Source of the DNA: an uncultured Candidatus Saccharibacteria bacterium
Lineage (GTDB): Bacteria > Patescibacteriota > Saccharimonadia > Saccharimonadales > Saccharimonadaceae
Assembly: GCA_964477195.1 (NCBI GenBank)
Contig: CAYZCX010000005.1
Coordinates: 11,832 to 75,831 of the forward strand
Length of the DNA: 64,000 bases
Reading direction: 5' to 3'
Shown: one piece after another, positions 1 to 64,000 of the stretch
Numbering within the stretch: the first letter of the stretch is position 1
Layout: each line of letters begins with the position of its first letter
The notes under the pieces: model-generated
The model's input: the letters and a program-made list of their open reading frames with translations, nothing else
What the model was told of the DNA's origin: nothing
The model's database searches: none
Position numbers and translations under genes: made by a program

Positions 1-108
1 TCAGCCCGCAACGAAGACTCCACGTTGTTTTCCACGAGACATAGGTGCCGTATTATAAACGAAATATGGATTGTGGTCAAATAACTTCTCTCTAGAGGGC
101 TATTACTG

Positions 109-138
109 TTGACTTTTTCACGTAGCTTCTGCTATACT
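109..138 (+). promoter_or_regulatory. sigma70-like promoter (TTGACT-N18-TATACT) ahead of rplJ leader
   Basis: TTGACT at 109-114 and TATACT at 133-138; the same consensus recurs before many genes in this window. Confidence 0.4.
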
Positions 139-335
139 TCCTTCAGACATTGCCAGAGACAGTGGCGGTAAGGAAACTTACTTAATAACGCCACCGAGGA
201 TATGCATACAAACATCATATTTTAGGAAGTCTTTGGTAGTGCGAGAATCAAAGACTTTTTTGTTTCTTTGTTTTTCTCATTACCGCACGTTGACAATTCG
301 GTTGAATAAAACACCAACTAAAGAAAGGATTTTTT
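139..335 (+). promoter_or_regulatory. rplJ 5' leader with terminator-like hairpin (possible L10 autoregulatory attenuator)
   Basis: About 200 nt untranslated before rplJ. Helix GTGGCG 163-168 / CGCCAC 189-194. Hairpin AAGTCTTTG 227-235 / CAAAGACTT 249-257 followed by a T-run. Confidence 0.35.
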
Positions 336-860
336 ATGGCAATTTCACGCGATAAAAAGAACACTTTGGTTGCAGATATGAGCGAGCTGCTCGCCGCTTC
401 AAAAATGACCGTCTTTGCACAGTATCAAGGACTCAGCGTGGCTGATGTTCAGGAGCTTCGTAAAGCCGCTCGTGAAGCAGGGGTGGTTATCAAGGTGATT
501 AAGAACCGCCTTGTCCGTGTAGCCCTGTCGTCCAACGATACCTACAAGGACACCGATACCACCGCTTTAAGCGGCCAGCTACTCTACGCTATCAGCACAG
601 AAGACGAAGTAGCGCCAGCACAGATCCTCGACAAGTTTGCAAAAACTCACCCAAACCTGCAATTCGCGGGAGCATTTTCGGGCGAGGGCAAACTGCTCGA
701 TGTTAACGAAGTAAAAGCCCTTGCAGGACTTCCAAGCAAGGACCAGCTTATCGGTCAAGTGGTTTCACAACTACTTTCTCCGGTACACGACGTGACAAAT
801 GCACTGTCCGGCAACCTCCACGCTCTTCTCGATGGTATCGAAGCAAAAGCAACCAGTTAA
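336..860 (+). CDS. rplJ: 50S ribosomal protein L10
   Basis: MAISRDKK...VFAQYQGLSVADVQELRKAAREAGVVIKVIKNRLVRVAL is typical L10; RBS AAAGGA upstream; followed by rplL. Confidence 0.95.
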   Translation: MAISRDKKNTLVADMSELLAASKMTVFAQYQGLSVADVQELRKAAREAGVVIKVIKNRLVRVALSSNDTYKDTDTTALSGQLLYAISTEDEVAPAQILDKFAKTHPNLQFAGAFSGEGKLLDVNEVKALAGLPSKDQLIGQVVSQLLSPVHDVTNALSGNLHALLDGIEAKATS

Positions 861-888
861 TTATTAAGAAATTTACAAGGAGTCAATC

Positions 889-1266
889 ATGGCCGACATT
901 AAGAAACTTGCAGAAGAGCTTACTAAGCTTACTGTACTCGAGGTCAACGACCTTAAAACTATCCTAAAAGACGAATATGGCATCGAACCTGCTGCAGCTG
1001 CCGCTGTAGCTGTCGCCGCTCCAGCAGATGCTGGTGCTGGCGCTGAAGATGAAAAATCTGAATTTACTGTCACCCTCAAGGATGCAGGTGCTCAGAAAGT
1101 TGCAGTCATCAAAGCTGTTAAAGAAATCACTGGACTTGGTCTTGGTGAAGCTAAGGCTCTCGTGGACAACGCTCCATCAGCTATCAAAGAGAAGGTCTCT
1201 AAAGATGACGCTGAAGCAGCTAAAAAGAGCCTCGAAGAAGCTGGCGCTTCAGTCGAACTTAGCTAA
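889..1266 (+). CDS. rplL: 50S ribosomal protein L7/L12
   Basis: N-terminal dimerisation helix, Ala-rich hinge, C-terminal [24 protein letters not shown] motif; RBS AAGGAG. Confidence 0.95.
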
Positions 1267-1291
1267 TTTTATTATTCAACCGATTGTTGAC

Positions 1292-1340
1292 CAAACAAAA
1301 ACTACCGTTCTGTGTGAGCGGTAGTTTTTGTTTGGTTTCA
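1292..1340 (+). terminator. rho-independent terminator after rplL
   Basis: Perfect 16-bp stem CAAACAAAAACTACCG 1292-1307 / CGGTAGTTTTTGTTTG 1319-1334, T-rich tail. Confidence 0.8.
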
Positions 1341-1531
1341 GTGATCCAATCCCTCTATTGTGTGATACTAAACACAAGCGTACACTAAATAGTAATGAGT
1401 CACACGCAAAACATTATTAGCATTATTATTGCTCCCGCCCATGCGGTCATGTTTGCACACTCGTAAAAATATATCACGAAAAGCAAGCTCCTGGCCGCCG
1501 CGCCGGGAGCTTTTAATTTAAGGAGAGAATT

Positions 1532-2554
1532 ATGACAAAAACGCTAGAACATATGAGTCTTGGCGATGCCGCGTATGAGTTATTCAACGCAAATAGAGAA
1601 GTAGTCGGCGACCATTTTAGGGTTGAGCCGCTCGAGGTCGAATTTCCTTATCTCGCGACAGATCTCGCCCGTGAATTCGGAGCGCGAAGTCTCTTTCTCG
1701 CTCGAGCGGGCGACAACGAAGCAGGAACATCAAAAGCTCGCGGGGCCTTCGTCGGCGCAAGCCTCCTTAAGGCCCAGGGTGCGGAGAAAATTCGCCTAGC
1801 ATCGGCCGGCAACCACGCACGCGGCAGTGTTATTGCCGCACGGGTTCTTGGCATGGGCGCAAACGTTGCCGTTCCAGCATCGGCACCATACGAAAAAAGC
1901 GATGGACTTTACTCTCTAATGGACGATTCGCGACTCCATGTAGAGAGGGTAGAGGGAGCATTTGCCAATGCCAACGATTGGATATTGGCACATCCGGAGC
2001 TAGGCGAATTGCTTCATCCCTACGACGATCCCGGGGTTATCGCTGGACAAGGAACACTTGCCGATGATATATTCCGGGCTCTTCCCGATACAGATAGAGT
2101 TGTTGTTGCCCTTGGGGGAGGGGGTCATGCCGCTGGTATTCGTGAACGAGCCGACGAACTTGGTTACGAGAGGGCAATCGTTCATGGTATCGAAGCCGAG
2201 GGAAGTGATAGCCTTTCCGTGAGTCTTGAGAGCGGCAATATCATGCCTGCCACCAACCCAAACGCGCGGTATGGAGGCTCGGCTGTCAGATATGTCGGCG
2301 AGCGAGCGCTGAAAGTTCTGCGAGATGCCGACAAACGATTTGAGGTTTCTTCAGTATCTGATGATGAAGTAGAAAAAGTAATGGGGTTGTACCAACAACT
2401 ACGCAGAGACCTATGGCGAATGGATACGCCGGCGTATGAGCCGACGACACTTGTTGCAGTTGCTGGACTTGCCGCCATTGCGAGGGATCACCCTGATGAA
2501 ACCATCGTTGTCGTAGGGACCGGCCATAACGCGCCACTTCCTGACTATATATAA
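1532..2554 (+). CDS. PLP-dependent enzyme, Trp-synthase-beta fold (threonine/serine dehydratase-like)
   Basis: GTSKARGA (PLP-Lys motif, cf. SFKxRGA), SAGNHARG and a GGGGH glycine loop; RBS AAGGAGA; somewhat GC-richer than neighbours. Confidence 0.7.
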   Translation: MTKTLEHMSLGDAAYELFNANREVVGDHFRVEPLEVEFPYLATDLAREFGARSLFLARAGDNEAGTSKARGAFVGASLLKAQGAEKIRLASAGNHARGSVIAARVLGMGANVAVPASAPYEKSDGLYSLMDDSRLHVERVEGAFANANDWILAHPELGELLHPYDDPGVIAGQGTLADDIFRALPDTDRVVVALGGGGHAAGIRERADELGYERAIVHGIEAEGSDSLSVSLESGNIMPATNPNARYGGSAVRYVGERALKVLRDADKRFEVSSVSDDEVEKVMGLYQQLRRDLWRMDTPAYEPTTLVAVAGLAAIARDHPDETIVVVGTGHNAPLPDYI

Positions 2555-2654
2555 AAATAACAACATTTTACACTTTACCCCTGATATTTTTGTGGAAAAA
2601 GAGAAGCGATTGTACGAATACAGAAGAGATTGCTACAATACATACATAACCATC

Positions 2655-3173
2655 ATGCGTTTTACTCAAAGAGGCTTCACTATCACCGAACTACTCATCG
2701 TCATCGTGACGATTGGTATCTTGGCGAGTATCGTTCTCGTCACTTATAATGGGGTCCAGGCGCGTGCGCAAGATGCCGCAGTCCAATCCGATCTTGATAA
2801 CATCGCTGGCGTCCTGGAATCCTATCGCGCTCGAGATGATGGGTCAAACTCAAGTCATGAATACCCACGAACCAAAACCATACTTGAGACGCTTGGCATA
2901 AAAGCATCAAAAAGCTCTTATAATACCTCAGTGACATACAACATGATTTATTGCATAGCAAATTCAGGTAGTGATGCCTACAAACAGTATAAGCTCATTG
3001 CGCTCAGTAAATCAGGAAAAGTCTTTATGATGACCCAAGACGGCTTTGCGCCAAATTCATTCACTGCAAGCGATCTTACTTCGACAATCTGCTCGAGTAC
3101 CCTCAGTATGGGCCTCGTTTCCAATGGAATGTATGCGGCAAATACATGGCAGGATTGGGTCGGAAACTCCTAA
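2655..3173 (+). CDS. type IV pilin-like protein (prepilin N-terminal methylation domain)
   Basis: MRFTQRG|FTITELLIVIVTIGILASI is a class III signal with Glu+5. I prefer the ATG at 2655 over the GTG at 2592 of the tracked ORF. Confidence 0.75.
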   Translation: MRFTQRGFTITELLIVIVTIGILASIVLVTYNGVQARAQDAAVQSDLDNIAGVLESYRARDDGSNSSHEYPRTKTILETLGIKASKSSYNTSVTYNMIYCIANSGSDAYKQYKLIALSKSGKVFMMTQDGFAPNSFTASDLTSTICSSTLSMGLVSNGMYAANTWQDWVGNS

Positions 3174-3184
3174 CCACCTGAACC

Positions 3185-3213
3185 TTGACATAGTATATAG
3201 GCTATTTTAATAT
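3185..3213 (+). promoter_or_regulatory. sigma70-like promoter TTGACA-N17-TAATAT
   Basis: TTGACA 3185-3190, TAATAT 3208-3213, directly upstream of the GC-rich ORF 3251. Confidence 0.45.
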
Positions 3214-3250
3214 ACTACTCGAGGAAGACTACAAGAAGCTTGGAGACACT

Positions 3251-3685
3251 ATGGGTACGGTATTCACCGATGACCTGGGCAAGTTCTCTCAGGGTGGCTG
3301 CGTTATGTGCTGGCCATTTTGGGTAGTTCAGCATGGGAGCAAACGAACGTGGCATGTCGTCATCACATTCGACGGTTCTGAGTACGCAGTCTACGAGGAT
3401 GGTCACGATGCCCATGTGCCCTACAGGGCCTGGAGGCAGCGCGACTTCGTTGTGGTGCGAAACGCAGAGGACGAGAACAATCGCATCTCTGCCGTACTAC
3501 GCGTAAGTCAGTCCGGACAAGCAGTCGCGGTTATTCCCGTTTATCGGGATTATAGCCCCGAAACACACGATGCAGCCTCGTGGCACAGCGGGATGCGGAT
3601 CGTACAGAAAAGCCTCGAGGATGTCATCGTCAGGGAGTGGGACCCGGAGCGAGAATCCCTCTACATCTCCCAGAGGGACGACTAA
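3251..3685 (+). CDS. hypothetical protein (GC-rich ORFan)
   Basis: 144-aa ORF, RBS GGAGA 6 nt upstream, hairpin downstream; no motif recognised. Confidence 0.5.
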   Translation: MGTVFTDDLGKFSQGGCVMCWPFWVVQHGSKRTWHVVITFDGSEYAVYEDGHDAHVPYRAWRQRDFVVVRNAEDENNRISAVLRVSQSGQAVAVIPVYRDYSPETHDAASWHSGMRIVQKSLEDVIVREWDPERESLYISQRDD

Positions 3686-3694
3686 CCTCATCCA

Positions 3695-3733
3695 GTAAGG
3701 TGTGGCGCGCTTTTTCGCAGCGCCACACCTTAC
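3695..3733. terminator. 14-bp GC-rich hairpin (terminator-like)
   Basis: GTAAGGTGTGGCGC 3695-3708 / GCGCCACACCTTAC 3720-3733. Confidence 0.5.
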
Positions 3734-3749
3734 TGGAACAGTCCATATA

Positions 3750-3778
3750 TTGACACTTTTTAACTTCATTGATATATA
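3750..3778 (+). promoter_or_regulatory. sigma70-like promoter TTGACA-N17-TATATA
   Basis: TTGACA 3750-3755, TATATA 3773-3778. Confidence 0.45.
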
Positions 3779-3822
3779 TAAGGGTAATACACACCAAAAT
3801 AGACAAAGGAAAAGCGAGAACC

Positions 3823-4338
3823 ATGTCTGAATTACCCGAAAAACAAGTAAAGCGGCTGCGGTCGCTTATCCAGGAAGCAGAAACTAACTTGGCCGCCGCA
3901 AAAGAACTTCTTATTAGCATCGTCGGTGACGATGGGAATGTTGTGACGCCACGAAATAGCCAAGAAGAAGTTGGCGGAAAGGTCATCGAAGGCGTCTTTG
4001 ACGGCCAAATAATGATCGGGCCAGATGGAAAAAGCTATCCCGTTCCAGCCAATTACGCGAGTAAATCAAAGCTCGTAGAGGGCGATATACTCAAGCTCAC
4101 GATCGCTGATGACGGTGGATTTATCTACAAACAAATCGGCCCTGTCGTTCGCAAACAAATTATTGGAACGCTTGTCCAGCATGATGGGACCTACTACGTC
4201 GAAGCAAATGGCAAAGAATACCGAATTCTTCTTGCAAGCGTCACATACTTCCGACTCACAGAAGGAAACCAGGTGACCATTATTATCCCAGAAGATAATC
4301 CTGACGCCACATGGGCGGCAGTCGAAGCCTCTCTTTAG
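3823..4338 (+). CDS. hypothetical protein (N-terminal helix plus two beta-rich repeats)
   Basis: ATG at 3823 (MSELPEKQ) inside tracked ORF 3769-4338; stop lies 8 nt before the next start; no family recognised. Confidence 0.6.
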   Translation: MSELPEKQVKRLRSLIQEAETNLAAAKELLISIVGDDGNVVTPRNSQEEVGGKVIEGVFDGQIMIGPDGKSYPVPANYASKSKLVEGDILKLTIADDGGFIYKQIGPVVRKQIIGTLVQHDGTYYVEANGKEYRILLASVTYFRLTEGNQVTIIIPEDNPDATWAAVEASL

Positions 4339-4345
4339 GCTACTT

Positions 4346-5230
4346 ATGCTCGAGGCGGGCACATATCTCCTTGGAAATGTCGGCTTTAACAGTGCAGACA
4401 CGCCGACGCTCACTCTCCAGCGAGATGGTTATCTCGCGAATGTAGAACCCCTTCATCAAGAAATAAGTCTTGTATTCGATACCTCCGAGCGTCATTGCAT
4501 TGGTTGGGGTGATCTTGCGACAGGCGAACGCTTTGTTTGTCCCGAAAATGCCATTATTGCCGAAAAATACGAACAGTGCCCCGCATGTCAGCAGCGAACC
4601 GGATTTAATCCGGCATTTTATCATGCTACCAGTGTTTCTAAGAAGCAAGAAACACGCAATCAAGAGCCCCATCTTCTTTACCTTGCCTATTTCGGCCCCG
4701 GAGTTATAAAAGTGGGAATTTCACACGCAAAGCGGGGAAATGCTCGTCTTCTTGAACAAGGCGCACGAGCCGCGCTTATCCTCGAAACATTTCCTACGGC
4801 ACTTATCGCTCGTGATTATGAAGCCCAGATTGCTAAGCTCGAGAATATAGCCGAAACAATACAGCTTCGCAAAAAACAACAACTCCTTAGCACGTATGCT
4901 CACGACCAGGAAATTGCCCAAAATGAGCTGCTCAAGACAAAACAACGTATCGAAGAAACTCTTGGCGTTTCGTTTACAAATACAGACGTTCTTACTCTCG
5001 ATTCTGTCTTTTTTCCTCACGGAACACCTCTCCTTAAGAACGCCATCGATTGTACAGAGCAGAATCGCATATCTGGAAAGGTCGCTGGCATGTTAGGATC
5101 ATTTCTTTTTTGTACCTACGAAGACGAGCTCGTCTATATTCCTATCAAGAAATTCATTGGATATAAGGCATCTCTCGACTTCAAGATAACACCGCTTACA
5201 CTCCCTGCTCAGCAAATATCACTTTTCTAG
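4346..5230 (+). CDS. hypothetical protein, possibly DUF2797-like (CxxC zinc-ribbon plus KVGIS...R core)
   Basis: 294 aa with CPENA...CPACQQ cysteines and LYLAYFGPGVIKVGISHAKRGNARLLEQGA. The family assignment is from memory only. Confidence 0.55.
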   Translation: MLEAGTYLLGNVGFNSADTPTLTLQRDGYLANVEPLHQEISLVFDTSERHCIGWGDLATGERFVCPENAIIAEKYEQCPACQQRTGFNPAFYHATSVSKKQETRNQEPHLLYLAYFGPGVIKVGISHAKRGNARLLEQGARAALILETFPTALIARDYEAQIAKLENIAETIQLRKKQQLLSTYAHDQEIAQNELLKTKQRIEETLGVSFTNTDVLTLDSVFFPHGTPLLKNAIDCTEQNRISGKVAGMLGSFLFCTYEDELVYIPIKKFIGYKASLDFKITPLTLPAQQISLF

Positions 5231-5340
5231 GGAGATAACCTCAATAATTGCAAAAAAGAAGCTCCCCGTAGATTATTCGGTCATTCTAGAGTATGATGAA
5301 CAGCGTAACTTGCTGGCCAACAGACTGACCAGGAGCGACT

Positions 5341-5697
5341 GTGTCGATCATCGAAAACCCACCGACAGTGTGGTTTGACGCCTTCCATGGTGGATTCAAA
5401 ATCACCATGCTGAGAGATTCGTTTTTCATACAAGACGGTAAAATGGATGACTTCGTGGAAAAAGCCAAGCCCAGAAAAGGCGTGAAAGATGTCATTGTCG
5501 AGGAGGATGCCCCGACGCATATTACCTGGAAGATTACACTTGAGGAAGGGTACTATGAAAGGCCAATTCAGACCGCAGGACCGGTGGGTCTCGTGTTTGC
5601 GAGCAGCTCGCATCCGACGTGCTACGCAAAGCACTACCGCGTGAACAATAAAACAGTAACCCCCAAAGCTTGGTTCGAAGCGCTCTGCGGGATGTGA
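5341..5697 (+). CDS. hypothetical protein (GC-rich ORFan)
   Basis: GTG start preceded by AGGAGC; the opposite-strand ORF 5281-5634 is judged a shadow. Confidence 0.5.
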   Translation: MSIIENPPTVWFDAFHGGFKITMLRDSFFIQDGKMDDFVEKAKPRKGVKDVIVEEDAPTHITWKITLEEGYYERPIQTAGPVGLVFASSSHPTCYAKHYRVNNKTVTPKAWFEALCGM

Positions 5698-5751
5698 ACT
5701 GCATCCGCTTGTCAGTTGGTCTTATAACCGATTCGATCTACAACGTCTGGA

Positions 5752-6000
5752 GTGTCTATGTATTACGCGATTATCCCTCATGACTCTGGCGGGGCGATGC
5801 GTCCACGAGACGGCGAAGTTCACGGTGAATCTCCCGCAGAACTCTTGAAAAACGCGCGAGCGAAGGAAGGAAGCGGATGGTTTTTGTCGAGAATCGTCCA
5901 CGTAAATAACGATGACGACCGTGACACGACCACCCTCTGGCGAGAAGGGGCTGGGTGGTTGGAGGCAATCGATCGCTTCTTCCCGCCCGTGGGCAAGTGA
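5752..6000 (+). CDS. hypothetical small protein (GC-rich ORFan)
   Basis: 82-aa ORF (GTG 5752 or ATG 5758) followed immediately by a strong terminator. Confidence 0.45.
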   Translation: MSMYYAIIPHDSGGAMRPRDGEVHGESPAELLKNARAKEGSGWFLSRIVHVNNDDDRDTTTLWREGAGWLEAIDRFFPPVGK

Positions 6001-6004
6001 CGAC

Positions 6005-6055
6005 AGCCCGGTCTGGAGAATCTCAAGCCGATTCTCCAGACCGGGCTTATTTTTA
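6005..6055 (+). terminator. rho-independent terminator
   Basis: 18-bp stem AGCCCGGTCTGGAGAATC 6005-6022 / GATTCTCCAGACCGGGCT 6030-6047 followed by TATTTTT. Confidence 0.85.
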
Positions 6056-6129
6056 TATGTAAAATCACAACATCCGAATACTCATAAATATCGTACAATG
6101 GAATGAGAAAACGTGAGGGGAAATAAACA

Positions 6130-7539
6130 GTGTCAAAAGCGCTTTATAGAAAGTATCGGAGCAAATCACTTGACGAGATCGTCGGGCAAGGTCATGTTAC
6201 CGATGTGCTTTCACGAGCACTCAAACAAGGAAAAATCGCCCATGCCTATCTCCTGACTGGACCAAGGGGGGTTGGCAAGACGTCAATTGCGCGTATTTTG
6301 GCACACGAGATCAATGGCTTGACCTATGGCGATGACACGACTCATCTGGATATCATAGAGATCGACGCTGCGAGCAACAACGGGGTGGAAGACGTCCGAG
6401 ATCTTCGTGAAAAGGTGCAAATTGCGCCCGTCTCCGCGCGCAAAAAGATATATATCATCGACGAAGTTCACATGCTTTCAAAAGCAGCCTTCAATGCGCT
6501 CCTCAAAACACTTGAAGAGCCGCCTGAGCATGCTGTTTTTATCCTTGCCACAACCGATCTCGATAAACTCCCCGCGACCATTATCAGCCGCGTTCAACGG
6601 TTTCATTTTCGTTCAATCACCCCTGCAGATGCAGCAAAACATCTTCGACATATTGCCGACCAAGAAAAAATTGCCATCGACGACGAGGCACTTGCGCTCA
6701 TTGCCGAGCGAGGTGATGGAAGCTTTCGCGATAGCATTAGCTTGCTCGATCAGCTCAGTAGCCTGGCCGATGAAAAAAGTGGTATTACTCGCGAACTTGT
6801 CGAACGTGCTATCGGACTCGCCCCACAAGAGCAGGTACAAAAACTCATTGAAGCCCACCAAGCAAAAAACCTTGAGAGTATTATCACTCTTCTCTATGAT
6901 GCCGAGCAAAGTGGTATCCAGCCAAATGTCCTCACCGCTCAGTTAATCACGGCGATTCGAACTCATCTCGGTGAATCTCCGCAGCTTCTCTCTCTCTTGG
7001 ACAAGCTACTCGATGTCGCAAAGTCATCTCAGCCAAATGTGAAACTTCTCACTGTTTTGGCCGAAAATACTCAGCCGCCCAAGCCAAAAAGTATCGCTTT
7101 GGTTGCACCCACCCCCATGGTGAGTGCACCTGTTGCAGCGGTCAAAAAGCTCCCCGATGAACCAGTTGTCGTCAAGGAGGAGTCACTTGTTCCAATAGCC
7201 CCGCCAAAAAAGAAACAAACGGCACCTAAGGGCGAGCTCGACTGGGCGCAGCTCATAGAATATCTCCGCGTCCACTATCTCGCGACATACAGCGTCGTCT
7301 CAAAGTGCGGATACGAACTCGAGGGCGATATTCTTCGAATTTATACAATCAATGCTTTTTACAAGAAAAAGCTCGACGACGCAAAATATCGTACAAATAT
7401 TGCAGCGTCAATCAGCGAAATTGGTGCAGGCGAGTGGGAGATAGAGACAATTCCCACACCCCCACCGCCCAAAGATAGCCAAGCGGCGGCTGTTGCTGCT
7501 ATTATGGGAGGTGGAGAAGAGGTGAACGTGGAAGCATAG
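6130..7539 (+). CDS. dnaX: DNA polymerase III subunit gamma/tau
   Basis: YRKYRSKSLDEIVGQGHV, Walker A GPRGVGKTS, IIDEVHMLS, SRVQRF sensor; GTG start. Confidence 0.93.
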   Translation: MSKALYRKYRSKSLDEIVGQGHVTDVLSRALKQGKIAHAYLLTGPRGVGKTSIARILAHEINGLTYGDDTTHLDIIEIDAASNNGVEDVRDLREKVQIAPVSARKKIYIIDEVHMLSKAAFNALLKTLEEPPEHAVFILATTDLDKLPATIISRVQRFHFRSITPADAAKHLRHIADQEKIAIDDEALALIAERGDGSFRDSISLLDQLSSLADEKSGITRELVERAIGLAPQEQVQKLIEAHQAKNLESIITLLYDAEQSGIQPNVLTAQLITAIRTHLGESPQLLSLLDKLLDVAKSSQPNVKLLTVLAENTQPPKPKSIALVAPTPMVSAPVAAVKKLPDEPVVVKEESLVPIAPPKKKQTAPKGELDWAQLIEYLRVHYLATYSVVSKCGYELEGDILRIYTINAFYKKKLDDAKYRTNIAASISEIGAGEWEIETIPTPPPPKDSQAAAVAAIMGGGEEVNVEA

Positions 7540-7557
7540 CGACGTTCCCAACTACAT

Positions 7558-8904
7558 ATGCCAGCAAAAGATATCCCCACCGGAAAAGTCCCACCCCAGA
7601 ATCTCGATGCCGAAAAGAGCCTGCTTGGTGCCGTTTTGATTGACGAAGAGACACTTGCCGATATTTCCGAACACGTCACCCCAAAAGATTTCTATGATAA
7701 GCGACATGCGACTATCTTTGGTGGCATGCGACGACTATATGAAAAACACAAACCAGTCGATCTTTTAACCCTTACAGATGAACTCAAGAAAAAAGACGAG
7801 CTCGAAGCAATCGGTGGATCCGCCTATTTGACCGAGCTTACCAATTACGTCCCGTCAGCCGCCCATGCGGAATCATACGCTGAGATAGTATCGCAAAAAG
7901 CAGTGCGACGCCGACTCATTAAGGCGAGTGCAGAGATTTCTGAAATGGGTTTCAACGAAGAAACGACCACGCAGGAGCTATTACAACAGGCTGAGTCTGA
8001 GCTTTTTGGCGTCAGCGACCAATCGCTAAAACAAGACCTGGTAAGTATCGAAGAGATTTTGACCGATAGCTTTGATCGCATGGAGGAATTACACCGCAAC
8101 AAAGGTGCACTTCGGGGTGTACGGACCGGCTGGCGCGATCTTGACAACATGACCGCCGGGCTACAGCGCTCAGATCTTATTATCCTTGCCGCTCGACCGG
8201 CCATGGGTAAGACAACTCTCGTTACAAATCTAGCCTATAATGTCGCGACCGTTGCTAAACAATCTGTGCTTTTCTTTAGTCTTGAGATGAGCAAAGAGCA
8301 GTTGGTCGATCGTATGCTCGCCGATGCAAGCGGTGTTGATGCTTGGAATATTCGTACAGGAAACCTTTCTGATGATGATTTTTCAAAATTATCTGAGGCC
8401 ATGGGCGAAATGGCCGAAGCGCCAATCTATCTCGATGACACACCGGGGCTATCGGTCTTAGAAATGCGCACAAAAGCCCGCCGTGCTGCCCACGACGCTC
8501 CGCTCGGACTTATTATTATCGACTATCTGCAGCTAATGCAGGGAAGCGGTAAAGATAATGGTAACCGCGTGCAAGAGGTGAGTGAGATCTCACGTGGCCT
8601 CAAGTTGATCGCCCGCGAACTCAACGTGCCGGTCATCGCCTTGAGTCAGTTGTCGCGTTCGGTTGAAAGCCGCAGTCCACAGATTCCACAACTTGCCGAT
8701 CTTCGTGAATCAGGCTCTATCGAGCAAGACGCCGATATCGTTATGTTTATCTACCGCGAAGCGTATTACAACCCCGAAACCGAACGCGAGAACATCACCG
8801 ATCTGATTATCGCAAAACACCGTAATGGTCCCGTGGGCAAGGTCGAACTCTACTTCCATCCTGAGCGGCTGCGCTTCATGTCTTTGGATAAACGCCATGA
8901 TTAA
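7558..8904 (+). CDS. dnaB: replicative DNA helicase DnaB
   Basis: PPQNLDAEKSLLGAVL N-terminus, Walker A ARPAMGKTT, IIDYLQLM, LSQLSRSVE, QDADIV. Confidence 0.95.
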   Translation: MPAKDIPTGKVPPQNLDAEKSLLGAVLIDEETLADISEHVTPKDFYDKRHATIFGGMRRLYEKHKPVDLLTLTDELKKKDELEAIGGSAYLTELTNYVPSAAHAESYAEIVSQKAVRRRLIKASAEISEMGFNEETTTQELLQQAESELFGVSDQSLKQDLVSIEEILTDSFDRMEELHRNKGALRGVRTGWRDLDNMTAGLQRSDLIILAARPAMGKTTLVTNLAYNVATVAKQSVLFFSLEMSKEQLVDRMLADASGVDAWNIRTGNLSDDDFSKLSEAMGEMAEAPIYLDDTPGLSVLEMRTKARRAAHDAPLGLIIIDYLQLMQGSGKDNGNRVQEVSEISRGLKLIARELNVPVIALSQLSRSVESRSPQIPQLADLRESGSIEQDADIVMFIYREAYYNPETERENITDLIIAKHRNGPVGKVELYFHPERLRFMSLDKRHD

Positions 8905-8930
8905 ATTCGTGCTATAATCATAAGGAATTT

Positions 8931-10385
8931 ATGGTCACACGTATTACGGATTACTTCCTTTACCGCTGGCGCTATCTATTGGGGTATGGTGTCGTTTTTG
9001 TATTGATCGTCGCACTTCTGGCTGTCGCTTGGTTAATCATCCCTGGCGGTATCACAAATGCCGAGATGAGTTCAACCGTAACAAGTAGCTCGCTGACATT
9101 TTCTATTCAGACCTTCAAACCCGAAGCAATCGTCAATTTACCCTATCATTTGCTTCAACACCTCGGATTTTCGCTCTTTGGTGTCTCCAATCTTACCATC
9201 AAGCTTCCTTCGCTAATCCTCGGTCTCTTCTCAGCTCTCGGGATATTACTTTTGCTTCGAATGTGGTTTAAGCAAAATGTCGCCGTCATCACCACCGTTC
9301 TTGTCATTACGACGAGTCAATTCCTTTTCCTTACGCAAGATGGAACACCCACAATTGTCTATATTTTCTGGTCGGTATGGCTGTTGGTTTCAGCACTCAT
9401 GGTCTCAAGACGTGCCCGCTGGTCAACGCTATGGAAAATCGGGCTTTTCGGAATCGGAGCACTCAGCCTCTACACACCGCTCGAAGCCTATATACTCATT
9501 GCTCTTCTGAGTGCAATGATCCTCCATCCACATCTTCGTTATATTATCCGTAAGCTCTCCAAACCGCGCCTAATGATAGGAATCCTATGCGGCCTTATCC
9601 TCATCGCCCCGCTTATTTATACTATTGTCAAAGAGCCTTCTGTCGGATTGCAACTACTCGGTATACCAATGGCAAATCTCGATATTTTTGCGAATATCAA
9701 GCTTCTGTTTGAGCAATATACAAGCTTCACAAACCCAGGCGGCAGCGTGACCACCACGCCAGTCTACGGACTAGGGACATGTATTCTTATTATTCTCGGA
9801 TTTATTCAGTTATTTACCACAAAATACACCGCACGAAGCTATATCATCATCGCGTGGACCGTCCTGCTTCTTCCTGTTATCGTCATCAATCCGCAATATG
9901 TCAGCGTCACATTTATTCCGGTCGTTCTCTTAATGGCAATGGGGGTCAGTATGCTGATCACCAGGTGGTATCGACTATTCCCGCGAAACCCATACGCACG
10001 AATCGCCGGACTCGTGCCTCTTGCAGTACTCATTGGCGGAATGGTATTTTCAGGGGTCGATCGCTATATGTACAGCTATACCCATACTCCAGCGGTTGCC
10101 ACACAGTTTTCACACGATCTCACCATACTTAATAAGCAGCTCGCCAAAAAAGATCGCGGAAGTGTCACCTTAATTGTCAGCGAAAAGGAAGTGCCATTTT
10201 ACTCTGCGGTCGCAAAATATTCAGACCAAGTAAGTGTTGTCAGTCCTGGCAATCTGCTCCCAGATGCCTCAACTTACATCACGAGTCGAGCTGCACGAAA
10301 TCCAAACGCGGGTGAACCAGGCGAAATTCTAACGAACGACAAATATCAAAATGCAGACCGTTTCTATATCTATAAAACAAAATAA
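8931..10385 (+). CDS. polytopic membrane protein, possibly GT-C (family 39/ArnT-like) glycosyltransferase
   Basis: 484 aa, more than 10 hydrophobic segments plus a soluble C-terminal domain. The function guess rests on architecture only. Confidence 0.5.
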   Translation: MVTRITDYFLYRWRYLLGYGVVFVLIVALLAVAWLIIPGGITNAEMSSTVTSSSLTFSIQTFKPEAIVNLPYHLLQHLGFSLFGVSNLTIKLPSLILGLFSALGILLLLRMWFKQNVAVITTVLVITTSQFLFLTQDGTPTIVYIFWSVWLLVSALMVSRRARWSTLWKIGLFGIGALSLYTPLEAYILIALLSAMILHPHLRYIIRKLSKPRLMIGILCGLILIAPLIYTIVKEPSVGLQLLGIPMANLDIFANIKLLFEQYTSFTNPGGSVTTTPVYGLGTCILIILGFIQLFTTKYTARSYIIIAWTVLLLPVIVINPQYVSVTFIPVVLLMAMGVSMLITRWYRLFPRNPYARIAGLVPLAVLIGGMVFSGVDRYMYSYTHTPAVATQFSHDLTILNKQLAKKDRGSVTLIVSEKEVPFYSAVAKYSDQVSVVSPGNLLPDASTYITSRAARNPNAGEPGEILTNDKYQNADRFYIYKTK

Positions 10386-10428
10386 AAATAGCGTATACTA
10401 AAGAGGTAAATACGGAGGACGACCTATT

Positions 10429-10719
10429 ATGGCATTTGACCAAATGAAGATGCTTAACGAACTAAGAAAAGCACAAAAAGACTTAAAGAAGCAGATTATC
10501 GAAGTAGAAGCCGGTGACGAAGCGGTGGTGATTCAATTTAATGGCGAGCTGAAAATTGTCAGCATAAAGATTGACCCAGCGCGTGTTAACACCGATGACA
10601 TCGAAGAGTTAGAACACTGGATTCAGATTGCCGTTCGCGACGGTCTGGCAAAGGCTCAAGAAGTTGCCGCCGAAAAAATGAAGCCACTCATGGGTGGACT
10701 CGGCAATCTCGGTCTTTAG
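10429..10719 (+). CDS. ybaB: YbaB/EbfC family nucleoid-associated protein
   Basis: 96 aa, MLNELRKAQKDLKK...VVIQFNGELKIVSIKIDP; sits immediately upstream of recR as is usual. Confidence 0.9.
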   Translation: MAFDQMKMLNELRKAQKDLKKQIIEVEAGDEAVVIQFNGELKIVSIKIDPARVNTDDIEELEHWIQIAVRDGLAKAQEVAAEKMKPLMGGLGNLGL

Positions 10720-10727
10720 GGAAAGCA

Positions 10728-11342
10728 GTGACACAACTTCTTCCAGCAGCATTAACACGCACAATCGATGAACTCGGCAAACTCCCTGGCGTTGGCGCCC
10801 GGACGGCTGAACGTTATGCGTATTTTTTGTTACGCGCCCAAACACAAACGACGACCAAGCTCGCCTCAGCCATTGCTGAGCTTCATAAAGGTGTCAAGAC
10901 TTGTCCAGTGACATTTGCCCTTATCGATGCAACGGAAGAGATTTCTCCACTTTATAGCGACCCGAGTCGTAACAAAAAACTCATTGCCGTCGTCGAAGAA
11001 CCACTGGATATTGTCGCGCTTGAACGCACCGGCCAGTTCAGCGGGACATACCATGTTCTTGGTGGGGCCATTTCACCCATCGATGGCATCGGGCCAGAGG
11101 AGCTTCACGTGCCCGAACTGATGAAACGACTTGACGAAGATGAAGTCGAAGAACTTATTATCGCAACCAACGCGAGTGTCGAAGGAGAGTCAACGGCGCT
11201 ATTTTTACAGCGCCATATCCAAGAGTCGGGGGTAGAGGTAAAGATGACTCGACTTGCTCGTGGCATCCCCGTTGGTGTCGACCTCGAATATGCCGACCAA
11301 ATCACTCTTGCTCACGCTCTTGAAGGTCGTCGTACACTATAA
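10728..11342 (+). CDS. recR: recombination protein RecR
   Basis: LPGVGARTAERYAYFLL helix-hairpin-helix; Toprim region ELIIATNASVEGESTALFL. Confidence 0.93.
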   Translation: MTQLLPAALTRTIDELGKLPGVGARTAERYAYFLLRAQTQTTTKLASAIAELHKGVKTCPVTFALIDATEEISPLYSDPSRNKKLIAVVEEPLDIVALERTGQFSGTYHVLGGAISPIDGIGPEELHVPELMKRLDEDEVEELIIATNASVEGESTALFLQRHIQESGVEVKMTRLARGIPVGVDLEYADQITLAHALEGRRTL

Positions 11343-11436
11343 ATTTCAGCATAGGCATTGCGAATTATCAAATACCTGATTTAATTGGTACAATGACCCT
11401 CGATAGCCGGGGCCAAGTATTAGGAAGGGAAATGCA

Positions 11437-11676
11437 ATGGCTGACACTCATATCGTCTTCGAGCACCACAACGAGGATTCGCTTGCTGGATACGACTCGA
11501 ATCATCGCACCCCCGAGCCCAAAGAGGTATTCAGTGGATCCGAGGGTGAATGCGAGGCGTACAGAACAAGAGTCTACGCAGAGTGTGACTTGAATGACCC
11601 CGGGCCGTACAGCAGACGTCCTCGTCTGGAGATCAGAGCAAAGCGATCTCGCTACAGCGAAACCGATCCCGCCTAA
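11437..11676 (+). CDS. hypothetical small acidic protein (GC-rich)
   Basis: 79-aa ORF, RBS AGGAAGGG, own terminator downstream. Confidence 0.4.
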   Translation: MADTHIVFEHHNEDSLAGYDSNHRTPEPKEVFSGSEGECEAYRTRVYAECDLNDPGPYSRRPRLEIRAKRSRYSETDPA

Positions 11677-11680
11677 TCAC

Positions 11681-11745
11681 AAGTCCGCCTCGAAAAGTCT
11701 CCCCCGAATAATTCGGTGTCACTACCTTTCGAGGCGGACTTTTTG
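11681..11745 (+). terminator. rho-independent terminator (long-loop hairpin)
   Basis: AAGTCCGCCTCGAAA 11681-11695 / TTTCGAGGCGGACTT 11727-11741 followed by TTTT. Confidence 0.7.
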
Positions 11746-11790
11746 ACGCCTCGAAATCATCCCTAATCTCTGTTAATTTTCTTTGCATTA

Positions 11791-11819
11791 TTGACTATAT
11801 AGTATTTTTATGATATAAT
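11791..11819 (+). promoter_or_regulatory. consensus sigma70 promoter TTGACT-N17-TATAAT
   Basis: TTGACT 11791-11796, 17-nt spacer, TATAAT 11814-11819, in AT-rich DNA abutting the GC-rich operon. Confidence 0.6.
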
Positions 11820-11877
11820 TCACCCTAGATCTTCGCTTATCCGAGCGTTGATGGCCCACGTCTCCTGAGGAGGAGCT

Positions 11878-14037
11878 ATGGCGGCGCTTCGCCACGCAGT
11901 TTTGTCTGCCACGGACGGTACACCGGAAACCCGGACCCCTGCCGTGCGCGGCGGCAAAGGTGCTGGCTTGGCGCTTCTGACAGATCTCGGTCTGCCGGTT
12001 CCGCCCAGCTTCACCTTGAATACCGGCGTCTGCAGAGCATATCTGCAGCACGACGAAATTCCGAATCGTATCTGGAGCCAGATTCAGCGAGAAATCGCCA
12101 AACTGGAGCGAGCTACCGGACGAACGTTCGGTGACCCGACGAACCCCCTGCTTGTTTCGGTCCGATCCGGAGCAGCGGAGTCGATGCCCGGCATGATGGA
12201 CACCATCCTGAATGTCGGTCTTGACCCCACCAACCTGGAAGGACTGCAGCGATGGGGTGGAAAGCGCTTCGCGCGCAATACCAGAGACCGCTTCGAGGAA
12301 CAGTGGAAGACAATTCGGAACCACATTTCTTACGAAATCAACTTCACCGACCCCTACGAACAACTCGGGACTGCCATCGTGGCCGTCTTGGAATCGTGGG
12401 GAAGTGAGCGAGCGCGTGCGTACCGCAAGCACCATGGCCTCTCCGATAACACGGGGACGGCCGTGACGGTGCAGGCAATGGTCTTCGGCAACGTCGACCA
12501 TACCTCCTGCACCGGTGTCGTGTTCAGTAGTGATGTTGCGACCGGGAATGAAGGTCTCTACGGAGAGTTTCTCACTCGGGCGCAGGGGGAAGACGTCGTT
12601 TCCGGCGTTCAGACCCCACTGCCGATCGCTGAGATGAAGACCTGGAACCCCCAGGTCTTCGAGCAGCTTTCCAGCATTGTCAGGCAACTGGCAGATCACT
12701 ACGATGACGTCGTGGATGTTGAGTTTACCGTCGAAAAGGGCGTGCTCTTCATCTTGCAGGTTCGCCGCGCCAAGCTTTCACCGCTGGCAAAGGTGACCCG
12801 CGCGGTACGCGACGTGTGGGCGAAGCGATGCACCAAGGAAAGCGCACTCAAGCGAGTGTCGTTGGCCGAGATTGGGTCGCTTCGTCAGCCGACTCTGGAA
12901 GTTCCGGAGGAGGCAGAAATCATCGCCAAGGGACTTCCTGCCTCTCCGGGGGCAGTCGTCGGCATGATCGCACGTGACGCGCCTACCCTCCGGCAGATCA
13001 TAGCCCGAGGAGAAGATGCAATTCTGGTTCGCCCCGACACGTCTCCCGAAGACTTGCCTGATATGATGGCCTCCAAGGCAATCGTGACGGCGAATGGTGG
13101 GAAAACGTGTCATGCTGCCGTGGTTGCCCGTGAACTCGGGCTTCCGGCAGTGGTCGGTACCGGCCCCCACCTGGGCATTCCTCTCACCGGGTATATCTCG
13201 GTTGATGGTGCCCAGGGAGTTGTGTACAAGGGAAGGTTGCCTCTGGTCGAGCCGACGCTCACCAAAGAGGTCAACCTTTTCCTGAAATGGCACAACGCAA
13301 AGGTCAACCCGCCGCGAATCGCTTTCGAGCGCGTCAACGAACAGCTGTCGGCAAACCAGCTCCTGAGCGACTTTTACTTGACGGACCTCATGGCCCGCCT
13401 CGCTGAAGGGTCGCCCCTGGAGCACGAAGCCGTCATGCTGCGGACAAAGACCCACCGTGAAATCGCGGAGGTTTTCGCGCTGTATCTTCTGATGGCAGCA
13501 TCGGGAGAATCTCGTCACTTCTACAGTGAGGCAGACAGCAGTGGCGCGACGGCACGCCTGGCAATGGCTCGACTGGATCGGACGATCCTTTCATCAAGTT
13601 ATGACCAGGGTCCAAGCGGGCGGTCGAAGATGCACGCCGATGTCGTAAGATTCCTTAAAGATCGTGATCTTGAATTTCTCGTTACTCATACGAGGGATCT
13701 TGTCACTGTTTTTAACGAAGGTTCATGGGATGGCGCATTCGGTGGCTCCAAATGGGGAGCTATTGCAAATGCCCTCCACAGCTTTCTTTCGGGAAAGTTG
13801 TCCGCGACGCTTTTTGTCGATCATGCGTTCGACCTTGAGCACAACGGCGGTAAGCTCTTCAACAAAAACCCGCTGTTCATGAGTGTGACCAATGAAAGTA
13901 GGTTGAAGCTTCAGCTCGATATCAAGAAAACGGTGTCTGCACCCGCAGAGTTGTACAGACGACTTTGCGAGTACGCAAGCCCCTCAAATGCAGTGGAAAC
14001 GCTGTGGGGGGTTGGCAAGCGTAAAAAAATGTGGTAA
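11878..14037 (+). CDS. PPDK-like dikinase: ATP-grasp plus phospho-His swivel domains with a non-canonical C-terminal domain
   Basis: GGKGAGL, NPLLVSVRSGAAESMPGMMDTILNVGL, GTAVTVQAMVFGN, AQGEDVVSG, LPASPGA, GGKTCHAAVVARELG (catalytic His). The last ~235 aa show no PEP/pyruvate-barrel motifs. RBS GAGGAGGAG. Confidence 0.85.
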   Translation: MAALRHAVLSATDGTPETRTPAVRGGKGAGLALLTDLGLPVPPSFTLNTGVCRAYLQHDEIPNRIWSQIQREIAKLERATGRTFGDPTNPLLVSVRSGAAESMPGMMDTILNVGLDPTNLEGLQRWGGKRFARNTRDRFEEQWKTIRNHISYEINFTDPYEQLGTAIVAVLESWGSERARAYRKHHGLSDNTGTAVTVQAMVFGNVDHTSCTGVVFSSDVATGNEGLYGEFLTRAQGEDVVSGVQTPLPIAEMKTWNPQVFEQLSSIVRQLADHYDDVVDVEFTVEKGVLFILQVRRAKLSPLAKVTRAVRDVWAKRCTKESALKRVSLAEIGSLRQPTLEVPEEAEIIAKGLPASPGAVVGMIARDAPTLRQIIARGEDAILVRPDTSPEDLPDMMASKAIVTANGGKTCHAAVVARELGLPAVVGTGPHLGIPLTGYISVDGAQGVVYKGRLPLVEPTLTKEVNLFLKWHNAKVNPPRIAFERVNEQLSANQLLSDFYLTDLMARLAEGSPLEHEAVMLRTKTHREIAEVFALYLLMAASGESRHFYSEADSSGATARLAMARLDRTILSSSYDQGPSGRSKMHADVVRFLKDRDLEFLVTHTRDLVTVFNEGSWDGAFGGSKWGAIANALHSFLSGKLSATLFVDHAFDLEHNGGKLFNKNPLFMSVTNESRLKLQLDIKKTVSAPAELYRRLCEYASPSNAVETLWGVGKRKKMW

Positions 14038-14067
14038 AGTAGTTATCGACCGAAAGGAAGTGAGGTC

Positions 14068-14928
14068 GTGGTTTCCCAAAACCATGATTGTCAGTTGCAC
14101 CACGGCGACCTGGTTTCGATCGGGTCGTACGAGGTGTACGCCGGCGGGATCAATCTCAGCGATGAGACTCTCGCCAACACCGATCTCCTGGTGACTTTCT
14201 GCGATCGGCCTCCGCTGAACCTCGGTTCGCAGGAGCTCGATCACAAGAACTTCACCATGGAAGACTTCGGTGGTGTTCCGCGGTTTTTCGCAACGTTCCT
14301 CGTGGCCCACGTCATTCCAGCAATGGAGGCGGGGAAGCGAGTGACGGTTCACTGCGAAGGCGGCTTCGGTCGCACCGGTACCGTCCTGGCCGGACTCATC
14401 GTCCTGCTGGAGCCGGATGTCGACGACCCCGTCGCCGCCGTCCGGGAGCGTTACTGCCCGCGCGCCGTGGAAACACGAGCGCAGCGGGATGGGATCATCG
14501 AACTGAGAGACACCGAACGGGCCAAGCGGGCCACGGAACTCAAGGAAGGTGGCATCATGTCCGAACCGGACAACAACGACAAGTGGCACATGGCCGGGAC
14601 CGAAGGGACCGGTGAGTACCGCGTCCTCGCGATGAACGACACCGGCAGACTCGGTTTCCGAGTCCTCGAGAACGGCAAGGTGCGCATCCGCATCGAACCG
14701 ACGACCGAGGGCAAGGCCACGCTCGCCGAGACCTTCACGGTCGACGCCGGCTGGAAGCAGCCGGGAGACTTCGGGCAGCAGCGCTTCTCGAAGGTGGTGT
14801 CCATGGGTGACGAGACGATCAGCACGGTCGTCGCAGCGCTCAAGGCCATGCGCAAAGAAGGGCGCCTCACGCGCAACTTCAAGCAGTGGTACTGGCGCAA
14901 GCACGTGAAGCATGCGACCACCAAGTAG
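14068..14928 (+). CDS. Cys-based (PTP/DSP superfamily) phosphatase fused to an unknown C-terminal domain
   Basis: P-loop VHCEGGFGRTGT (HCX5R-T) and an upstream MEDFGGVP acid loop resembling WPDxGxP. About 120 aa C-terminal are unplaced. GTG start 27 nt after the dikinase stop. Confidence 0.8.
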   Translation: MVSQNHDCQLHHGDLVSIGSYEVYAGGINLSDETLANTDLLVTFCDRPPLNLGSQELDHKNFTMEDFGGVPRFFATFLVAHVIPAMEAGKRVTVHCEGGFGRTGTVLAGLIVLLEPDVDDPVAAVRERYCPRAVETRAQRDGIIELRDTERAKRATELKEGGIMSEPDNNDKWHMAGTEGTGEYRVLAMNDTGRLGFRVLENGKVRIRIEPTTEGKATLAETFTVDAGWKQPGDFGQQRFSKVVSMGDETISTVVAALKAMRKEGRLTRNFKQWYWRKHVKHATTK

Positions 14929-14989
14929 TACAGCTTTTTGCTAGAAAAGATAAAGGAAATATTTTAAAATATTAATTATCACTTCTAAG

Positions 14990-15540
14990 CAGTGCCGATT
15001 AACTCTTTTGTGACGACAGGTCCACTTTAACGGGCCTGAGCAGAGAGTTAGTAGGGAGCGGGGACATCGAGAGTCATCTCGTTGTCGATGCGCCGTTTCC
15101 ACCTCCCTATTGCGGTGAAGTTTGGGAGCTAGGGAAGAATCGACACCGCACAAGATTCTTCCGAGACTGCTCACACAGTCTAAAAAAAACAAAGTGGCGG
15201 ACCTCTTCGTTAAGGGCACTTACAGGCGCTACACACGCTTCGTGAGTGAATGACAGTGGAGCTAACCGGACTCTCTTTTTGAGCAGTTAGCGTTGAAGCA
15301 GTCATGAGGGATCTCCCCGGTGGAGGTCTTAAAGAAAAGCGGTTTGCACCCGCACCGGTGTGTAGTAACGGCGACGTTCATACGCCAAGGGAAGTATGAA
15401 CATGAGCTTGGCACTGGCACTCTCGCAGGAGAGTCGCCTAGGCTGCGGACCATTCCAACTTATAGGGATGCTTCAGCGACAACGGTGACAGTTAGATCTC
15501 CCAGTAGTTGTTTAATTTGATGATGTATAATACTTTAAAG
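14990..15540. other. ORF-free, hairpin-dense tract (candidate structured RNA or long 3' UTR)
   Basis: Stops in all frames. Helices at 15052-58/15103-09 (enclosing 15065-70/15085-90), 15133-41/15154-62, 15164-68/15176-80, 15310-16/15322-28, 15376-83/15394-401 and 15419-24/15429-34. Confidence 0.3.
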
Positions 15541-15565
15541 TAGATTACTCGCAGTAAACAAATTA

Positions 15566-15652
15566 GCCGCCCTTTAGGGTGGCACCCCCCCCGGTTTCCC
15601 GGGTAGCCTTACTTATAAAAGTAAGGCTACCGGGACCGGGGATTAATTTTTT
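15566..15652 (+). terminator. compound rho-independent terminator
   Basis: Hairpin 15566-15583. Nested stem CCCCGGT 15589-95 / ACCGGGG 15635-41 encloses GGTAGCCTTACTT 15602-14 / AAGTAAGGCTACC 15619-31. T6 run at 15647-52. Confidence 0.8.
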
Positions 15653-15696
15653 CTGACTAAAAAGTCTATTACTTCACAATCTGTTACAATAGGGGA

Positions 15697-16686
15697 ATGC
15701 ACGACACAGCAACAGATCTTATTACCGCAGCTAAAAAAATTATTATTATTCAAGCCGAAAATCCCGACGGCGACTCGCTGGGCAGTAGCTTGGCACTCGA
15801 AGAAATACTCAGCGACCTCGGAAAAGAGGTTATTTTATATTGTCCAATCGAAATGCCCAAATACTTACGTTATATTACTGGATGGGATAGAGTTGTTTCG
15901 ACATTTGACGCATCTGCCGATCTCGCGATCTTAGTCGATACCGGCGCCGATGTCCTTATCAGCAAGGTACTCGAAACTCCCGGTGTGCGCTCATTTCTCG
16001 AGACACACCCTGTGCTTGTTATCGATCACCACACGACAGACGCGACACTTAGTTTTGACCATACAATGCTCGCCGAAACAGCTGTTGCAACCGGTGAGAT
16101 TTTGTATCGTTTTGCTAGCAAAAATAATTGGGCTATCAATGAGCAGGCCGCCGAAGATATGCTTGTTGCTATCATGTCTGACAGCCTGGGCCTGACCACA
16201 CCAAATGTTAGCGCGGAGGCATTTTTTGTTGCAGGCAAGCTGACCGAACTTGGCGCAAGCAATGCCGCAATCGAAGAACGTCGCCGTGAATACATGAAAA
16301 AATCCCCCGAGATTCTCGCATACAAAGGCGAACTAATTAGTCGTATCGAATATTTACTCGACGGCAAACTCGCCCTTGTTCACATTCCTTGGGAAGATAT
16401 TCAGGCATACAGCGACCAATACAATCCTAGCGTACTCGTACTCGATGAAATGCGCATGGTCGAAGGTGTCGAGATTGCCGTCGCCATAAAAACCTACCCC
16501 GACGGAAAGCTCACAGGGAAGCTCCGCACAAACTCTCCAATTGCCGAAAAAGTAGCCGGTTTCTTTGGTGGAGGCGGTCATATGTACGCGGCGGGGTTCC
16601 GTGTCTACGAACAATACGATAAAATAGTAGCAGAATTAGTTGAGGCGACGGATAAAGCGTTAAAAAACGATGATACGAACTCATAA
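15697..16686 (+). CDS. nrnA: DHH/DHHA1 phosphoesterase (NrnA-type oligoribonuclease/pAp phosphatase)
   Basis: NPDGDSLGS, VIDHHTT (DHH), GGGGHMYAAGF (DHHA1). Confidence 0.85.
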   Translation: MHDTATDLITAAKKIIIIQAENPDGDSLGSSLALEEILSDLGKEVILYCPIEMPKYLRYITGWDRVVSTFDASADLAILVDTGADVLISKVLETPGVRSFLETHPVLVIDHHTTDATLSFDHTMLAETAVATGEILYRFASKNNWAINEQAAEDMLVAIMSDSLGLTTPNVSAEAFFVAGKLTELGASNAAIEERRREYMKKSPEILAYKGELISRIEYLLDGKLALVHIPWEDIQAYSDQYNPSVLVLDEMRMVEGVEIAVAIKTYPDGKLTGKLRTNSPIAEKVAGFFGGGGHMYAAGFRVYEQYDKIVAELVEATDKALKNDDTNS

Positions 16687-16745
16687 TAATCCCTGTTGTT
16701 GTATAGATTTTTCTTTTATTTATTAATCCGTAAAAAAGGAATTCT

Positions 16746-18182
16746 ATGACTCTCGAACTTCACAATACGCTCACCAAAAAAATCGAAAAATTTACTCCGC
16801 TAGATCCTGATCTTGTACGTATTTACAGCTGTGGGCCTACTATTTACGACCATGCGCACATTGGCAACCTGAGTTCATTTATTTTTGCCGATATGCTGCG
16901 GCGCGTTATTCAGGCCAATGACTGGCATGTCAAACATGTTATGAATTTTACGGATGTCGACGATAAGACAATTCGTCGCAGTCGCGAAATGTATCCCGAA
17001 CTCGACGGCCACGCAGCACTAACAAAATTAACCAAACAATACGGCGAGCTTTTTCTTGAGGATATGCGCGCAATCGGTAACAATGTTGATGCATTTGAAT
17101 TTCGACGAGCAACGGATGAGCAAAACATCGAAGGAATGCGCCAGCTTATCGCCGAGCTTCACGAAAAAGGGTTTGCCTATATAGCAGACGACGGTGTTTA
17201 TTTTTCGATTGACGCCTATAAAAAATCTGGCAAAAAGTACGGGCAACTCGTTGAACTGACGAACGCCAATACCAGTAATGAACGCATTCAAAACGACGAA
17301 TACGATAAAGAATCCTTGCATGATTTCGCCCTCTGGAAAGTCCATAAACCAGGAGAACCATCGTGGGAGTTTGTCCTCGACGGTCATGATATTTCGGGTC
17401 GTCCGGGATGGCATATCGAATGTTCTGTGATGAGTGCGCAGAGTCTCGGCCAACCGTTTGACATCCATACAGGGGGTATCGATCTTGCATTTCCTCATCA
17501 TGAAAATGAGATTGCTCAAAGCACTGCTGGTCGCAACAATCCGACATACGCAGCGTATTTCGTCCATAACGAACACGTCCTTGTCGACGATAAAAAAATG
17601 GCCAAGAGCGCTCGTAATTTCTTTACACTAACGGATCTCACAAGTCGTGGCGTCGATCCGCTGGCATTTCGTTTACTTGTCCTGCAGTCGCATTATCGCA
17701 AGCCGACTAATTTCAGTTTTGATAATGTCGCGAGCGCTCATAATCGTCTGAGACATTGGCGAAACGTTGCCGCACTCCGACACCAGACACATGATACACT
17801 GGACCAGGATAGCGAAAAGTTCACCGGCCTTCTTGCGGCAAAAGGAGCAATACTTGAAGCGCTGAATAGCGACTTCAACACTCCAGAAGCGCTCAAGGTG
17901 ATCGATGAGGCATTTTCACACCTTGATACTCAACCAATTGCCAAGATACACCAAGAAGGACTCGAGCAACTCCTTGAGACTATTGATAGCGTCCTGGGGC
18001 TCCAACTGATCGCATCAACACCTGATATTAGTGACGAGGTAAAGCAACTTATTGTCGAGCGACAACGTGCACGTGATAGTCAAGACTGGACACGCTCAGA
18101 TGAACTTCGTAGCAGCATTGCGACACATGGCATCACCGTGCGTGATACGTCAAAAGGAAGTATTTGGGAGTATGCTGACTAA
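16746..18182 (+). CDS. cysS: cysteine--tRNA ligase
   Basis: CGPTIYDHAHIGN (HIGH), GWHIECS, KMAKSARN (KMSKS). Confidence 0.95.
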   Translation: MTLELHNTLTKKIEKFTPLDPDLVRIYSCGPTIYDHAHIGNLSSFIFADMLRRVIQANDWHVKHVMNFTDVDDKTIRRSREMYPELDGHAALTKLTKQYGELFLEDMRAIGNNVDAFEFRRATDEQNIEGMRQLIAELHEKGFAYIADDGVYFSIDAYKKSGKKYGQLVELTNANTSNERIQNDEYDKESLHDFALWKVHKPGEPSWEFVLDGHDISGRPGWHIECSVMSAQSLGQPFDIHTGGIDLAFPHHENEIAQSTAGRNNPTYAAYFVHNEHVLVDDKKMAKSARNFFTLTDLTSRGVDPLAFRLLVLQSHYRKPTNFSFDNVASAHNRLRHWRNVAALRHQTHDTLDQDSEKFTGLLAAKGAILEALNSDFNTPEALKVIDEAFSHLDTQPIAKIHQEGLEQLLETIDSVLGLQLIASTPDISDEVKQLIVERQRARDSQDWTRSDELRSSIATHGITVRDTSKGSIWEYAD

Positions 18183-18185
18183 GTG

Positions 18186-19331
18186 CTAGGCAGCCGGTTC
18201 GTCTTCGCCTTGCAGCTTTTTGACTAATTTTGCCAGTGGCTTCTCGCTCTTGACTCGATTTTTGCGTGCACGTGCCAAGTAATCTTCAAGAAGTACCTTG
18301 AGACAACCAGCTACCGGTATAGAGATGATGGCACCGGGAAGCCCGAAGACGTAGATACCGATTGTCACAGCCGAAAGAACCGTCAGCGCAGAAAGCTCTA
18401 ACTTACGAGCCTGAATCGTCGGTGAGATAAGATTATTTTCGAACTGCTGATAAATGATAAAGTAAACAGCGAATATGATACCAGCCGTCAGATCGTTGAA
18501 GCCTAGAAGGACAGCAATCAGTGCACCTCCGACTGTCGCACCAAACATAGGAATAAGTGACAGCGTAAAAGCAATTGCAATTGCCGGAAGCGCAAGGTTG
18601 ACAGGCACATTATGGAAAATCAGACTCAGAATAAATACCACGAACCCTGCGGCCAGCGCGTCAATCGCCGAGACGGTCAACTGCCCCGTCACATATCCCG
18701 TCACGACATGATACATCTTGTGCACCATGTTGCGGTGGTATTCCATTCGCTCTTCATCGTTGTAAATACCCCAGAGTCGACTCAGCCACATTGGCCCTTC
18801 GACAAGCATCAGGAAAGTGAGCACAAGGACGAATAATCCCGAAACGATCAGCGAAGCGATGGATCCTAACCCATTTAATACATTCGATCCAAGGTTGGCC
18901 GCCCAACCGGTCGTATTGTTGCGAATGGTGTCCATCGCACTTTCTACTTGCGGCTGAAGATGATATTTATCAATCAACGCGCTAAGACCATGCCACTGTG
19001 TCGTCGCAGTTTCAACAAGCCCCGGAATGGTCTCGGCAAAGCGTACCGTCTGTTGGACGATAGGGGGAACAACAAGAAAAAGAAAACCGCCAAGTATCAC
19101 AATAACGAGAAGAAATGCAGTCGCGGTCGGCCAGACGCGACTTTTTCCAGGGAGATACTTCGCGAGGAACGATACAGGCTTGTTAAGCGCCAAGGCAAGA
19201 AAAAGTGCCAGCCCCAACATAAGAAGTGCAGTGCGAGCACTATAAATTGCTAAGATAGCAAACGCAAACCCTATGACGACCAACCAGAACCGCACGAATG
19301 TTTTGGTGTCGATCTCTATACGAACTTTCAT
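18186..19331 (-). CDS. AI-2E family transporter (PerM-like permease)
   Basis: 381 aa with the topology and sequence flavour typical of the family. Confidence 0.75.
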   Translation of the reverse strand: MKVRIEIDTKTFVRFWLVVIGFAFAILAIYSARTALLMLGLALFLALALNKPVSFLAKYLPGKSRVWPTATAFLLVIVILGGFLFLVVPPIVQQTVRFAETIPGLVETATTQWHGLSALIDKYHLQPQVESAMDTIRNNTTGWAANLGSNVLNGLGSIASLIVSGLFVLVLTFLMLVEGPMWLSRLWGIYNDEERMEYHRNMVHKMYHVVTGYVTGQLTVSAIDALAAGFVVFILSLIFHNVPVNLALPAIAIAFTLSLIPMFGATVGGALIAVLLGFNDLTAGIIFAVYFIIYQQFENNLISPTIQARKLELSALTVLSAVTIGIYVFGLPGAIISIPVAGCLKVLLEDYLARARKNRVKSEKPLAKLVKKLQGEDEPAA

Positions 19332-19368
19332 AATGTTTTTATTATAGCACTTCCAGAGGATATGACAT

Positions 19369-20217
19369 TCATACTCGAATCCGAAGTCCTTTTGCGTGAC
19401 TCTGGTATTTCAGTGGTGTATTGCAGCGCTGTCGTTCACCATCATGAGAAATATGCATGTGTTTGCTCTTGGCTGAGATTGTGAGATTTGTCACCTCCCG
19501 TACATCAAACTCGTCGAGTTGCGTACTTTTGCCAAGTAGCGTCATAAATGCAATTTTGCCCAGAACAAACCGAGATGTAGCGCGGACAATAAAAACTGAC
19601 AGCTTCCCCTCATTAATGTGACTTCGAGCCGCTCCACCGAGTGTGTCAAGTTTGTAGATATTATTACCAACAAAAACAAAGGGGGTATAAAACGACTCAC
19701 CGGCAATCGTCACATGATAGGTCTTCAGTCGAATGAGTACCCGAAATCCCGCGAGAAATGCAGCAAGCCATTTGCCCAAGATATTCTCAATTCGACTGCG
19801 CTCCTGAAGTGATGACGGATACAAACCGAGACTCGAGTTATTGATAAAAACAACATCATTGACTGTCGCAAAGTCTACCGCCCTTATCTTTGAGCGGGGT
19901 AGCTGCTTGATCGCATGATCAAGGTCCTGTGGAATACTGAGATCTTTAGTGAAGTGATTGAGTGTCCCGCCAGGAAGTGGCGCCAGGACTGCTTTCGTCC
20001 CAGCAACTCGACTAGCAACCGCGCTGATTGTCCCGTCACCGCCCACGACGGCAATGGTTTTTCCGGCGCGAATAGCAGGGCGTAATTTCGCACGAAATGT
20101 GTCATCAAAAGAAATCGCTTGCTCAATAGTTATATTGTACTTTTCAAATAGCTCTCGGAGTTCAACCAAACTCCGGGCACTTCCTGATTTTTTGCTATAC
20201 ACTAAGACGATATTCAT
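19369..20217 (-). CDS. diacylglycerol/lipid kinase family protein (YegS/DagK-like)
   Basis: IAVVGGDGTISAV...LPGGTLNHFTKDL catalytic-domain motifs. Confidence 0.85.
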   Translation of the reverse strand: MNIVLVYSKKSGSARSLVELRELFEKYNITIEQAISFDDTFRAKLRPAIRAGKTIAVVGGDGTISAVASRVAGTKAVLAPLPGGTLNHFTKDLSIPQDLDHAIKQLPRSKIRAVDFATVNDVVFINNSSLGLYPSSLQERSRIENILGKWLAAFLAGFRVLIRLKTYHVTIAGESFYTPFVFVGNNIYKLDTLGGAARSHINEGKLSVFIVRATSRFVLGKIAFMTLLGKSTQLDEFDVREVTNLTISAKSKHMHISHDGERQRCNTPLKYQSHAKGLRIRV

Positions 20218-20708
20218 AAACTCGGCTTAATAATAAAAATGATCACCGCAAGCCCCACACATCCAAGCAGTAAACCTGCCACTACATCACTCGGAAAATG
20301 CGCCCCTAAGTACACACGCGAAACCCCAACGGCCAGCAACAATACAATGAAAAGTCCTGCGATAATACTACTCCATGGCTGCGGGAAAAAATGCCATGCC
20401 AAATATGCGAGCAAGCCATAGATAACTGTCGCACCAACCGTATGGCCGCTTGGAAAACTGAACGAGGTAAACATCATGTTATTAACATATTCGGTGATAG
20501 GACGGTCACGTCGCAGAACGAGTTTCAATAAACTGCCAGCACCCAGCGTGACCACAGCAGTCAAACCCGCATAAACGAGACGCTGATTTTCCTTTACAAT
20601 GCCTGCCACGACGATAATTGTGCATATGCCAAGGACAACCACCGGATGCCCAAGCGTCGTAAAAACCGTCATAAGCCCCTCGAGCCCGCGCCAATGCTGG
20701 ATGGCCAT
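20214..20708 (-). CDS. PAP2 family phosphatase
   Basis: KLVLRRDRP, SFPSGHT, SRVYLGAHFPSDV. I prefer the ATG at 20708 (MAIQHW) because the tracked start at 20774 would overlap divergent yajQ. Confidence 0.8.
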   Translation of the reverse strand: MAIQHWRGLEGLMTVFTTLGHPVVVLGICTIIVVAGIVKENQRLVYAGLTAVVTLGAGSLLKLVLRRDRPITEYVNNMMFTSFSFPSGHTVGATVIYGLLAYLAWHFFPQPWSSIIAGLFIVLLLAVGVSRVYLGAHFPSDVVAGLLLGCVGLAVIIFIIKPSL

Positions 20709-20767
20709 CGTTAACTTTGTATCAAAATTATGAACATAGGTTCGCATATTTCTATTATAATGAATAT

Positions 20768-21262
20768 ATGGCAACTTTTTCTTTTGATATTGTTTCGGAT
20801 TATGACAAAGCAGAAATGAATAACGTTTTTAGCGGGGTAGAGCGTGAAATCGCAACACGCTACGATTTTAAAGGCACGCCAGCTGCGATAGAATGGCTCA
20901 ACGACAAGACAGGCTTTAAAGTAATTGGCGCAAACCAATGGCAATGCGATGCAATCGTGGATATTATTCGCAAAAAGCTCGCTGGCCGAAACCAGACGTC
21001 CAAGGTCTTAAATCTAGAGAAAACACCTATCGAGAGTAACCTCAAAACCACTTGGGATATTCCCTTCAAACAAGGGTTATCACAAGATAATGCAAAAGCA
21101 ATTACCAAGATCATCCGCGATAAACAGCCGAAAGCAAAGTCGCAAATTCAGGGAGATGTGGTTCGTGTATCCAGCGCAAGTAAAGATGATCTCCAATCGG
21201 TCATTAATTTACTGCAGAGCGAAGATTTCGATTTTCCGCTCCAATTCATTAATTATCGCTAA
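20768..21262 (+). CDS. yajQ: YajQ family nucleotide-binding protein (UPF0234)
   Basis: MATFSFDIVSDYDKAEMNN...RYDFKGT...VRVSSASKDDLQ is typical YajQ; ATG at 20768 inside the tracked ORF. Confidence 0.88.
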   Translation: MATFSFDIVSDYDKAEMNNVFSGVEREIATRYDFKGTPAAIEWLNDKTGFKVIGANQWQCDAIVDIIRKKLAGRNQTSKVLNLEKTPIESNLKTTWDIPFKQGLSQDNAKAITKIIRDKQPKAKSQIQGDVVRVSSASKDDLQSVINLLQSEDFDFPLQFINYR

Positions 21263-21280
21263 GTTGTTACAATAGAGTTT

Positions 21281-22201
21281 ATGATTAAAAACACACCGCT
21301 TATCACTGTCGAACATTTCCAGATGGCGTTTGGCAAAAATACTGTCATAAAGGACCTCTCGTTTAGTGTTAATAGAGGTGAAACATTCGGTTTCCTGGGA
21401 AGTAATGGTTCTGGCAAGACCACGACTATTCGCGCACTCCTAGGTATTTATGAACCAACGGGCGGCTCACTCACTATTGACGGAGCTCCCTATCAAGTAA
21501 GTGGAGATGTCAAACTCGGATATCTTCCCGAAGAACGTGGATTATACAAAAAAGAAAAAGTGATCGACACGATGGTTTATTTTGGAGCACTGAAGGGCCT
21601 CTCTGCGACACTTGCCGAGGAATGGTCAAAGGATTATTTAGAACGAGTAGGCCTAAAAGAAAAAATCCATGAGCGGCTCGATAAACTCTCCGGTGGGCAG
21701 CAGCAAAAAGTGCAGCTGGGAATCACCATCATGAACGATCCCGACCTACTGATTCTTGATGAGCCGACCAAAGGATTCGACCCAGTAAATCGTCGTTTGC
21801 TTATGGAGATCATAGAGGAGCATCAGCAAAAAGGTGCAACCGTTATTTTTGTCACCCACCAGATGGAAGAAGTCGAGCGCTTGTGTGATCGGATCCTTCT
21901 GCTCAAAGACGGAACATCTCGTCTCTACGGGAGCATTGAGAAAGTAAAGGAAGAATTTGGCGGCACAGAGCTCGAAATCGTCTCCGAACACGCCATTCCT
22001 GAAAATATGAAACTTTACGATATCAAGCGCCAAGAGGGAAGCCTTACTATCCTCAGCCCAACGGCAGATGCATTCGCCATCCAGCGTTCACTTGTCGCGG
22101 CCGGTGTTGCCTACACTCGGTTCGAGCTCAAACGTCCATCGCTCGATGATATTTTTGTTCAGATTTATGGCGATCAAAACAAGGAGTCTGACAATGCATA
22201 A
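21281..22201 (+). CDS. ABC transporter ATP-binding protein (ABC-2 type)
   Basis: Walker A GSNGSGKTT, signature LSGGQQQKV, Walker B LLILDEP. Confidence 0.9.
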   Translation: MIKNTPLITVEHFQMAFGKNTVIKDLSFSVNRGETFGFLGSNGSGKTTTIRALLGIYEPTGGSLTIDGAPYQVSGDVKLGYLPEERGLYKKEKVIDTMVYFGALKGLSATLAEEWSKDYLERVGLKEKIHERLDKLSGGQQQKVQLGITIMNDPDLLILDEPTKGFDPVNRRLLMEIIEEHQQKGATVIFVTHQMEEVERLCDRILLLKDGTSRLYGSIEKVKEEFGGTELEIVSEHAIPENMKLYDIKRQEGSLTILSPTADAFAIQRSLVAAGVAYTRFELKRPSLDDIFVQIYGDQNKESDNA

Positions 22202-23402
22202 TCTCGGCACAGTGATAAAATTTGAAGTCACGCGGACACTCAAGAAAAAAAGTTTCTGGTTAGCTGCGCTAGCAATTCCTGTCATCGCAGCGCTTATCGG
22301 TGTCATCATTTATTTTTCTAACAAAACGACCAATGATGTCGGCGAACAACTATCGAGTGAGCGTTATTCACTTGGCGTGACAGACGATTCGGGAATGCTC
22401 TCGACACAACTCCTGGCATCTGTTAACGCGCAAAAGATAGTTTCGCCAGACATAGGAAAGGACGCGGTAAAATCCGGCCAACTTGACGCGTATTTCCATT
22501 ATCCTGCGGACGTCAAAACACAACCTGTTGAGGTATATGGCAAAGAAGTCGGATTATTTAAAAACGGCCGATACCAAGGACTCGCAGAACAGCTCCTCAC
22601 TCAATCGGTCACACTTTCGACAACTCCAAACATCCAGGCCGTCATCCAAAAAAGCGTCAATTATCAGGCAATTACCTATAAAGATGGCCAAGAAGACAAA
22701 GGTTTCTTAAAAATCATCGCTCCGGCGATATTCCTTGTGCTGTTTTACTTCATGATTGTGACATTCGGTGGGCAGATGCTCACTAGCATTATCGAAGAAA
22801 AAGAAAACCGTGTCATCGAGATGATTCTCACGACCATCCGCCCGACAACCCTCCTCATGGGGAAGCTTTTTTCACTCATTATATTGGCAGTCGTCCAAAT
22901 GATCATTATCCTTTTGCCAATCATTGCAGGATACTTCATCTTTAAAACACAACTAGCACTTCCGAACTTCGATTTGTCGAGCATTCCGTTGGATCCCGTC
23001 GCTCTGACGCTCGGAGCAGTCATATTTATAGTAAGTTTTCTCATGTACACGGGTATTCTCATGACCATCGGCGCCGCAATGCCGACTGCCAAGGAGGCAA
23101 ACAGTTTCTTTGGAGCGGCAATGGCATTTACTTTCGGCCCGCTCTACGCAGCACCGCTGTTTATTTCATCACCCGATTCCGTATTGGTGCAGATACTTAG
23201 TTATTTTCCACTAACATCTCCAATTCCTTTGCTCCTACGAAATGCCGTCGGGAACCTCACTGTGCAGGAAGCGCTCATTGCCATTGCACTACTTGTCCTA
23301 ACGACTGCATTTGCCATTCGAATCGGTGTCCGAATCTTCAAATATGGTGCTCTCGAGTACAGTAGACGGCTCAGTGCAAAAGAAATATTTGGCAAAAGGT
23401 AA
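22194..23402 (+). CDS. ABC-2 type transporter permease
   Basis: ATG 22194 overlaps the upstream stop (ATGCATAA). N-terminal TM, large extracytoplasmic loop, then a C-terminal TM bundle. Confidence 0.75.
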   Translation: MHNLGTVIKFEVTRTLKKKSFWLAALAIPVIAALIGVIIYFSNKTTNDVGEQLSSERYSLGVTDDSGMLSTQLLASVNAQKIVSPDIGKDAVKSGQLDAYFHYPADVKTQPVEVYGKEVGLFKNGRYQGLAEQLLTQSVTLSTTPNIQAVIQKSVNYQAITYKDGQEDKGFLKIIAPAIFLVLFYFMIVTFGGQMLTSIIEEKENRVIEMILTTIRPTTLLMGKLFSLIILAVVQMIIILLPIIAGYFIFKTQLALPNFDLSSIPLDPVALTLGAVIFIVSFLMYTGILMTIGAAMPTAKEANSFFGAAMAFTFGPLYAAPLFISSPDSVLVQILSYFPLTSPIPLLLRNAVGNLTVQEALIAIALLVLTTAFAIRIGVRIFKYGALEYSRRLSAKEIFGKR

Positions 23403-23486
23403 CTACTTCTTGAAGTAATCAACAAATTGTCATTGCAGTTCGGCTGTGACTCCCGCTTCGTCCTGTTCGCCAAGCCTCGATCAGGC

Positions 23487-23618
23487 CTAAAACGTAACAA
23501 TGATCGTGATGAGCACGAGGCTCACAACAGCGAGACACGCAACGGCGAGTGCTACTTTGTTGGGTTCGAAGTCTACCTTTTTTGTACTCTTTTTCTTAAG
23601 TGAGGATTGTTTTACCAT
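23487..23618 (-). CDS. small single-pass membrane protein (43 aa), below ORF-track cutoff
   Basis: MVKQSSLKKKSTKKVDFEPNKVALAVACLAVVSLVLITIIVTF; RBS TAGGAG 6 nt upstream. Confidence 0.35.
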   Translation of the reverse strand: MVKQSSLKKKSTKKVDFEPNKVALAVACLAVVSLVLITIIVTF

Positions 23619-23716
23619 ATTACTCCTAGTGTACCCATTATTTATATTTGTCGCAAGTAAAAAGCATAAGTGATATTTTCATATTTATACCATATCTTTA
23701 CGCAGGCTGCTAGACA

Positions 23717-24046
23717 ATGTATAGTAGTGATATGAGTGAAGTAATCGATCAAATCGGATGCGTCAAGGCGGCGACAGCTATTTTGGGCGATAAATGGACG
23801 CCGCAACTTCTTCGTTATTTTATTAATGAAGATGAAGTTCGCTTTTGTCAGCTTCAAGATCTGGTCGGAGGCATTAACCCGCGAACGCTTTCGGCCCGGC
23901 TCATCCATCTTGAGGAAGCCGATATTATAGAGAAGGTTGTTAAAGATCAGACAGGACACTGCACTTACCGGCTCACCAAGAAGGGAAGTGACCTTCTGCC
24001 TATTCTTCAGGATATGCATAGCTGGAGCCAAAAGTATGCATCATAA
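23717..24046 (+). CDS. HxlR family transcriptional regulator
   Basis: ILGDKWTPQLLRYF...RF..L...INPRTLSARL..LEEADII...YRLTKKG. Confidence 0.8.
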   Translation: MYSSDMSEVIDQIGCVKAATAILGDKWTPQLLRYFINEDEVRFCQLQDLVGGINPRTLSARLIHLEEADIIEKVVKDQTGHCTYRLTKKGSDLLPILQDMHSWSQKYAS

Positions 24047-24088
24047 GGACTTAAGATTTCTTTAAGCAATACGGCCTACACTGAGAAT

Positions 24089-24763
24089 ATGCGGATTCTT
24101 ATAATCGAAGACGAACACAAAATTGCACGAGCTCTTAAAAAAGCTCTCGAGCAAGAAAGCTATGCAGTTGATGTTGCCTACAATGGCGACGATGGGTATG
24201 CTATGGCAACTACTGAACCCTATGACGCCATGATTATCGATCGTATGCTTCCTGGTGACTACGACGGGGTCGCGATCTTAAAAGCGATGCGATCGGGCCG
24301 TGTTCATACACCTGTCCTTTTCTTAACGGCACTTGATAGTATTAGCCAGCGAGCAGAGGGGCTCGATAGCGGTGCCGATGATTATCTCGTGAAGCCTTTT
24401 GCTCTCGAGGAGCTGCTTGCTCGAGTGCGCGCACTCCTTCGGCGACCTACAGAGCAAACGCCAACAATTCTCACCGCCGGCGATCTTTCGCTCAACACCG
24501 TTACCTATGAGGTGAAGCGTGCCGGGGCGCCAATTCAGCTCACGAGTAAAGAATTCGCGCTTCTTGAGTATTTTCTCCGCAACCAAAATCGTCCGCTTTC
24601 AAAAGAAATGATTATTTCGCATGTATGGAATTATGATGCGGATATTTTGCCAAATACAGTTGAAGTCTACATAAAATACCTTCGCGCTAAGATAGATGAC
24701 GCTTTTGATGCGCCGCTTATTCATACCATGCGAGGGTTTGGCTACAAGCTGCAGGCTGCGTAA
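24089..24763 (+). CDS. OmpR-family response regulator
   Basis: Receiver domain (ILIIEDE, MIIDRMLPG, KPF) plus winged-helix LTSKEFALLEYF...RGFGYKL. Confidence 0.92.
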   Translation: MRILIIEDEHKIARALKKALEQESYAVDVAYNGDDGYAMATTEPYDAMIIDRMLPGDYDGVAILKAMRSGRVHTPVLFLTALDSISQRAEGLDSGADDYLVKPFALEELLARVRALLRRPTEQTPTILTAGDLSLNTVTYEVKRAGAPIQLTSKEFALLEYFLRNQNRPLSKEMIISHVWNYDADILPNTVEVYIKYLRAKIDDAFDAPLIHTMRGFGYKLQAA

Positions 24764-25764
24764 TGTTTCGTTCGGCGACATTTAAGCTAACGAGCTGGTA
24801 TTTAGCAATCCTGATTGCCGTCTGCCTATTGTTTAGTGTGATTATTTATATGAGTGCATCAAAGGAGGTGGGGGCGCGTATTGATGATTGGCAATCGACG
24901 CCGATATATAATCTGAATCAGCCACGGTTCTTTGCCCTGCGCGATCAACAACTCCATCAAGCCGAAGCTAACCTCATCGCCTCTCTCGGGATAGCAAACA
25001 TCGCAATTTGGACCATCGGCGGTATCGGCAGTTACTATTTGGCGCGACGGACGCTTTCTCCGATCGAAGAAGCTCACGATGCACAATCACGGTTTACGAG
25101 TGATGCGAGTCATGAGCTTCGCACGCCACTTGCCAGCATGAAAACCGAGATCGAAGTCGCCCTACGTGACCCGACGATCTCCAAACAAGAATTACGCGAA
25201 CAGCTCACGAGCAATCTCGAAGAAGTTGATAAGCTATCTCGGCTCTCGCATATGCTACTTCAGCTATCGAGACTCGACCATGCCAATATTATCCTTGAAA
25301 AAGTTTCATTACTCGACGCCGCTTCATCTGTTATTGAGCGGCTAGATAGACACAAGAAACGCATCATTCTGACTGGTCATAGTTCCCACAAAGTACTCGC
25401 AAATCGCTCGAGCGTCGAAGAGCTTATGACTATTTTGCTCGATAATGCGCTCAAATACAGCCCATCCGACTCAAATATCCACATGACGCTTATAACAAAG
25501 AAACAAATGACGGGTTTTGAGATTACCAATGGTGGCGAAGGAATCCCCGCTGAGGCGCTCCCACATATTTTTGATCGCTTTTATCGAGTCGATAGTTCGC
25601 GGGCGGGTGGAGGAAAGAAGGGCTACGGCCTCGGGCTTTCTCTGGCAAAGAAGATTGTTGAGTTAAGCGGTGGCGAATTAACTGTCACAAGCGCGCCTGA
25701 GCATGATACGACCTTTCGAGTTTTTCTGCAAAATCTCAGCAAAAACAAAGCAAAAGATAAGTAG
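24763..25764 (+). CDS. sensor histidine kinase
   Basis: H-box SDASHELRTPL, N-box LLDNALKYS, G-boxes; start overlaps the RR stop (TAATG). Confidence 0.9.
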   Translation: MFRSATFKLTSWYLAILIAVCLLFSVIIYMSASKEVGARIDDWQSTPIYNLNQPRFFALRDQQLHQAEANLIASLGIANIAIWTIGGIGSYYLARRTLSPIEEAHDAQSRFTSDASHELRTPLASMKTEIEVALRDPTISKQELREQLTSNLEEVDKLSRLSHMLLQLSRLDHANIILEKVSLLDAASSVIERLDRHKKRIILTGHSSHKVLANRSSVEELMTILLDNALKYSPSDSNIHMTLITKKQMTGFEITNGGEGIPAEALPHIFDRFYRVDSSRAGGGKKGYGLGLSLAKKIVELSGGELTVTSAPEHDTTFRVFLQNLSKNKAKDK

Positions 25765-25808
25765 CCTCCTATATATTCTTGGTGTAAACCATAATTTAAG
25801 GAGACACC

Positions 25809-27143
25809 ATGAATGTCATAACCCGGGGAATGCGAGGCGCTTTGCGCAGCCCCTTACGATCAGGAGCTATTTTGCTGATGCTTGCGATAAGTATAGGGCT
25901 TATTCTCGCTATGCTTGTCGCAAAGACAAGCGTTGAGGCAAAGATAGCAGAAGTAAAGGCCTCGACCGCCACAGAAATCACCATTAATCCTGCAGGAATT
26001 AGCGGTAATACCGGCGGAGGAGATGCACTTACTGCTGATCAAGTAAAAACCATTTCTCAGACAGCTCACGTAAAAAGCGTCGTCTCAACACTCACAGACC
26101 AGCTAGGGTCAGGCGACACAAGTCTCACCCCATCACTCGAGCTCGGCAATTTTGGTAAACGCCAGCTACGATTCGAGAGTAGGTCGGGCCAAAGCACGAC
26201 AGTCATGCCCGAAGGAGAAGGGGAGGCGCCTAAGCCAAAGACCGAAGTCACCGGTACGTCCGCTCCAAGCGCTACGATTCAAAACACCCAGTTAACAAGC
26301 GGCGACATGATTGATGGCAATAGCAGTGACTTCGTCGCGTTGATTGGCAAAAGCCTGGCAGAGAAAAACTCATTGTCGGTCGGGGGCACATTTACTGCCT
26401 ACGGCAAGACATTTAGCGTCAAAGGGATTTTTTCGACCGATAACAAATTTTTTGATAGCGGAGTCGTCATCCCACTCGCAACACTTCAGTCTCTCACCGA
26501 TCAGATCGGAGCCGTCAGTAGAATTACCGCTACCGTCGACAGTAGCGACAATGTCAGTAGTACCGTCGCGGCGCTCAAAAGTGCACTTGGCGATAAAGCT
26601 GATATCACCAGCCAACAAGAGCAAGCCGAAAATAGCCTAAAGCCACTAGAAAGTATCGCTAGTCTGGCACTCGCCGGTGTCATAGGCGCGACGGTTGCCG
26701 GCGCAGCGATCATACTGCTCTCGATGATCATGATCGTTCGTGAACGACGACGGGAAATCGGGGTCATCAAAGCAATCGGTGGCAAAAACAGCAAAGTAAT
26801 CGTGCAATTTATCACCGAAGCACTGACACTGACTGTCATCGGAGGGATTATCGGAATAGGTATTGGCATCGCCGTGAGCGGACCAATGACCCAGTCACTT
26901 GTCGCAAATTCCGAATCCCAAAATCAAGGCCCGATGGGAGGACGTACATTTATAGCAAAGGGTGGTCCAGGCGCCATCGCCTCGCAGCTCGGAACAAATG
27001 CGAAAAACATTACCGCTAGTCTGACGCCACAGATTTTCTTTGGAAGCGTCGGTATCACACTACTCATAGCAATTATCGGAAGTGCCATTCCTGCCTGGGC
27101 TATCGCCCATGTCCGACCAGCCGAAGTATTACGAACAGAATAA
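25809..27143 (+). CDS. ABC transporter permease, FtsX/MacB-type
   Basis: N-terminal TM, ~250-aa extracytoplasmic domain, C-terminal FtsX-like TM bundle with RRREIGVIKAIGG. Confidence 0.8.
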   Translation: MNVITRGMRGALRSPLRSGAILLMLAISIGLILAMLVAKTSVEAKIAEVKASTATEITINPAGISGNTGGGDALTADQVKTISQTAHVKSVVSTLTDQLGSGDTSLTPSLELGNFGKRQLRFESRSGQSTTVMPEGEGEAPKPKTEVTGTSAPSATIQNTQLTSGDMIDGNSSDFVALIGKSLAEKNSLSVGGTFTAYGKTFSVKGIFSTDNKFFDSGVVIPLATLQSLTDQIGAVSRITATVDSSDNVSSTVAALKSALGDKADITSQQEQAENSLKPLESIASLALAGVIGATVAGAAIILLSMIMIVRERRREIGVIKAIGGKNSKVIVQFITEALTLTVIGGIIGIGIGIAVSGPMTQSLVANSESQNQGPMGGRTFIAKGGPGAIASQLGTNAKNITASLTPQIFFGSVGITLLIAIIGSAIPAWAIAHVRPAEVLRTE

Positions 27144-27152
27144 GGAGGATCC

Positions 27153-27827
27153 ATGTTATCTGTCACACAACTTACGAAAACATTTCACACAAGTCATGGC
27201 GATGTCAGTGCCCTAAAAGATATCTCGTTCCAGGTCGAGACTGGCGAATTCGCTTCGATTATTGGAAGGAGCGGAAGCGGCAAATCGACGCTCCTCAGTC
27301 TGCTCGGCGCGCTCGATACACCGAGCGAGGGGAAAATCATGGTTGATGATGTCGATATCGCCAAGCTTTCGCCTCATAAACAAACGGATTATCGAGCGCG
27401 GAAGATCGGCTTCGTATTTCAGCATTACAACCTCATACCAAATCTCAGTGCTCTGGAGAACGTCATGCTAGCGCTGGAATTTGGCGGCATGAAACCCATG
27501 CATGAACGACGAGAAAGGGCCGCCGAGCTACTCGATGAAGTGGGAATCAGTGACGATGAGCAGCTACGAAAACCAGCCAAACTAAGTGGAGGGCAGCAGC
27601 AACGCGTTTCCATTGCGCGAGCACTCGCAAACCAACCCGCCATCATCCTGGCCGACGAGCCAACAGGCAATTTGGATACCGAGACTGGTAAGAAAATTTT
27701 CGACCTGCTTCATAGTCTATCAAGGAGTGAAAATACTACGATTATCGCCGTCACTCATGATCTCGATATTGCCGGCAAAACAGATCGAACATTTACCTTA
27801 AAGGATGGAAAACTCCTTAACCAATAG
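27153..27827 (+). CDS. ABC transporter ATP-binding protein (MacB/LolD-like)
   Basis: [36 protein letters not shown]. Confidence 0.92.
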
Positions 27828-27944
27828 CGAGTTGTAGTAGCTTATACAATATGGTCGAATTTTCAGATTTAATTCAGTTTTCTGTTTCATAATCTGAAAT
27901 GTAATAGGGCAAACCTATTAGGACAAAAGAAAAGGAGGATCATC

Positions 27945-28412
27945 ATGAGCTCTCAAACAACCATCTATCTTAGCAAGAAGGGCATGAAGGAATTAAAAAA
28001 GGAAGTCACCCGGCTTGAGCGTGATCGCCAAGAGGCAATTGTTGCGCTTCGGGAGCTGGAACACATCGACAGCCACGAGGAGCGACTAAAGCGCAGTGAG
28101 CGACTCGCCCAGCTCGAAATTCTGGAAAGCGAACTTGTTGATAAAAAGCTCATTACAGAAAACGCCAAACTGCTTCCGCGCAAGCGCGATGCGCTCAAGG
28201 TGGCGATTGGATCGGTCGTTGATCTGCTCGACACCAACGGTCGAATCATCCGCTACACAATCGTCGAAACCATCGAAGCAAATCCAAGTGATGGCCGTAT
28301 CTCTACCAAGAGCCCTCTCGGACGTAATCTCCTTGGCAAGCAGATCAAGGATATAGTCGAATGGTCCGTCGGTGTTCGTACGAACCGACTCCAACTCATT
28401 TCCATCACCTAA
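27945..28412 (+). CDS. greA: transcription elongation factor GreA family
   Basis: N-terminal coiled coil; C-terminal ISTKSPLGRNLLGKQIKD motif. Confidence 0.85.
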   Translation: MSSQTTIYLSKKGMKELKKEVTRLERDRQEAIVALRELEHIDSHEERLKRSERLAQLEILESELVDKKLITENAKLLPRKRDALKVAIGSVVDLLDTNGRIIRYTIVETIEANPSDGRISTKSPLGRNLLGKQIKDIVEWSVGVRTNRLQLISIT

Positions 28413-28430
28413 TCCACCTCTTGAGAAAAA

Positions 28431-28470
28431 AGTAATCACCAGTTCATCCCGAGCTGGTGATTACTTTTTT
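28431..28470 (+). terminator. rho-independent terminator after greA
   Basis: AGTAATCACCAG 28431-42 / CTGGTGATTACT 28454-65 followed by T6. Confidence 0.8.
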
Positions 28471-28496
28471 CCCGGGGCTGTCATCTGTTATAATTG

Positions 28497-31043
28497 ATGC
28501 TAATGCTTTACTACACAAAAAGTATCCAGCAAACACTCAAAGAGCTGGAAGCGACACAAAAAGGTCTGGCTGCGAGCGATGCCAAAGAACGTCTAAGTCT
28601 CTACGGGCCTAACGCAATCAAAGTGAAGGGCGAGCCGCTCTGGCGGAAACTCATCGAGCCATTTGCAAATGTATTCATGCTAGTATTGTTCATCGCTGCA
28701 GCCATTAGCCTCTATCATCATGCAGTACTTGATGCGGTTATTATTGGAATTATCATGATGGCGAGCGCCACGATATATTATGTGCAGCGATTTTCTACCG
28801 AGCGAATCCTGCGGGCCTTGCAGAAGCATAATACACAGATGGTCGACGTCCTTCGTGATGGTAAACAGGCGCAGATAGACTCGGCAGAGCTTGTCCCTGG
28901 CGATATCATTACGTTAAACGAAGGTGAGAAGATCCCGGCGGATGCGCGAATTATTGCCGCAGTTTCGCTTCGGGTTGATGAATCACAGCTGACAGGTGAG
29001 TCCGAGCCTATCAGTAAACAAACCGACGCCCTCCGAGGTGGTGAAAAAGAAGTCTATGAGCAAAGTAACATGCTTTTCCAGGGCTCATTTATCGTTGCCG
29101 GAGAAGTCCGCGCAGTAGTTGTAAGCACAGGAAATACGACAGAGTTCGGCCGACTCGCAGCCCTCACGACAAACACGAGCAGCGAGAGCCCTGTCCAAAA
29201 AAAGATTGACAAACTTATATCCCAAATCATTGGAGTTGTCGGAGCAATTGCGCTTGTCGCTTTTGGCCTAGCGATCGGTAGGGGAATGGATATTACAGAG
29301 AGTTTCCGTTTCGTTCTCGCACTTTCGGTAAGTGCCGTGCCCGAGAGTCTTCCAGTGGCAATTTCAGTCATTCTTGTCCTCGGCATGCGTCGTATGGCTG
29401 CCAAAAAGGCTCTCATCAGCGCCATGCGCTCTATTGAAACGATCGGTGTCGTGACGACTATCGCCACCGATAAGACAGGGACCTTAACAAAAAATCAGCT
29501 TACCGTGCAGGATACCTGGCGTCCACAAGGTATTTCGTCTACATCACTCGCGCATTTTAGCGTGTATGCCATCAATACTTCGAGCAAAAAAATGCATGAC
29601 CCCCTCGATACTGCCATGGATATGTTTGCCTCAAGCAAAAAAGCAGAACGACCAAAAGGAGAGCCCATGATCAGCCTTCCTTTTGATCAGTCTGTCGCTA
29701 TGAGCGGGAATGTTTGGCACAACGGTAACATATACACGCTTGCCATAAAAGGCGCACCCGAACACGTTCTCTCAAAAAGTACCCTCACCGAAAACGAACG
29801 GGAACAGGCAAGCGCAGCACTCCACTCACTCACAGGAAAGGGCTATCGCGTTATTGCCATTGCTCACGCCGAGCTGGCACAGCCACTGCATAGCTTTGAA
29901 GACCTTCCCAAAAAAGCCGCCCTGGAATTCGACGGCTTTCTTGCAATCGCTGATGTGCTTCGTCCAGAGGCAAAGCAAGCAATTCGCACGGCATTACGAG
30001 CCGGCGTCACCGTTCGCATGATCACTGGTGATCATTTTGAAACAGCCTACCATATCGGAAAACAACTCGGAATGGTAACAAGCAGAGAAGAAGTGTTCGA
30101 CAGCCGTCATATGAGTGTCATGAGTGACGAAGAACTGCGTTCGCACATCGATACCATTCGAGTATTTTCGCGCGTGACCCCGGAACATAAATATCGTATT
30201 TTGACACTTCTCAAAGAAAAAAATATCACCGCCATGACGGGTGATGGCGTCAATGACGTCCCAGCCCTCACAAACGCGCACGTAGGGGTTGCGATGGGAA
30301 GCGGTGCGCAAATCGCAAAAGATGCTGGCGACATTATTCTTATGGACGACAATTTCAAGAGCATTGTCGATGCCATGCACGAGGGTCGCACCATATTTAG
30401 CAACATTCGTCGCATGCTGTTTTACCTCCTCTCAACGAATGCCGGTGAAGTGATGACCGCCATTGCGTCACTTGTCATAGGACTGCCGATTCCACTCGTT
30501 CCCGTACAGATTTTGTGGGTAAACCTTGTCACAGATACTTCTATGGTCATTCCTCTAGGTCTGGAGCCAGGCGAAAAAAATAACATGACAAAGCGTCCCA
30601 ACAGGCCAGATGCTCCAATTCTCGGTAAATTCCTTATCTCTCGGATGGTACTCGTAGCGCTTACCATGGCAGCCCTTACTGTGGGACTTTATGCGTATTA
30701 TTCATTTCACTTCGACAATACCTATGGCCGGACTATCGCATTTTGTTCATTGGTCGTGATGCAGTGGGCAAATGCTTTCAATACTCGTAGTGACGATGAG
30801 TCGCTCCTTGTTCGCCTCCGTGTTTTTAATGGCAAATTCTATATCGGACTTGCCGTGGGTGCAACACTTCAGGCACTTGCCGTATTTGGCCCACTTGGTG
30901 ACCTACTTCATGTCACCCCAGTCGCAATCGGCGATTTGGTCATTACGGGCGCGATAGCCTTTACCATTCCTATACTCGTGGTTGAGGCCCATAAATTCAT
31001 CGGCCGACGTTTCTTCGGGAGAAAGATCCTCCCATCTCGGTGA
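28497..31043 (+). CDS. cation-transporting P-type ATPase (type II, Ca2+/Mg2+-like)
   Basis: TGES, PESLP, DKTGTLT, MITGD, TGDGVNDVPAL. Confidence 0.92.
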   Translation: MLMLYYTKSIQQTLKELEATQKGLAASDAKERLSLYGPNAIKVKGEPLWRKLIEPFANVFMLVLFIAAAISLYHHAVLDAVIIGIIMMASATIYYVQRFSTERILRALQKHNTQMVDVLRDGKQAQIDSAELVPGDIITLNEGEKIPADARIIAAVSLRVDESQLTGESEPISKQTDALRGGEKEVYEQSNMLFQGSFIVAGEVRAVVVSTGNTTEFGRLAALTTNTSSESPVQKKIDKLISQIIGVVGAIALVAFGLAIGRGMDITESFRFVLALSVSAVPESLPVAISVILVLGMRRMAAKKALISAMRSIETIGVVTTIATDKTGTLTKNQLTVQDTWRPQGISSTSLAHFSVYAINTSSKKMHDPLDTAMDMFASSKKAERPKGEPMISLPFDQSVAMSGNVWHNGNIYTLAIKGAPEHVLSKSTLTENEREQASAALHSLTGKGYRVIAIAHAELAQPLHSFEDLPKKAALEFDGFLAIADVLRPEAKQAIRTALRAGVTVRMITGDHFETAYHIGKQLGMVTSREEVFDSRHMSVMSDEELRSHIDTIRVFSRVTPEHKYRILTLLKEKNITAMTGDGVNDVPALTNAHVGVAMGSGAQIAKDAGDIILMDDNFKSIVDAMHEGRTIFSNIRRMLFYLLSTNAGEVMTAIASLVIGLPIPLVPVQILWVNLVTDTSMVIPLGLEPGEKNNMTKRPNRPDAPILGKFLISRMVLVALTMAALTVGLYAYYSFHFDNTYGRTIAFCSLVVMQWANAFNTRSDDESLLVRLRVFNGKFYIGLAVGATLQALAVFGPLGDLLHVTPVAIGDLVITGAIAFTIPILVVEAHKFIGRRFFGRKILPSR

Positions 31044-31050
31044 TAATTTG

Positions 31051-31079
31051 TTGATAAAAACACATTTTTGTTTTATAGT
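31051..31079 (+). promoter_or_regulatory. sigma70-like promoter TTGATA-N17-TATAGT
   Basis: TTGATA 31051-56 and TATAGT 31074-79, ahead of the GC-rich ORF 31160. Confidence 0.45.
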
Positions 31080-31159
31080 GTTCTAGTTATCGTATTCAAA
31101 CCCCCGGGAATGATACGATAATTTTCGTGTCATCTCTCAAGACTCGTTAGGGAGTATTC

Positions 31160-31729
31160 GTGAGCGAGGAATCGTACCAGGACAACGTAAAGCGAGGCGT
31201 CACCGGCCCAGAGACAGAGACAAGCTTCGTGGCTGCGTTTGACCGGATTAGCAAACGTACGGGTGTCAGTTCTCGGACCTATCAAGACTACAGAAAGATA
31301 AGCGAATGGTCCGATGAGATCTACGAGGAGTTGGATCACGTTCCCGCCGAGTACATGGAAGCAACGTGCGCGTTTTGGGCCCAGCTCTGGCGAGAGTTGG
31401 GGGTTAACAACACCAAAAACAACAACGGCATGCGTCCGGAAACTCTCGAGGAATTGGACGTCATGCTCAAAAAGCTGACGAACGGAGGCTTTCGCACGAT
31501 CGTCTACCTTTCGGTGGAATATCGCGAAGTCTGCGTTGGTCTCATCGCACGAGGCGATGGTTACTACAAAGCGCGGAGTACGTGGACGCCCTTCAACGAC
31601 GAAGACTGCGTCAGCGTGGCGGAGATTTTTCCGCTGCTCCGCCGACTCCCTCGAGCACGCATCGGCACCAGCGGCCGCACACTCAAAGACGTCAATGTCT
31701 TTGCTCTTGCGCCTGAGCCGCGGCGATAG
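31160..31729 (+). CDS. hypothetical protein (GC-rich ORFan)
   Basis: 189 aa, GTG start after GGGAG. A +strand terminator follows. The antisense ORF 31130-31759 is treated as a shadow. Confidence 0.5.
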   Translation: MSEESYQDNVKRGVTGPETETSFVAAFDRISKRTGVSSRTYQDYRKISEWSDEIYEELDHVPAEYMEATCAFWAQLWRELGVNNTKNNNGMRPETLEELDVMLKKLTNGGFRTIVYLSVEYREVCVGLIARGDGYYKARSTWTPFNDEDCVSVAEIFPLLRRLPRARIGTSGRTLKDVNVFALAPEPRR

Positions 31730-31744
31730 AGAGATGACCAAAAG

Positions 31745-31780
31745 CCCCGCCTTTTCCAAAAGGCGGGGTCTCTCTTTGTC
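31745..31780 (+). terminator. rho-independent terminator
   Basis: CCCCGCCTTT 31745-54 / AAAGGCGGGG 31759-68, T-rich tail. Confidence 0.75.
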
Positions 31781-31868
31781 TTAATTATTAAATTGATCTT
31801 CAATAATTACAGGTGTATACTGTGAGTATCCTCACACAAACATCCACAAGATAGATTGTGAGAAAACC

Positions 31869-32237
31869 ATGTCACACGATGAATGGCACCTCGAAGTTGC
31901 AAAAGCAATCGTAACGGCGGCGCTGAAAGAAAAGGAACACCTGAAGGAAAAGTACGGCAATGAGTTTTCTCCCGGCGGACGCTTCAGCCACTTCCTTGCT
32001 TTGCCGATCGAGAGTTTCGTTTCCGTCTTCGCAGCAGCGATGAAGCAGGTGAGCGGTGGAGCAAACGGTCTGGAAGAAACGAACATTCAGAGAGGCATGC
32101 TGCGTGGAGAGAGTGGTCGTCCACTTTTTGCGCTGGTTCAGACAGGTGAGGTCAAGAACGAGAAGAAACGCGTCTTCATCGTTTTTTACCCTCATTTTGT
32201 CGTTTTTCATCGAGAAGAAACGCTTGCCGCAGAGTAG
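31869..32237 (+). CDS. hypothetical protein
   Basis: 122-aa ORF with ATG start; weak RBS; no motif recognised. Confidence 0.4.
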   Translation: MSHDEWHLEVAKAIVTAALKEKEHLKEKYGNEFSPGGRFSHFLALPIESFVSVFAAAMKQVSGGANGLEETNIQRGMLRGESGRPLFALVQTGEVKNEKKRVFIVFYPHFVVFHREETLAAE

Positions 32238-32438
32238 ACTTTCTCATACACGGGAGGAAGGCTAGATAACTAGCCCAGCCTAGAGAGCGCGGCTGCAAAA
32301 TAGCGCTCTCATAAAACAAATTGTTTCTCTATAAGTCCTGCTCTAGCGGGATTTTTTATTTTATAAAAAGAGAAGCGGCCCTACAATAAACATAGGACCG
32401 CGCAGACGAGATATGTCGTCTACCTCTTACAAACAGAA

Positions 32439-33095
32439 TTACCCGTGATCGTAGTAATAGCCGGTCAAATGTCCGGTCAGAGACTGAACAAGCTCGCCGT
32501 GTTCAATCACCGTGATCCGATCTTCCAAGTTCGCCGCAACAGGAGTAAACAACTTGCACTGGCCCGGGCCTGCTGGCCCCAACACGAGCGCATATTCCAA
32601 CGCACCGTTCGGCAATTTGATAACACAGCCGACCTGACAACCCTGTGCAATCAGCGCCGTCAGCTTGGTCTCACTGGGCTTTTCAACAATCTGGCGGTAA
32701 GTGGCTTTGAATGGGTTCGTGATTGCCTGCCGGCGAAGCGTTCGCTCCACCATCATGGCGTGCGTATCTGCCAAGTTGACATCCACTTGCTCCTGGTCAA
32801 AGCCGTCTTCGATCAAAAGACCGCGCAGATACTCACGACCCTGCTTGCCGATGAGCCGGGCGGGGTCCATCTGCGAAACATGCAGAATCGTAAACCGAAG
32901 ATCAAGGATGAGCCTCAGATTGCCGAAATGGAGATCCGACTGCCCCAGCGGTCGACCAATCATCCTATCCAGATCAGCAAACGCGTTCTTGTCGTTCGGG
33001 TTGAACATTTCGTGCATGTAGAGCAGTTGTGCCGTACATGCCGTTTCACCGGAAAACTCATCCCAAAGACCAATCTCAGGAGTCGGCTCGCGCAT
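32439..33095 (-). CDS. hypothetical protein (GC-rich ORFan)
   Basis: 218 aa, RBS GAGGAG and a TATAGT -10 upstream on the minus strand. The antisense ORF 32445-33134 has Arg/Leu/Gln-rich shadow composition. Confidence 0.55.
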   Translation of the reverse strand: MREPTPEIGLWDEFSGETACTAQLLYMHEMFNPNDKNAFADLDRMIGRPLGQSDLHFGNLRLILDLRFTILHVSQMDPARLIGKQGREYLRGLLIEDGFDQEQVDVNLADTHAMMVERTLRRQAITNPFKATYRQIVEKPSETKLTALIAQGCQVGCVIKLPNGALEYALVLGPAGPGQCKLFTPVAANLEDRITVIEHGELVQSLTGHLTGYYYDHG

Positions 33096-33278
33096 TTCCT
33101 TAGCTCCTCTTCTGTAAGTAACGAGGTTCGATGATTACTATACCACATATTATTTACCTGTTCCAAAAAGTGTTAAAAATGGCTATTTCATGGTATAGTA
33201 GCCTAGCGCACCACAAATGCTACTACCTTAAAAAGCCGAAAATTGAACAACTGTACCCACGAAGGGGGCATCGGAAGG

Positions 33279-35498
33279 ATGAAGAAGCTCGTAGGATTTC
33301 TCGCAGTTCTAGCGTTACTAGCGGGAGTCGTCTACGTCGTTATTCAAGTTGCGGCGTCCAATGTTGATCTTTCGACAGGAAAGGTTGGTGAAGATTCCGT
33401 TATTTACGCCCGCGATGGCAAAACCGTACTCGGTCACATCGCAGGTTCGGGCGCAGGTGACGTTTCACTGACCGACGCTCAAGTAAGCCCGCTCCTTCGA
33501 CACGCCCACATGGCCATCGAGGATCGTGGATTTTACGAACATGAGGCCGTCTCCTGGCCGCACATGGCCTGGGCGGTCATCACGAGTGGTGGGTCGGCCG
33601 GTGGGTCGACGATCACCCAGCAGTACGTGAAGAACGCTTACTTGACAAGGGAAAAATCTCTCGACCGGAAGGCAAAGGAAATTCCCTATGCCTACCGCGT
33701 CGAGCAAGAGTTCAGTAAGGATCAGATCCTTACGAAGTACATGAACTCCATTCCCTACGGTCGAGGCGCTTATGGCGTGGAAGATGCCGCCAAGACGTGG
33801 TTTGGTATCTCCGCGACTGAGCTTAAGGATATGAGTGATCCTTTACAGGTTGCTCGAGCTTGCTTTTTGGCAGCATTGGTTCAACGACCGAGCTTCTTTG
33901 CAGAGTACCAAGGACGACCGAGTCAGCTCAAGCACTGGCAAGAAATTACCGACCGGACCACCGCTACGTTGAATGGTCTTCGCAAAATCGAAGGAGTCGC
34001 CCAAAAAGACTTGGTTCCCCAGACGGTCATCGACCAAGCAAAAAAGCTGCTGCCACTCAAGATCACCAACACACTGAAGGCAAGCGGGACCTCGAAGGAC
34101 ACGGATCCGTATCTCCTGGACTACGTTAAGCAGTGGATCACTGCTTGGCAGACTCAGGCGCTTAAAGATGATGACAAGTTGAACGACGCCGACGCTGCGA
34201 CTCAGGGCGAAAGTGCCGCCGAAGGCCTGTTGGCTCGCGGCGGACTCTCCATTCATACGTCGATCGACAGCAATCTCCAGACATTGGTGGCTCAGTCGGT
34301 CGCTTCTCGTCGCTTCAAATCAGGACTGTCTACTGGCGTGGTGATTTTGGATCCTCAAAGTGGCGCAGTCGCTGCCATGTACGGAGGATCTGATCACGCC
34401 AAGGATGCGTACAACTACGCGTTGTACGCAAACCGCCAGGTAGGCTCGACCATGAAAACGGTCGTACTGGCCGACGCCGTGAAAAACGACATCTCGGTCC
34501 AGTCGGTGTTTGCCGCACCCGCCTACATCCAGATCGACGGATCGAAGATCTACAACGATGACAAAAAGGCTGCACCTGGTTGCAAACTGACTCTGGCTGA
34601 TGCCATGGCACAGTCGAACAACCCTGTGCATATCGAGTTGATCACCGGAAAGATGGCGAGCTGTGACAATCCTGCCGCACTTTCCAGCATCGACTCTGAT
34701 TACCCGGTGAGTCCGTCCTCAGTTGTGGCGCTTGCCCACAAAATGGGAGCAGACGACAGTCTTGTTCCCGGAAAGAGCACGCCCGCGAAGTTGGATGCGG
34801 TGCCGACGTTGGCACTTGGCGTCAGTTCGCTGACCCCGCTCAAGCTGGCCTCCATTGGAGGTACGCTTGCGAATAACGGCACACACACCAAGCCCCATAT
34901 CATCGACAAAATCAGCACGAACACCGACAGCACTGTTTACGAAAACGAGGAGGAAACAAACCGAGTTCTGTCCGCTAAGCAGGCCGGAATTGTTAATCAA
35001 GTTCTGACGGGCGTTTACACCAAGGGCACCGCTCGCGGAGCTCAGGTGTCTGGTCATCCGCTAGCGGGTAAGACAGGTACGACACCCACTGACGCGTGGA
35101 TGCTTGCGTATTCCGCAGTCAAAGAAGACCAGCCAGCATACGTTTGCTCAGCCTGGACAGGCTACGCAGACAATCGCGTGACGAGCGCAAGCGGCGGTGA
35201 TCTTTGGGGCGCTGATGTCGCAAAGATCTGTCAATCCTTCTTCGCAGGCGCCCTCAAGGATGTGCCGAAGATCGACTTTCCCAAGGCAGACCTGTCTTCC
35301 GGAAAGATGATGGGGTTGAGTCAAGAAAAGGCACCGGAGCCTCAAACAACCGAGGAGAAACCTAAGCCAACTCCTACCACGAAACACAAGCCCACCCCGA
35401 CCACCAAGCCGCCAACCTCAACGACGAGTTCATCGTCCATCCCCGAAACAACATCGGAGGCACCCCCGACGACAAGCTCTACCGAGGCAGCTGGTTAA
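33279..35498 (+). CDS. class A penicillin-binding protein (GT51 transglycosylase plus transpeptidase), Pro/Thr-rich tail
   Basis: AIEDRGFYEH, GGSTITQQYVKN, VGSTMK (SxxK), AGKTGTT (KTG). N-terminal TM from the ATG at 33279. GC-rich. Confidence 0.9.
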   Translation: MKKLVGFLAVLALLAGVVYVVIQVAASNVDLSTGKVGEDSVIYARDGKTVLGHIAGSGAGDVSLTDAQVSPLLRHAHMAIEDRGFYEHEAVSWPHMAWAVITSGGSAGGSTITQQYVKNAYLTREKSLDRKAKEIPYAYRVEQEFSKDQILTKYMNSIPYGRGAYGVEDAAKTWFGISATELKDMSDPLQVARACFLAALVQRPSFFAEYQGRPSQLKHWQEITDRTTATLNGLRKIEGVAQKDLVPQTVIDQAKKLLPLKITNTLKASGTSKDTDPYLLDYVKQWITAWQTQALKDDDKLNDADAATQGESAAEGLLARGGLSIHTSIDSNLQTLVAQSVASRRFKSGLSTGVVILDPQSGAVAAMYGGSDHAKDAYNYALYANRQVGSTMKTVVLADAVKNDISVQSVFAAPAYIQIDGSKIYNDDKKAAPGCKLTLADAMAQSNNPVHIELITGKMASCDNPAALSSIDSDYPVSPSSVVALAHKMGADDSLVPGKSTPAKLDAVPTLALGVSSLTPLKLASIGGTLANNGTHTKPHIIDKISTNTDSTVYENEEETNRVLSAKQAGIVNQVLTGVYTKGTARGAQVSGHPLAGKTGTTPTDAWMLAYSAVKEDQPAYVCSAWTGYADNRVTSASGGDLWGADVAKICQSFFAGALKDVPKIDFPKADLSSGKMMGLSQEKAPEPQTTEEKPKPTPTTKHKPTPTTKPPTSTTSSSSIPETTSEAPPTTSSTEAAG

Positions 35499-35545
35499 TC
35501 TGGCGGTTCAATTTATCTGCTACTAAAGGGTAGGCATTTGCGCCA

Positions 35546-35574
35546 CCCCCTCGTGGAAACCATTCACGAGGGGG
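35546..35574 (+). terminator. 10-bp GC hairpin after PBP gene
   Basis: CCCCCTCGTG 35546-55 / CACGAGGGGG 35565-74. Confidence 0.55.
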
Positions 35575-35642
35575 CTATCCCCTGAATTTATTTTTGCTAC
35601 AATAAAAAAGCATCTCGTACTACGAAGAGTGAGGAAGCAAGA

Positions 35643-36032
35643 GTGAGTCGTGAAACCGAAAGCACGAATCGCAACTACCTGGTGATTAGTGGAGGTGATG
35701 ATTGGACTTTGTCGCAGTGCTGCGGTCCTTTCGGATTCGGCGAGCGTCCGGACGTGATTGTCTTCGCACTCCATATCCACCGCGGCTGCATCCAGCTCGG
35801 CCCAGAGGATACAGACCCTATGGCATGTGTCATCTTGGCCTGCGGGCGTCGTGACAATCCGAACGCGTGGTCGCTCATTGACTACCGCGAGGCCGTCACG
35901 GATGCGGAACTCGAAGCTCGCATGAAGGCTTTGTCTGACCAGTTGCCCTCCATGGAAGTCCGCAACCGCGTCAAGATCGAGAGCACGCAGGACGTGGATT
36001 ACCGGGACAAGGCTCTGCGCAAGAGAAGCTAA
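35643..36032 (+). CDS. hypothetical protein (GC-rich ORFan)
   Basis: 129 aa, GTG start after GAGGAAG, +strand terminator follows; the antisense ORF 35523-36083 is treated as a shadow. Confidence 0.5.
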   Translation: MSRETESTNRNYLVISGGDDWTLSQCCGPFGFGERPDVIVFALHIHRGCIQLGPEDTDPMACVILACGRRDNPNAWSLIDYREAVTDAELEARMKALSDQLPSMEVRNRVKIESTQDVDYRDKALRKRS

Positions 36033-36034
36033 AA

Positions 36035-36076
36035 CTAAGAGGGCGGTCATAGCGACGGCCGCCCTCTTAGTTTTTT
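36035..36076 (+). terminator. rho-independent terminator
   Basis: CTAAGAGGGCGG 36035-46 / CCGCCCTCTTAG 36059-70 followed by T6. Confidence 0.8.
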
Positions 36077-36152
36077 CAATCACTGTATAATTTCATAGAT
36101 TTATGTAAGTCGGATCGCCCTGCTAACGGGCGATCCGACTATCTAGCATTCG

Positions 36153-36953
36153 TCACTTCATCAAATCATCGAGCGTCCACTCCGGCTTCAGAAGCTCCGG
36201 GTCTCTCGCGATAATCAACCGATACAGAGTGGTGATCACCGGGCTGACGTCTGAATCATATTTTTGACGAAGTTTTCGCTTCAACAATTGATGAATTTCA
36301 TAAACTTTGATCGCTTGCTGAGATCGGTAGAGCGCAAGCATGAGTAGTCCGGCGAGATCCTCATTCGCAGGATCGGCCCGCCACACCACTAACAATTCAT
36401 CTAACACTTTCGCGTGCCGGCCACATTTCAGTAAAATCTCAAAGCGAGAACGAAGAGCACTTCGTCGCTCCTCATGTAACCTCACCGAAAGTGGCGCAAG
36501 CTCCACGCCATGCTCGACACCCTCCAAAAGATCACTCCCAAAAAGCGAGAGAGCTTCGTCCAGCAGACGCAGCGCTTCCTCAAAACGACCTTCCGTACGC
36601 TGCTTGTCAGCCTCCTTGACGCAGTGCAAAAACCGAAGTGCATCGACATCATCCGGCATCACATCAAGGACATATCCGCTACTCCTCGTTACAATGATGC
36701 CTTCGGGAAGTTTGTTACGAATATTACTAACATACATCTGCAGGGTGGTAATCCAGGTACGCGGCGGATCCTCCCAAAGTTCATCAGCCAGTTTGCGAAA
36801 ACCTACCCATCTGCCCGCGTTGAGAGCTAAAAGTGCGAGCACTTTCCTTTGCTTTGGGGCAGTGATGGCTTCGTAGTCTGCTACCGCTTGAACGGCGCCA
36901 AACAAGCGAACCATCGGTACGGCAGGATCAATAGTATCCGGTCGAGTGTCCAT
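36153..36953 (-). CDS. SARP-family transcriptional regulator (OmpR-type wHTH plus BTAD)
   Basis: VRLFG...KQRKVLALLALNAGRWVGFRKLADELWEDPP...LQMYVSNIRNKL...GYVLDV..DDVDALRF, then BTAD-like helices (EEALRLLDEALSLFG, DELLVVWRADPANEDLAGLLMLALY). Confidence 0.8.
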   Translation of the reverse strand: MDTRPDTIDPAVPMVRLFGAVQAVADYEAITAPKQRKVLALLALNAGRWVGFRKLADELWEDPPRTWITTLQMYVSNIRNKLPEGIIVTRSSGYVLDVMPDDVDALRFLHCVKEADKQRTEGRFEEALRLLDEALSLFGSDLLEGVEHGVELAPLSVRLHEERRSALRSRFEILLKCGRHAKVLDELLVVWRADPANEDLAGLLMLALYRSQQAIKVYEIHQLLKRKLRQKYDSDVSPVITTLYRLIIARDPELLKPEWTLDDLMK

Positions 36954-37050
36954 GGACGGACTCCTTTTTAAAGTTCGTGCTTTTGCTAGCTTCGTTAAAT
37001 TATATCATAATATGATACTCGAGCCCTCAAATATCCGCTATACTTGGGTT

Positions 37051-37587
37051 ATGAAGATATATCTCGCAAGACACGGACGTACCAACTATAACGACCTCGG
37101 CCTATGTAACGCCGATCCAACCATCGATGTCCATCTGACACCTATTGGGATCACCCAGGCTCATACTCTCGCAGATAATCTCGAAAAGATACCATTTGAG
37201 CGAATCTTCGTTTCGGAGCTGAGACGCACCCAGCAAACTGCAGATATCGTTAATACACTCCACAATGTAGAAGTAGAAGTTGACGCCCGCTTAAACGATG
37301 GCCGCTCGGGGTTTGAAGGGAAAGATTACAGAGAATTCGAAAAAGCGCTCAGTACGGCGACTGATCGGTGGAATGCACGGTTTAACGACGGTGAATCTGT
37401 AGAAGATATCAAATCACGCGTAAGTGACTTTATCGATGAACTCCGAAAAAAAGAATACGATACGGTCTTGATTATCACTTCTCAATGGATAGTTCAGGCA
37501 ATGATGGCAGTGGTGAAGCATCTTTCTAACGAAGAGGCTTGGGCGCTCGAAGTCGAGCAGGGGGCTTATATTGAATTCGACATTTAG
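37051..37587 (+). CDS. histidine phosphatase family protein (phosphoglycerate-mutase-like)
   Basis: MKIYLARHGRTNYN (RHG motif), SELRRTQQT; ATG 37051 inside the tracked ORF; backbone GC. Confidence 0.85.
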   Translation: MKIYLARHGRTNYNDLGLCNADPTIDVHLTPIGITQAHTLADNLEKIPFERIFVSELRRTQQTADIVNTLHNVEVEVDARLNDGRSGFEGKDYREFEKALSTATDRWNARFNDGESVEDIKSRVSDFIDELRKKEYDTVLIITSQWIVQAMMAVVKHLSNEEAWALEVEQGAYIEFDI

Positions 37588-37712
37588 CCAGCAATTCATA
37601 TAAAAAACCGAACTCGGCGAAACGTAGGTCAAGTGATAGAACTTACCCAGAAAAGCAACGAGGCCCTGCGAAAATATCGCAGGGCCTTCGTCGTCAGCAG
37701 GCAAGGAAACGG

Positions 37713-38276
37713 CTAGTACATGTAATCGGAACAGTAGTCATAGCCATAGGACTTAAACGGGTCATGAAATTCAGCGTCAACATGATCGAAGGGATCATCC
37801 ATCTCGTCGTACATGTACGTTTTTTGCGACCGGAAATCTCGGCACCAGTAACAATAGCGCATGCCGCCGCAAGACAGATACCACTTCGGCATGATCGGGT
37901 CGAAGACAAGGAACTGAAGCTTGGGATGCTCGTCGTTCTCACCTTCGTACCAGATCGGAAAAACTCGACCCACACGCGCGTCCAGATCATCTGTAAAGGA
38001 GTCACCAGTTAGGTAATTCTCGCGAAGCAGATGAAGAGTCACGTCGATGCCTGTAAGCGAGCTGTAAGCCACGACACCCTTGTAGGCACCCTCCTTCTCC
38101 ATCTTGGCCTCAGGCAGATGTACCTTTACCGTCTCATCCCGCGCCCGCGCTTTGCGAATCATCTTGAGGCTGAGCGGCGTGGCTATGTTAACTCTGCTTA
38201 AACTGCACTCGAAGTCGAATGCCGGCAGGCTACTGTCCTCGTCGAGCGTGTGCTCGAGGTCGTAAGACATATCCAT
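37713..38276 (-). CDS. hypothetical protein with Cys/Tyr/Asp-rich C-terminus
   Basis: 187 aa; C-terminal YLSCGGMRYCYWCRDF...DYCSDYMY; GC-rich. Confidence 0.5.
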   Translation of the reverse strand: MDMSYDLEHTLDEDSSLPAFDFECSLSRVNIATPLSLKMIRKARARDETVKVHLPEAKMEKEGAYKGVVAYSSLTGIDVTLHLLRENYLTGDSFTDDLDARVGRVFPIWYEGENDEHPKLQFLVFDPIMPKWYLSCGGMRYCYWCRDFRSQKTYMYDEMDDPFDHVDAEFHDPFKSYGYDYCSDYMY

Positions 38277-38419
38277 TCTCTTTTCCTAGCAGGAACTGAC
38301 AACCTATATATTATACAACTAATACATCGTTAAGTCAATTATTATGCGCCTCTGCCTGTGACATAGTTGTAGCGACGAAGTTCTAGAAAGAGGTGAGGTG
38401 CGGTAGGTTTTTTATACTT

Positions 38420-38731
38420 TTATGATTTCAGCTCGACGCAGATCGTTTGTACTTCCGTATTGCCGATATTCTCAACGGCATGTGAGCTCTCGGGCGCAGG
38501 AATGACCTGACCTGCGGTGAGGTCAACATCCATTACCGAACCATCAGCACCAATCAGACGAAGTGCGCCTGGCTTTATAATATAGTTGATATTCTCCGGA
38601 TTTTTATGCATACCAACCTTATCACCAGGCTTAACGGTCACCTCGAGCATGCGTATGTGGTCATTTTCAAAAATAACTTTATGTTGATCGGGCGCTATCG
38701 CCACTATGTCATCGTGATGAGAAGTGTTCAT
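38420..38731 (-). CDS. cupin domain protein
   Basis: 103 aa, G.KVGMHKNPE....YIIKG...... small beta-barrel pattern. Confidence 0.7.
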   Translation of the reverse strand: MNTSHHDDIVAIAPDQHKVIFENDHIRMLEVTVKPGDKVGMHKNPENINYIIKPGALRLIGADGSVMDVDLTAGQVIPAPESSHAVENIGNTEVQTICVELKS

Positions 38732-38823
38732 GTTACTCTCCGTTATTGTTAAACTTTATTCTATATAATCAAGGGATGTATGGCCAGCGGACTCTGAAGC
38801 CCACTGGCCATAACAGCGCACCC

Positions 38824-39219
38824 TTACCCGGCGTACTCGACTTTACCATCACTGCGAACGATCCACCTGTCGGCGGACAACTTCACGGATAACACTTCGG
38901 TTAAATGCATAAACTCCTCCCACTTTTCCCATGTCGGCTCATCCATAACGACTGCACCGATGGGAGGGGAGAACCTCTGAAAATACTGGGTGATGAGCTG
39001 ACTGACCAATTCATCGAGGTCATCTTTCGGCATGTTTGCAGTATTGCCGCGCTGCCGAGGGGTAAGATATACGTCCATGAGAGTGGCTTCACTCCAGAGA
39101 AAATCTTCCGGATTCATCCGTGCGATTTTCAGAGCGATGCCTTCTTGTCTCATCTTGAGTTTGGCTGGTTCACACTGTTCGGGAGTAACGTCACCAAGCA
39201 CAAGAAGTAGCTTCTCCAT
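38824..39219 (-). CDS. hypothetical protein
   Basis: 131 aa, RBS AAGGA; no motif recognised. Confidence 0.5.
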   Translation of the reverse strand: MEKLLLVLGDVTPEQCEPAKLKMRQEGIALKIARMNPEDFLWSEATLMDVYLTPRQRGNTANMPKDDLDELVSQLITQYFQRFSPPIGAVVMDEPTWEKWEEFMHLTEVLSVKLSADRWIVRSDGKVEYAG

Positions 39220-39393
39220 GATGAAATCCTTTGGTCACTAGGGGATGCTCTGCGACTATCTACTATATCATTGACATATTTCTTATACAATATTCTAACT
39301 GTCTCGCAGTTTTAGTTCACAAGCATAATCGATACAGGAAATGATTCGTACATTCGGGACAAGGCACAAAAACGACGCACCTTGTCCCGAATG

Positions 39394-40011
39394 TTACTGG
39401 TAATGCACCGGACAACTATGATGATCCTTGTTCAGCTGTGGCCACCTGGACTGCAGCGTGCCATCTTCTAACGACGGAAGCCGTACTGGAGAAATGTCGC
39501 CAGGCTCCATACCGATATCTTCGACGATACACTTAAGATCTCTGAGAAGACGTGCCTCGTTCTGTTCGTCACTCAGCCCATCATCACACGACCAATACTC
39601 GAACTGGATCGCATCACCAAAGATCATCTGCGCCAAAAATCGTACACGAGGCTCGAACCACCGACCAGCGACAATAGCGGCATGTCGAAGATTCGGAAAC
39701 ATCACCCTCGTAAATAGAAGATTCTCAGGCACACTTGTCGAGTAGGGCTCGAGCATAATATCGTTGTCTTGAATATCTCCATACGTCTCGAGCAGATACT
39801 CCTTCAGAATGACCGACTCGCGAAACTTTCGCAACTTCTCGTTCTTTGGCCAGTACCATCCCGAAGGAATGATCACTGGCGCAACGCCACGATAATACAG
39901 CTGTGCGGCTAGATTCGCTCGAATCCTCGCCCCTTCTTGAATTTGTCCATTCTCATCCGGTTTGTGACCAAGCAGCAAAATTGCGCGCTCTACCTCTGAG
40001 TATGCATTCAC
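39394..40011 (-). CDS. DUF218/YdcF-like protein
   Basis: AILLLGHKP...RIRANLAAQLYYRGVAPVIIPSG...SVILKEYL...LEPYSTSVPEN matches the YdcF pattern from memory. Confidence 0.5.
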   Translation of the reverse strand: MNAYSEVERAILLLGHKPDENGQIQEGARIRANLAAQLYYRGVAPVIIPSGWYWPKNEKLRKFRESVILKEYLLETYGDIQDNDIMLEPYSTSVPENLLFTRVMFPNLRHAAIVAGRWFEPRVRFLAQMIFGDAIQFEYWSCDDGLSDEQNEARLLRDLKCIVEDIGMEPGDISPVRLPSLEDGTLQSRWPQLNKDHHSCPVHYQ

Positions 40012-40062
40012 TTATTCAGTGTACTGCATTATCTGATTCTAAAGCGCAGGAAAGCGTTCCGG

Positions 40063-40452
40063 TTAAGATTTCAAGCAGTTGATATCAAGGCGATGGCCAT
40101 CGAGATCACAGAATCCACGTGAATAAATGATTTCATCATCCATCGTTTCGCCTTCCGCAGTCGCACCAGCTGCAATAGCAGCATCAACCACCTTATCGAC
40201 GGATTCGCGATCATCAAGCTGGATAGCGACGCTGACTTCGCGCACAGTACTAGTGTCAGCGACGTCTCTCAGCGCGTTCTCCTTGAAAAGATCTTGCCCC
40301 AGAAGGATAAGATGGATATTTTCATCAACCACGACAAATACAGCCTGATCGCCACTGTATTGTTCATTGATCGAAAAACCTAAACTCGTATAAAAATCAC
40401 GCGCTGCCGCTACATTTTTAACAGGTAAATTGACAAAAATGGCTTTGCTCAT
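40063..40452 (-). CDS. VOC (glyoxalase/bleomycin-resistance) family protein
   Basis: FVNLPVKNVAAARDFYTSLGF...; 129 aa. Confidence 0.75.
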   Translation of the reverse strand: MSKAIFVNLPVKNVAAARDFYTSLGFSINEQYSGDQAVFVVVDENIHLILLGQDLFKENALRDVADTSTVREVSVAIQLDDRESVDKVVDAAIAAGATAEGETMDDEIIYSRGFCDLDGHRLDINCLKS

Positions 40453-40544
40453 ACTATTTCTCCTTTTTAGTAACTTATTTAAGCATAAGTATTATTATCC
40501 CATACTTATTGCGATAAATGATAGGGGCTTATAGCTTTTTGCAT

Positions 40545-41705
40545 CTACGACGAAACGTTACGCTTGAAGGCAATCGTTCGCGCCACAATATTTCTCCGAG
40601 AGAATTTTTCTATCGAAAGCTCGGTTTGTCTGGCATCTACGGGTATCCTCTCATCGATTTCTGCCACCCAACGATCCTGCCAATTAAGCGCCCACGCTAG
40701 CTCGCCCATTTGCCTAATTGTCGTATAGAGAGCCTCGGGATTCTTGGCAATAGACTCTACGATAGCAGCGGGTTCGCCATACGGCTTTTCCCAACCCGGT
40801 CGATCCGCCCAAAGATAGCCTTCGGTAAGCTCAAGTCGGCTATCCTCCGGAAGGAGAGCCTGTGTCTCGGCAATGCTAAAAGCGCCTTCTTTACCGCTAT
40901 ATAAATTGCGATTACGTCCCATAATAGAGCGAACAAAACCCGCTCGTGTCATATCTTTATTATGAGGGCCATAATTAATCTCACGCCAGCCCAACTGCTC
41001 GGCTATGCGAACTGCATAATGATCATTATCGGCAGCCTGACGAGTGCCAAAACGTCGGCTAGGATCACGGGCAAAGATTACTTCCTCGACCCACTCGGCA
41101 TCGTCTCTCCCAATCAACGCACCCGAAAGTCCCTTTGCAGCAAGCTGACTATACGAAAGTTCAGGGTATACGTACTCAACATTTTGCGTCGCATCGTGTA
41201 GCTGCTCAAGAACTACCTGACGACGCGCCGGCTGAGGCAATCGGCAACGTAGCGTCCAGAGCTCCGGGTCACCATCTTCTGCTTTATAGATAGGATCGGG
41301 GCGTTCATGAAGTGCGTTAATAAATGAGACGATTTGCTCCACCTCTTCTGAAGGTACGGGATATTGCTCTGCGGAGTGATGCCAAAGGGCGCTCTCTTCC
41401 TCCCGCATAGTCTGCCGAGAGACAAGCCTTCCATCGGTCAGATGATACATATAGACACCACCCTCACTCGTATAGAAGCGCAGCAGAGGACCACCGTCTA
41501 TACCCGTATCGTCATATTCGGTCGCACGTATACCCAATTGGACTTCATGCGTGCGCAGGCCATTAAGAGTGTTGTCCTGTGGAAATAGTCGAATAGCTTC
41601 AAGCATCGACGAACCCTCTATCGCGCAGTTGGGGTCTTTGAGGGTTTCTAGACGATTTTCTACAGCGCGGGCAAAGGGATGCGCAGAAAGTGATTCTCGT
41701 GTCAT
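40545..41705 (-). CDS. hypothetical protein (386 aa from ATG 41705)
   Basis: Long clean ORF with no recognisable motif; the tracked GTG start is at 41723. Confidence 0.6.
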   Translation of the reverse strand: MTRESLSAHPFARAVENRLETLKDPNCAIEGSSMLEAIRLFPQDNTLNGLRTHEVQLGIRATEYDDTGIDGGPLLRFYTSEGGVYMYHLTDGRLVSRQTMREEESALWHHSAEQYPVPSEEVEQIVSFINALHERPDPIYKAEDGDPELWTLRCRLPQPARRQVVLEQLHDATQNVEYVYPELSYSQLAAKGLSGALIGRDDAEWVEEVIFARDPSRRFGTRQAADNDHYAVRIAEQLGWREINYGPHNKDMTRAGFVRSIMGRNRNLYSGKEGAFSIAETQALLPEDSRLELTEGYLWADRPGWEKPYGEPAAIVESIAKNPEALYTTIRQMGELAWALNWQDRWVAEIDERIPVDARQTELSIEKFSRRNIVARTIAFKRNVSS

Positions 41706-41761
41706 ATTACACCATTTCAACACATTTTAATATGATACGCAAGACTGTTTACGAGACCTTA

Positions 41762-42196
41762 CTAAAGTTCTTCGGCCAGTTCTACAAGCAGACCTTCAGG
41801 GCCGCGCAAATAGCACATCTTGTAAACGTTTTGGTAATTATAAATATCAACAAAGATATCTAAACCTTTGGCTTTTAAGCCTTCTACAATTTGATCAATA
41901 TCCTCCACCACGAGAGCAATATGCTTGTAGCCGTGTCCATACATAACCGACTCTTGCTGGATAGCCTTTTCTGCTGGATTTAGAAATTTTGTGAGTTCTA
42001 GCTTGGTTTGGCCGCCTGGTATTTCCAGAAAAACAACGCGTGAGCGTGCACCCTCCCTGCCAACAACCTTATCGAGCAATTCACTCTGTTCTTCAGCCTC
42101 GCCCTGGACAGTAAAGCCAAGGTCAACAAAGAATTGCCTTGCAGCCTTTAAATCATTTACGACAACACCGATATGATCAATACGTTTGAGCTTCAT
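41762..42196 (-). CDS. VOC family protein (glyoxalase I / methylmalonyl-CoA epimerase-like)
   Basis: IDHIGVVVNDLKAARQFFVDLGF...GYKHIALVVEDID. Confidence 0.8.
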   Translation of the reverse strand: MKLKRIDHIGVVVNDLKAARQFFVDLGFTVQGEAEEQSELLDKVVGREGARSRVVFLEIPGGQTKLELTKFLNPAEKAIQQESVMYGHGYKHIALVVEDIDQIVEGLKAKGLDIFVDIYNYQNVYKMCYLRGPEGLLVELAEEL

Positions 42197-42271
42197 ACAC
42201 CCAGTCTAGAGTAGTCCTAACGGAGATGTCAACGCGCTATCTCTTAAGCTAGTTCGAGTTTTTACTGCATA

Positions 42272-42943
42272 CTAGATGGGATCGATAAGGCTAGGCTGGT
42301 CTGGTTTGGGGGAGTGCACGGCAGGACTTACCTCATAGATGGTCAACAGTTCCCTCGGGTAGGGACGGAGCATATCGTAGAGTGAGTTGGCGTCGGTAAT
42401 CGTCGGATCAAGCCAACGCGCCTCGTCTTCAGGCTTGACAATAACAGGCATACGACCGTTAGCCTCGGGCATATCAGGAGTTGCTTGAGCGGTAATTATC
42501 GAGTAGGTGTCGTGAATCATGCCTTCTGGATCCTGCCACTGGCTATAGACGCCGGCATACGCAAGCAGTGGCTCGCCGTCCTTAGGCTGGGCATAGTAAG
42601 CTCGCTTTTTACCACTTCCATTCAGCAGATAAAATCCATTTGCTGGCACAAGACAACGACTCTCGCGCACCGCGCGCTCCCAGCTGTGCCGCGAAAAGAT
42701 ATTCTCTGATGCGATATTAAACGTTTTGTAGCGAAATACTGAGTTCATATCCTTAGCACCTTTAGCAACAAGACCCCACTTCATCAACTTGATGATACGT
42801 ATACCCTTATCATTTACAATAACCGGAGCACTCATAGTAGGACTGTTGTTATAATGAGGCCTCACGCCTTTTGGCACGCCCCGAGTAAGTCCGAAGCGAT
42901 TGCTTAACTTGGCTATATCGTACAGGGGATATCGAGAGATCAT
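42272..42943 (-). CDS. SRAP (SOS-response-associated peptidase, YedK/HMCES) family protein lacking catalytic residues
   Basis: Family pattern HYNNSPT, MKWGLV, FNIASE, RCLVPANGFY and GRMPVIV. The N-terminus is MISRY instead of MCGR. Confidence 0.75.
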   Translation of the reverse strand: MISRYPLYDIAKLSNRFGLTRGVPKGVRPHYNNSPTMSAPVIVNDKGIRIIKLMKWGLVAKGAKDMNSVFRYKTFNIASENIFSRHSWERAVRESRCLVPANGFYLLNGSGKKRAYYAQPKDGEPLLAYAGVYSQWQDPEGMIHDTYSIITAQATPDMPEANGRMPVIVKPEDEARWLDPTITDANSLYDMLRPYPRELLTIYEVSPAVHSPKPDQPSLIDPI

Positions 42944-42960
42944 TGCCTCAGTATAGCGTA

Positions 42961-43626
42961 TTATGGCTTCTTCGTTGACGCAGAAGGCAAGGAATCGACC
43001 AGTTCGATCAATTCCTTTCTATCACTTGACGACAAATGCTTAAATAACTGCGCCATCGTGAAAGCCGATTGTGTCTTGCGTGCGATATATTGACCGACAT
43101 ACATGCCAGGAAGAAGTGCTAAAAAAGTCCCCGCAAATAGCACTGCGACCCCCATAATACTCCCTGGCGCAGATGTCGGAAAACTTCCGGTGATTATACT
43201 CACCTCAATGACCGCACCAAGAAAGGTGAGTATAATAATGAGCGGTTTGATCCAAAAATAATTCTTGTGTATCCGGTGGTAAAAGCGTATTGCGATAGGA
43301 GTCATCGTAAAAGCCATTACAAGGAGTGTCCCGAGAATAATTGACAGCCAGTCGTCGTTTGTTCGTCCAAAATACTGTACCAAAAGCGCCGTCACACCAA
43401 AAATTGCCAATGTCCACGATAGCTGGAGAACCGCCAAAGTATAAAGGAGCATCAAGGATGTCGGACGGTGAGTTTTGTTTTTAATGTCAAGCAATAGTTC
43501 ATCACGCGCCACAAATTGATCACGCCATCTAATATAAAACCGCAAGGCAAGTACAAATATCCCTACAATTATACTGGTAACAAGGCCACCGATAGCATTG
43601 GCAGTAATATCCTGAATCATGCACAC
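42961..43626 (-). CDS. polytopic membrane protein, unknown function
   Basis: 221 aa, about 5-6 hydrophobic segments. Confidence 0.6.
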   Translation of the reverse strand: MCMIQDITANAIGGLVTSIIVGIFVLALRFYIRWRDQFVARDELLLDIKNKTHRPTSLMLLYTLAVLQLSWTLAIFGVTALLVQYFGRTNDDWLSIILGTLLVMAFTMTPIAIRFYHRIHKNYFWIKPLIIILTFLGAVIEVSIITGSFPTSAPGSIMGVAVLFAGTFLALLPGMYVGQYIARKTQSAFTMAQLFKHLSSSDRKELIELVDSLPSASTKKP

Positions 43627-43738
43627 TCCTGTTTAATATGATTTTATTATGAAAGAGAAAGTACTCAATAGCAATGACTGATTATCCGAATACGCCCATT
43701 ATGAAATACTTAAAACTCCCATTGGAGCCGATGAGTTT

Positions 43739-44248
43739 ATGCTATTATCCTCCCAATTTAGCGAAGCATATAGAGACGCACGACAAGGAGCACCCTGGTA
43801 CGATAATGCGCTGTCACCCGAGGAAGCTCGTGACTACATGTTGCCCTTTACTGGGGAGTATGACTTTACAACATTTGCCGCAGTTGACTCAAGCGAGCGT
43901 ATTATTGGCGCACATGCCTTTTTCTCACTAAGTCTCAATGATCTTGAGCAGAAGCGTGGCGCAGCACTTCATGACTTTACCAAGCGAGAATATCAAGATA
44001 AACTGGCGGTGATTGCATGGGATCAAGAAATCTTCGTGAAACAAAAATACCAAGGCCTTGGTATAGCCAGGAATCTAGGGAAGTTAGCCTATAGGCATGT
44101 TACAGCGCAATACGAGAGCGGCATTATACTTCGACGAATACGGCAAGATAATATTGCATCAGTCAGAATGAGCGACACTGCCGCCTTCGATCGTACGGGA
44201 GTCTATGATTATAATCCATCGTATGAGTACTGGTATAAGATTTTTTAA
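43739..44248 (+). CDS. GNAT family N-acetyltransferase
   Basis: IFVKQKYQGLGIARNLG (motif A, Q/RxxGxG/A). Confidence 0.6.
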   Translation: MLLSSQFSEAYRDARQGAPWYDNALSPEEARDYMLPFTGEYDFTTFAAVDSSERIIGAHAFFSLSLNDLEQKRGAALHDFTKREYQDKLAVIAWDQEIFVKQKYQGLGIARNLGKLAYRHVTAQYESGIILRRIRQDNIASVRMSDTAAFDRTGVYDYNPSYEYWYKIF

Positions 44249-44306
44249 ATAACGACACATTGGGGCTTACCCTACGGGACAAAAGATATCTCCGGTAATT
44301 CTCTCT

Positions 44307-44341
44307 CGAGTGTGGCCGCGCGGTTGCAACGGCCACACTCG
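44307..44341. terminator. bidirectional GC-rich hairpin between convergent genes
   Basis: CGAGTGTGGCCG 44307-18 / CGGCCACACTCG 44330-41. Confidence 0.65.
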
Positions 44342-44396
44342 TACTACGAGAGTTGATCATCACCAGGGGTCGCCCGTGAATGATCGACAGGCAGGA

Positions 44397-45506
44397 TCAA
44401 GGATGCCAGGGTGCAGAGCTGGGACTTCCAGGGCACGACGTGTGGTTCGTGTCATTCATCTTCCCCTTGAAGCGCATCCACATGGTCTCATGGTCAACAC
44501 CGTCATAGTTGCAGACGATGGCCTGGCTGCGGATGCTCCGCCCACTGATCACTGGATAATCACGAATGGCAGGAAACAGCTTGTTCTGAATTCCAGCGTG
44601 CGCGTAGCCGTTCACCGGGTGGTCGTAATCAGCCGTGTATTCGCCAGCAAGCACCATGAGGACATGATTCTTGTCACGCGCCAGCCAATCCGCCAACATC
44701 GCGGACTTGTTCGGGTAAGCCTTGTCGCATCCTCCGTTGTAGTAAGCGTCTTTGTTACCGGGATCGATCAGCAGGATGAAGTTCACAGCCTCCCAGCCCG
44801 ATGGCCGCGCCGTCAGGTACATGATCGGCCCATTGCGACCCGAGCTCCAGCCAGCCAGCGTGGTAATGCGCTTGTTTGCCGGAGACTGCGGGACACTGTT
44901 GCTGGCGTTGCAGCCGGGCTGCCAGACCTTCTGGTCTAGTGTGACCGTCGCCGGTGAAGGCGCGCTCACCCAGTTGTAGGCGCTGTCGAACGGCCAGCGA
45001 TTCTTGTAAACCTTGATATCCGGCCCGTCGTACGGTGAATAGTACAGCGACCCACCGCCCGGAAGAGGCTGCGAACTGTCACACGGCGGCACACCGGGCG
45101 CCACTTGACCAGGACCCGTTCCGTCATTGACAAAATGGGCATTGATCCACCCCTGATTGGTACGACCGCCCGGAGCCGTTGGACGGCTCACATTGTTGGC
45201 CTTGTACCAAATGGTGTTACTGCCACCATCCCGCCGCGGCACGTTGGTGCCCCTGGACCAGCACTGAAGCTGCACGCGGTTGCCCGCATACACACCCCAA
45301 CCGCTCACCCGACTGGTGTCATCCCAGTTGGGGCTGTTGCGGAAGTACACACCATCCGGCGTATACTCAGATGTATTCATCACCGAATACGTCGGTCCGG
45401 CTGCGATAGCCGGCGTGCTCACAGCAAGCAGTCCGCCGCCCACCATGACCAGTCCGGCCATGAGAATGACGAACGGATGCCGCAGCCGCGCAAACAGTGC
45501 GCTCAT
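44397..45506 (-). CDS. secreted protein, SH3b-like N-terminal domain plus unknown Cys-containing domain (GC-rich)
   Basis: Signal peptide ...LLAVSTPAIAAGP. GVYAGNRVQLQCWSRG...IWYKAN...GWINAHFV resembles bacterial SH3. Six Cys in the mature part. Confidence 0.65.
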   Translation of the reverse strand: MSALFARLRHPFVILMAGLVMVGGGLLAVSTPAIAAGPTYSVMNTSEYTPDGVYFRNSPNWDDTSRVSGWGVYAGNRVQLQCWSRGTNVPRRDGGSNTIWYKANNVSRPTAPGGRTNQGWINAHFVNDGTGPGQVAPGVPPCDSSQPLPGGGSLYYSPYDGPDIKVYKNRWPFDSAYNWVSAPSPATVTLDQKVWQPGCNASNSVPQSPANKRITTLAGWSSGRNGPIMYLTARPSGWEAVNFILLIDPGNKDAYYNGGCDKAYPNKSAMLADWLARDKNHVLMVLAGEYTADYDHPVNGYAHAGIQNKLFPAIRDYPVISGRSIRSQAIVCNYDGVDHETMWMRFKGKMNDTNHTSCPGSPSSAPWHP

Positions 45507-45678
45507 GCCTTCACCTCAATTTCTCGTAGTAGGTTCGGCGCCTCGTGAAAAGCTCTGCTTGTAACAACGAGAGGCGCTTCAATACATAATAGTATATTTC
45601 TGCACTTAAAAATAACATTCACAAACCTCGTCGCTGAAGCTGAGAGAAAGTTCATTAAAAATAAGTATAATAGTAACT

Positions 45679-46437
45679 ATGGATATAAAAGTAGTCACAC
45701 TTAATATTTGGCTTGGCGGAATCCTCCAAGAGGAGTTTCTTTCATTCCTTAAGGAACAGGATGCTGATGTGCTTCTTCTACAGGAAGTTCATAATGGTAC
45801 CGATCCTACGCTAAAACCACAATTCCGAACAATGCAAATCCTAAAGGAGCAACTCGGCTATCCTCATGAAGTTTTTGCACCAGAGTATCTCGATATTACC
45901 GAAACCGATGGCCAGTTTCAGGTAGGGAATGCTATTCTGTCGAAATTCCCGATAACTAATAGCGACATTACCGATTTCATTCCTTACAGCGAAACCTATA
46001 ATAATGTCGAAGGTAATTATCACAACTGCCCCTATAATATGCTGCACGCTACACTCGATACTCCCGCCGGGGAGGTAAACGTCTTTAACATGCACGGTGT
46101 GTGGGATTTAAACGGTGACAATCCGGGGCCACTTCGTCAAAAAATGAGCAAACTGGTAGTTGCCGCTATAAGTGATAAGCCACGAGTTATTCTCGCAGGT
46201 GACACCAATGCTCGGCCAACCAATCCAGTGATGCAAGATATCGCCAAGCAGCTCCATAGCGTATTCGGGGATGAGTTAAGATCAACATTTAACATGCGTC
46301 ACAAAGACAATCCGGGTTACGCAAGTTCTGCTGTTGACATGATGTTCGTCAGTGACGATATTAAAGTACTGGGGCATGATTGCCCAGATGTAAACATCTC
46401 CGATCATATGCCACTTGTTGCGACGGTACGCGTCTAG
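45679..46437 (+). CDS. endonuclease/exonuclease/phosphatase (EEP) family protein
   Basis: VVTLNIW, LLLQEV, LAGDTNA, SDHMPL. Confidence 0.85.
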   Translation: MDIKVVTLNIWLGGILQEEFLSFLKEQDADVLLLQEVHNGTDPTLKPQFRTMQILKEQLGYPHEVFAPEYLDITETDGQFQVGNAILSKFPITNSDITDFIPYSETYNNVEGNYHNCPYNMLHATLDTPAGEVNVFNMHGVWDLNGDNPGPLRQKMSKLVVAAISDKPRVILAGDTNARPTNPVMQDIAKQLHSVFGDELRSTFNMRHKDNPGYASSAVDMMFVSDDIKVLGHDCPDVNISDHMPLVATVRV

Positions 46438-46480
46438 AGAAATGAGTTATATGAACTTTTTAGGAGTTTAGTAACCGTAG

Positions 46481-46624
46481 CTATTTAGTACTTTCTGTGT
46501 TCCTTTTATGTTTTACAAGAAGAACGATTCCCCAGATAATCGCCACCAAAACGAGAAGCCAGAATATAATTACTAAATACGGATATATGAGACCGAGCAG
46601 GTTGGCGATGAGACTTTCATTCAT
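46481..46624 (-). CDS. small membrane protein (47 aa), below ORF-track cutoff
   Basis: MNESLIANLLGLIYPYLVIIFWLLVLVAIIWGIVLLVKHKRNTESTK; RBS AGGAGA 7 nt upstream. Confidence 0.4.
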   Translation of the reverse strand: MNESLIANLLGLIYPYLVIIFWLLVLVAIIWGIVLLVKHKRNTESTK

Positions 46625-46700
46625 GTCTTTCTCCTATTATAATTTCTTAATTATAGCGTGGGATGGCAGCAAAGAAAACTTCACTGCCATCCCACCTCCA

Positions 46701-47087
46701 TCAGGAGGGCGGGGTCTCCTGCCGCTTGCACTTCCATCCGAAGATGTTGTTGTCGTGTACCGTTGCGACCGAACCCGGGTACTTCCAGTCACAGTATCCC
46801 TGGATGTCCAGCGAACCGGCGATCGAGAAACTCGGAACCGGGAAGGAGATGTCGTAACAGCGCAGGCTGTACGGGTCCAACGGGTTCAGAGTGATGGCCG
46901 CGAAGTTGCCCTGGTGGGCGCAGACCTCCGCAGGCATCGCCGGGTAAAGCACGTAGTAGCCACCTTCGGCCGCTGCCGGTGCAGCGGTCGCGACACTGGC
47001 GGCAACCGTGATACCAGCGGCAGCGGCCAGCATGACGAGACCTCGCTTGATGCGCCGGCCGAGGCCAGTACGCAGCTTGGTGTTCAT
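46701..47087 (-). CDS. small secreted Cys-containing protein (GC-rich)
   Basis: MNTKLRTGLGRRIKRGLVMLAAAAGITVAASVATAAPAAA signal peptide; ~90-aa mature part with 4 Cys. Confidence 0.55.
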   Translation of the reverse strand: MNTKLRTGLGRRIKRGLVMLAAAAGITVAASVATAAPAAAEGGYYVLYPAMPAEVCAHQGNFAAITLNPLDPYSLRCYDISFPVPSFSIAGSLDIQGYCDWKYPGSVATVHDNNIFGWKCKRQETPPS

Positions 47088-47280
47088 TCCACACTCCATG
47101 GCGTGTGTCGGATGTGAACGTTAGGAGATTAATGTCCAGGGACTCGGTCGGATCGGCCGATGAGTATAAACAATACAAACGCGAATGGATTCCGCGCTTG
47201 CTCTCACTGGTACGAAATTATGAAGGATGGAGTTTACTTTTGCAAGAGACCTAGGCCTTTTGGACGTCCGATCCTATTTA

Positions 47281-48064
47281 TCAGTTACTCGCAGACTTCC
47301 ATGAGTGTCCTCCCAGAAGTCGAACGCGATAAATCTCCCGCGGAAGTCCTTCGGCACCTGGCTCTCTAGGTGTGCGACTATGCAAGAATCTGCCGTTATC
47401 CCAGGCGACGACAAGACCAGGATTCCAAGGGATTCGTCGCACGTGGCTAGGATCTTGCATACTACTTTCCATTCGTCCAACTGTCGCGTCAGCCTCTTGC
47501 TGGGTAATTTCTTCGGGGCGGTGAAGTGTCCATGTTTCGCCATATGGCCCCATGCTCCAATACGATAAGTGATCTTGACCATCGTATTGACTAAGAATCG
47601 GGGTACTACCGACGCCTCCATTATTGGCAAGTTCTTGCTTCGAGACAGCAAGTATCTCCCGATCCCTGTCCGTAAGAGCGGCAGCGACCCGCGCCATAGC
47701 ACAAAGGAGCGTATCACTCCCGCTTCCCGGCGGTAATGCCTCTTTGCATCCGAGCATAGTGATACGCGGGCGTTCGTCAGGCGGCAAGAGGGGCCAGATC
47801 CACGTGCATACCCAATGGCTCGCCAAACCCTATGTCATCCGTCTTCAGCACGACACCTTTATAAGCTACCTCGTTCATCGGAGGAGATTCTGGCATAGGT
47901 TCACCTATCTGAGCACCGAGGTCGTAGAGCGCCGCTCGTGTCATTGCCCCCTCTAAGCGTGCGATGGCAACGCCTTCAGTTCGTAAATCATCAAGCATAC
48001 GATCGGGATCTGGGACAAGATCGGCCGCTGGACTTATTTCGAGATCCCTAAAAAAACTTGGCAT
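47281..48064 (-). pseudogene. TauD/TfdA-family Fe(II)/2OG dioxygenase interrupted by a 1-nt frameshift
   Basis: The N-terminal frame ends ...GEPLGMHVDLAPLAA* (HxD). The second frame continues LPPDERPRITMLGCKEALPPGSGSDTLL ... WNPGLVVAWDNGRFLHSRT. The frames overlap at 47777-47826 around a G4/C4 run. Confidence 0.65.
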
Positions 48065-48200
48065 TATTGAGACTACCTTTCGCGTTATTGCGTTAAAAAC
48101 ATACACACATCATACCATAAGCACTTCTAATCACCAGATTATCGCGCATAGCCTACAATTAAACTATAATGACCTTAGGATTATAAGCAGGAAAAATATC

Positions 48201-48881
48201 ATGACTCTCGAACAACTGGGCGGATCAAACGGGGAAGTTATCAGTGAAGATAACGAGGCCGAAATTGGTGCGGCATTCCATGACATTCACAAAACATTTA
48301 CATACTACGAAGAAGATCTGGAGAGGCTAGAGCAACAGACCACAGAACTCCATCTTGCAGACCTCGATGATGATATAGAGAATCTCAGATCTCCATCTCA
48401 AACACCGACTGTGTCTGAGCAGTTACGCATATTCTCCGAAGAAATTCCTCCCATTTTAAAGAGGGCAAACACAATGGTTGACGAATATTTTGGTCAAGAT
48501 AGTAAGAAGGTGCGAAATGCGGTGAATCATGCGGTCGAGAGTACTGCCGCACTCGAAGCCGAAAGTCCGCGTAGTAGTGTCGTGGAAGCATCTAAACAGG
48601 CGTGCGAAAAGGTCGTGCATATTCTCACAAGCCCGGCAGACCCAGAGGCGGCAGTCAGTAAGCAGTTTGCGGAACTCGAGCTTACCCCTGACCTAGAAAG
48701 GGCCGTCGAGCTCCTAGAAGATGCGATCGCCACACCTCCGTCCAGCCCCGGTGACCGAGAGGATCTTGCGGACGCCATAGAAAAACTACGAAAACACGTC
48801 GATGGATTTAGTAATCTCGCTCAGCCCGTATCTAAAATTATTGATGTCTCAAAAGAAATGCTGAGCGCACTCACACAGTAG
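48201..48881 (+). CDS. hypothetical acidic helical protein
   Basis: ATG 48201 (MTLEQLGG) chosen inside tracked ORF 47964-48881, because the upstream part overlaps the TauD-like gene. Confidence 0.55.
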   Translation: MTLEQLGGSNGEVISEDNEAEIGAAFHDIHKTFTYYEEDLERLEQQTTELHLADLDDDIENLRSPSQTPTVSEQLRIFSEEIPPILKRANTMVDEYFGQDSKKVRNAVNHAVESTAALEAESPRSSVVEASKQACEKVVHILTSPADPEAAVSKQFAELELTPDLERAVELLEDAIATPPSSPGDREDLADAIEKLRKHVDGFSNLAQPVSKIIDVSKEMLSALTQ

Positions 48882-48986
48882 CAAGAGTCATTATTCGGAC
48901 ATGACAGAGCCCCGCATACGGCGAGGATGTCATAACATACTGTCATTCACATTCGGCAGTGCGGGGCAAGGGAAGTAGTTGAACGA

Positions 48987-49334
48987 TCAAACGACGGCAG
49001 GAAGGACCTCAAGAGTGAGTTGAGCCTCCTGAGAATCCTTACGAACCTGCACTACATAGCGCCGTCCGATTTCGCCAATCTTCTCTTTTGTCGGTGTGCC
49101 AATCATGGTCGCACCCACCAGCGGCGATTTGTCGAGCGCACCACCGATGACCGCTTTGATCTTTGCGTCGTTGGTTGTCGAGCTGAGTCTCATGACCTGC
49201 TGAACGATAATCGCACCGTTCAGCTTCACGGTCACGGTCATTTTCTTGCGCATGACGAGTGTCTTCACGACGACTACGACCAGCCAAAGAAGCAGGACAC
49301 CGACGCCAATCCACGCGACAGTTGGAAAATCCAT
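48987..49334 (-). CDS. membrane-anchored hypothetical protein
   Basis: N-terminal TM VAWIGVGVLLLWLVVVVV; 115 aa. Confidence 0.55.
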   Translation of the reverse strand: MDFPTVAWIGVGVLLLWLVVVVVKTLVMRKKMTVTVKLNGAIIVQQVMRLSSTTNDAKIKAVIGGALDKSPLVGATMIGTPTKEKIGEIGRRYVVQVRKDSQEAQLTLEVLPAVV

Positions 49335-49461
49335 AACTACTCCTCACATTGACCTGAGGATATCTCAGAAATCATAAATTACTGTACCATATACAAAAGT
49401 ATCGTCAAATCATTAAATCCAACTTTATTTTTATTTCAATTAAAAGCGATATACTAGTTAT

Positions 49462-50142
49462 ATGAACAAAACGGAGCTTGTCTGGAGGGAGCGCACCTCG
49501 GAGTTAGAATCTATAGCTTCGATATGGACATGTAATGCATCGGAGGTGACATCGCGTACCGTGCTGGCCGATCCATGTATTTCTATCGTCTTCGTAAAAA
49601 GTGTCGACAGTGCAGAAATAATACTACGCGGGCCCGAGACTAAACCGCGCGACGAAGTACTTTTACCAGGCTATACCTGGACGGCGATTCGCCTGCAGCC
49701 AGGTGTGCAGTTGAAAAATTTCCCCGTTCAACGGTTTATTGACGACTTCCTGGCATTACCCGCCAACGGCCAAGGACAGTTTGAATTTGAGGGGGCTCAA
49801 CTACAATTTCCTCACTTTCATAATGCCGAATTACTTATTAAACAAATGGATGAGTTGGGCTACATAAGTGGCAAAATTATAGATAGTAAGGAACACCCTA
49901 AGCAAGGTCTCTCGTCCAAAAGCTACTCTCGCCTAGTTAAGCGAACTACCGGTCTATCGCCCTACAAGCTCCTTCAGTTACAACGGATACATGAGGCGCT
50001 ACAGTTACTAAAACAAGGCATGTCGGCAACAACCGTCGCGGCGGATCTCGGCTTCGTCGACCAGGCCCATCTCACTCGCGCCGCAAAGCAATTCTTAGGC
50101 CATACGCCCAAAGAACTTCTCAATCTCCCTCAAAAACCATAA
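49462..50142 (+). CDS. AraC family transcriptional regulator
   Basis: C-terminal double HTH: SYSRLVKRTTGLSPYKLLQLQRIHEAL..L......VAADLGFVDQAHLTRAAKQFLGHTP. Confidence 0.8.
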   Translation: MNKTELVWRERTSELESIASIWTCNASEVTSRTVLADPCISIVFVKSVDSAEIILRGPETKPRDEVLLPGYTWTAIRLQPGVQLKNFPVQRFIDDFLALPANGQGQFEFEGAQLQFPHFHNAELLIKQMDELGYISGKIIDSKEHPKQGLSSKSYSRLVKRTTGLSPYKLLQLQRIHEALQLLKQGMSATTVAADLGFVDQAHLTRAAKQFLGHTPKELLNLPQKP

Positions 50143-50169
50143 AAATGTCCAAAATATCCAATATTTATA
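50141..50169 (+). promoter_or_regulatory. 29-nt operator/promoter-like element, copy 1
   Basis: AAAAATGTCCAAAATATCCAATATTTATA; contains the direct repeat TCCAAAAT/TCCAATAT; 28/29 identical to 52285-52313. Confidence 0.5.
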
Positions 50170-50221
50170 GCGACTGGCCCGTCATAGTCATCACCATACC
50201 GTTATAAAGAAAGGATATATC

Positions 50222-50824
50222 ATGAGAAAAATCACCGTATTAATGATGGTCACGATAGACGGCGTCATGCAATCACCCAGCGAGCCAGAAGAAGACACGT
50301 CGCTAGGTTTTAAACTTGGCGGCTGGGCCGTGCCGTTTGTTGATGGGGCGCTCGGCGAAATTATCGATAAAGAGATGAGCGAGTCGTTCGACATGCTGCT
50401 TGGCACCAAAACGTACGGGATATTTGCAGCGTACTGGCCAAAGCAGTCTGGCACCATCGCCGATGCGTTCAACAAAGCAACCAAATATGTCGTGTCAGAC
50501 AAGCCAGTTGATCTTTCGTGGAAAGAGTCGATCGGCATCACGGGAGATGTCGTGTCGAAGCTTAAAACTCTCAAGCAAGAGGATGGACCGATGCTGCAAG
50601 TGTGGGGAAGTGGGAAGCTCATCCAAACATTGCTAAAGAATGATCTCGTGGATGAACTGCGGCTTCGAATCTTCCCGGTCACAGTGGGGAGCGGCCAGCG
50701 CTTATTTGCGGAAGGAACTATTCCGGCCTCATTTGAGCTTACTGAGTCCGGTGCTTTGTCGAATGGTATCATTATCGCTAACTACAAAAGAGCTGGCGAA
50801 TTCAAGACTGGTTCAATGAAATAG
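50222..50824 (+). CDS. dihydrofolate reductase family protein (RibD C-terminal domain)
   Basis: MRKITVLMMVTIDGVMQSP...GTKTY..F..YWP...LQVWGSGKLIQTLLKNDLVDELRLRIFPV. Confidence 0.85.
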   Translation: MRKITVLMMVTIDGVMQSPSEPEEDTSLGFKLGGWAVPFVDGALGEIIDKEMSESFDMLLGTKTYGIFAAYWPKQSGTIADAFNKATKYVVSDKPVDLSWKESIGITGDVVSKLKTLKQEDGPMLQVWGSGKLIQTLLKNDLVDELRLRIFPVTVGSGQRLFAEGTIPASFELTESGALSNGIIIANYKRAGEFKTGSMK

Positions 50825-50833
50825 GAATAAATT

Positions 50834-52252
50834 ATGAAACAAGTAATAGATAAACTCACAAGACCGAAATACATACTTTGGGCGATTCTGGCACTCGTGC
50901 TGCTGGCTGACGCCCTAGATGTGATCGATGCAACAATTACAAACATTGCCGCACCTACCATCGCGAATGAACTTGGTGGTGGCGTCGGCCTCATTAAGTG
51001 GCTTGGACCGGCCTACATGCTCGCCATGGGTGTCCTGCTCGTCGTCGGGGGACGGCTCGGTGACAAGTTCGGTCAGCGCAGGCTTTTCCTCATCGGTATG
51101 GGTGGATTCACTCTCGCCTCAGCGGTCGCCGGATTATCACCCGACCCGACCCTGCTGATCATCGCCCGAGTTGCCCAAGGAGCGTTCGGCGCGCTGCTCA
51201 TTCCGCAGGGTATGGCCATCATGACAAAAACATTTGATAATGAAATGCTCGGCAAGGCCTTTGGCCTGTTTGGTCCGGTACTTGGTATTTCAAGCGTTAT
51301 CGGCCCGGTCCTGGCTGGGTTCATCATTAATGCCAACTTATTCGGTCTGTCATGGCGTCCGATTTTTCTCCTCAACCTTATCCTTGGCACCGTGGGGCTG
51401 ATCGTCGCAGCCAAGATTCTACCGCGCGATGAAGGGGACCGGTCGGTCGTTATCGATAGCTGGGCATCCGGGTTGCTTGCGGGCACTATGCTCGGGCTAC
51501 TATACGGCCTCATTGAGGGTTCAACCACTGGCTGGAGCGCTATTCCTATCATCTCAATCGTTGTCGGCATGGCGTTTTTCGTCGCCTTTGCCTATCGTCA
51601 GCACACCGCAGCCCATCCACTCATCAAGCATTCGCTCTTCAAGAACCGAGGCTTCACCTCTGGAATGCTTGTAGGACTCGTCGGTTTCGCTGCTGGTACT
51701 GGTCTGATTTTCGTCTTGTCGCTGTTTATGCAGCTAGGAATGCACCTCAACGCACAGGATACTTCGCTTGGTCTCGTGCCACTAACCTTAGGGCTTATTG
51801 GTGCCGGATTCGCCGCCATGGGTGGCCTAGTGACGAAACTCGGACGCAAGCTTGTCTTCATTGGCCTCGCCATCAACCTCATCGGTTGTGGCTGGGTTCT
51901 CGCCCTAGTTGCCTACGCCGGGACAGGCGTGAGTATTTGGGCATTGATCCCAGCATTGTTCATTATTGGCGTAGGTATTGGCCTGTCATTCGCCACGATT
52001 CCTACAGTGGCACTCGGCGACGCAAAGCCCGATGAAGCTGGCAGCGCCAGCGGTGCATTTAGCTCCATGCAACAGCTCGCCTCAGCGATTGGGTCAGCCG
52101 CGGTCACCTCGGTCTTTTTCCAGGCAGCAACATCCGGGCTAGACCATGCGATGATAATAGCTCTTATCGTCGTACTAGGCTTTACGATACTCAGTATTCC
52201 ATTTGTCGTTCTGATGCCTCGCAAGGCAGCCGCAGAATCTGTCGGCGAATAG
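50834..52252 (+). CDS. MFS transporter (14-TM DHA2/EmrB-QacA-like)
   Basis: 472 aa, about 14 hydrophobic segments, GGRLGDKFGQRRLF motif A. Confidence 0.88.
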   Translation: MKQVIDKLTRPKYILWAILALVLLADALDVIDATITNIAAPTIANELGGGVGLIKWLGPAYMLAMGVLLVVGGRLGDKFGQRRLFLIGMGGFTLASAVAGLSPDPTLLIIARVAQGAFGALLIPQGMAIMTKTFDNEMLGKAFGLFGPVLGISSVIGPVLAGFIINANLFGLSWRPIFLLNLILGTVGLIVAAKILPRDEGDRSVVIDSWASGLLAGTMLGLLYGLIEGSTTGWSAIPIISIVVGMAFFVAFAYRQHTAAHPLIKHSLFKNRGFTSGMLVGLVGFAAGTGLIFVLSLFMQLGMHLNAQDTSLGLVPLTLGLIGAGFAAMGGLVTKLGRKLVFIGLAINLIGCGWVLALVAYAGTGVSIWALIPALFIIGVGIGLSFATIPTVALGDAKPDEAGSASGAFSSMQQLASAIGSAAVTSVFFQAATSGLDHAMIIALIVVLGFTILSIPFVVLMPRKAAAESVGE

Positions 52253-52284
52253 ATTAACGAGAATACCCGCTACGAGTTGCGCGA

Positions 52285-52313
52285 AAAAATGTCCAAAATG
52301 TCCAATATTTATA
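52285..52313 (+). promoter_or_regulatory. 29-nt operator/promoter-like element, copy 2
   Basis: AAAAATGTCCAAAATGTCCAATATTTATA upstream of the second RibD_C paralog. Confidence 0.5.
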
Positions 52314-52367
52314 CCTTCAGGTCATTATAATAACTATTGTAAAACTACAAAAAGAAAGGATTACATT

Positions 52368-52970
52368 ATGAGAAAAATAATTGTGACAACAACAATTTCA
52401 CTAGACGGTGTCATGCAAGGACCAGGCGGTGCCGAGGAAGATACGTCGGGTGGATTCAAATACGGTGGCTGGGCCGGGTCATTCGGCGACGATGTTTTTA
52501 ACGAAGAATTTGCCAAAGAATTAGCGCCATCAGACTATCTTTTGGGTAAAACGACTTACGATATTTTTGCCGGCTACTGGCCGCAACATGCCGACTGGTG
52601 GCCTGGCATCGGTGATGGCATGAAGTATGTCGTTTCAGATAAAGAGGTGGATCTTGGCTGGAAAAACACCCAACTGATTACCGGCGACGACATCTTAGGG
52701 CAAATCAAAAAAGTTAAAGAATCAGAGGGTGCCGATCTGCAAGTATGGGGAAGCGGGCAATTAGTCCAATTACTCCTAAAGAACGACCTCGTAGATGAGC
52801 TGTGGCTCAAGATCATTCCTGTCACGCTCGGTCCAGGCAAAAGACTGTTTGGCGACGGAACTATGCCAGTAGCCTTCAAGCTAATCCATAGTACTGTGAC
52901 GCCAGGCGGTGTGACGATGAACCGCTATGCGCGCGATGGCGACATCAAGCTCAGTACAATCGAAATTTAA
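52368..52970 (+). CDS. dihydrofolate reductase family protein (RibD C-terminal domain), paralog
   Basis: Same length (200 aa) and colinear motifs with 50222-50824. Confidence 0.85.
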   Translation: MRKIIVTTTISLDGVMQGPGGAEEDTSGGFKYGGWAGSFGDDVFNEEFAKELAPSDYLLGKTTYDIFAGYWPQHADWWPGIGDGMKYVVSDKEVDLGWKNTQLITGDDILGQIKKVKESEGADLQVWGSGQLVQLLLKNDLVDELWLKIIPVTLGPGKRLFGDGTMPVAFKLIHSTVTPGGVTMNRYARDGDIKLSTIEI

Positions 52971-52996
52971 CTCGATAACTGTCGTGTCAGAATATA

Positions 52997-53024
52997 AAAG
53001 AGTCCGAATCTCGGACTCTTTTTG
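52997..53024 (+). terminator. rho-independent terminator
   Basis: AAAGAGTCCGA 52997-53007 / TCGGACTCTTT 53011-21 followed by T-run. Confidence 0.8.
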
Positions 53025-53178
53025 CTACCTCGTGTAAAACCGGTGACGGTCGCTAGAACGTACCGCTCTTCGACCATATGCTTTTATCAGACTTTTTATA
53101 TTAACTTCGAGCCCTTGATTACATAGGACAATAATTATATCCTACATACGTCTACTACTTTATGATGAGGTGATGTAG

Positions 53179-54072
53179 TTGAGAAACATTTTGCAAGCCA
53201 CCACGGGATTGACTGTGGGAGCGGGGGCCATTGTCGCGATCGACAGTAGCCTTGGCATATTGAGAGGAGGCGATAGCAACCCAAAGATCGTACGGATTGA
53301 GCGTCAACCAGACGCACCAAATCGTCTCATCGTCCTCTTCCACGGCTACAATGGTCACGGCAAATCTCTTGTTTGGCTTCTGGGCCCCACTTTGTCGGCC
53401 TACGGTACCGTTGTAGGGTTCGAGCCCACAGGTGCTCGGTACGACAACGAAAAAGTCCTGGATGCTGCCGATGAGACAGTCAGTAGCTATTCTTCAGACG
53501 AGATCATAGCATACGGTGAATCATTTGGCAGCATGACAGTAGCCGACTGGCTACGCCGGCACCCCTCGCTCTTTCTGAAGTCCTGGGTACTGAACGCATC
53601 CCCGAGCGGATTGAGTGATGCTCTAGGTGCCGGTAGTTGGGTGAAGGTTTTTGACTGGCTCCATGGTGGACCTCTTTCGACCGCACTGCTTCGCTTGGGG
53701 CAGCGCCACGGAATGAGCTTGCCATCACTCGAGCCCAATGCAAGTGTCGAAGCTATGGAGCTAGCGTGTCAGTTGGCGCTCCAGATCACGGCGCCGATGA
53801 TATTCGGCGAGGTAAGCTACATTAGGAACTTCACTCCGCCACGTCCTGGTGAATTCGCCGGGCGAGTAGAAGCCTCGCGGTATATCCATGCACCTGCTCC
53901 TCGGGGTCACGATGGGCGCATTAGGGTAGGCGACGCGTCTCCGGTCTGGAAATCCGCTCTCGGTGCTGCGAACTTCCAGAATATCGTTGTCGATTCTTGG
54001 GAAGAAGAAACTCACACTCCAACCGCGGAACGTCCGAGCGGTGTCCTCGATCAGCTTATTGCCGTATTGTAG
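53179..54072 (+). CDS. alpha/beta hydrolase fold protein (GC-rich)
   Basis: LIVLFHGYNGHG and nucleophile elbow GESFGS (GxSxG); TTG start after GAGGTG. Confidence 0.6.
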   Translation: MRNILQATTGLTVGAGAIVAIDSSLGILRGGDSNPKIVRIERQPDAPNRLIVLFHGYNGHGKSLVWLLGPTLSAYGTVVGFEPTGARYDNEKVLDAADETVSSYSSDEIIAYGESFGSMTVADWLRRHPSLFLKSWVLNASPSGLSDALGAGSWVKVFDWLHGGPLSTALLRLGQRHGMSLPSLEPNASVEAMELACQLALQITAPMIFGEVSYIRNFTPPRPGEFAGRVEASRYIHAPAPRGHDGRIRVGDASPVWKSALGAANFQNIVVDSWEEETHTPTAERPSGVLDQLIAVL

Positions 54073-54077
54073 TAGAC

Positions 54078-54120
54078 GAAAGCCCCGTCTCCATTAGTCA
54101 GGTGGAGACGGGGTTTCATC
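54078..54120 (+). terminator. rho-independent terminator
   Basis: CCCCGTCTCCA 54083-93 / TGGAGACGGGG 54103-13 followed by TTT. Confidence 0.75.
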
Positions 54121-54484
54121 ATACTTGCACTATTTTCAAATATATTTCTATAGTATAATCACGTTTAAGTAACCGGGATTGGAGCACCATAGTATTGGTG
54201 AGTATGTCTCTATTTTGAGAGCTTGTCCCTGTTGCGGATCGTTAACATCCAAAACTGTAATTAGGAGTGGCCGTTATGGCACGTAATGTGCAGCTCGTGG
54301 TCATCGACCCGCAGTACGACTTCATGGACTACCCCGACTCGGCGCTGCCGGTGCCGGGTGCTCACGACGACATGGTGCAGCTGGCCGCGATGGTCGACCG
54401 TATCGGCAACAAGCTGGATGACATCCACGTGACGCTCGACAGCCACCAGCTCGTTGACGTCGGCCACCCCACTTTCCAAACCGC

Positions 54485-54515
54485 AAAAAGCACCTTCTTA
54501 CAAAGGTGCTTTTTG
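54485..54515 (+). terminator. rho-independent terminator
   Basis: AAAAAGCACC 54485-94 / GGTGCTTTTT 54505-14. Confidence 0.7.
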
Positions 54516-54533
54516 ATAATTTCCATGGCTGGG
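54516..54533. repeat. partial duplicate of tRNA-Gln 3' end plus flank (att-like direct repeat)
   Basis: ATAATTTC(C)ATGGCTGGG at 54516-54533 versus ATAATTTCATGGCTGGG at 55208-55224: 17 matches with one 1-nt indel. Confidence 0.4.
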
Positions 54534-54647
54534 CATAAAGAACGATTATAGAACCTTGATAGGAACGGATGACCTGGATTTTGTCGAAAAAGTTAGTCAG
54601 GAAGCTGATCTATTTATGATAAACCCAATCCCTCTGACAAATGATAA

Positions 54648-55055
54648 TCACGAAAACGCGTAAGGCATGAGTTCATCTGCCTCTATCACCTCTAGCTTCC
54701 CACTATTATCTATTATGACCTTCAACGGCGTATTATAGCTAAAAAGCTGGCGGCACCATCCACAGCCATTAACAACTTCAAATGAGTCGGTTCCAGGGAA
54801 ATACTTTACGCCGACAACAGTGTCAAAATCATGCTCACCGTCGTTCAAGGCGGCATATATAGCCATTGTTTCGGCACAGGCACTGGTATTACGCACACGG
54901 TATTTCAGATTAATTCCTGTATATATCTTGCCGCTTTTTGTTCGTAATGCACCGCCGATACTAATAAAGTCTTCTTGAAACCGTTCTTTCGCATGTTTGG
55001 CCGCAATTTCAATAAGCTCAGTATCTTTAGGGTTTAGGGATGATTTATCTTGCAT
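54648..55055 (-). CDS. cdd: cytidine deaminase (small homotetrameric type)
   Basis: Zinc motifs CAETMAI (CAE) and GCGWCRQ (PCGxCRQ-like); 135 aa. Confidence 0.85.
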   Translation of the reverse strand: MQDKSSLNPKDTELIEIAAKHAKERFQEDFISIGGALRTKSGKIYTGINLKYRVRNTSACAETMAIYAALNDGEHDFDTVVGVKYFPGTDSFEVVNGCGWCRQLFSYNTPLKVIIDNSGKLEVIEADELMPYAFS

Positions 55056-55162
55056 GTTATCAGTATATCAAAATGAGCTTCTTCTGGAGTTACATAAAAC
55101 AAACCGCGAATATTTCATGATCTGAAAAGTTTGGTTATACTATACGCCCCAAAATAACCAAA

Positions 55163-55196
55163 CCAAAAATACCTCATCCTACAGAGGTATTTTTGG
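55163..55196 (-). terminator. hairpin terminator downstream of tRNA-Gln
   Basis: CCAAAAATACCTC 55163-75 / GAGGTATTTTTGG 55184-96. Confidence 0.7.
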
Positions 55197-55216
55197 AATT
55201 GATAAATATAATTTCA

Positions 55217-55291
55217 TGGCTGGGGTGGAGGGATTCGAACCCCCGAATGCATGGACCAAAACCATGTGCCTTACCACTTGGCGACACCCCA
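55217..55291 (-). tRNA. tRNA-Gln (anticodon UUG)
   Basis: Reverse complement is TGGGGTG TC GCCAAGTGGTAAGGC A CATGG TTTTGGT CCATG CATTC GGGGG TTCGAAT CCCTC CACCCCA G CCA. It folds as a cloverleaf with U1-A72 and is close to E. coli tRNA-Gln. Confidence 0.93.
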
Positions 55292-55428
55292 ATAGCCCTG
55301 TTAGTATACCATATTCTCCATTTTTTAGACTAGCTTCTCATAGGTCAAGGTTATGAAAAAGTGATTAAGCTCACGAAATTGTAATCATAATTGATTTTCT
55401 AGAAATCAGGCCTTGGTATACTGGTTAT

Positions 55429-55869
55429 GTGACTACTGCACTTGAAAATGAGTTGTGCCCTCGCTGTGGACAGCGAGACAATCGGGCGGTGACCGTTACC
55501 GCGGTTTTCGTTCGCCACGGGAAGATCCTTTTGACAAAGCGAGAGGAGGAGCCGCACGCAGGCCACTGGTCGCTTCTCAGCGGATATGTCGAGAAAGGCC
55601 AAACGACAGTTCAGGCAGCCATCGCCGGAAGCTGGGAAAAAGCGCGCATGTACGGCCAAAATCCTGTGCTCATCGGGGTTTTCGACGACCCTGGTCGTCA
55701 TCCCAAGCAGGAGATTTCGGTTGCTTACGCTTTTGCCGCCGACGATGGAGCCCACTTTTCCACGGGCGATCCACGAGAGGCCGAGGTGGGGTGGTTCGAT
55801 CCCCACAGCTTGCCGCCACTCGCGTTCGACCACGCCAAGATCATCGCCACACTGGTGGCGCGTCAGTAA
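55429..55869 (+). CDS. NUDIX-fold protein with degenerate Nudix box (GC-rich)
   Basis: GHWSLLSGYVEKGQTTVQAAIAGSWEKA aligns to GGxxExGEx7REx2EExG, but most acidic positions are replaced; GTG start. Confidence 0.6.
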   Translation: MTTALENELCPRCGQRDNRAVTVTAVFVRHGKILLTKREEEPHAGHWSLLSGYVEKGQTTVQAAIAGSWEKARMYGQNPVLIGVFDDPGRHPKQEISVAYAFAADDGAHFSTGDPREAEVGWFDPHSLPPLAFDHAKIIATLVARQ

Positions 55870-55918
55870 TCACCAGTACCCGTTTGCAGCCAGCAGGCGG
55901 GTACCCCTACCAAATATA

Positions 55919-55947
55919 TTGACTTTATATTCAAAAAGTGTTATGAT
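55919..55947 (+). promoter_or_regulatory. sigma70-like promoter TTGACT-N17-TATGAT
   Basis: TTGACT 55919-24, TATGAT 55942-47. Confidence 0.5.
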
Positions 55948-55993
55948 CGCTTAGCCAAAACAGGCTATTCATCTGAAGAAGGGAAGCTTCAGG

Positions 55994-56284
55994 GTGGCAA
56001 CGTTACCCAGTGAGTTTTTCAGGATGCGCAACATGGAAGATCCGCGTCGGCTCGAGCGCTCCATCAGGGAGCTCGACGCTCCCGGCACTGCCGTGGAGAT
56101 ACTCGAGGCCAAGGTCGAGGCATACCTGGCCCGTGCTCCGCGGAGTGCTGAGCCCGTTGAAGTTCCGATGGACAACGAGCCCATGGGCGTCCGTGGCGCC
56201 GTTATCAGCAAGTACGAGCATCTGACCTGGCTGGTCGAAGACATCGGCGGCCCGCCGGGCAAGCGGTGCCTCCGCTTCTCCTGA
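55994..56284 (+). CDS. hypothetical protein (GC-rich ORFan)
   Basis: 96-aa ORF followed by a +strand terminator; several overlapping frames are open here, so the exact start is uncertain. Confidence 0.45.
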   Translation: MATLPSEFFRMRNMEDPRRLERSIRELDAPGTAVEILEAKVEAYLARAPRSAEPVEVPMDNEPMGVRGAVISKYEHLTWLVEDIGGPPGKRCLRFS

Positions 56285-56293
56285 TATCAGATG

Positions 56294-56331
56294 AATAAGG
56301 CCGATCCCATCGCGGATCGGCCTTATTTTTT
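56294..56331 (+). terminator. rho-independent terminator
   Basis: AATAAGGCCGATCC 56294-307 / GGATCGGCCTTATT 56314-27 followed by TTTT. Confidence 0.8.
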
Positions 56332-56340
56332 GGCCTCATT

Positions 56341-57456
56341 TTATAGTGGCGCCAATAATTCCTGAGCGCGACGCTTATACATTGCGCTATCTTGCGCCGT
56401 TACAACAAATCGCGGTGGAATCGATCCATTTGCCGTCATATTTGCACCTCGATAGCCAAGTGCACGAACAGTCTGCGCATTTATGGGCGGAGAGTATGTG
56501 TCGGGTCTTCGAAGGGAAGCGGCGGTTATGATATTCTCTATCGATTCATCTGTATCAAGTGGCGCAAATTGGTACAGCCCTCTCTCAAAGCCCAATACTT
56601 GCCGTAGCGCAATAACCGCCTGAAGATCATGGACCGAGAGCGCTGGATAGTTTTTGAGTTCTCGTCCCTCGGCCTGCCGTCGTAATTGCTCTTGCTTATG
56701 ACGCTCTTCGGCACGGGCTCGATGACGCACGAAAATATCGCTGATCTCCGGGTGAACACCTAATCGTGTCAATTCCTCGGCACCAGTAAATGTCACGCTA
56801 GGATGGCGTGTAATATCCGAGGGGACATTGTACATATCACCCGGATAATTTATATAGGCATCAAGCGCACTTAACATATCGACATCGACGTTAAATGCCA
56901 GCTTACTATAAATAGCTCTTTCGGATATATGAAACCCGGCTTGTGCGGCGAGATGGCCAAGTTTCCGACGAATCGTAGGAATCTGTTGTATTCTCGAAAT
57001 CTCACTAAATGGACCGCCTACAACTGGGTGAATCCGACCTGAAAGCGAATCCATATAGCGAAGAGCATCATCAAAGTCGCCAGCAATCGCTGCTCGCCCC
57101 TGACCATGAGCATCGCCATAGATATCATAATCTTCATGCCGCACATGCGCCTGATGAGGAATAGGAGAAGTGATGGAAGTATCTTCGATATCGAGCCCCG
57201 AAAACACCGGAACATCCACTCCAGCTCGCTCAAAAAGTCCTGCCATACGTGCCGTGTGCAATCGATGAACTGCGCGCGAATCTTCGATATTGCGTGAAGC
57301 ATCCGGAGCGCCGTCCTCATAATTTACCGCCGTGGCCGATACAACCACTCCGGCAAGACGAACTTCATCATTATCAAATCCCTTCAGCGCACCCCACGCA
57401 CATGCCTGATTGTCGGCGTTTGGGCCGTCAACAAATACCATCACGCGCTCAGTCAC
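56341..57456 (-). CDS. nucleoside-hydrolase-like (IUNH fold) protein with altered N-terminal Asp motif
   Basis: By-eye colinearity with RihA-type enzymes: VFVDGPNADNQA vs DxDPGxDDA, VPVFSG, FNVDVD vs FNIyvDPEA, SVHDLQAVIAL vs PLHDPlAvA. The fold call is tentative. Confidence 0.45.
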   Translation of the reverse strand: MTERVMVFVDGPNADNQACAWGALKGFDNDEVRLAGVVVSATAVNYEDGAPDASRNIEDSRAVHRLHTARMAGLFERAGVDVPVFSGLDIEDTSITSPIPHQAHVRHEDYDIYGDAHGQGRAAIAGDFDDALRYMDSLSGRIHPVVGGPFSEISRIQQIPTIRRKLGHLAAQAGFHISERAIYSKLAFNVDVDMLSALDAYINYPGDMYNVPSDITRHPSVTFTGAEELTRLGVHPEISDIFVRHRARAEERHKQEQLRRQAEGRELKNYPALSVHDLQAVIALRQVLGFERGLYQFAPLDTDESIENIITAASLRRPDTYSPPINAQTVRALGYRGANMTANGSIPPRFVVTAQDSAMYKRRAQELLAPL

Positions 57457-57603
57457 AAGATGTCTCCTTTTTACTTTTACTAGTTTATGAGTATGACACA
57501 GAACGTATGTATAATTCCATAATCACAAAAATATTAAGAGGTGATTAAAAGTTGTTGTGAGATATATCACATTTGTGGACTATCGGAGTGGTAAACTCAA
57601 ATC

Positions 57604-58251
57604 ATGAATGGTGCGGGGAAGGCAAAGGCCGAAGGGTTCTTCAGGCGATACAATACAAAAACCTACAAAAAAGATCAGGTTATACTTCTCGCTAACGATA
57701 AGCCAAAATACGCTTACTATATAACCGAGGGATGGGTGAAGCAGTACGATATCACCCAAAAGGGAAATGAAGTTGTCGTTAATGTTTTCAAGCCAGGTAG
57801 TTCTTTTTTGACCCTCACCGCGCTAACCGGCCTCCCGAGCTCATATTACTTTTCAGCGGGAAGCAATGTCAGTATGTATTGTGTGCCTATAAAAGATGCG
57901 ACAATATTCGTCAGCCGCAACCCGGACGTCCTCAAAGACATGCTCATTAGCGCATACATAGGATACGAAGACTTATTGCGCCGCATGACCTACCTTATGA
58001 AAGGTGGGGCAAGTGGAAGAGTGATCTTTGAGATCTTATTTGAAGTTCGTGGCCAAAATGGCAGAATCCTCGGAAATGTTCGTTCACTGTCTATCACCGA
58101 GTCCGATCTCGCACTTCGCGCCGGGCTTTCCCGCGAAACCGTCAGCCGTGAAATATCCAGCCTCAAAAAGAAAAAACTCCTCGCCGATTCTCAAAAAGTT
58201 AAGGTGTTGAACATTAAAAAACTCGAATCAGAACTCGAAGCGCTTTTTTAA
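57604..58251 (+). CDS. Crp/Fnr family transcriptional regulator
   Basis: cNMP-binding-like N-terminus; C-terminal HTH ESDLALRAGLSRETVSREISSLKKKKLL. Confidence 0.85.
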   Translation: MNGAGKAKAEGFFRRYNTKTYKKDQVILLANDKPKYAYYITEGWVKQYDITQKGNEVVVNVFKPGSSFLTLTALTGLPSSYYFSAGSNVSMYCVPIKDATIFVSRNPDVLKDMLISAYIGYEDLLRRMTYLMKGGASGRVIFEILFEVRGQNGRILGNVRSLSITESDLALRAGLSRETVSREISSLKKKKLLADSQKVKVLNIKKLESELEALF

Positions 58252-58317
58252 TTTCTAGACATGACAGAACCCCGGAAAAGGGGCCTGTCACGAGACCTTC
58301 CGGGGTTTAATAGAAGT

Positions 58318-58905
58318 TTACCATTCGAAATCCTCTTCACCGTAGGGCGCAGGAGGAATATATCGTGAAGCCGACTCTTCTTGCGCCCTCTCTCCGCCTT
58401 TTGCCCGAACGATCTTCGTACCGGCTTTCGCGTTATAGCTGATCATCTGTTGCTTGTACCTTGCCCACCCCTTTAGAAAGATCTCGAGAGTGACAATTCG
58501 TTCGTATGTACTTGCGACGCTTTGGGCAAATTCTATCCCCGCATCAGTGACCGCATGGCTATATCCTCCAGGACCAAACAGCCTATCCGGTGTCAGCTCA
58601 CCTCGAGGTACAACCAACAAAACACTGTACTGATCCGATCCTGTGATAATGCGGCGCAATTCTCTCTTGCCAGGATGCTTGTCTCCTTCAAAAATGACAC
58701 TCCGCTCAGATACAAAATCCGCCAAGTCCCAGCTCTCCAGAGCAAGCATCTTGACCGAGCTCAGTACACCTCCCGCTCCTCGGGCATACGACGAAAAGAC
58801 ACTTGAGCCTCGTCGCGCCCACACGTCTGGCTTTTCCTCACGAAGCCACGCCAGCCCCATGATAAAAAGCTGATATAACTGCTCGACAGGGTTATCGTCC
58901 GACAT
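58318..58905 (-). CDS. hypothetical protein
   Basis: ATG 58905 (MSDDNPVEQ) with RBS GGGGAGG; 195 aa; no motif recognised. Confidence 0.55.
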   Translation of the reverse strand: MSDDNPVEQLYQLFIMGLAWLREEKPDVWARRGSSVFSSYARGAGGVLSSVKMLALESWDLADFVSERSVIFEGDKHPGKRELRRIITGSDQYSVLLVVPRGELTPDRLFGPGGYSHAVTDAGIEFAQSVASTYERIVTLEIFLKGWARYKQQMISYNAKAGTKIVRAKGGERAQEESASRYIPPAPYGEEDFEW

Positions 58906-58997
58906 CCAAGCCTCCCCTTGAGAACACAATAGACTTCCTTATCTGTTGTACCACTATCCTAAGCGGACGCCAACCACAAGCGCATCTATACATTATT

Positions 58998-59026
58998 ATT
59001 GACTTTATTACTACAATATGGTAGTA
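58998..59026 (+). promoter_or_regulatory. sigma70-like promoter TTGACT-N17-TAGTAT
   Basis: TTGACT 58998-59003, TAGTAT 59021-26. Confidence 0.45.
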
Positions 59027-59093
59027 TTGAGATTAATCCATACTACGGCCTTTGAGAGACCGCCCCGGAGAAATATTTTAACGGAGGAAACTC

Positions 59094-59792
59094 ATGAAAA
59101 TCAGTAAGGTATTACTTAGTGCTGCAATTATAGGCACCGTGGCCGTCGCCGGCCTCTCTACAACAGCTTTCGCATGGCACCCTAAAGGTGTTATCTCAAA
59201 GAAAGTTCAAAACATCACCACCGGCAGCGCACTTGTCGAAGCCGACACAGTCGGTACGGCCGTTGCTGCTAAACCTGGCGATACATTAAAGTATGTTATT
59301 GAAGTCCGAAACGACGGAACGCCAGATGAAAAAGGTTACAACGACATGGCAAAGACTGTCATGACCGATACGCTGCCATCGGGTATTGAGCTTGCGAGCA
59401 ATCCTGCCCAGCGTCAAATTACCGAAAATCTTGGTCTTATTAAACCTGGCCAGAAGGTAAGCAAAGAGTACCTCGTAAAGGTAACCGCCTCAAAAAGCGG
59501 TTCGATCCAGAACACCGCATGTTTCACTGGTGATAGCACTGCAAATGACAACCCACAAAAGGGCTGTAACCCTGCGGTCGTGACCGTAACAGTCCCTAAA
59601 ACCCCTGAAACTCCCGTCACACCAACAACACCCGAAACACCTACACCAACTCCTGAAATGCCAGCTGAGCTCCCTCACACAGGTCTTGGTGAAAACATTC
59701 TTGCGACCACGCTTGCCCTTGGTATAGCATGGTACGCCGGTCATCGTTACCTTGCCTCAAAGCGCGAGCTTAAAGCAAAAACACTTGCATAA
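59094..59792 (+). CDS. cell-surface protein with LPxTG-type sorting signal
   Basis: N-terminal signal peptide, DUF11-like repeat flavour (GDTLKYVIEVRNDG), TP-rich stalk, LPHTG plus a hydrophobic segment and basic tail. Confidence 0.8.
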   Translation: MKISKVLLSAAIIGTVAVAGLSTTAFAWHPKGVISKKVQNITTGSALVEADTVGTAVAAKPGDTLKYVIEVRNDGTPDEKGYNDMAKTVMTDTLPSGIELASNPAQRQITENLGLIKPGQKVSKEYLVKVTASKSGSIQNTACFTGDSTANDNPQKGCNPAVVTVTVPKTPETPVTPTTPETPTPTPEMPAELPHTGLGENILATTLALGIAWYAGHRYLASKRELKAKTLA

Positions 59793-59811
59793 ACGTTCAC
59801 TCGTTTTTAAT

Positions 59812-59845
59812 AAAACCTCCTGTATGCAGGAGGTTTTATTTTTCT
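59812..59845 (+). terminator. rho-independent terminator
   Basis: AAAACCTCCTG 59812-22 / CAGGAGGTTTT 59827-37 followed by ATTTTT. Confidence 0.8.
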
Positions 59846-59914
59846 CTCCACCTAAAAGTCCACTCAGCCACTGTGAATTGACGAAAACCATAAGCGCCGT
59901 GTACAGTAAAGGTA

Positions 59915-61267
59915 ATGAGAAAAAATAACAACGGTTTTACTATTGTTGAGATCGTCGTCACGGTAGTAGTAATTAGTATTCTTGTCTCGGTGGCTTTTTT
60001 TGGTTACACCCGTGTTCAAATAGATGCCCGTAATTCTGAGCGCTCCTCCAAGACAAAAATCATCACCGAAGCTCTGGAAAGCTACTACGCAAAGAACGGC
60101 GAATATCCAAGCTGTAGTGCTATGACCCAGAGCAGTAATCTGGTTAGCACAAACGTCCTGAAGGGAATTGAAACAGATGTCTTGAAGGCGCCTATGAGTC
60201 CAAGCGGAACGAATTCAATCACTTGTACAGCGCTCACAAACGGCGCCGGAAGTGATGCCTACGCGTATGTCGGTGATGGAAGTACAACATGTTCGTCGGG
60301 TGCCGCATGTTTGCAATACACCCTCCAGTATCGAGATGAGAGCACTGGACAAGTCGTATCAATTGATAGCAAGCATCGTACGCAGATTGCCGCCACAACC
60401 GGCAGTACGATTGCTGCGACAACTGTCAGTAACACTCAGATAAATCTGAGTTGGTCCGCAGTAGGTAATGCGACCGGGTATCAACTGCAGCAAGCCCTCG
60501 ACTCTAACTTCACAAGTAGTCTTGTCACGTCTTCTCCAAGCGGGACAACCGCACCCGCTACGGGACTTGTGCCAGGTGAGACATACTACTTCCGTGTTGC
60601 CCCAATCGGCTCAACAGGCCAGGGAACATGGTCAAATACAGCAAATGCCGTAACAACCATCTCTGCACCAAGCGGCACGCCAGTGATGACCGCCTCAATA
60701 GTGGGAAGTAATGCCCAGGGTGATATTACCGGCACCGTCACTTGTGCTTCAGGTACCGTACAATACCAGATACGCTCGAGAAGCACTGCTACCGCCAGCA
60801 CAGGCTCGTGGACACCTTGGAGCGCTTGGGCAAGCAGTACCACTCAAAGCATTCCCGCGTCGCAGGGCTTCCAATATGGATTCCAGACTCAGGCACAGTG
60901 CATGGGACCCGATGCCGCTAGCGCCACCTCTGCTCAAAGCAGTGTTCCAACTGCCGTCCGAGCTATCAGCACCCCAGCCGCACCGACATACCTAAGCCCC
61001 GCTTCCTTTAAATCCACCGTTCACGCCATCGTCAATTTCTCAGGCTCATGTCCGGCCGGCACGAGTACTGTTAATACAACGTTCCGCAGCCGTGCTTGGA
61101 CAGGGAGTAACTGGGGACCAAACCCATGGGCATTCGATGACTGGTGGACCAACAATACAGGTTCGAATAAAAACGTCGAATATTGGGGTAAATATGCATG
61201 CCAGACTACCTATTCCGGACCGGTGACTTCACCCGAATCATATAACTCCATAGTAGTAACACCGTAA
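59915..61267 (+). CDS. large type IV pilin-like protein with Fn3-like module
   Basis: MRKNNNG|FTIVEIVVTVVVISILV prepilin signal; INLSWSAVGNATGYQLQ...PGETYYFRVAP resembles fibronectin type III. Confidence 0.8.
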   Translation: MRKNNNGFTIVEIVVTVVVISILVSVAFFGYTRVQIDARNSERSSKTKIITEALESYYAKNGEYPSCSAMTQSSNLVSTNVLKGIETDVLKAPMSPSGTNSITCTALTNGAGSDAYAYVGDGSTTCSSGAACLQYTLQYRDESTGQVVSIDSKHRTQIAATTGSTIAATTVSNTQINLSWSAVGNATGYQLQQALDSNFTSSLVTSSPSGTTAPATGLVPGETYYFRVAPIGSTGQGTWSNTANAVTTISAPSGTPVMTASIVGSNAQGDITGTVTCASGTVQYQIRSRSTATASTGSWTPWSAWASSTTQSIPASQGFQYGFQTQAQCMGPDAASATSAQSSVPTAVRAISTPAAPTYLSPASFKSTVHAIVNFSGSCPAGTSTVNTTFRSRAWTGSNWGPNPWAFDDWWTNNTGSNKNVEYWGKYACQTTYSGPVTSPESYNSIVVTP

Positions 61268-61278
61268 GAAAGGACCCT

Positions 61279-62154
61279 ATGCAGAACGATACCCATCATC
61301 AATCTCCTCATAATGTCGCTCGCGTTGCGCTCCTCGTCGGAGCATTGATCGCCGTCATTGCCGTGGCATTTGGTGTCATTACATTTCTAAAGAATGCGAC
61401 TCCTCAGCCAACTGCAAAGCAAGAAGTGATCTCACTTTCCGCCAATCAAATAGTCAGTGAATACAGCAAGCCGGATACGATCAAAGGCTTATCGGCAGAT
61501 AAATACATCCTTCAGGCAAATGAGCCTACAGACGGAAATATCATCTACCGCTCAAGTACGGCATCGTATATTGTTAATACTCCTGCCAAAAGCCACGTAC
61601 TATTTGTGACAAAGCAGGCGGGCACCGACGATGTTGCCGCAATTCAAGACCAAACGACCGCATTCATGAAAGAGAAGGGAATTGAAAAAGCCGGTAACGT
61701 CGGCTCCGCTCGCAGCGAGAATCCAAGTTACGTCACGTATCAAAACAATACCGCTGTGTGCAATCTCAGCAGCACCAAACCAACCCCAGGCAGCACTACT
61801 ATGCCTACCTATCACAAACTCTCGTGTGCGGATAAATCAGCCATTCAAGAAGAATACGCCGCCACCGACAAATTACTCGCGCTCTACAAGTCGGCAGACA
61901 AGAATACGCCGTTCTCAGAGACGACCCGTCTCACAAAAAGCGAAGACAATAAAGCCCTTGCTATCCTCAGTCTTGGCAATGAAGAGCAGAGCACATCCGA
62001 GCTATTCGCCGCGGTTGATAACAAGTGGGAATATGTCGGCAGTCTCAACGACAATTCAGGTACTTCAAATGGAAAATACGTCGTCAGCGAGCAAGTTCAC
62101 CAGGCGATAGCCAATCCAAAATATGGCGACTTCCTAGCAAAAAACATTCAATAG
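61279..62154 (+). CDS. membrane-anchored hypothetical protein
   Basis: N-terminal TM VALLVGALIAVIAVAFGVITF; 291 aa; starts 12 nt after the pilin stop. Confidence 0.6.
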   Translation: MQNDTHHQSPHNVARVALLVGALIAVIAVAFGVITFLKNATPQPTAKQEVISLSANQIVSEYSKPDTIKGLSADKYILQANEPTDGNIIYRSSTASYIVNTPAKSHVLFVTKQAGTDDVAAIQDQTTAFMKEKGIEKAGNVGSARSENPSYVTYQNNTAVCNLSSTKPTPGSTTMPTYHKLSCADKSAIQEEYAATDKLLALYKSADKNTPFSETTRLTKSEDNKALAILSLGNEEQSTSELFAAVDNKWEYVGSLNDNSGTSNGKYVVSEQVHQAIANPKYGDFLAKNIQ

Positions 62155-62211
62155 CGCCCTTATCCAAAGAAAAGCATTAGCAATTTTGAAAGCCGGTGAT
62201 ATGATAAAGAC

Positions 62212-62832
62212 ATGAGAAAACAGCTTATAGTTTCGTGGATTCGCATTGGTCTCGGCCTTCTCGGGGCAAGCGCCGTCGTGACACAACTTTTTTACAATAG
62301 TCAGCTCGGATTTAGTATCGTCAACTTCTTTAGTTTTTTTACTATCGAGAGTAATATCCTCGCCGCCGTTCTCTTGCTTATCGCAGGAATTATAGGTCTT
62401 GGTGGCAAGCGAAGGGAAATCGACTATATCAGAGGCGCGGCAACTCTTTATATGAGCATGACGGGCATAATCTATGTCTTACTACTCGCCGGCAGTGAAG
62501 TGACACTTCAGACAACACTCCCCTGGGTAAACATGGTGCTTCACTACATTATGCCCGTAGCTGTATTACTCGACTGGCTACTCTATCCTCCAAAAAAGTC
62601 CATTTCTTACAGCAAAGCGCTCCTGTGGCTACTATTTCCTGTCATCTACGTTATCTACAGTTTTATTCGCGGCTCATTTGTAGGCTGGTATCCATATCCT
62701 TTTCTTAATCCACTCGTCAATAATTGGACGACGATTATCTTCACTTGTGTCATCATTGCACTCGGCGTCCTCGTACTAACTCGACTGCTTATTATTCCTC
62801 ACAAAAACAAACTTGTTGGCACTCGAAGCTAA
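62212..62832 (+). CDS. polytopic membrane protein (possibly Pr6Pr/FAR-17a-AIG1-like)
   Basis: 206 aa, 6 hydrophobic segments, FFTIESN motif. The family guess is from memory. Confidence 0.55.
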   Translation: MRKQLIVSWIRIGLGLLGASAVVTQLFYNSQLGFSIVNFFSFFTIESNILAAVLLLIAGIIGLGGKRREIDYIRGAATLYMSMTGIIYVLLLAGSEVTLQTTLPWVNMVLHYIMPVAVLLDWLLYPPKKSISYSKALLWLLFPVIYVIYSFIRGSFVGWYPYPFLNPLVNNWTTIIFTCVIIALGVLVLTRLLIIPHKNKLVGTRS

Positions 62833-62852
62833 AACCCCTTATACTAGAGGGA

Positions 62853-64000
62853 ATGAAACAACCCGTCCACAAATCACTCACCCTGGATACTATCGTTGGC
62901 GGAGGTCAAACTCTCGGTACACTCGAAGACGGGAAAAAGGCTTTTGTTTGGGGCGGGCTTCCAGGTGAAGAAGTAACGATCCAGGTCTTAAAGAAAAAAT
63001 CACGTCTTATTGAAGGTGTAGTGAGCGAAGTCCACGCCGAAAGCGCGGAGCGAGTAGAGCCCGTCGATCCAGATAGTTATCTTTCGACAAGTCCATGGCA
63101 AATCATGACGTTTGAAGCAGAACAACATTACAAATCTGCTCTCATTGAAGAAGCATTTGAGCTGCACAATATCATCCTACCCGAACCTATTGATGTTTTT
63201 ACAGACAATAAACAATATGGCTATCGCAATAAAATTGAATTTAGTTTTTGGTTTGATACAGATACAAATCGTCTCGATCTCGCGTTCTTTCGGCGAGGGA
63301 CACATGGAAAAATCCCCATTTCACGCACAAGTCTCGCGAATCCGCATATTACTGATGCGTCCCATGCTGTTTTGGACGTGCTCAACAGCCTTAGTATTGA
63401 AGGAAGAGCACTAAAAACGCTCCTCATCCGCTGTAGTGACGCGGGTGATATCGCTTGGCAGCTCTATGTAAAGGACATGGATTTCCCTTATGAAGCCGTC
63501 CTCAATCAAGTGAATATTCCAAAGTGCGTACGAGGAGAGGTGATCTATTCCGAGCCAAAATCGCCTGCAAGCGTCATCACAAAACGACTTGGCAGCACCA
63601 GTACCGCCAGCCTCAGCGACACTATTCTTGATACTCCATTTTCGTATGCAACAGAAGGGTTTTTTCAGATAAATCTTCCTGTCTACGAGCAGACGCTTCT
63701 CGATATGAAACAATGGGTTATGCCAGAAAAACCTTTCATTGATCTGTACAGCGGCGTCGGAACAATTGGCCTCACGATCGGTGGAGCCGACGTGACATTA
63801 GTCGAAGTCAACGAACATGCTGTCGCAGAAATGACACGAAATATCGAAGTGCTTGAAAGACAGGGGGAGGCAAAGGCTATTCTCGCCGCAAGTGAAAATG
63901 CCCTCGAATATATTTCAGCAGACGCAACAATCGTCGTCGATCCTCCGCGCGCTGGACTTCATGAAGCCGTCGTTAAAAAACTGCTTGAGACAAAACCCGA
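62853..64000 (+). CDS. 23S rRNA (uracil-5)-methyltransferase RumA/TrmA family, 3'-truncated by window edge
   Basis: Open frame from ATG 62853 to the window end (absent from the track because there is no stop). TRAM-like N-terminus, YRNKIEF, FFQIN, DLYSGVGTIGL (SAM motif I), VDPPRAGL (motif IV). Confidence 0.8.
   Translation, partial: MKQPVHKSLTLDTIVGGGQTLGTLEDGKKAFVWGGLPGEEVTIQVLKKKSRLIEGVVSEVHAESAERVEPVDPDSYLSTSPWQIMTFEAEQHYKSALIEEAFELHNIILPEPIDVFTDNKQYGYRNKIEFSFWFDTDTNRLDLAFFRRGTHGKIPISRTSLANPHITDASHAVLDVLNSLSIEGRALKTLLIRCSDAGDIAWQLYVKDMDFPYEAVLNQVNIPKCVRGEVIYSEPKSPASVITKRLGSTSTASLSDTILDTPFSYATEGFFQINLPVYEQTLLDMKQWVMPEKPFIDLYSGVGTIGLTIGGADVTLVEVNEHAVAEMTRNIEVLERQGEAKAILAASENALEYISADATIVVDPPRAGLHEAVVKKLLETKP

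Follow-up and report, generated by a model that had tools for sequence, protein, structure and literature searches.

A 64,000-nt window of contig CAYZCX010000005.1, from the draft assembly GCA_964477195.1 of an uncultured Candidatus Saccharibacteria bacterium, contains ten GC-rich blocks belonging to a genome-wide class of small islets that differ from the backbone in composition, are mostly accessory and are built as stand-alone units. On balance, we consider these islets to be probably horizontally exchanged accessory genes; they would form a patchily spread pool that circulates chiefly among Saccharimonadia and further Patescibacteria, including organisms of 55-59% G+C, with a minority stemming ultimately from Actinomycetota. 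Read in this way, they constitute a well-documented case of known patescibacterial gene exchange and no new kind of element. In this model, the chromosome would be collinear apart from small islets, mostly of one gene, that occupy the spacers between genes and a single variable zone. Each islet would act as a stand-alone transcription unit, with a GC-rich ORF body flanked by AT-rich spacers of native type, in which a sigma-70-type promoter and, in many cases, a hairpin terminator are located. Islets would be gained and lost through the uptake of DNA and recombination within flanking sequence, with no need for dedicated mobility genes, and the GC excess may represent a partly ameliorated donor signature.

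A compositional class of small islets

The pattern of GC-rich islets is real and extends over the whole genome (about 1.07 Mb, environmental type, a 36-contig draft). Mean G+C of the ten blocks is 0.52-0.60 (Table 1) against 0.472 for the remaining window and 0.476 for the genome; three blocks (5341-6000, 31160-32237 and 37713-38276) are only mildly elevated, ranking in the top 9-12% among genome windows of equal length, and the other seven fall within the top 0.04-4%. A preliminary description of this DNA had relied on counts over 60-nt lines, which are exact (44/60 at line 14401, 27/60 at 16801, 25/60 at 21301); the elevation it reported holds, while its range of 55-73% corresponds to the upper 60-nt lines and not to block means. 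The antisense shadow ORFs that it noticed are present, the plus-strand ORF 46497-47117 being the shadow of the 132-aa protein gene. Computed profiles separate the blocks from the backbone, as it had anticipated: GC3 of the cassette ORFs is 0.56-0.82, whereas the genome-wide mode is 0.45, and in tetranucleotide usage the GC-rich class correlates with the backbone at r = 0.77, compared with 0.95 for same-size backbone subsamples.

Across the genome, per-gene GC3 is bimodal: the main peak lies at 0.45, a smaller but distinct one at 0.60-0.65 (near 0.62), and values of at least 0.6 occur in 8.5% of genes. The tally comes to 137 GC-rich ORFs, a few of which may be shadow ORFs as genes were called with a simple ORF scorer, in 108 islets making up about 8% of the genome; 86 of the 108 islets hold a single gene, their median length is 540 bp and most are scattered in the backbone. 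The GC excess is limited to ORF bodies, upstream spacers matching native ones in AT-richness (0.40 vs 0.39).

Table 1. Features of the window, with the mean G+C of the GC-rich blocks
Feature	Coordinates	Strand	Content	GC-rich block (G+C)
Islet 1	3185-3737	+	Box 3185-3213 (TTGACA-17-TAATAT); 144-aa ORFan 3251-3685 (GC 0.56, GC3 0.66); 18-bp perfect hairpin 3691-3737	3251-3685 (0.561)
Islet 2	5341-6047	+	ORFs 5341-5697 (118 aa, GC 0.50) and 5752-6000 (82 aa, GC 0.56); 18-bp GC-stem terminator 6005-6047	5341-6000 (0.521)
Islet 3	11405-15560	+	~4.15-kb insertion, recR to DHH-family gene; 79-aa ORF 11437-11676; hairpin 11681-11741; promoter 11791-11819 (TTGACT-17-TATAAT, with TG); PPDK_N+PEP-utilizer protein 11878-14037 (Pfam); DSP-type phosphatase 14068-14928 (Pfam); ~600 nt non-coding DNA	11437-14928 (0.576)
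Islet 4	31044-33170		~2.1-kb insertion, P-type ATPase to PBP gene; promoter 31051 (TTGATA-17-TATAGT); 189-aa ORF 31160-31729; bidirectional terminator 31744-31769; 122-aa ORF 31869-32237	31160-32237 (0.520)
Islet 4, 218-aa ORF	32439-33095	-	Own promoter 33176-33149; own terminator 32401-32375	32439-36032 (0.541)
Class A PBP	33243-35498	+	Transglycosylase + transpeptidase (Pfam); GC 0.55, GC3 0.61	32439-36032 (0.541)
Variable accessory zone	35523-56340		~21 kb; normal-GC genes (Pfam): BTAD/SARP-type regulator, His phosphatase, cupin, DUF218, two glyoxalases, SRAP, EEP nuclease, AraC regulator, two RibD_C proteins, MFS transporter, deaminase
187-aa ORFan islet	37661-38338	-	ORF 37713-38276 (GC3 0.65); 11/12 promoter box 38338-38310; GC-stem terminator 37687-37661	37713-38276 (0.520)
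369-aa secreted protein	44397-45506	-	N-terminal signal/TM segment; GC 0.596, GC3 0.71	44397-45506 (0.596)
132-aa small secreted protein	46701-47099	-	GC 0.63, GC3 0.77	46701-48064 (0.555)
TauD/TfdA-type dioxygenase remnant	47281-48106	-	Pfam; terminator 47201-47175	46701-48064 (0.555)
Alpha/beta hydrolase	53179-54072	+	GC 0.555	53179-54476 (0.544)
Isochorismatase-type gene	54267-54476	+	First ~70 codons, cut at end of GC-rich DNA; GC3 0.82	53179-54476 (0.544)
Imperfect direct repeat, ~19 nt	about 54510-54533 and 55203-55226		tRNA-Gln 3' end + flank
tRNA-Gln	55217-55291	-
NUDIX hydrolase	55429-55869	+	Pfam; GC 0.59	55429-56284 (0.584)
96-aa ORF	55994-56284	+	GC 0.64; promoter box 55919-55947 (TTGACT-17-TATGAT)	55429-56284 (0.584)

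Accessory status and insertion sites

In the same-genus genome G001, covered in full, a homologue is found for 32% of the GC-rich genes vs 74% of the backbone genes (Fisher p = 1e-19). Two stretches of the window, islets 3 and 4, are extra DNA in surroundings that are collinear with G001, G003 and G004. The genes flanking islet 3, the largest GC-rich islet of the genome, are only about 160 bp apart in these three relatives, and its PPDK-like/phosphatase module recurs at the identical locus in the metagenome relative L040 (67/57% amino-acid identity, GC 0.56-0.63). The site of islet 4 measures about 400 bp in G001, and searches of 20 relatives recovered none of its three ORFs; in these and the other concatenated-query searches 2-14 candidates were scored per genome, so that absences are soft. 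The minus strand carries the real gene at 32439-33095, because the 218-aa ORF has 25 distant homologue clusters; the sole relative with a readable contig (L093, 27% identity) is itself a GC-rich islet in Saccharimonadia-like DNA.

Beyond these insertions lies the variable zone, which contains most of the other blocks and begins at a synteny break with respect to G001, where about 25 kb of other DNA is present instead; GC-rich islets are interspersed in it with normal-GC accessory genes, and the relatives L041 and L042 have similar zones with shuffled content. The 187-aa ORFan of this zone has no homologue in the 20 relatives, nor in viral contigs, and the TauD/TfdA remnant is absent from the same 20 relatives. 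The latter is probably a frameshifted pseudogene, since ORF 47281-47826 covers only positions 108-266 of the 267-position profile and is overlapped by an upstream ORF in another frame, which received no Pfam confirmation.

Not every block is a recent gain. The class A PBP (67-71% amino-acid identity) and the 144-aa ORFan (80%, GC3 0.69 in G001) are not recent captures, as both are syntenic in G001; the PBP is a backbone gene. The ORFan is absent from G003 and L040, while in islet 2 ORF 5752-6000 has a weak 41% match at the syntenic place in G001 and ORF 5341-5697 has no homologue among 20 relatives. The piecemeal capture proposed in the preliminary description agrees with the distinct, mostly accessory and scattered stand-alone units, and the presence/absence comparison bears it out at the two clean insertions; it does not extend to the PBP or to the ORFan of islet 1.

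Promoters and terminators

Near-consensus boxes had been proposed upstream of four blocks and lie exactly at 3185, 11791, 31051 and 55919; additional boxes are found on the minus strand at 38338 and 33176. Sigma-70 boxes matching at least 10 of 12 positions precede 31% of GC-rich vs 13% of backbone genes (p = 7e-5), terminator-like hairpins follow 35% vs 22% (p = 0.008), and 81% of GC-rich genes vs 38% of backbone genes have their own upstream gap. A hairpin stands 3' of about eight of the 12 cassette ORFs, in keeping with the earlier remark that most blocks end in a terminator. The promoter enrichment is compatible with a domestication of promoters after capture.

Origin of the cassette genes

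The preliminary description had named the actinobacterial host as the obvious donor. Direct and repeated capture from such a high-GC host, followed by the evolution of native promoters, would accommodate the enriched consensus promoters, the greater proximity of the GC-rich class to Actinomycetota in tetranucleotide usage (r = 0.69 with Actinomycetota loci, against 0.47 for the backbone), the BTAD/SARP-type regulator inside the variable zone and the family of the 369-aa secreted protein. This family, with 88 homologues, is mainly actinobacterial outside Saccharibacteria (Actinomycetota provide nine of ten genome-contig loci), and its genes are GC-rich only relative to saccharibacterial backbones, their G+C being equal to or below that of the locus in Actinomycetota and well above it in Saccharibacteria. 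In the tree, the sequence of the present genome groups with Saccharimonadia-like relatives in a clade of nine rows, whose sister clade contains Solirubrobacterales; another Saccharibacteria sequence has Micromonospora as its sister. This topology requires at least two inter-phylum transfers. The 369-aa family is the only cassette family rooted among Actinomycetota, and its ultimate origin clearly lies there. The nearest sequences, however, belong to other Saccharimonadia (56-85% identity), and actinobacterial ones reach 30-47%, so any transfer would be old or indirect. An 85%-identical copy occurs on another contig in G001, likewise as a GC-rich islet, and this copy and the homologues in L012, L038 and L039 are all GC-rich within Saccharimonadia-like DNA.

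For most of the other cassettes, the closest homologues argue against the host as general donor: they lie in other Saccharimonadia or Patescibacteria and are GC-rich islets there as well. Those of the PPDK-like, phosphatase, hydrolase, isochorismatase, 132-aa and 218-aa proteins are saccharibacterial or CPR, although most metagenomic homologues were assigned to taxa by the G+C and gene neighbourhood of their contigs and not by name. Several Saccharimonadia families and other CPR have the PPDK-like/phosphatase pair, which stands as a GC-rich islet in four Saccharimonadia families besides the present one; among the 120 best matches listed, most of which lack an organism name, no named entry is from Actinobacteria, and all named relatives of the PPDK-like module belong to CPR, Melainabacteria or Binatia. 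Homologues of the alpha/beta hydrolase number only about 10: the two placed loci, in L041 and L042, encode GC-rich orthologues (72-75% identical) in accessory-gene zones sharing homologues with the variable zone of the window, and one of the two lies on the same 315-kb contig as the 67%-identical PPDK-like homologue. The isochorismatase fragment is 80-85% identical to genes of other Saccharimonadia, some at 55-59% G+C; G+C-rich Saccharimonadia have homologues of 69-80% identity, and the homologue in G001 is intact (314 aa, 84-85% identical). Homologues of the 132-aa protein at 35-50% identity are found in other Saccharimonadia (G006, G009, G122 and G134), and a G003 sequence shares 49-56% identity with the 96-aa ORF. 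For the NUDIX protein, matches at 28-40% come from Saccharimonadia as well as from plasmids and phages of Streptomyces, the latter in favour of host capture; 60 sampled Actinomycetota genomes returned generic NUDIX and P-loop matches and no specific ones. Cassette GC3 (0.56-0.8) lies below that of nine actinobacterial 369-aa homologues (0.64-0.97), although the lower ends overlap, and the literature reports little host-derived transfer (PMC7427843, PMC12455944). Direct capture from the host is thus an unlikely general explanation.

Age and possible maintenance of the GC excess

Identity at four-fold sites between the present genome and G001 is higher in GC-rich than in backbone genes (excess 0.21 vs 0.11, p = 7e-6), so that roughly one half of the former have a common ancestry younger than that of the chromosomes. 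Roughly one half of the GC-rich genes with a G001 counterpart, however, show backbone-level synonymous saturation with GC4 still at about 0.6-0.8 in both genomes, most clearly the syntenic PBP (identity 0.32; GC4 0.58 here and 0.68 in G001). As a rough amelioration estimate predicts that an ancestral acquisition would lose most of its GC excess, these saturated genes are either independent acquisitions or have their G+C upheld by something else. This raises the alternative that the GC-rich genes are old residents whose G+C is actively maintained and no donor signature, for example by GC-biased gene conversion (gBGC) in frequently recombining accessory loci or by codon selection, a reading to which the confinement of the excess to ORF bodies between natively AT-rich spacers, and the GC-richness of members at 27-57% amino-acid identity in all Saccharimonadia backbones examined, would both conform. 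It nevertheless appears improbable: the GC-rich class is strongly depleted among shared genes and has a tetranucleotide signature of its own, clean insertions account for at least two blocks, and the saturated pairs, at 51-69% amino-acid identity, may be xenologues instead of orthologues. To our knowledge, moreover, a GC3 shift from 0.45 to 0.65-0.8 far exceeds the reported effects of bacterial gBGC.

Mobility traces and comparison with known elements

The absence of mobility genes noted previously is upheld by a Pfam scan of the large majority of called window ORFs (about seven, including 336-860, 889-1266, 1532-2554 and 62724-63998, were outside the direct scan), in which neither integrase nor transposase was detected; a single tyrosine recombinase was found in the genome, on another contig, and no common flanking or terminal repeats or attC-like sites were found among the islets. 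The sole mobility-like trace within the window is the repeated tRNA-Gln 3' end, which may be an att-like footprint: its copies flank a deaminase gene (54648-55055) of normal GC, and the distal one lies 690 bp from the tRNA, beside the truncated isochorismatase gene. Together with the gene fragments (TauD, isochorismatase) and the clustering of islets in one zone, it could point to decayed integrative elements whose mobility genes have disappeared (tRNA-targeting islands, prophages or integron-like cassettes). Such an origin is very unlikely, given the lack of integrases and transposases in the window and of shared ends among the islets, the normal GC between the repeats, phage matches restricted to generic NUDIX, phosphatase and isochorismatase types, and the dispersal of most of the 108 islets as single genes through the backbone.

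Classical genomic islands are tRNA-associated, integrase-bearing, 10-200 kb long and atypical in G+C. The islets resemble them in atypical G+C, accessory content and presence/absence among close relatives, and the variable zone abuts tRNA-Gln with its short repeat; they differ in their one-gene size, in lacking an integrase and common direct repeats, and in that most are not beside a tRNA. Like integron cassettes, they are small, mostly single-ORF accessory units that accumulate without mobility genes of their own; integron cassettes, however, are promoterless, have attC ends and stand in a tandem array beside intI, whereas the islets are scattered with their own promoters, and their hairpins, unrelated in sequence, resemble ordinary terminators. 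Finally, an assembly or binning artefact, with chimeric high-GC DNA from other community members, is scarcely credible despite the 36-contig draft and the shortness of the islets, which are internal to contigs with backbone on either side and whose genes reappear as GC-rich islets in assemblies made independently from other samples (G001, L012, L038-L042 and L093), the PPDK module even at an identical locus.

Relation to gene exchange in Patescibacteria

Exchange of accessory genes, the reading we prefer, has close precedents. Horizontal transfer in Patescibacteria is mostly intra-phylum and affects up to 13% of genome length (mSystems 2025, PMC12455944); the islets share with the transferred genes and small islands described there their scattered distribution, a share of several percent in a streamlined CPR genome, predominantly intra-phylum exchange, rare donors from other phyla and few mobility genes. 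Unlike those islands, the present class is marked by a sharp G+C excess of the ORF body and by enriched promoters and terminators, and the same families are GC-rich across many saccharibacterial backbones. Saccharibacteria are naturally competent (PMC10633639); comEC (PF03772), present in 17 of 20 relatives, was not found in this 36-contig draft assembly, so the DNA-uptake route is without support in this genome itself. In TM7x no strong signal of host-derived transfer was seen (McLean et al. 2020, PMC7427843), and the present genome likewise shows varied sources of accessory genes with few indications of bulk transfer from an actinobacterial host; while that study dealt with particular adaptive genes (ldh, nrdD, CRISPR), the islets form a genome-wide compositional class in a genome of environmental type.

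Genome-Wide Composition and Architecture of the GC-Rich Genes

The window is C5:11832-75831 of the draft genome G000, which comprises 1.065 Mb in 36 contigs at 47.6% G+C. The organism looks like a member of the Saccharibacteria: its class-level relatives have genomes of 0.6-1.7 Mb, and its SerRS shares 63% identity with the counterpart in L033, a Candidatus Saccharibacteria MAG. The ten blocks that the preliminary description had listed as GC-rich are indeed so, averaging 52-60% G+C against 47.2% in the rest of the window; the individual lines counted there are exact, and the quoted 55-73% is the upper range of 60-nt lines rather than of block means, with only mild elevation in three blocks (5341-6000, 31160-32237 and 37713-38276). 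With genes called by a codon-usage scorer trained on long ORFs, the GC3 of cassette ORFs is 0.56-0.82; genome-wide, GC3 values peak chiefly at 0.45, with a distinct smaller peak at ~0.60-0.65 to which 8.5% of the genes with 150 aa or more belong. This bimodality indicates that the GC-rich pattern is real and a property of the whole genome rather than of the window alone. The TETRA correlation with the backbone (the remaining, normal-GC genes) is 0.77 for the GC-rich class and 0.95 for same-size backbone subsamples, and it reaches 0.86 between the backbones of G000 and of the same-genus genome G001; GC3 and k-mer profiles thus both set the blocks apart, and the atypical base composition and k-mer signature expected of horizontally acquired genes are found in the GC-rich class.

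When an ORF with a GC3 of at least 0.6 is taken as GC-rich, the genome contains 137 such ORFs grouped in 108 islets, 86 of them single genes and 17 doublets, that together make up 85 kb or ~8% of the genome. Unlike classical genomic islands, which span ~10 kb or more and carry many genes, these islets have a median length of 540 bp and a maximum of 3.5 kb, the largest being the PPDK module of the window (a PPDK-like gene followed by a DSP-type phosphatase). Only 32% of GC-rich genes have a homologue in G001 (at least 40% identity and 60% cover), as compared with 74% of backbone genes (Fisher p = 1e-19). In this lineage, a GC3 of at least 0.6 can serve as an inexpensive indicator of accessory and possibly of host-interaction genes.

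The description of the blocks as mini-cassettes with their own promoters and terminators is borne out statistically by an enrichment of both. A match of at least 10/12 to TTGACA-N16-18-TATAAT lies upstream of 31% of GC-rich and 13% of backbone genes (p = 7e-5), a stem-plus-T-run terminator lies downstream of 35% and 22% (p = 0.008), and an upstream gap of at least 60 nt is found for 81% and 38%, respectively; the upstream spacers have a G+C of 0.40 for GC-rich and 0.39 for backbone genes. Backbone genes, too, can have a promoter-like box ahead of them, as at 109, 19368(-) and 42232(-), so that the promoter difference is an enrichment and is not exclusive to islets.

Features of the window, in order of position
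Feature	Position	Strand	Remark
L10_leader match	135-270		Rfam; upstream of rplJ/rplL at window start; ordinary
ORFan	3251-3685		no Pfam family
ORF	5341-5697		no Pfam family
ORF	5752-6000		no Pfam family
ORF	11437-11676		no Pfam family
PPDK_N + PEP-utilizer protein	11878-14037		Pfam
DSP-type Cys phosphatase	14068-14928		antisense shadow ORF competes here
ORF-free, hairpin-rich DNA	14941-15560		~600 nt; no Rfam family at gathering score
ORF	31160-31729		no Pfam family
ORF	31869-32237		no Pfam family
218-aa ORF	32439-33095	-	no Pfam family; shadow-ORF site, strand from homologues
Class A PBP	33243-35498		Pfam
OmpR-type winged helix + BTAD (SARP-like) regulator	36153-36953	-	G+C 0.51, near backbone
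ORF	37713-38276	-	no Pfam family
ORF	44397-45506	-	no Pfam family
ORF	46701-47099	-	no Pfam family; shadow-ORF site, strand from homologues
TauD-type dioxygenase, C-terminal 60%	47281-47826	-	Pfam; probably a pseudogene
AraC-type regulator	49462-50142		adjoins 29-nt repeat / RibD_C pair
29-nt direct repeat, first copy	50141-50169		upstream of a RibD_C paralogue
29-nt direct repeat, second copy	52285-52313		upstream of the other RibD_C paralogue
Alpha/beta hydrolase	53179-54072		Pfam
Isochorismatase-type gene, first ~70 codons	54267-54476		Pfam
tRNA-Gln 3'-end repeat, first copy	54510-54533		preceded by terminator hairpin
Cytidine/dCMP deaminase	54648-55055		between the tRNA-Gln repeats
tRNA-Gln 3'-end repeat, second copy	55203-55226		preceded by terminator hairpin
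NUDIX hydrolase	55429-55869		Pfam
ORF	55994-56284	+	no Pfam family; shadow-ORF site, strand from homologues

An ORF at 47777-48106(-), tried as the N-terminal half of the TauD-type gene, is unconfirmed by Pfam.

Insertions into Conserved Synteny and the Variable Zone

Synteny was compared with homologous DNA of three same-genus genomes (G001, G003 and G004) and then with the complete G001. Window positions 336-35498 are collinear with G001 apart from two extra stretches: the first (~11405-15560) separates recR from a DHH-family gene, two genes that lie ~160 bp apart in all three relatives, and the second (~31044-33170) has a P-type ATPase on one side and the PBP gene on the other, an interval that measures ~400 bp in G001. 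A remnant of the 189-aa gene at 31160-31729, whose presence would point to loss rather than gain, was sought in this G001 spacer, and the alignment obtained was too weak for use. The view of the blocks as accessory insertions is thus upheld by two clean insertions and, more broadly, by patchy presence within conserved synteny, but it does not extend to the PBP and the ORFan at 3251-3685, which are syntenic in G001 with 67-71% and 80% aa identity, respectively.

Synteny with G001 is broken from 35523 to 56340, where ~21 kb face ~25 kb of unrelated DNA, and collinearity returns from 56341. Within the variable zone, accessory genes of normal G+C are interspersed among the GC-rich islets; they encode a BTAD/SARP-type regulator, a His phosphatase, a cupin, a DUF218 protein, two glyoxalases, an SRAP protein, an EEP nuclease, an AraC regulator, two RibD_C proteins, an MFS transporter and a deaminase; the relatives L041 and L042 carry comparable zones with shuffled content. 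The OmpR/BTAD regulator was not found in the 100-kb syntenic stretch of G001 compared. The two copies of the 29-nt direct repeat, AAAAATGTCCAAAATRTCCAATATTTATA, are identical at 28/29 positions and look like an operator or promoter element common to both RibD_C paralogues.

Origin of the Cassette Proteins

Piecemeal capture from a high-GC actinobacterial host had been proposed for these blocks. The best reading of the data is piecemeal horizontal acquisition of self-transcribed GC-rich genes, which retains the stand-alone acquisition; the host as donor fits one family, the 369-aa secreted proteins, and there only deep in the tree. Judged by their homologues, most cassettes appear to belong to a pool common to Saccharimonadia and Patescibacteria; for the PPDK-like, phosphatase, hydrolase, isochorismatase, 132-aa and 218-aa proteins, the closest homologues found lie outside Actinomycetota.

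Searches with 17 cassette proteins concatenated as a single query scored 2-14 candidates per genome, which makes absences from them soft. The PPDK-like protein is absent from 20 relatives. It is present, together with the phosphatase, at the same recR/DHH locus of L040, a contig as near to G000 as G001 is (DnaB 97% identical), with 67/57% aa identity and a G+C of 0.56-0.63; a second contig has the same arrangement, and four further Saccharimonadia families also have the pair as a GC-rich islet. The named entries among the best 120 of thousands of PPDK-like homologues all come from Saccharibacteria, Parcubacteria, Kaiserbacteria, Moranbacteria, "Patescibacteria group", Melainabacteria-type cyanobacteria or Binatia, and none is actinobacterial. 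The hairpin-rich DNA that closes the PPDK/phosphatase insertion on its 3' side is matched at the same place in L040 by a spacer of similar length, with no blastn alignment between the two.

Among 5.8 billion proteins, the alpha/beta hydrolase finds only 10 homologues. The two whose loci were read are 72-75% identical to it and GC-rich in those contigs too; both lie in accessory-gene zones holding homologues of the variable zone, and one shares its 315-kb contig with the PPDK-like homologue P0093. The isochorismatase fragment is 84-85% identical to the intact G001 gene and has 69-80% identity to genes from a further Saccharimonadia family whose own DNA is 55-59% G+C, which makes GC-rich Saccharimonadia a plausible alternative donor pool. 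The 218-aa ORF has 25 homologue clusters, its family comprising 26 clusters among 1.8 billion representatives, with one member (27% identity) in a GC-rich islet (0.59 vs 0.48) of the saccharibacterial contig L093; the 132-aa ORF at 46701-47099 has homologues in other Saccharimonadia, and that at 55994-56284 has one in G003. The 189-aa ORF returned nothing in the metagenome pattern scan, nor did the 187-aa ORF in the viral scan.

Searches of 60 evenly drawn Actinomycetota genomes, of limited sensitivity with few candidates scored per genome, returned NUDIX and short phosphatase P-loop matches only. Phage and plasmid collections, searched with similarly limited sensitivity, gave generic NUDIX, phosphatase and isochorismatase matches and none to the ORFans, leaving a phage or plasmid origin of the cassettes unsupported.

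Gene transfer into Patescibacteria is mostly intra-phylum with Actinomycetota as rare donors (PMC12455944), and host-derived genes leave no strong signal in TM7x (PMC7427843); the islets are a well-resolved instance of this already known phenomenon. They provide a quantified view of a ~1-Mb episymbiont that renews its accessory genes as single-gene, self-transcribed islets and not as large mobile islands, and they temper the idea that Saccharibacteria take genes mainly from their actinobacterial hosts: most of the gene traffic here seems to run within Saccharimonadia, and one family is clearly of actinobacterial origin.

The 369-aa Secreted Protein Family

The 369-aa protein, encoded at 44397-45506, has 88 homologues, the nearest being saccharibacterial (56-85% identity) and the actinobacterial ones more distant (30-47%). 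A family pattern built from a 13-sequence alignment and scanned against species-representative genomes recovered nine Actinomycetota loci (Solirubrobacterales, Conexibacter, Micromonospora, Plantactinospora and Mycobacteriales) and one Saccharibacteria locus; the G+C of the gene is at or below that of its locus in Actinomycetota and 9-12 points above it in Saccharibacteria. In the tree, a well-supported nine-row clade unites G000, G001, the contig L012, the proteins P0004 and P0027 (from the saccharibacterial-looking contigs L038 and L039) and four unplaced metagenome proteins. This clade is sister to one containing Solirubrobacterales, and the tree places another Saccharibacteria sequence as the sister of Micromonospora/Plantactinospora, so that gene and organism phylogenies conflict in this family, the sole one treed. 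Together, the tree and the G+C contrast support an actinobacterial ancestry, at a deeper node, with at least two inter-phylum transfers. As a secreted protein, it could act at the host interface.

Members of the family also lie beside the same SerRS-PMSR neighbourhood in two related GC-rich Saccharibacteria contigs, at 3957-4979 of L033 and 5943-7055 of L038, and fall in different clades, one with Micromonospora and one with G000; this suggests replacement of the gene at a fixed locus. L038 (58% G+C, SerRS 61% identical to that of G000) additionally carries a WhiB-family gene (PF02467) at 2450-2752. WhiB regulators are typical of Actinomycetota and their phages.

Age and Persistence of High G+C

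Four-fold-degenerate sites of backbone orthologues between G000 and G001 are near saturation, with a median identity of 0.34 against 0.26 expected (excess 0.11). The GC-rich genes common to both genomes have a higher median excess of 0.21 (p = 7e-6) with a bimodal distribution: about half have an ancestry much more recent than that of the chromosomes, which implies either that genes were exchanged once the lineages had separated or that both drew on one recent donor. The others are saturated like the backbone, yet keep a GC4 of ~0.6-0.8 in both genomes, the clearest case being the syntenic PBP (four-fold identity 0.32; GC4 0.58 and 0.68).

The islet genes keep their high G+C across the backbones examined. 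By a rough two-state estimate, a G+C excess present in the common ancestor should by now have decayed to about one third, which is hard to square with a GC4 of 0.7-0.8; the saturated pairs are therefore either independently acquired xenologues or genes whose high G+C is maintained. In its general form, maintenance would mean that the excess is more than an unameliorated donor signature: single-gene accessory cassettes would form a floating stock common to Saccharimonadia, their ORF bodies kept GC-rich in any backbone by GC-biased gene conversion tied to frequent recombination or by selection, and AT-rich promoter and terminator spacers of the native type would travel along or be rebuilt. The saturated yet GC-rich shared genes, the confinement of the excess to ORFs and the enrichment of consensus promoters keep such a scheme in play, although it is judged improbable.

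Mobility Genes and Proposed Uptake and Recombination

The islets are unlikely to be assembly artefacts, since the same ones occur in independent assemblies and at identical loci. The absence of mobility genes noted in the preliminary description is confirmed by a Pfam scan of nearly all window ORFs, which contains no integrase or transposase; the only tyrosine recombinase match (PF00589) of the genome lies on contig C22. The islets therefore differ from classical genomic islands, in or beside which an integrase is found, and also from integron cassette arrays, with their attC ends and adjacent intI, as no repeat family is common to the islet ends. The hairpins show no sequence relationship to one another; a T-run follows several of them, as in intrinsic terminators, and others, such as that at 3691-3737, are unscored as terminators.

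The sole trace that resembles mobility, and may be att-like, is an imperfect direct repeat of ~19 nt that copies the 3' end of tRNA-Gln and its flank 690 bp from the tRNA. Its copies bracket 690 bp of normal-GC DNA with the deaminase gene, and the truncated isochorismatase adjoins them. None of the other islets is tRNA-associated, and the homologous islets of G001, L041 and L042 have no tRNA in their vicinity.

Islet gain and loss would proceed by DNA uptake and recombination. What the data show directly is insertion into intergenic spacers and one plasticity zone, no mobility genes, a stand-alone promoter-ORF-terminator architecture, decay of the TauD and isochorismatase genes, and relatives that differ from one another yet have members of a family at one and the same locus. 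Experiments have demonstrated that Saccharibacteria are naturally competent (PMC10633639). The uptake gene comEC (Competence, PF03772), expected of a naturally transformable recipient, is detected in 17 of 20 relatives, including G001 and G004, and not in the 36-contig draft assembly of G000 nor in G002, G003 and G009, making uptake a weaker inference for G000 itself. In G001, comEC lies at C2:286038-286829 in a neighbourhood with no counterpart in G000, and none of seven multi-TM ORFs of G000 read by eye looks like ComEC. On contig C14 of G000 (12854-14797), a 647-aa, 14-TM ORF has the sequence features that characterise subunit I of haem-copper oxidases.

Follow-up and report, generated by a model that had tools for sequence, protein, structure and literature searches.

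A dikinase-phosphatase module in which the PPDK barrel is replaced by a predicted all-helical domain, found in uncultured bacteria and lytic phages

The unit described here lies in a window of 64,000 nucleotides (the whole stretch of DNA that was analyzed) and consists of two plus-strand ORFs, 11878-14037 and 14068-14928, both present as an earlier note on this DNA had given them. The first encodes a dikinase and the second a predicted phosphatase. The spacing between them, reported as 27 nt, is really 30 nt (the dikinase stop codon ends at 14037; the phosphatase GTG is at 14068), and a ribosome-binding site, AAAGGAAGTGAGG, precedes the GTG start. A sigma-70-type promoter, TTGACT-17(TG)-TATAAT (11791-11819, plus strand), is located 58 nt 5' of the dikinase start codon. 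The earlier note had called this promoter perfect; the elements, the spacing and an extended -10 (TG) are indeed present, but the score is 11 of 12 consensus matches. The coding regions of the module have a GC content of 53-64% and a GC3 of 0.60-0.89, compared with 46-51% and 0.43-0.46 in the flanks, and are the most GC-rich island of the window, as had been claimed. We conclude that the operon in the window is foreign in composition and was horizontally acquired. In the window lineage, its position is fixed between housekeeping genes in three relatives.

The "compound terminator" attributed to the unit does not lie immediately 3' of the phosphatase, where the sequence at 14925-14990 contains no terminator (folding z, -0.27). 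The first convincing terminator 3' of the operon is a long hairpin followed by a U-run at 15589-15652 on the plus strand (-55.5 kcal/mol for the fold of 15555-15655; z, -7.2), ~660 nt 3' of the phosphatase. Between the two lies a conserved noncoding stretch (14990-15550, plus strand), possibly a structured RNA that may be cotranscribed. It was found only in the three closest relatives, all of one lineage. With 47% GC it matches the host background, and it is therefore doubtful that the stretch belongs to the module. It matched no Rfam family and is not a tmRNA; we rejected it both as a known RNA and as a module component. Upstream of the promoter is a 79-aa ORF that had been suggested as a candidate substrate. 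This ORF comes with a promoter-like site and a terminator (11681-11745) of its own and has no homologue in any locus, those of the relatives included, and in relative L069 the gap between recR and the dikinase gene is only 96 nt. Hence, we place it outside the module and rejected it as a partner or substrate.

Residues 1 to 470 of the dikinase (11878-13287, plus strand) comprise a PPDK-type ATP-grasp region, a linker and a phospho-His swivel domain, as judged from Pfam, NCBIfam and PDB alignments. Pfam detected only PPDK_N (PF01326; E, 2e-41) and PEP-utilizers (PF00391; E, 6e-22), with no match beyond residue ~450-470 and no PEP/pyruvate barrel. The PDB structures of PPDK matched with an E value of 7e-93, in an alignment that ends at residue ~473; identity to PPDK is 34-38% over residues ~40 to 475. 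All the motifs quoted earlier for the two proteins were located at the places given. Those of the dikinase are GGKGAGL (residues 25-31), a 27-letter motif (89-115), AQGEDVVSG (235-243) and the swivel motif GGKTCHAAVVARELG (407-421), which is of the GG-x-T-[SC]-H-AA type and, by its position in the swivel domain, includes the catalytic His412 (codon 13111-13113, plus strand). Across 75 homologues, the invariant columns include the Gly-rich loop and the SVRSGA...MPGMMDT and QAMVFGN motifs, and the His412 column is nearly invariant. These features indicate that residues 1 to 470 are a complete engine of the PPDK/PEP-synthase type, and residue conservation supports the predicted function through phospho-His412.

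NCBIfam NF004531 (PRK05878, a short "pyruvate, phosphate dikinase") scored above its cut-off, with 485 bits against 456. However, its alignment covers profile positions 9 to 471 of 534, the engine part only, and pyruvate chemistry cannot be deduced from what the model is called. TIGR01828, which represents full-length PPDK, scored 449 bits, under its cut-off of 843, and the PEP synthase models NF005057 (128 versus 598 bits) and TIGR01418 (114 versus 740 bits) were likewise below theirs. Pfam, NCBIfam, PDB alignments and an AF2 model thus agree with the proposal that this ORF is a PPDK-type ATP-grasp plus phospho-His swivel from which the barrel is absent.

The position of the PEP/pyruvate barrel is occupied by a domain of ~250 residues, here called X (residues 471-719; 13288-14037, plus strand), delimited from the AF2 model, homologues and conservation. 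The AF2 model of X (pLDDT, 95.8) is all-helical, with 11 helices. Foldseek found no PDB fold match (best E, 0.8; TM, <0.25), and there was no PDB sequence match or Pfam match. Hence, the region is neither the PEP/pyruvate barrel nor a rifampin-binding domain, either of which would have counted against the proposal of the earlier note. X as a barrel, an RPH drug-binding domain, an HD domain or a ferritin-like metal domain was rejected for want of a fold or sequence match; the E-x-x-H and D-x-x-H spacings in X can be mentioned as speculation only. The motifs within X are GESRHF (residues 543-548), WDGAFGGSKWGAIANAL (617-633) and FDLEHNGGKLFNKNP (651-665), and the invariant or nearly invariant residues are Y536, E544, R546, F612, G622, G623, W626, D648, H655, N656, F661 and K663. 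From conservation, the polar residues E544, R546, D648, H655, N656 and K663, with the GG-x-x-W turn, look like a phosphate/metal catalytic site.

Homologues of X include free-standing phage proteins (E, 3e-14 and 5e-18), phrog_20946 and four BFVD models; the family has at least 1,661 cluster representatives, and X is absent from the 72,556 plasmids of PLSDB. In one homologue, the dikinase with X is fused to an AAA ATPase. Because it takes the acceptor position and phages encode it by a gene apart from the dikinase, X is a distinct functional unit. We conclude that X, as modeled, is a new all-helical family whose predicted fold has no relative in the PDB. Two further candidates were dropped: the conserved G-[LI]-W end of the dikinase-X protein as a docking peptide for domain Y (see below), which occurs also in loci that lack Y, and, as evidence of other architectures, the remote X-like proteins from L062-L066, in which there are no Pfam domains.

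The second ORF begins with a DSP/PTP-type Cys phosphatase (residues 1-164; 14068-14559, plus strand), identified from Pfam, PDB alignments and motifs. It contains the motif VHCEGGFGRTGT (residues 94-105), with the P-loop HCEGGFGRT (H-C-x5-R-[ST] type) and Cys96 (codon 14353-14355, plus strand), and, upstream, MEDFGGVP (64-71), with the general-acid candidate Asp66 (codon 14263-14265, plus strand). The Pfam matches to PTP-SAK (PF22784; 28.6 bits) and Tc-R-P (PF22785; 28.5 bits) are marginal at a cut-off of 27 and span only residues 62 to 114. The alignments with DSP, SsoPTP and DUSP23 structures cover residues 47 to 147, including the acid loop (E, 5e-6 to 1e-4). P-loop, acid loop and alignments together bear out the earlier assignment to the PTP/DSP type, and we conclude that the ORF encodes a predicted DSP-type Cys phosphatase with a C-terminal domain, Y, fused to it. 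The dikinase-linked phosphatases form a group of their own; only their remote actinobacterial PTP-SAK relatives have unrelated neighbors. Thus, this is not an ordinary stand-alone phosphatase family with unrelated surroundings. Those actinobacterial proteins were rejected as cultured examples of the module, given their neighbors.

Domain Y (phosphatase residues 165-286, ~120 residues; 14560-14928, plus strand), delimited from homologues and AF2, is modeled as a small alpha+beta domain (pLDDT, 89.9) with no beta-sandwich fold. It has an invariant loop, MAGTEGTGEY, containing T178, T181 and Y184; other invariant or nearly invariant residues are R198, R206, R208, E210, W229-K230-Q231-P232 and R239-F240-S241. 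The fusion of PTP and Y belongs to the window lineage. In most other genomes Y is a separate small gene, and all the homologues recovered were small proteins, several of them on contigs shared with dikinases. In L044, the order is the reverse, with a divergent Y-like domain fused ahead of the PTP; conservation of the Thr/Thr/Tyr loop does not extend to this Y-like/PTP fusion or to the divergent one in L050. No Y was confirmed in the 72,556 PLSDB plasmids or in a pattern scan of IMG/VR; two IMG/VR contigs of bacterial type carry Y. Since Y stands alone as a component in other genomes, the "two-enzyme module" of the earlier note holds for the dikinase/phosphatase pair, but the whole has three or four parts.

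Y weakly resembles the peptide-binding chaperones of the T3SS/YbjN kind. Its top Foldseek matches are the T3SS chaperones SycT, SycE, ExsC, STM2138 and SycH, all below significance (E, 0.2 to 1.1; probability, 0.35 to 0.63; TM, 0.36 to 0.40), and 6 of 44 Y members have weak, subthreshold matches to Pfam TY-Chap3 (PF22552; best E, 0.0014). TY-Chap3 is a predicted peptide-binding chaperone that co-occurs with phosphatases of the Rhodanese-phosphatase superfamily (PMC9503650). On or beside the beta-strands of Y lie five basic residues that are invariant (R198, R206, R208, K230 and R239); together with the Gly-rich loop, they would also suit a phosphate-rich small ligand or a nucleic acid. Single Y proteins have C-terminal traces of TIR_2 (E, 0.0045) and EAD7 (E, 0.0027), each subthreshold and on one short contig.

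The genomic partners of X were counted in 54 representative loci/genomes. Both the phosphatase and Y are adjacent in 26, the phosphatase only in 9, Y only in 11, and neither in 8, including one locus truncated where its contig ends. The dikinase therefore has a phosphatase and/or Y next to it in 46 of 54 loci, whereas any other neighbor family is found in at most 6. This linkage is far from chance, and the constant genomic partners of the dikinase-X protein are a DSP-type phosphatase and Y. Together with 28 phage loci, the counts confirm that the dikinase and the phosphatase are linked in other genomes. The module recurs in dozens of uncultured bacteria, with hosts that include Patescibacteria (CPR) and Melainabacteria. 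The Obscuribacterales have several copies per genome, with accessory parts that vary. It adjoins gmk, adk and ndk in Parcubacteria, and one Melainabacteria lineage has genes for a PIG-L deacetylase, an alpha/beta-hydrolase and an HD protein upstream of it. None of the three proteins matched a defense model of PADLOC-DB 2.0 at E values up to 1.

The 28 phage loci carry a split form of the module: a dikinase, a phosphatase, a free-standing X and a second phosphatase. Like the module of the window, this block brings together a homologous dikinase engine, an X protein (phrog_20946) and phosphatases. It differs in that X is a separate protein of 330 to 380 residues, the dikinase has an unrelated C-terminal extension of its own, there are two phosphatases, and Y is absent. 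The phages include Delepquintavirus DLP3, DLP5 and Summit, Vibrio phages of the J26 group, RcZahn and RHph_TM16; the block thus occurs in cultured phages of Vibrio, Stenotrophomonas, Rhizobium and Rhodobacter. It sits between the terminase and the DNA polymerase or portal genes, as a conserved core block of lytic phages. In one case an AAA ATPase is encoded two genes upstream, and small phage proteins beside the dikinase have weak, subthreshold CsrA-like matches (E, 4e-4, 0.17 and 0.2). A Y-like motif, GGTGAGSY, at the N terminus of the second phosphatase was rejected, being unconserved in 24 phages (hhalign probability, 0.1). Partners in the block are annotated as "membrane protein," "thymidylate synthase" or "pyruvate decarboxylase," and phage papers name the dikinase a glycolytic auxiliary gene ("PPDK auxiliary metabolic gene").

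The best reading of the module is an ATP-driven writer/eraser pair that acts on one substrate other than pyruvate. By the established chemistry of the family, ATP would be cleaved to AMP, and the beta-phosphate would be carried by His412, which would swing to X; there the phosphate would be handed to a hydroxyl of a bound substrate, and the phosphatase would take it off again. Because the phosphatase has a general-acid Asp, it would be a phosphomonoesterase. The least certain step is the nature of the substrate shared by writer and eraser, which may be a protein or peptide; since we infer the substrate, the reversible transfer itself is also a matter of inference. Y would hold the target segment for both enzymes or, alternatively, would itself be phosphorylated on the invariant Thr178/Thr181/Tyr184 loop. 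Most likely, though tentatively, the substrate would be a protein or peptide that Y holds, or else Y. The chaperone-like fold hints of Y, its TY-Chap3 matches and its fusion to the phosphatase speak for such a target. Against it are the insignificance of the chaperone similarity in both tests, the phages without Y, the 9 loci with the phosphatase but no Y, the 8 with neither, the unconserved loop of L044 and L050, and the basic residues and Gly-rich loop of Y, which would fit other ligands as well. Since the phage modules lack Y, Y cannot be the universal substrate, and a substrate common to phages and bacteria is more parsimonious. We favor, at somewhat less than an even chance, a self-contained phosphoryl-transfer module that serves as a dedicated ATP-driven protein phospho-switch and does not metabolize pyruvate. 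A narrower proposal, possible but to be held quite loosely, is a new class of protein kinase in which the phospho-His swivel engine would pass phosphate through X to a Thr or Tyr of a protein held by or within Y, with the DSP as eraser. If so, CPR bacteria and Melainabacteria would use a protein phospho-switch, and the split, Y-less form would serve a large group of lytic phages in the reprogramming of host proteins or their own.

The same pair could act on a small molecule, a reading that we consider doubtful though worth keeping in view: dikinase-X would phosphorylate a soluble sugar, nucleotide or ADP-ribose-type metabolite, the phosphatase would degrade the product, and Y would sense it, raising phosphatase affinity when fused and coupling to effectors in other genomes. 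The invariant basic residues, Gly-rich loop and aromatics of Y suit a phosphate-rich ligand, Rhodanese-phosphatase enzymes act also on sugar and sugar-alcohol phosphates (PMC9503650), and if the metabolite is a generic one, it is understandable that phages retain the enzymes but not Y. The nucleotide kinase genes beside the Parcubacterial modules and the PIG-L, hydrolase and HD genes of the Melainabacteria lineage fit as well, but no metabolic neighbor is common to more than 6 of 54 loci. The TIR_2 and EAD7 traces, which would also fit, are below threshold and on one short contig each, and the fold hints of Y point to peptide chaperones rather than nucleotide-binding domains. Phosphorylation of a polymer is unlikely; here the unit would resemble GWD with SEX4/laforin on a glycan, or Pnkp on nucleic acid ends, X would act on hydroxyls of the polymer, and Y would target the eraser to it. 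Neither X nor Y showed a carbohydrate- or nucleic acid-binding family or fold, and Y is absent in phages, although the architecture does parallel SEX4 and laforin (PTP-Y here, Y-like-PTP in L044) and the conserved residues of Y are rich in Arg and aromatics. The place of the phage modules between terminase and DNA polymerase/portal genes could be read in the same way, as could the CsrA-like matches, which are subthreshold; the possible RNA downstream belongs to a single lineage and has the GC content of the host.

An ATP-draining futile cycle, in which the activated pair would act as an abortive-infection effector that turns ATP into AMP and two Pi with Y as sensor or switch, is improbable. 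The net chemistry of writer plus eraser would be ATP hydrolysis, the island is compositionally foreign, the Obscuribacterales have several copies with variable accessory parts, and Y proteins bear the weak TIR and EAD7 traces. However, no PADLOC defense model matched, the module is absent from 72,556 plasmids and, in three relatives of the window lineage, always lies at one position flanked by housekeeping genes, and a conserved core block of lytic phages is hard to square with host suicide. We give almost no credence to an ordinary PPDK or PEP synthase of central carbon metabolism. Various sources label the homologues pyruvate, orthophosphate dikinase, and a phage homologue was regarded as PPDK (PMC12038007), in line with the NF004531 score; but that match is confined to the ATP-grasp and swivel, the full-length PPDK and PEP synthase models stay below their cut-offs, neither Pfam nor structure prediction finds a barrel, and the constant partners are phosphatases, not glycolytic genes.

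We conclude that the module is a real, new variant within the dikinase family that has been mislabeled as a glycolytic enzyme. The searched full-text literature contains no functional study of the dikinase-phosphatase-Y set, although an earlier computational mention is possible. PEP-utilizing dikinases are few, and their known acceptor domains opened C4 photosynthesis, starch turnover, rifampin resistance and prodigiosin synthesis. X adds a new acceptor domain with a new predicted fold, accompanied by a constant phosphatase partner and by the additional domain Y, and is kept in genome-reduced CPR bacteria, which retain few dispensable genes. If the target is a protein, the module would bring a new protein kinase chemistry to bacteria and phages. 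The published phage annotation is also corrected: since the "PPDK auxiliary metabolic gene" has no pyruvate barrel and lies in a phosphatase-linked module, claims that these phages boost host glycolysis are unsupported. Because cultured phages carry the block, the module can be tested directly there.

The module shares with PPDK and PEP synthase the ATP-grasp, the swivel phospho-His (GG-x-T-x-H-AA) and the order engine-swivel-acceptor; it differs in that an unrelated all-helical domain replaces the TIM barrel. With phosphatases as neighbors, the module is not expected to carry out pyruvate chemistry. Rifampin phosphotransferase, PigC/RedH and phenylphosphate synthase set a precedent for an engine with a swapped acceptor domain and other hydroxyl substrates. 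The domain order of rifampin phosphotransferase differs. Models of these enzymes matched the dikinase in the swivel only (48 to 63 bits versus cut-offs of 999 to 1350, with 48 versus 999 for the rifampin phosphotransferase model NF041857), and X did not match RPH structures in the PDB by Foldseek (5fbs and 5hv1 among the chains). The analogy drawn earlier with GWD/PWD and SEX4, LSF2 or laforin stands for the architecture and for the logic of a reversible phosphate mark: a dikinase writer and a DSP-type eraser with an accessory noncatalytic domain on either side. SEX4 has the DSP before the binding domain, and laforin has the reverse order. The analogy does not extend to carbohydrate binding; Pfam found no carbohydrate-binding family in the dikinase or the phosphatase, the module lacks CBM20, CBM45 and CBM48, and X and Y have no detectable carbohydrate-binding relation. 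The GWD/SEX4/laforin system is moreover eukaryotic, whereas the hosts of the module are Patescibacteria, Melainabacteria and phages.

The Rhodanese-phosphatase and TY-Chap3 pairs of predicted, ARG-centered immune systems (PMC9503650) likewise combine a PTP-SAK/Tc-R-P-type phosphatase with a small TY-chaperone-like domain. Here, however, a dikinase takes the place of partner, ADP-ribosylglycohydrolase, Macro and NADAR domains are all missing, and the similarity of Y to TY-Chap3 is subthreshold. Enzyme I of the PTS shares the swivel phospho-His domain, and in both PTS enzyme I/HPr and SpoIIAB/SpoIIE/SpoIIAA a small alpha+beta partner is encoded beside kinase and phosphatase, as Y is here. Carrier proteins are often fused to their enzymes. 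In the module, the donor would be ATP via the ATP-grasp rather than PEP, the eraser is a predicted Cys phosphatase, and Y is unrelated to HPr and STAS. By analogy, the logic of the module would be comparable to that of PTS enzyme I/HPr or of the partner-switching kinase/phosphatase/substrate triads, built from other parts.

The dikinase gene (719 amino acids [aa]; 11878-14037, plus strand) is one of three open reading frames (ORFs) between recR (10728-11342) on the 5′ side and a DHH-family gene (15697-16686) and then cysS on the 3′ side. The others encode a 79-aa product upstream (11437-11676, plus strand) and the phosphatase (286 aa; 14068-14928, plus strand, GTG start). All motifs quoted in the earlier note were found where it had placed them. 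Pfam searches of the dikinase returned only two domains, PPDK_N and the PEP-utilizers swivel, and alignments to PPDK chains in the PDB ended at residue ~473, consistent with the earlier proposal that the PEP/pyruvate barrel is missing. Scores against the NCBIfam full-length PPDK and PEP-synthase models were far under the cutoffs; the dikinase passed NF004531, a short “PPDK” model, with a match confined to the ATP-grasp and swivel engine. Across 75 homologues, the catalytic His412 and the motifs of the ATP-grasp domain hardly vary. Since the engine motifs are conserved and the barrel is absent, we conclude that the half-reaction from ATP to phospho-His is probably intact and that the dikinase, judged by its sequence, offers no domain for the pyruvate half-reaction.

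The acceptor position is occupied by residues 471 to 719 (domain X), which AlphaFold2 modeled from the alignment of 75 homologues as 11 helices (pLDDT, 95.8; pTM, 0.93). The earlier note could not place this region, and neither could structure and profile searches: Foldseek against the PDB gave a best E value of 0.8 with TM scores below 0.25, the X profile matched no PDB sequence, X of the window alone matched no Pfam family, and 25 X members searched singly had no Pfam match in common. The only modeled relatives were four unnamed phage proteins (BFVD) within phrog_20946, which carries no functional assignment. X was present in 1,661 of 1.84 billion cluster representatives at an E value of up to 0.001; the stricter limit of 1e-10 leaves 294. 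Most are dikinase fusions of 700 to 800 residues. Bacterial and phage X domains share invariant or nearly invariant residues (Y536, E544, R546, F612, G622-G623, W626, D648, H655, N656, F661, and K663) that map, in the AlphaFold2 secondary structure, to helix ends and a loop, VDHxFDLxHNGG. Such a pattern would suit an active site for phosphate or metal, not a passive scaffold. Longer dikinase-X forms of 900 to 1030 aa (P0217, P0248, P0227, P0239, P0263, P0292, and P0091) have C-terminal extensions after X with a common D-x-S-G-S-M-[SG] motif, in many cases after an H-E-x-x-H or a His-rich stretch; in P0263 there is an AAA ATPase segment as well. The extensions fall outside all Pfam families, a weak Peptidase_M4 trace in locus L030 excepted.

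Residues 1 to 164 of the phosphatase are of the DSP/PTP type, with the signature HCEGGFGRT and an acid-loop Asp. Pfam matches were marginal (PTP-SAK and Tc-R-P), and the nearest solved structures were small DSPs, SsoPTP and DUSP23. Because the general-acid Asp is present, the enzyme is a predicted phosphomonoesterase. Its C-terminal domain of ~120 aa (Y, residues 165 to 286), which the earlier note had left unplaced, belongs to a family of its own. Homologues of Y are the start of a 190-aa protein (E value, 4e-16), whose gene lies directly 3′ of the dikinase gene in one Obscuribacterales genome, and 39 small proteins of 112 to 212 aa, all without a Pfam domain; these separate homologues rule out an idiosyncratic phosphatase tail. 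The alignment has an invariant loop, MAGTEGTGEY, and conserved motifs R-x-R-x-E-P, W-K-Q-P-G-D, and R-F-S. The AlphaFold2 model is a small alpha+beta domain (pLDDT, 89.9) whose best PDB neighbors were five different type III secretion chaperones, at nonsignificant scores (E values, 0.2 to 1.1; TM, 0.36 to 0.40). Six of 44 Y members weakly matched Pfam TY-Chap3 (best E value, 0.0014), a predicted peptide-binding chaperone that accompanies phosphatases of the Rhodanese-phosphatase superfamily (PMC9503650). Fold and profile are two weak, convergent leads to a chaperone likeness. The phosphatase-Y fusion is specific to the lineage of the window; in locus L044, a divergent Y-like domain is joined to the phosphatase N terminus. 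Two Y proteins on short contigs continue past Y, P0175 with a TIR-like segment (VFISYSHKD; TIR_2 E value, 0.0045) and P0197 with an EAD7-like segment (E value, 0.0027), hinting that effectors of conflict systems are coupled to some Y proteins.

A survey of GTDB with one genome for each species yielded 59 loci, 54 of them with a strong X. Partners were detected with hidden Markov models (HMMs) for X, phosphatase, and Y in all six frames, the six-frame searches backing a simple ORF-calling procedure. Both phosphatase and Y were adjacent at 26 of the 54 loci, usually in the order X, phosphatase, Y; a further 9 had only the phosphatase, so that the pairing with the dikinase suggested by the earlier note recurs elsewhere. 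Y alone was found at 11 loci and neither partner at 8, one of which is cut by a contig end. No further neighbor family was common to more than 6 of the 54 loci. The hosts belong to many classes of Patescibacteria and to Obscuribacterales/Melainabacteria (often with several copies per genome); Chloroflexota, Binatia, and Gammaproteobacteria contribute single MAGs. Neither X nor Y is present in 72,556 plasmids. In two close relatives (dikinases 67% identical), the module likewise lies between recR and a DHH gene. Remote actinobacterial PTP-SAK phosphatases have unrelated neighbors; hence, the dikinase-linked phosphatases form their own group. In Parcubacteria (L006/L012, 3684-6585), the genes next in line after dikinase-X and phosphatase encode guanylate kinase, adenylate kinase, methionine aminopeptidase, and nucleoside diphosphate kinase. 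A Melainabacteria sublineage (L022, L029, L031, L037, L041, and L053; dikinase-X of 718 to 771 aa) has an alpha/beta-hydrolase gene upstream, with a PIG-L-type deacetylase gene too in 5/6 loci, and three uncharacterized ~170-aa genes after dikinase-X in 4/6; phosphatase and Y are both absent in 5/6, and L031 has the phosphatase and an additional HD-domain gene.

Four groups of isolated phages, and 24 contigs from IMG/VR, carry a split form. The block, typically between terminase and DNA polymerase/portal genes, comprises a dikinase engine extended at the C terminus by an unrelated segment of its own, small ORFs, a first phosphatase, a free-standing X (330 to 380 aa), and a second phosphatase. 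Y was found at none of the split-type loci; two other IMG/VR contigs (L084 and L085) have the bacterial fused type, Y included. GenBank labels of the phage partners (“membrane protein,” “thymidylate synthase,” and “pyruvate decarboxylase”) are misleading. The DLP5 “thymidylate synthase” (phrog_17568; in phage Summit, L001 12530-13312) is a PTP phosphatase, and the “pyruvate decarboxylase” of Vibrio phage J26 (L067 11037-11891) can be aligned to the second phosphatase of the other phages, although it has no Cys-x5-Arg loop. Small proteins adjoining the phage dikinase (L002 6524-6832, L068 9038-9319, and L001 10307-10648) gave recurrent subthreshold CsrA matches (E values, 4e-4, 0.17, and 0.2). 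The only detailed paper found (PMC12038007) assigns the phage dikinase a PEP-binding barrel and a role as an auxiliary gene of glycolysis, a reading that our comparative data do not support.

The two large ORFs have coding-region GC contents of 53 to 64% and GC3 values of 0.60 to 0.89, compared with 46 to 51% and 0.43 to 0.46 for the flanking genes. The GC-rich island described earlier is therefore real, and the operon is compositionally foreign. Its promoter, previously called perfect, is strong, with 11/12 matches (11791-11819; TTGACT, 17 nt with TG, TATAAT). The dikinase-phosphatase gap is 30 nt rather than 27 nt, and a good ribosome-binding site precedes the phosphatase GTG. Of the compound terminator, a convincing element was found at 15589-15652, the first downstream of the phosphatase; directly 3′ of that gene we found none. 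Upstream of the 79-aa ORF is an extended −10-like site (TTATCA-18-TACAAT, 9/12 matches), and the ORF is followed by a strong terminator of its own (11681-11745; z, −6.7). None of the retrieved loci contains a homologue, no family matched, and one relative (L069) lacks the entire stretch. A 309-aa antisense ORF (13984-14913, minus strand) that overlaps and exceeds the phosphatase ORF misled a simple longest-ORF gene caller; we rejected it as an artifact of the high GC3 (0.74 to 0.89) of the phosphatase gene. The only tRNA gene found in the window (1-64000) is that for tRNA-Gln (55217-55291, minus strand).

The phosphatase gene is followed by a gene-free gap of ~770 nt (14929-15696), which nhmmer recovered as conserved in the two closest relatives (E values, 1e-24 to 5e-29), with identical blocks of 13 to 25 nt although the flanking proteins are just 52 to 67% identical, and its indels have lengths that are not multiples of 3. 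RNAalifold predicted 109 to 122 pairs, with compensatory changes in about 30. The gap has a host-like GC content of 47% and matched no Rfam family or tmRNA. The conserved stretch (14990-15550) is a candidate structured RNA of a new type, possibly cotranscribed with the operon, since the first terminator comes after it.

Dikinases of this family convert ATP to AMP; the catalytic His takes the beta-phosphate, and the swivel delivers it to an acceptor domain. At the level of sequence, the engine is conserved, X stands in the acceptor position, and X, phosphatase, and Y co-occur. By family chemistry, His412 would carry the beta-phosphate from ATP, leaving AMP, and the swivel would bring it to X; the phosphatase would undo the mark, and Y might be an adaptor or, through its invariant Thr/Thr/Tyr loop, the acceptor itself. 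We tentatively favor a protein or peptide acceptor because Y resembles a peptide-binding chaperone and, as a small dedicated partner, occurs with these enzymes only, because the eraser is of the dual-specificity type, and because one homologue carries an AAA ATPase fusion and an AAA ATPase lies near one phage module. The phages without Y, and the loci without Y or phosphatase, count against a protein or peptide acceptor. Moreover, the five invariant basic residues and Gly-rich loop of Y would also suit a phosphate-rich small ligand or nucleic acid, and a writer, eraser, and reader set for a small molecule is a serious, if less probable, alternative.

A true PPDK, the activity named by NF004531, is scarcely credible for a protein that lacks the barrel. 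An ATP-draining conflict effector would accord with the effector-like segments of some Y proteins; we consider it improbable. Polymer phosphorylation is unlikely; it is the reading to which the glucan system lends itself, since GWD with SEX4/laforin is likewise a writer and eraser pair with an accessory domain. The module lacks what defines PPDK, PEP synthase, RPH, or the glucan system. We found no description of X, Y, or the triad in the searchable literature, which did not span all relevant computational work; X and Y are two domain families without a Pfam, PDB-sequence, or significant PDB-fold match. The module resembles the nonpyruvate dikinases GWD, RPH, and PigC in combining the common engine with a swapped acceptor, and we conclude that it is built around a known dikinase engine, with X and Y as two apparently new domain families.
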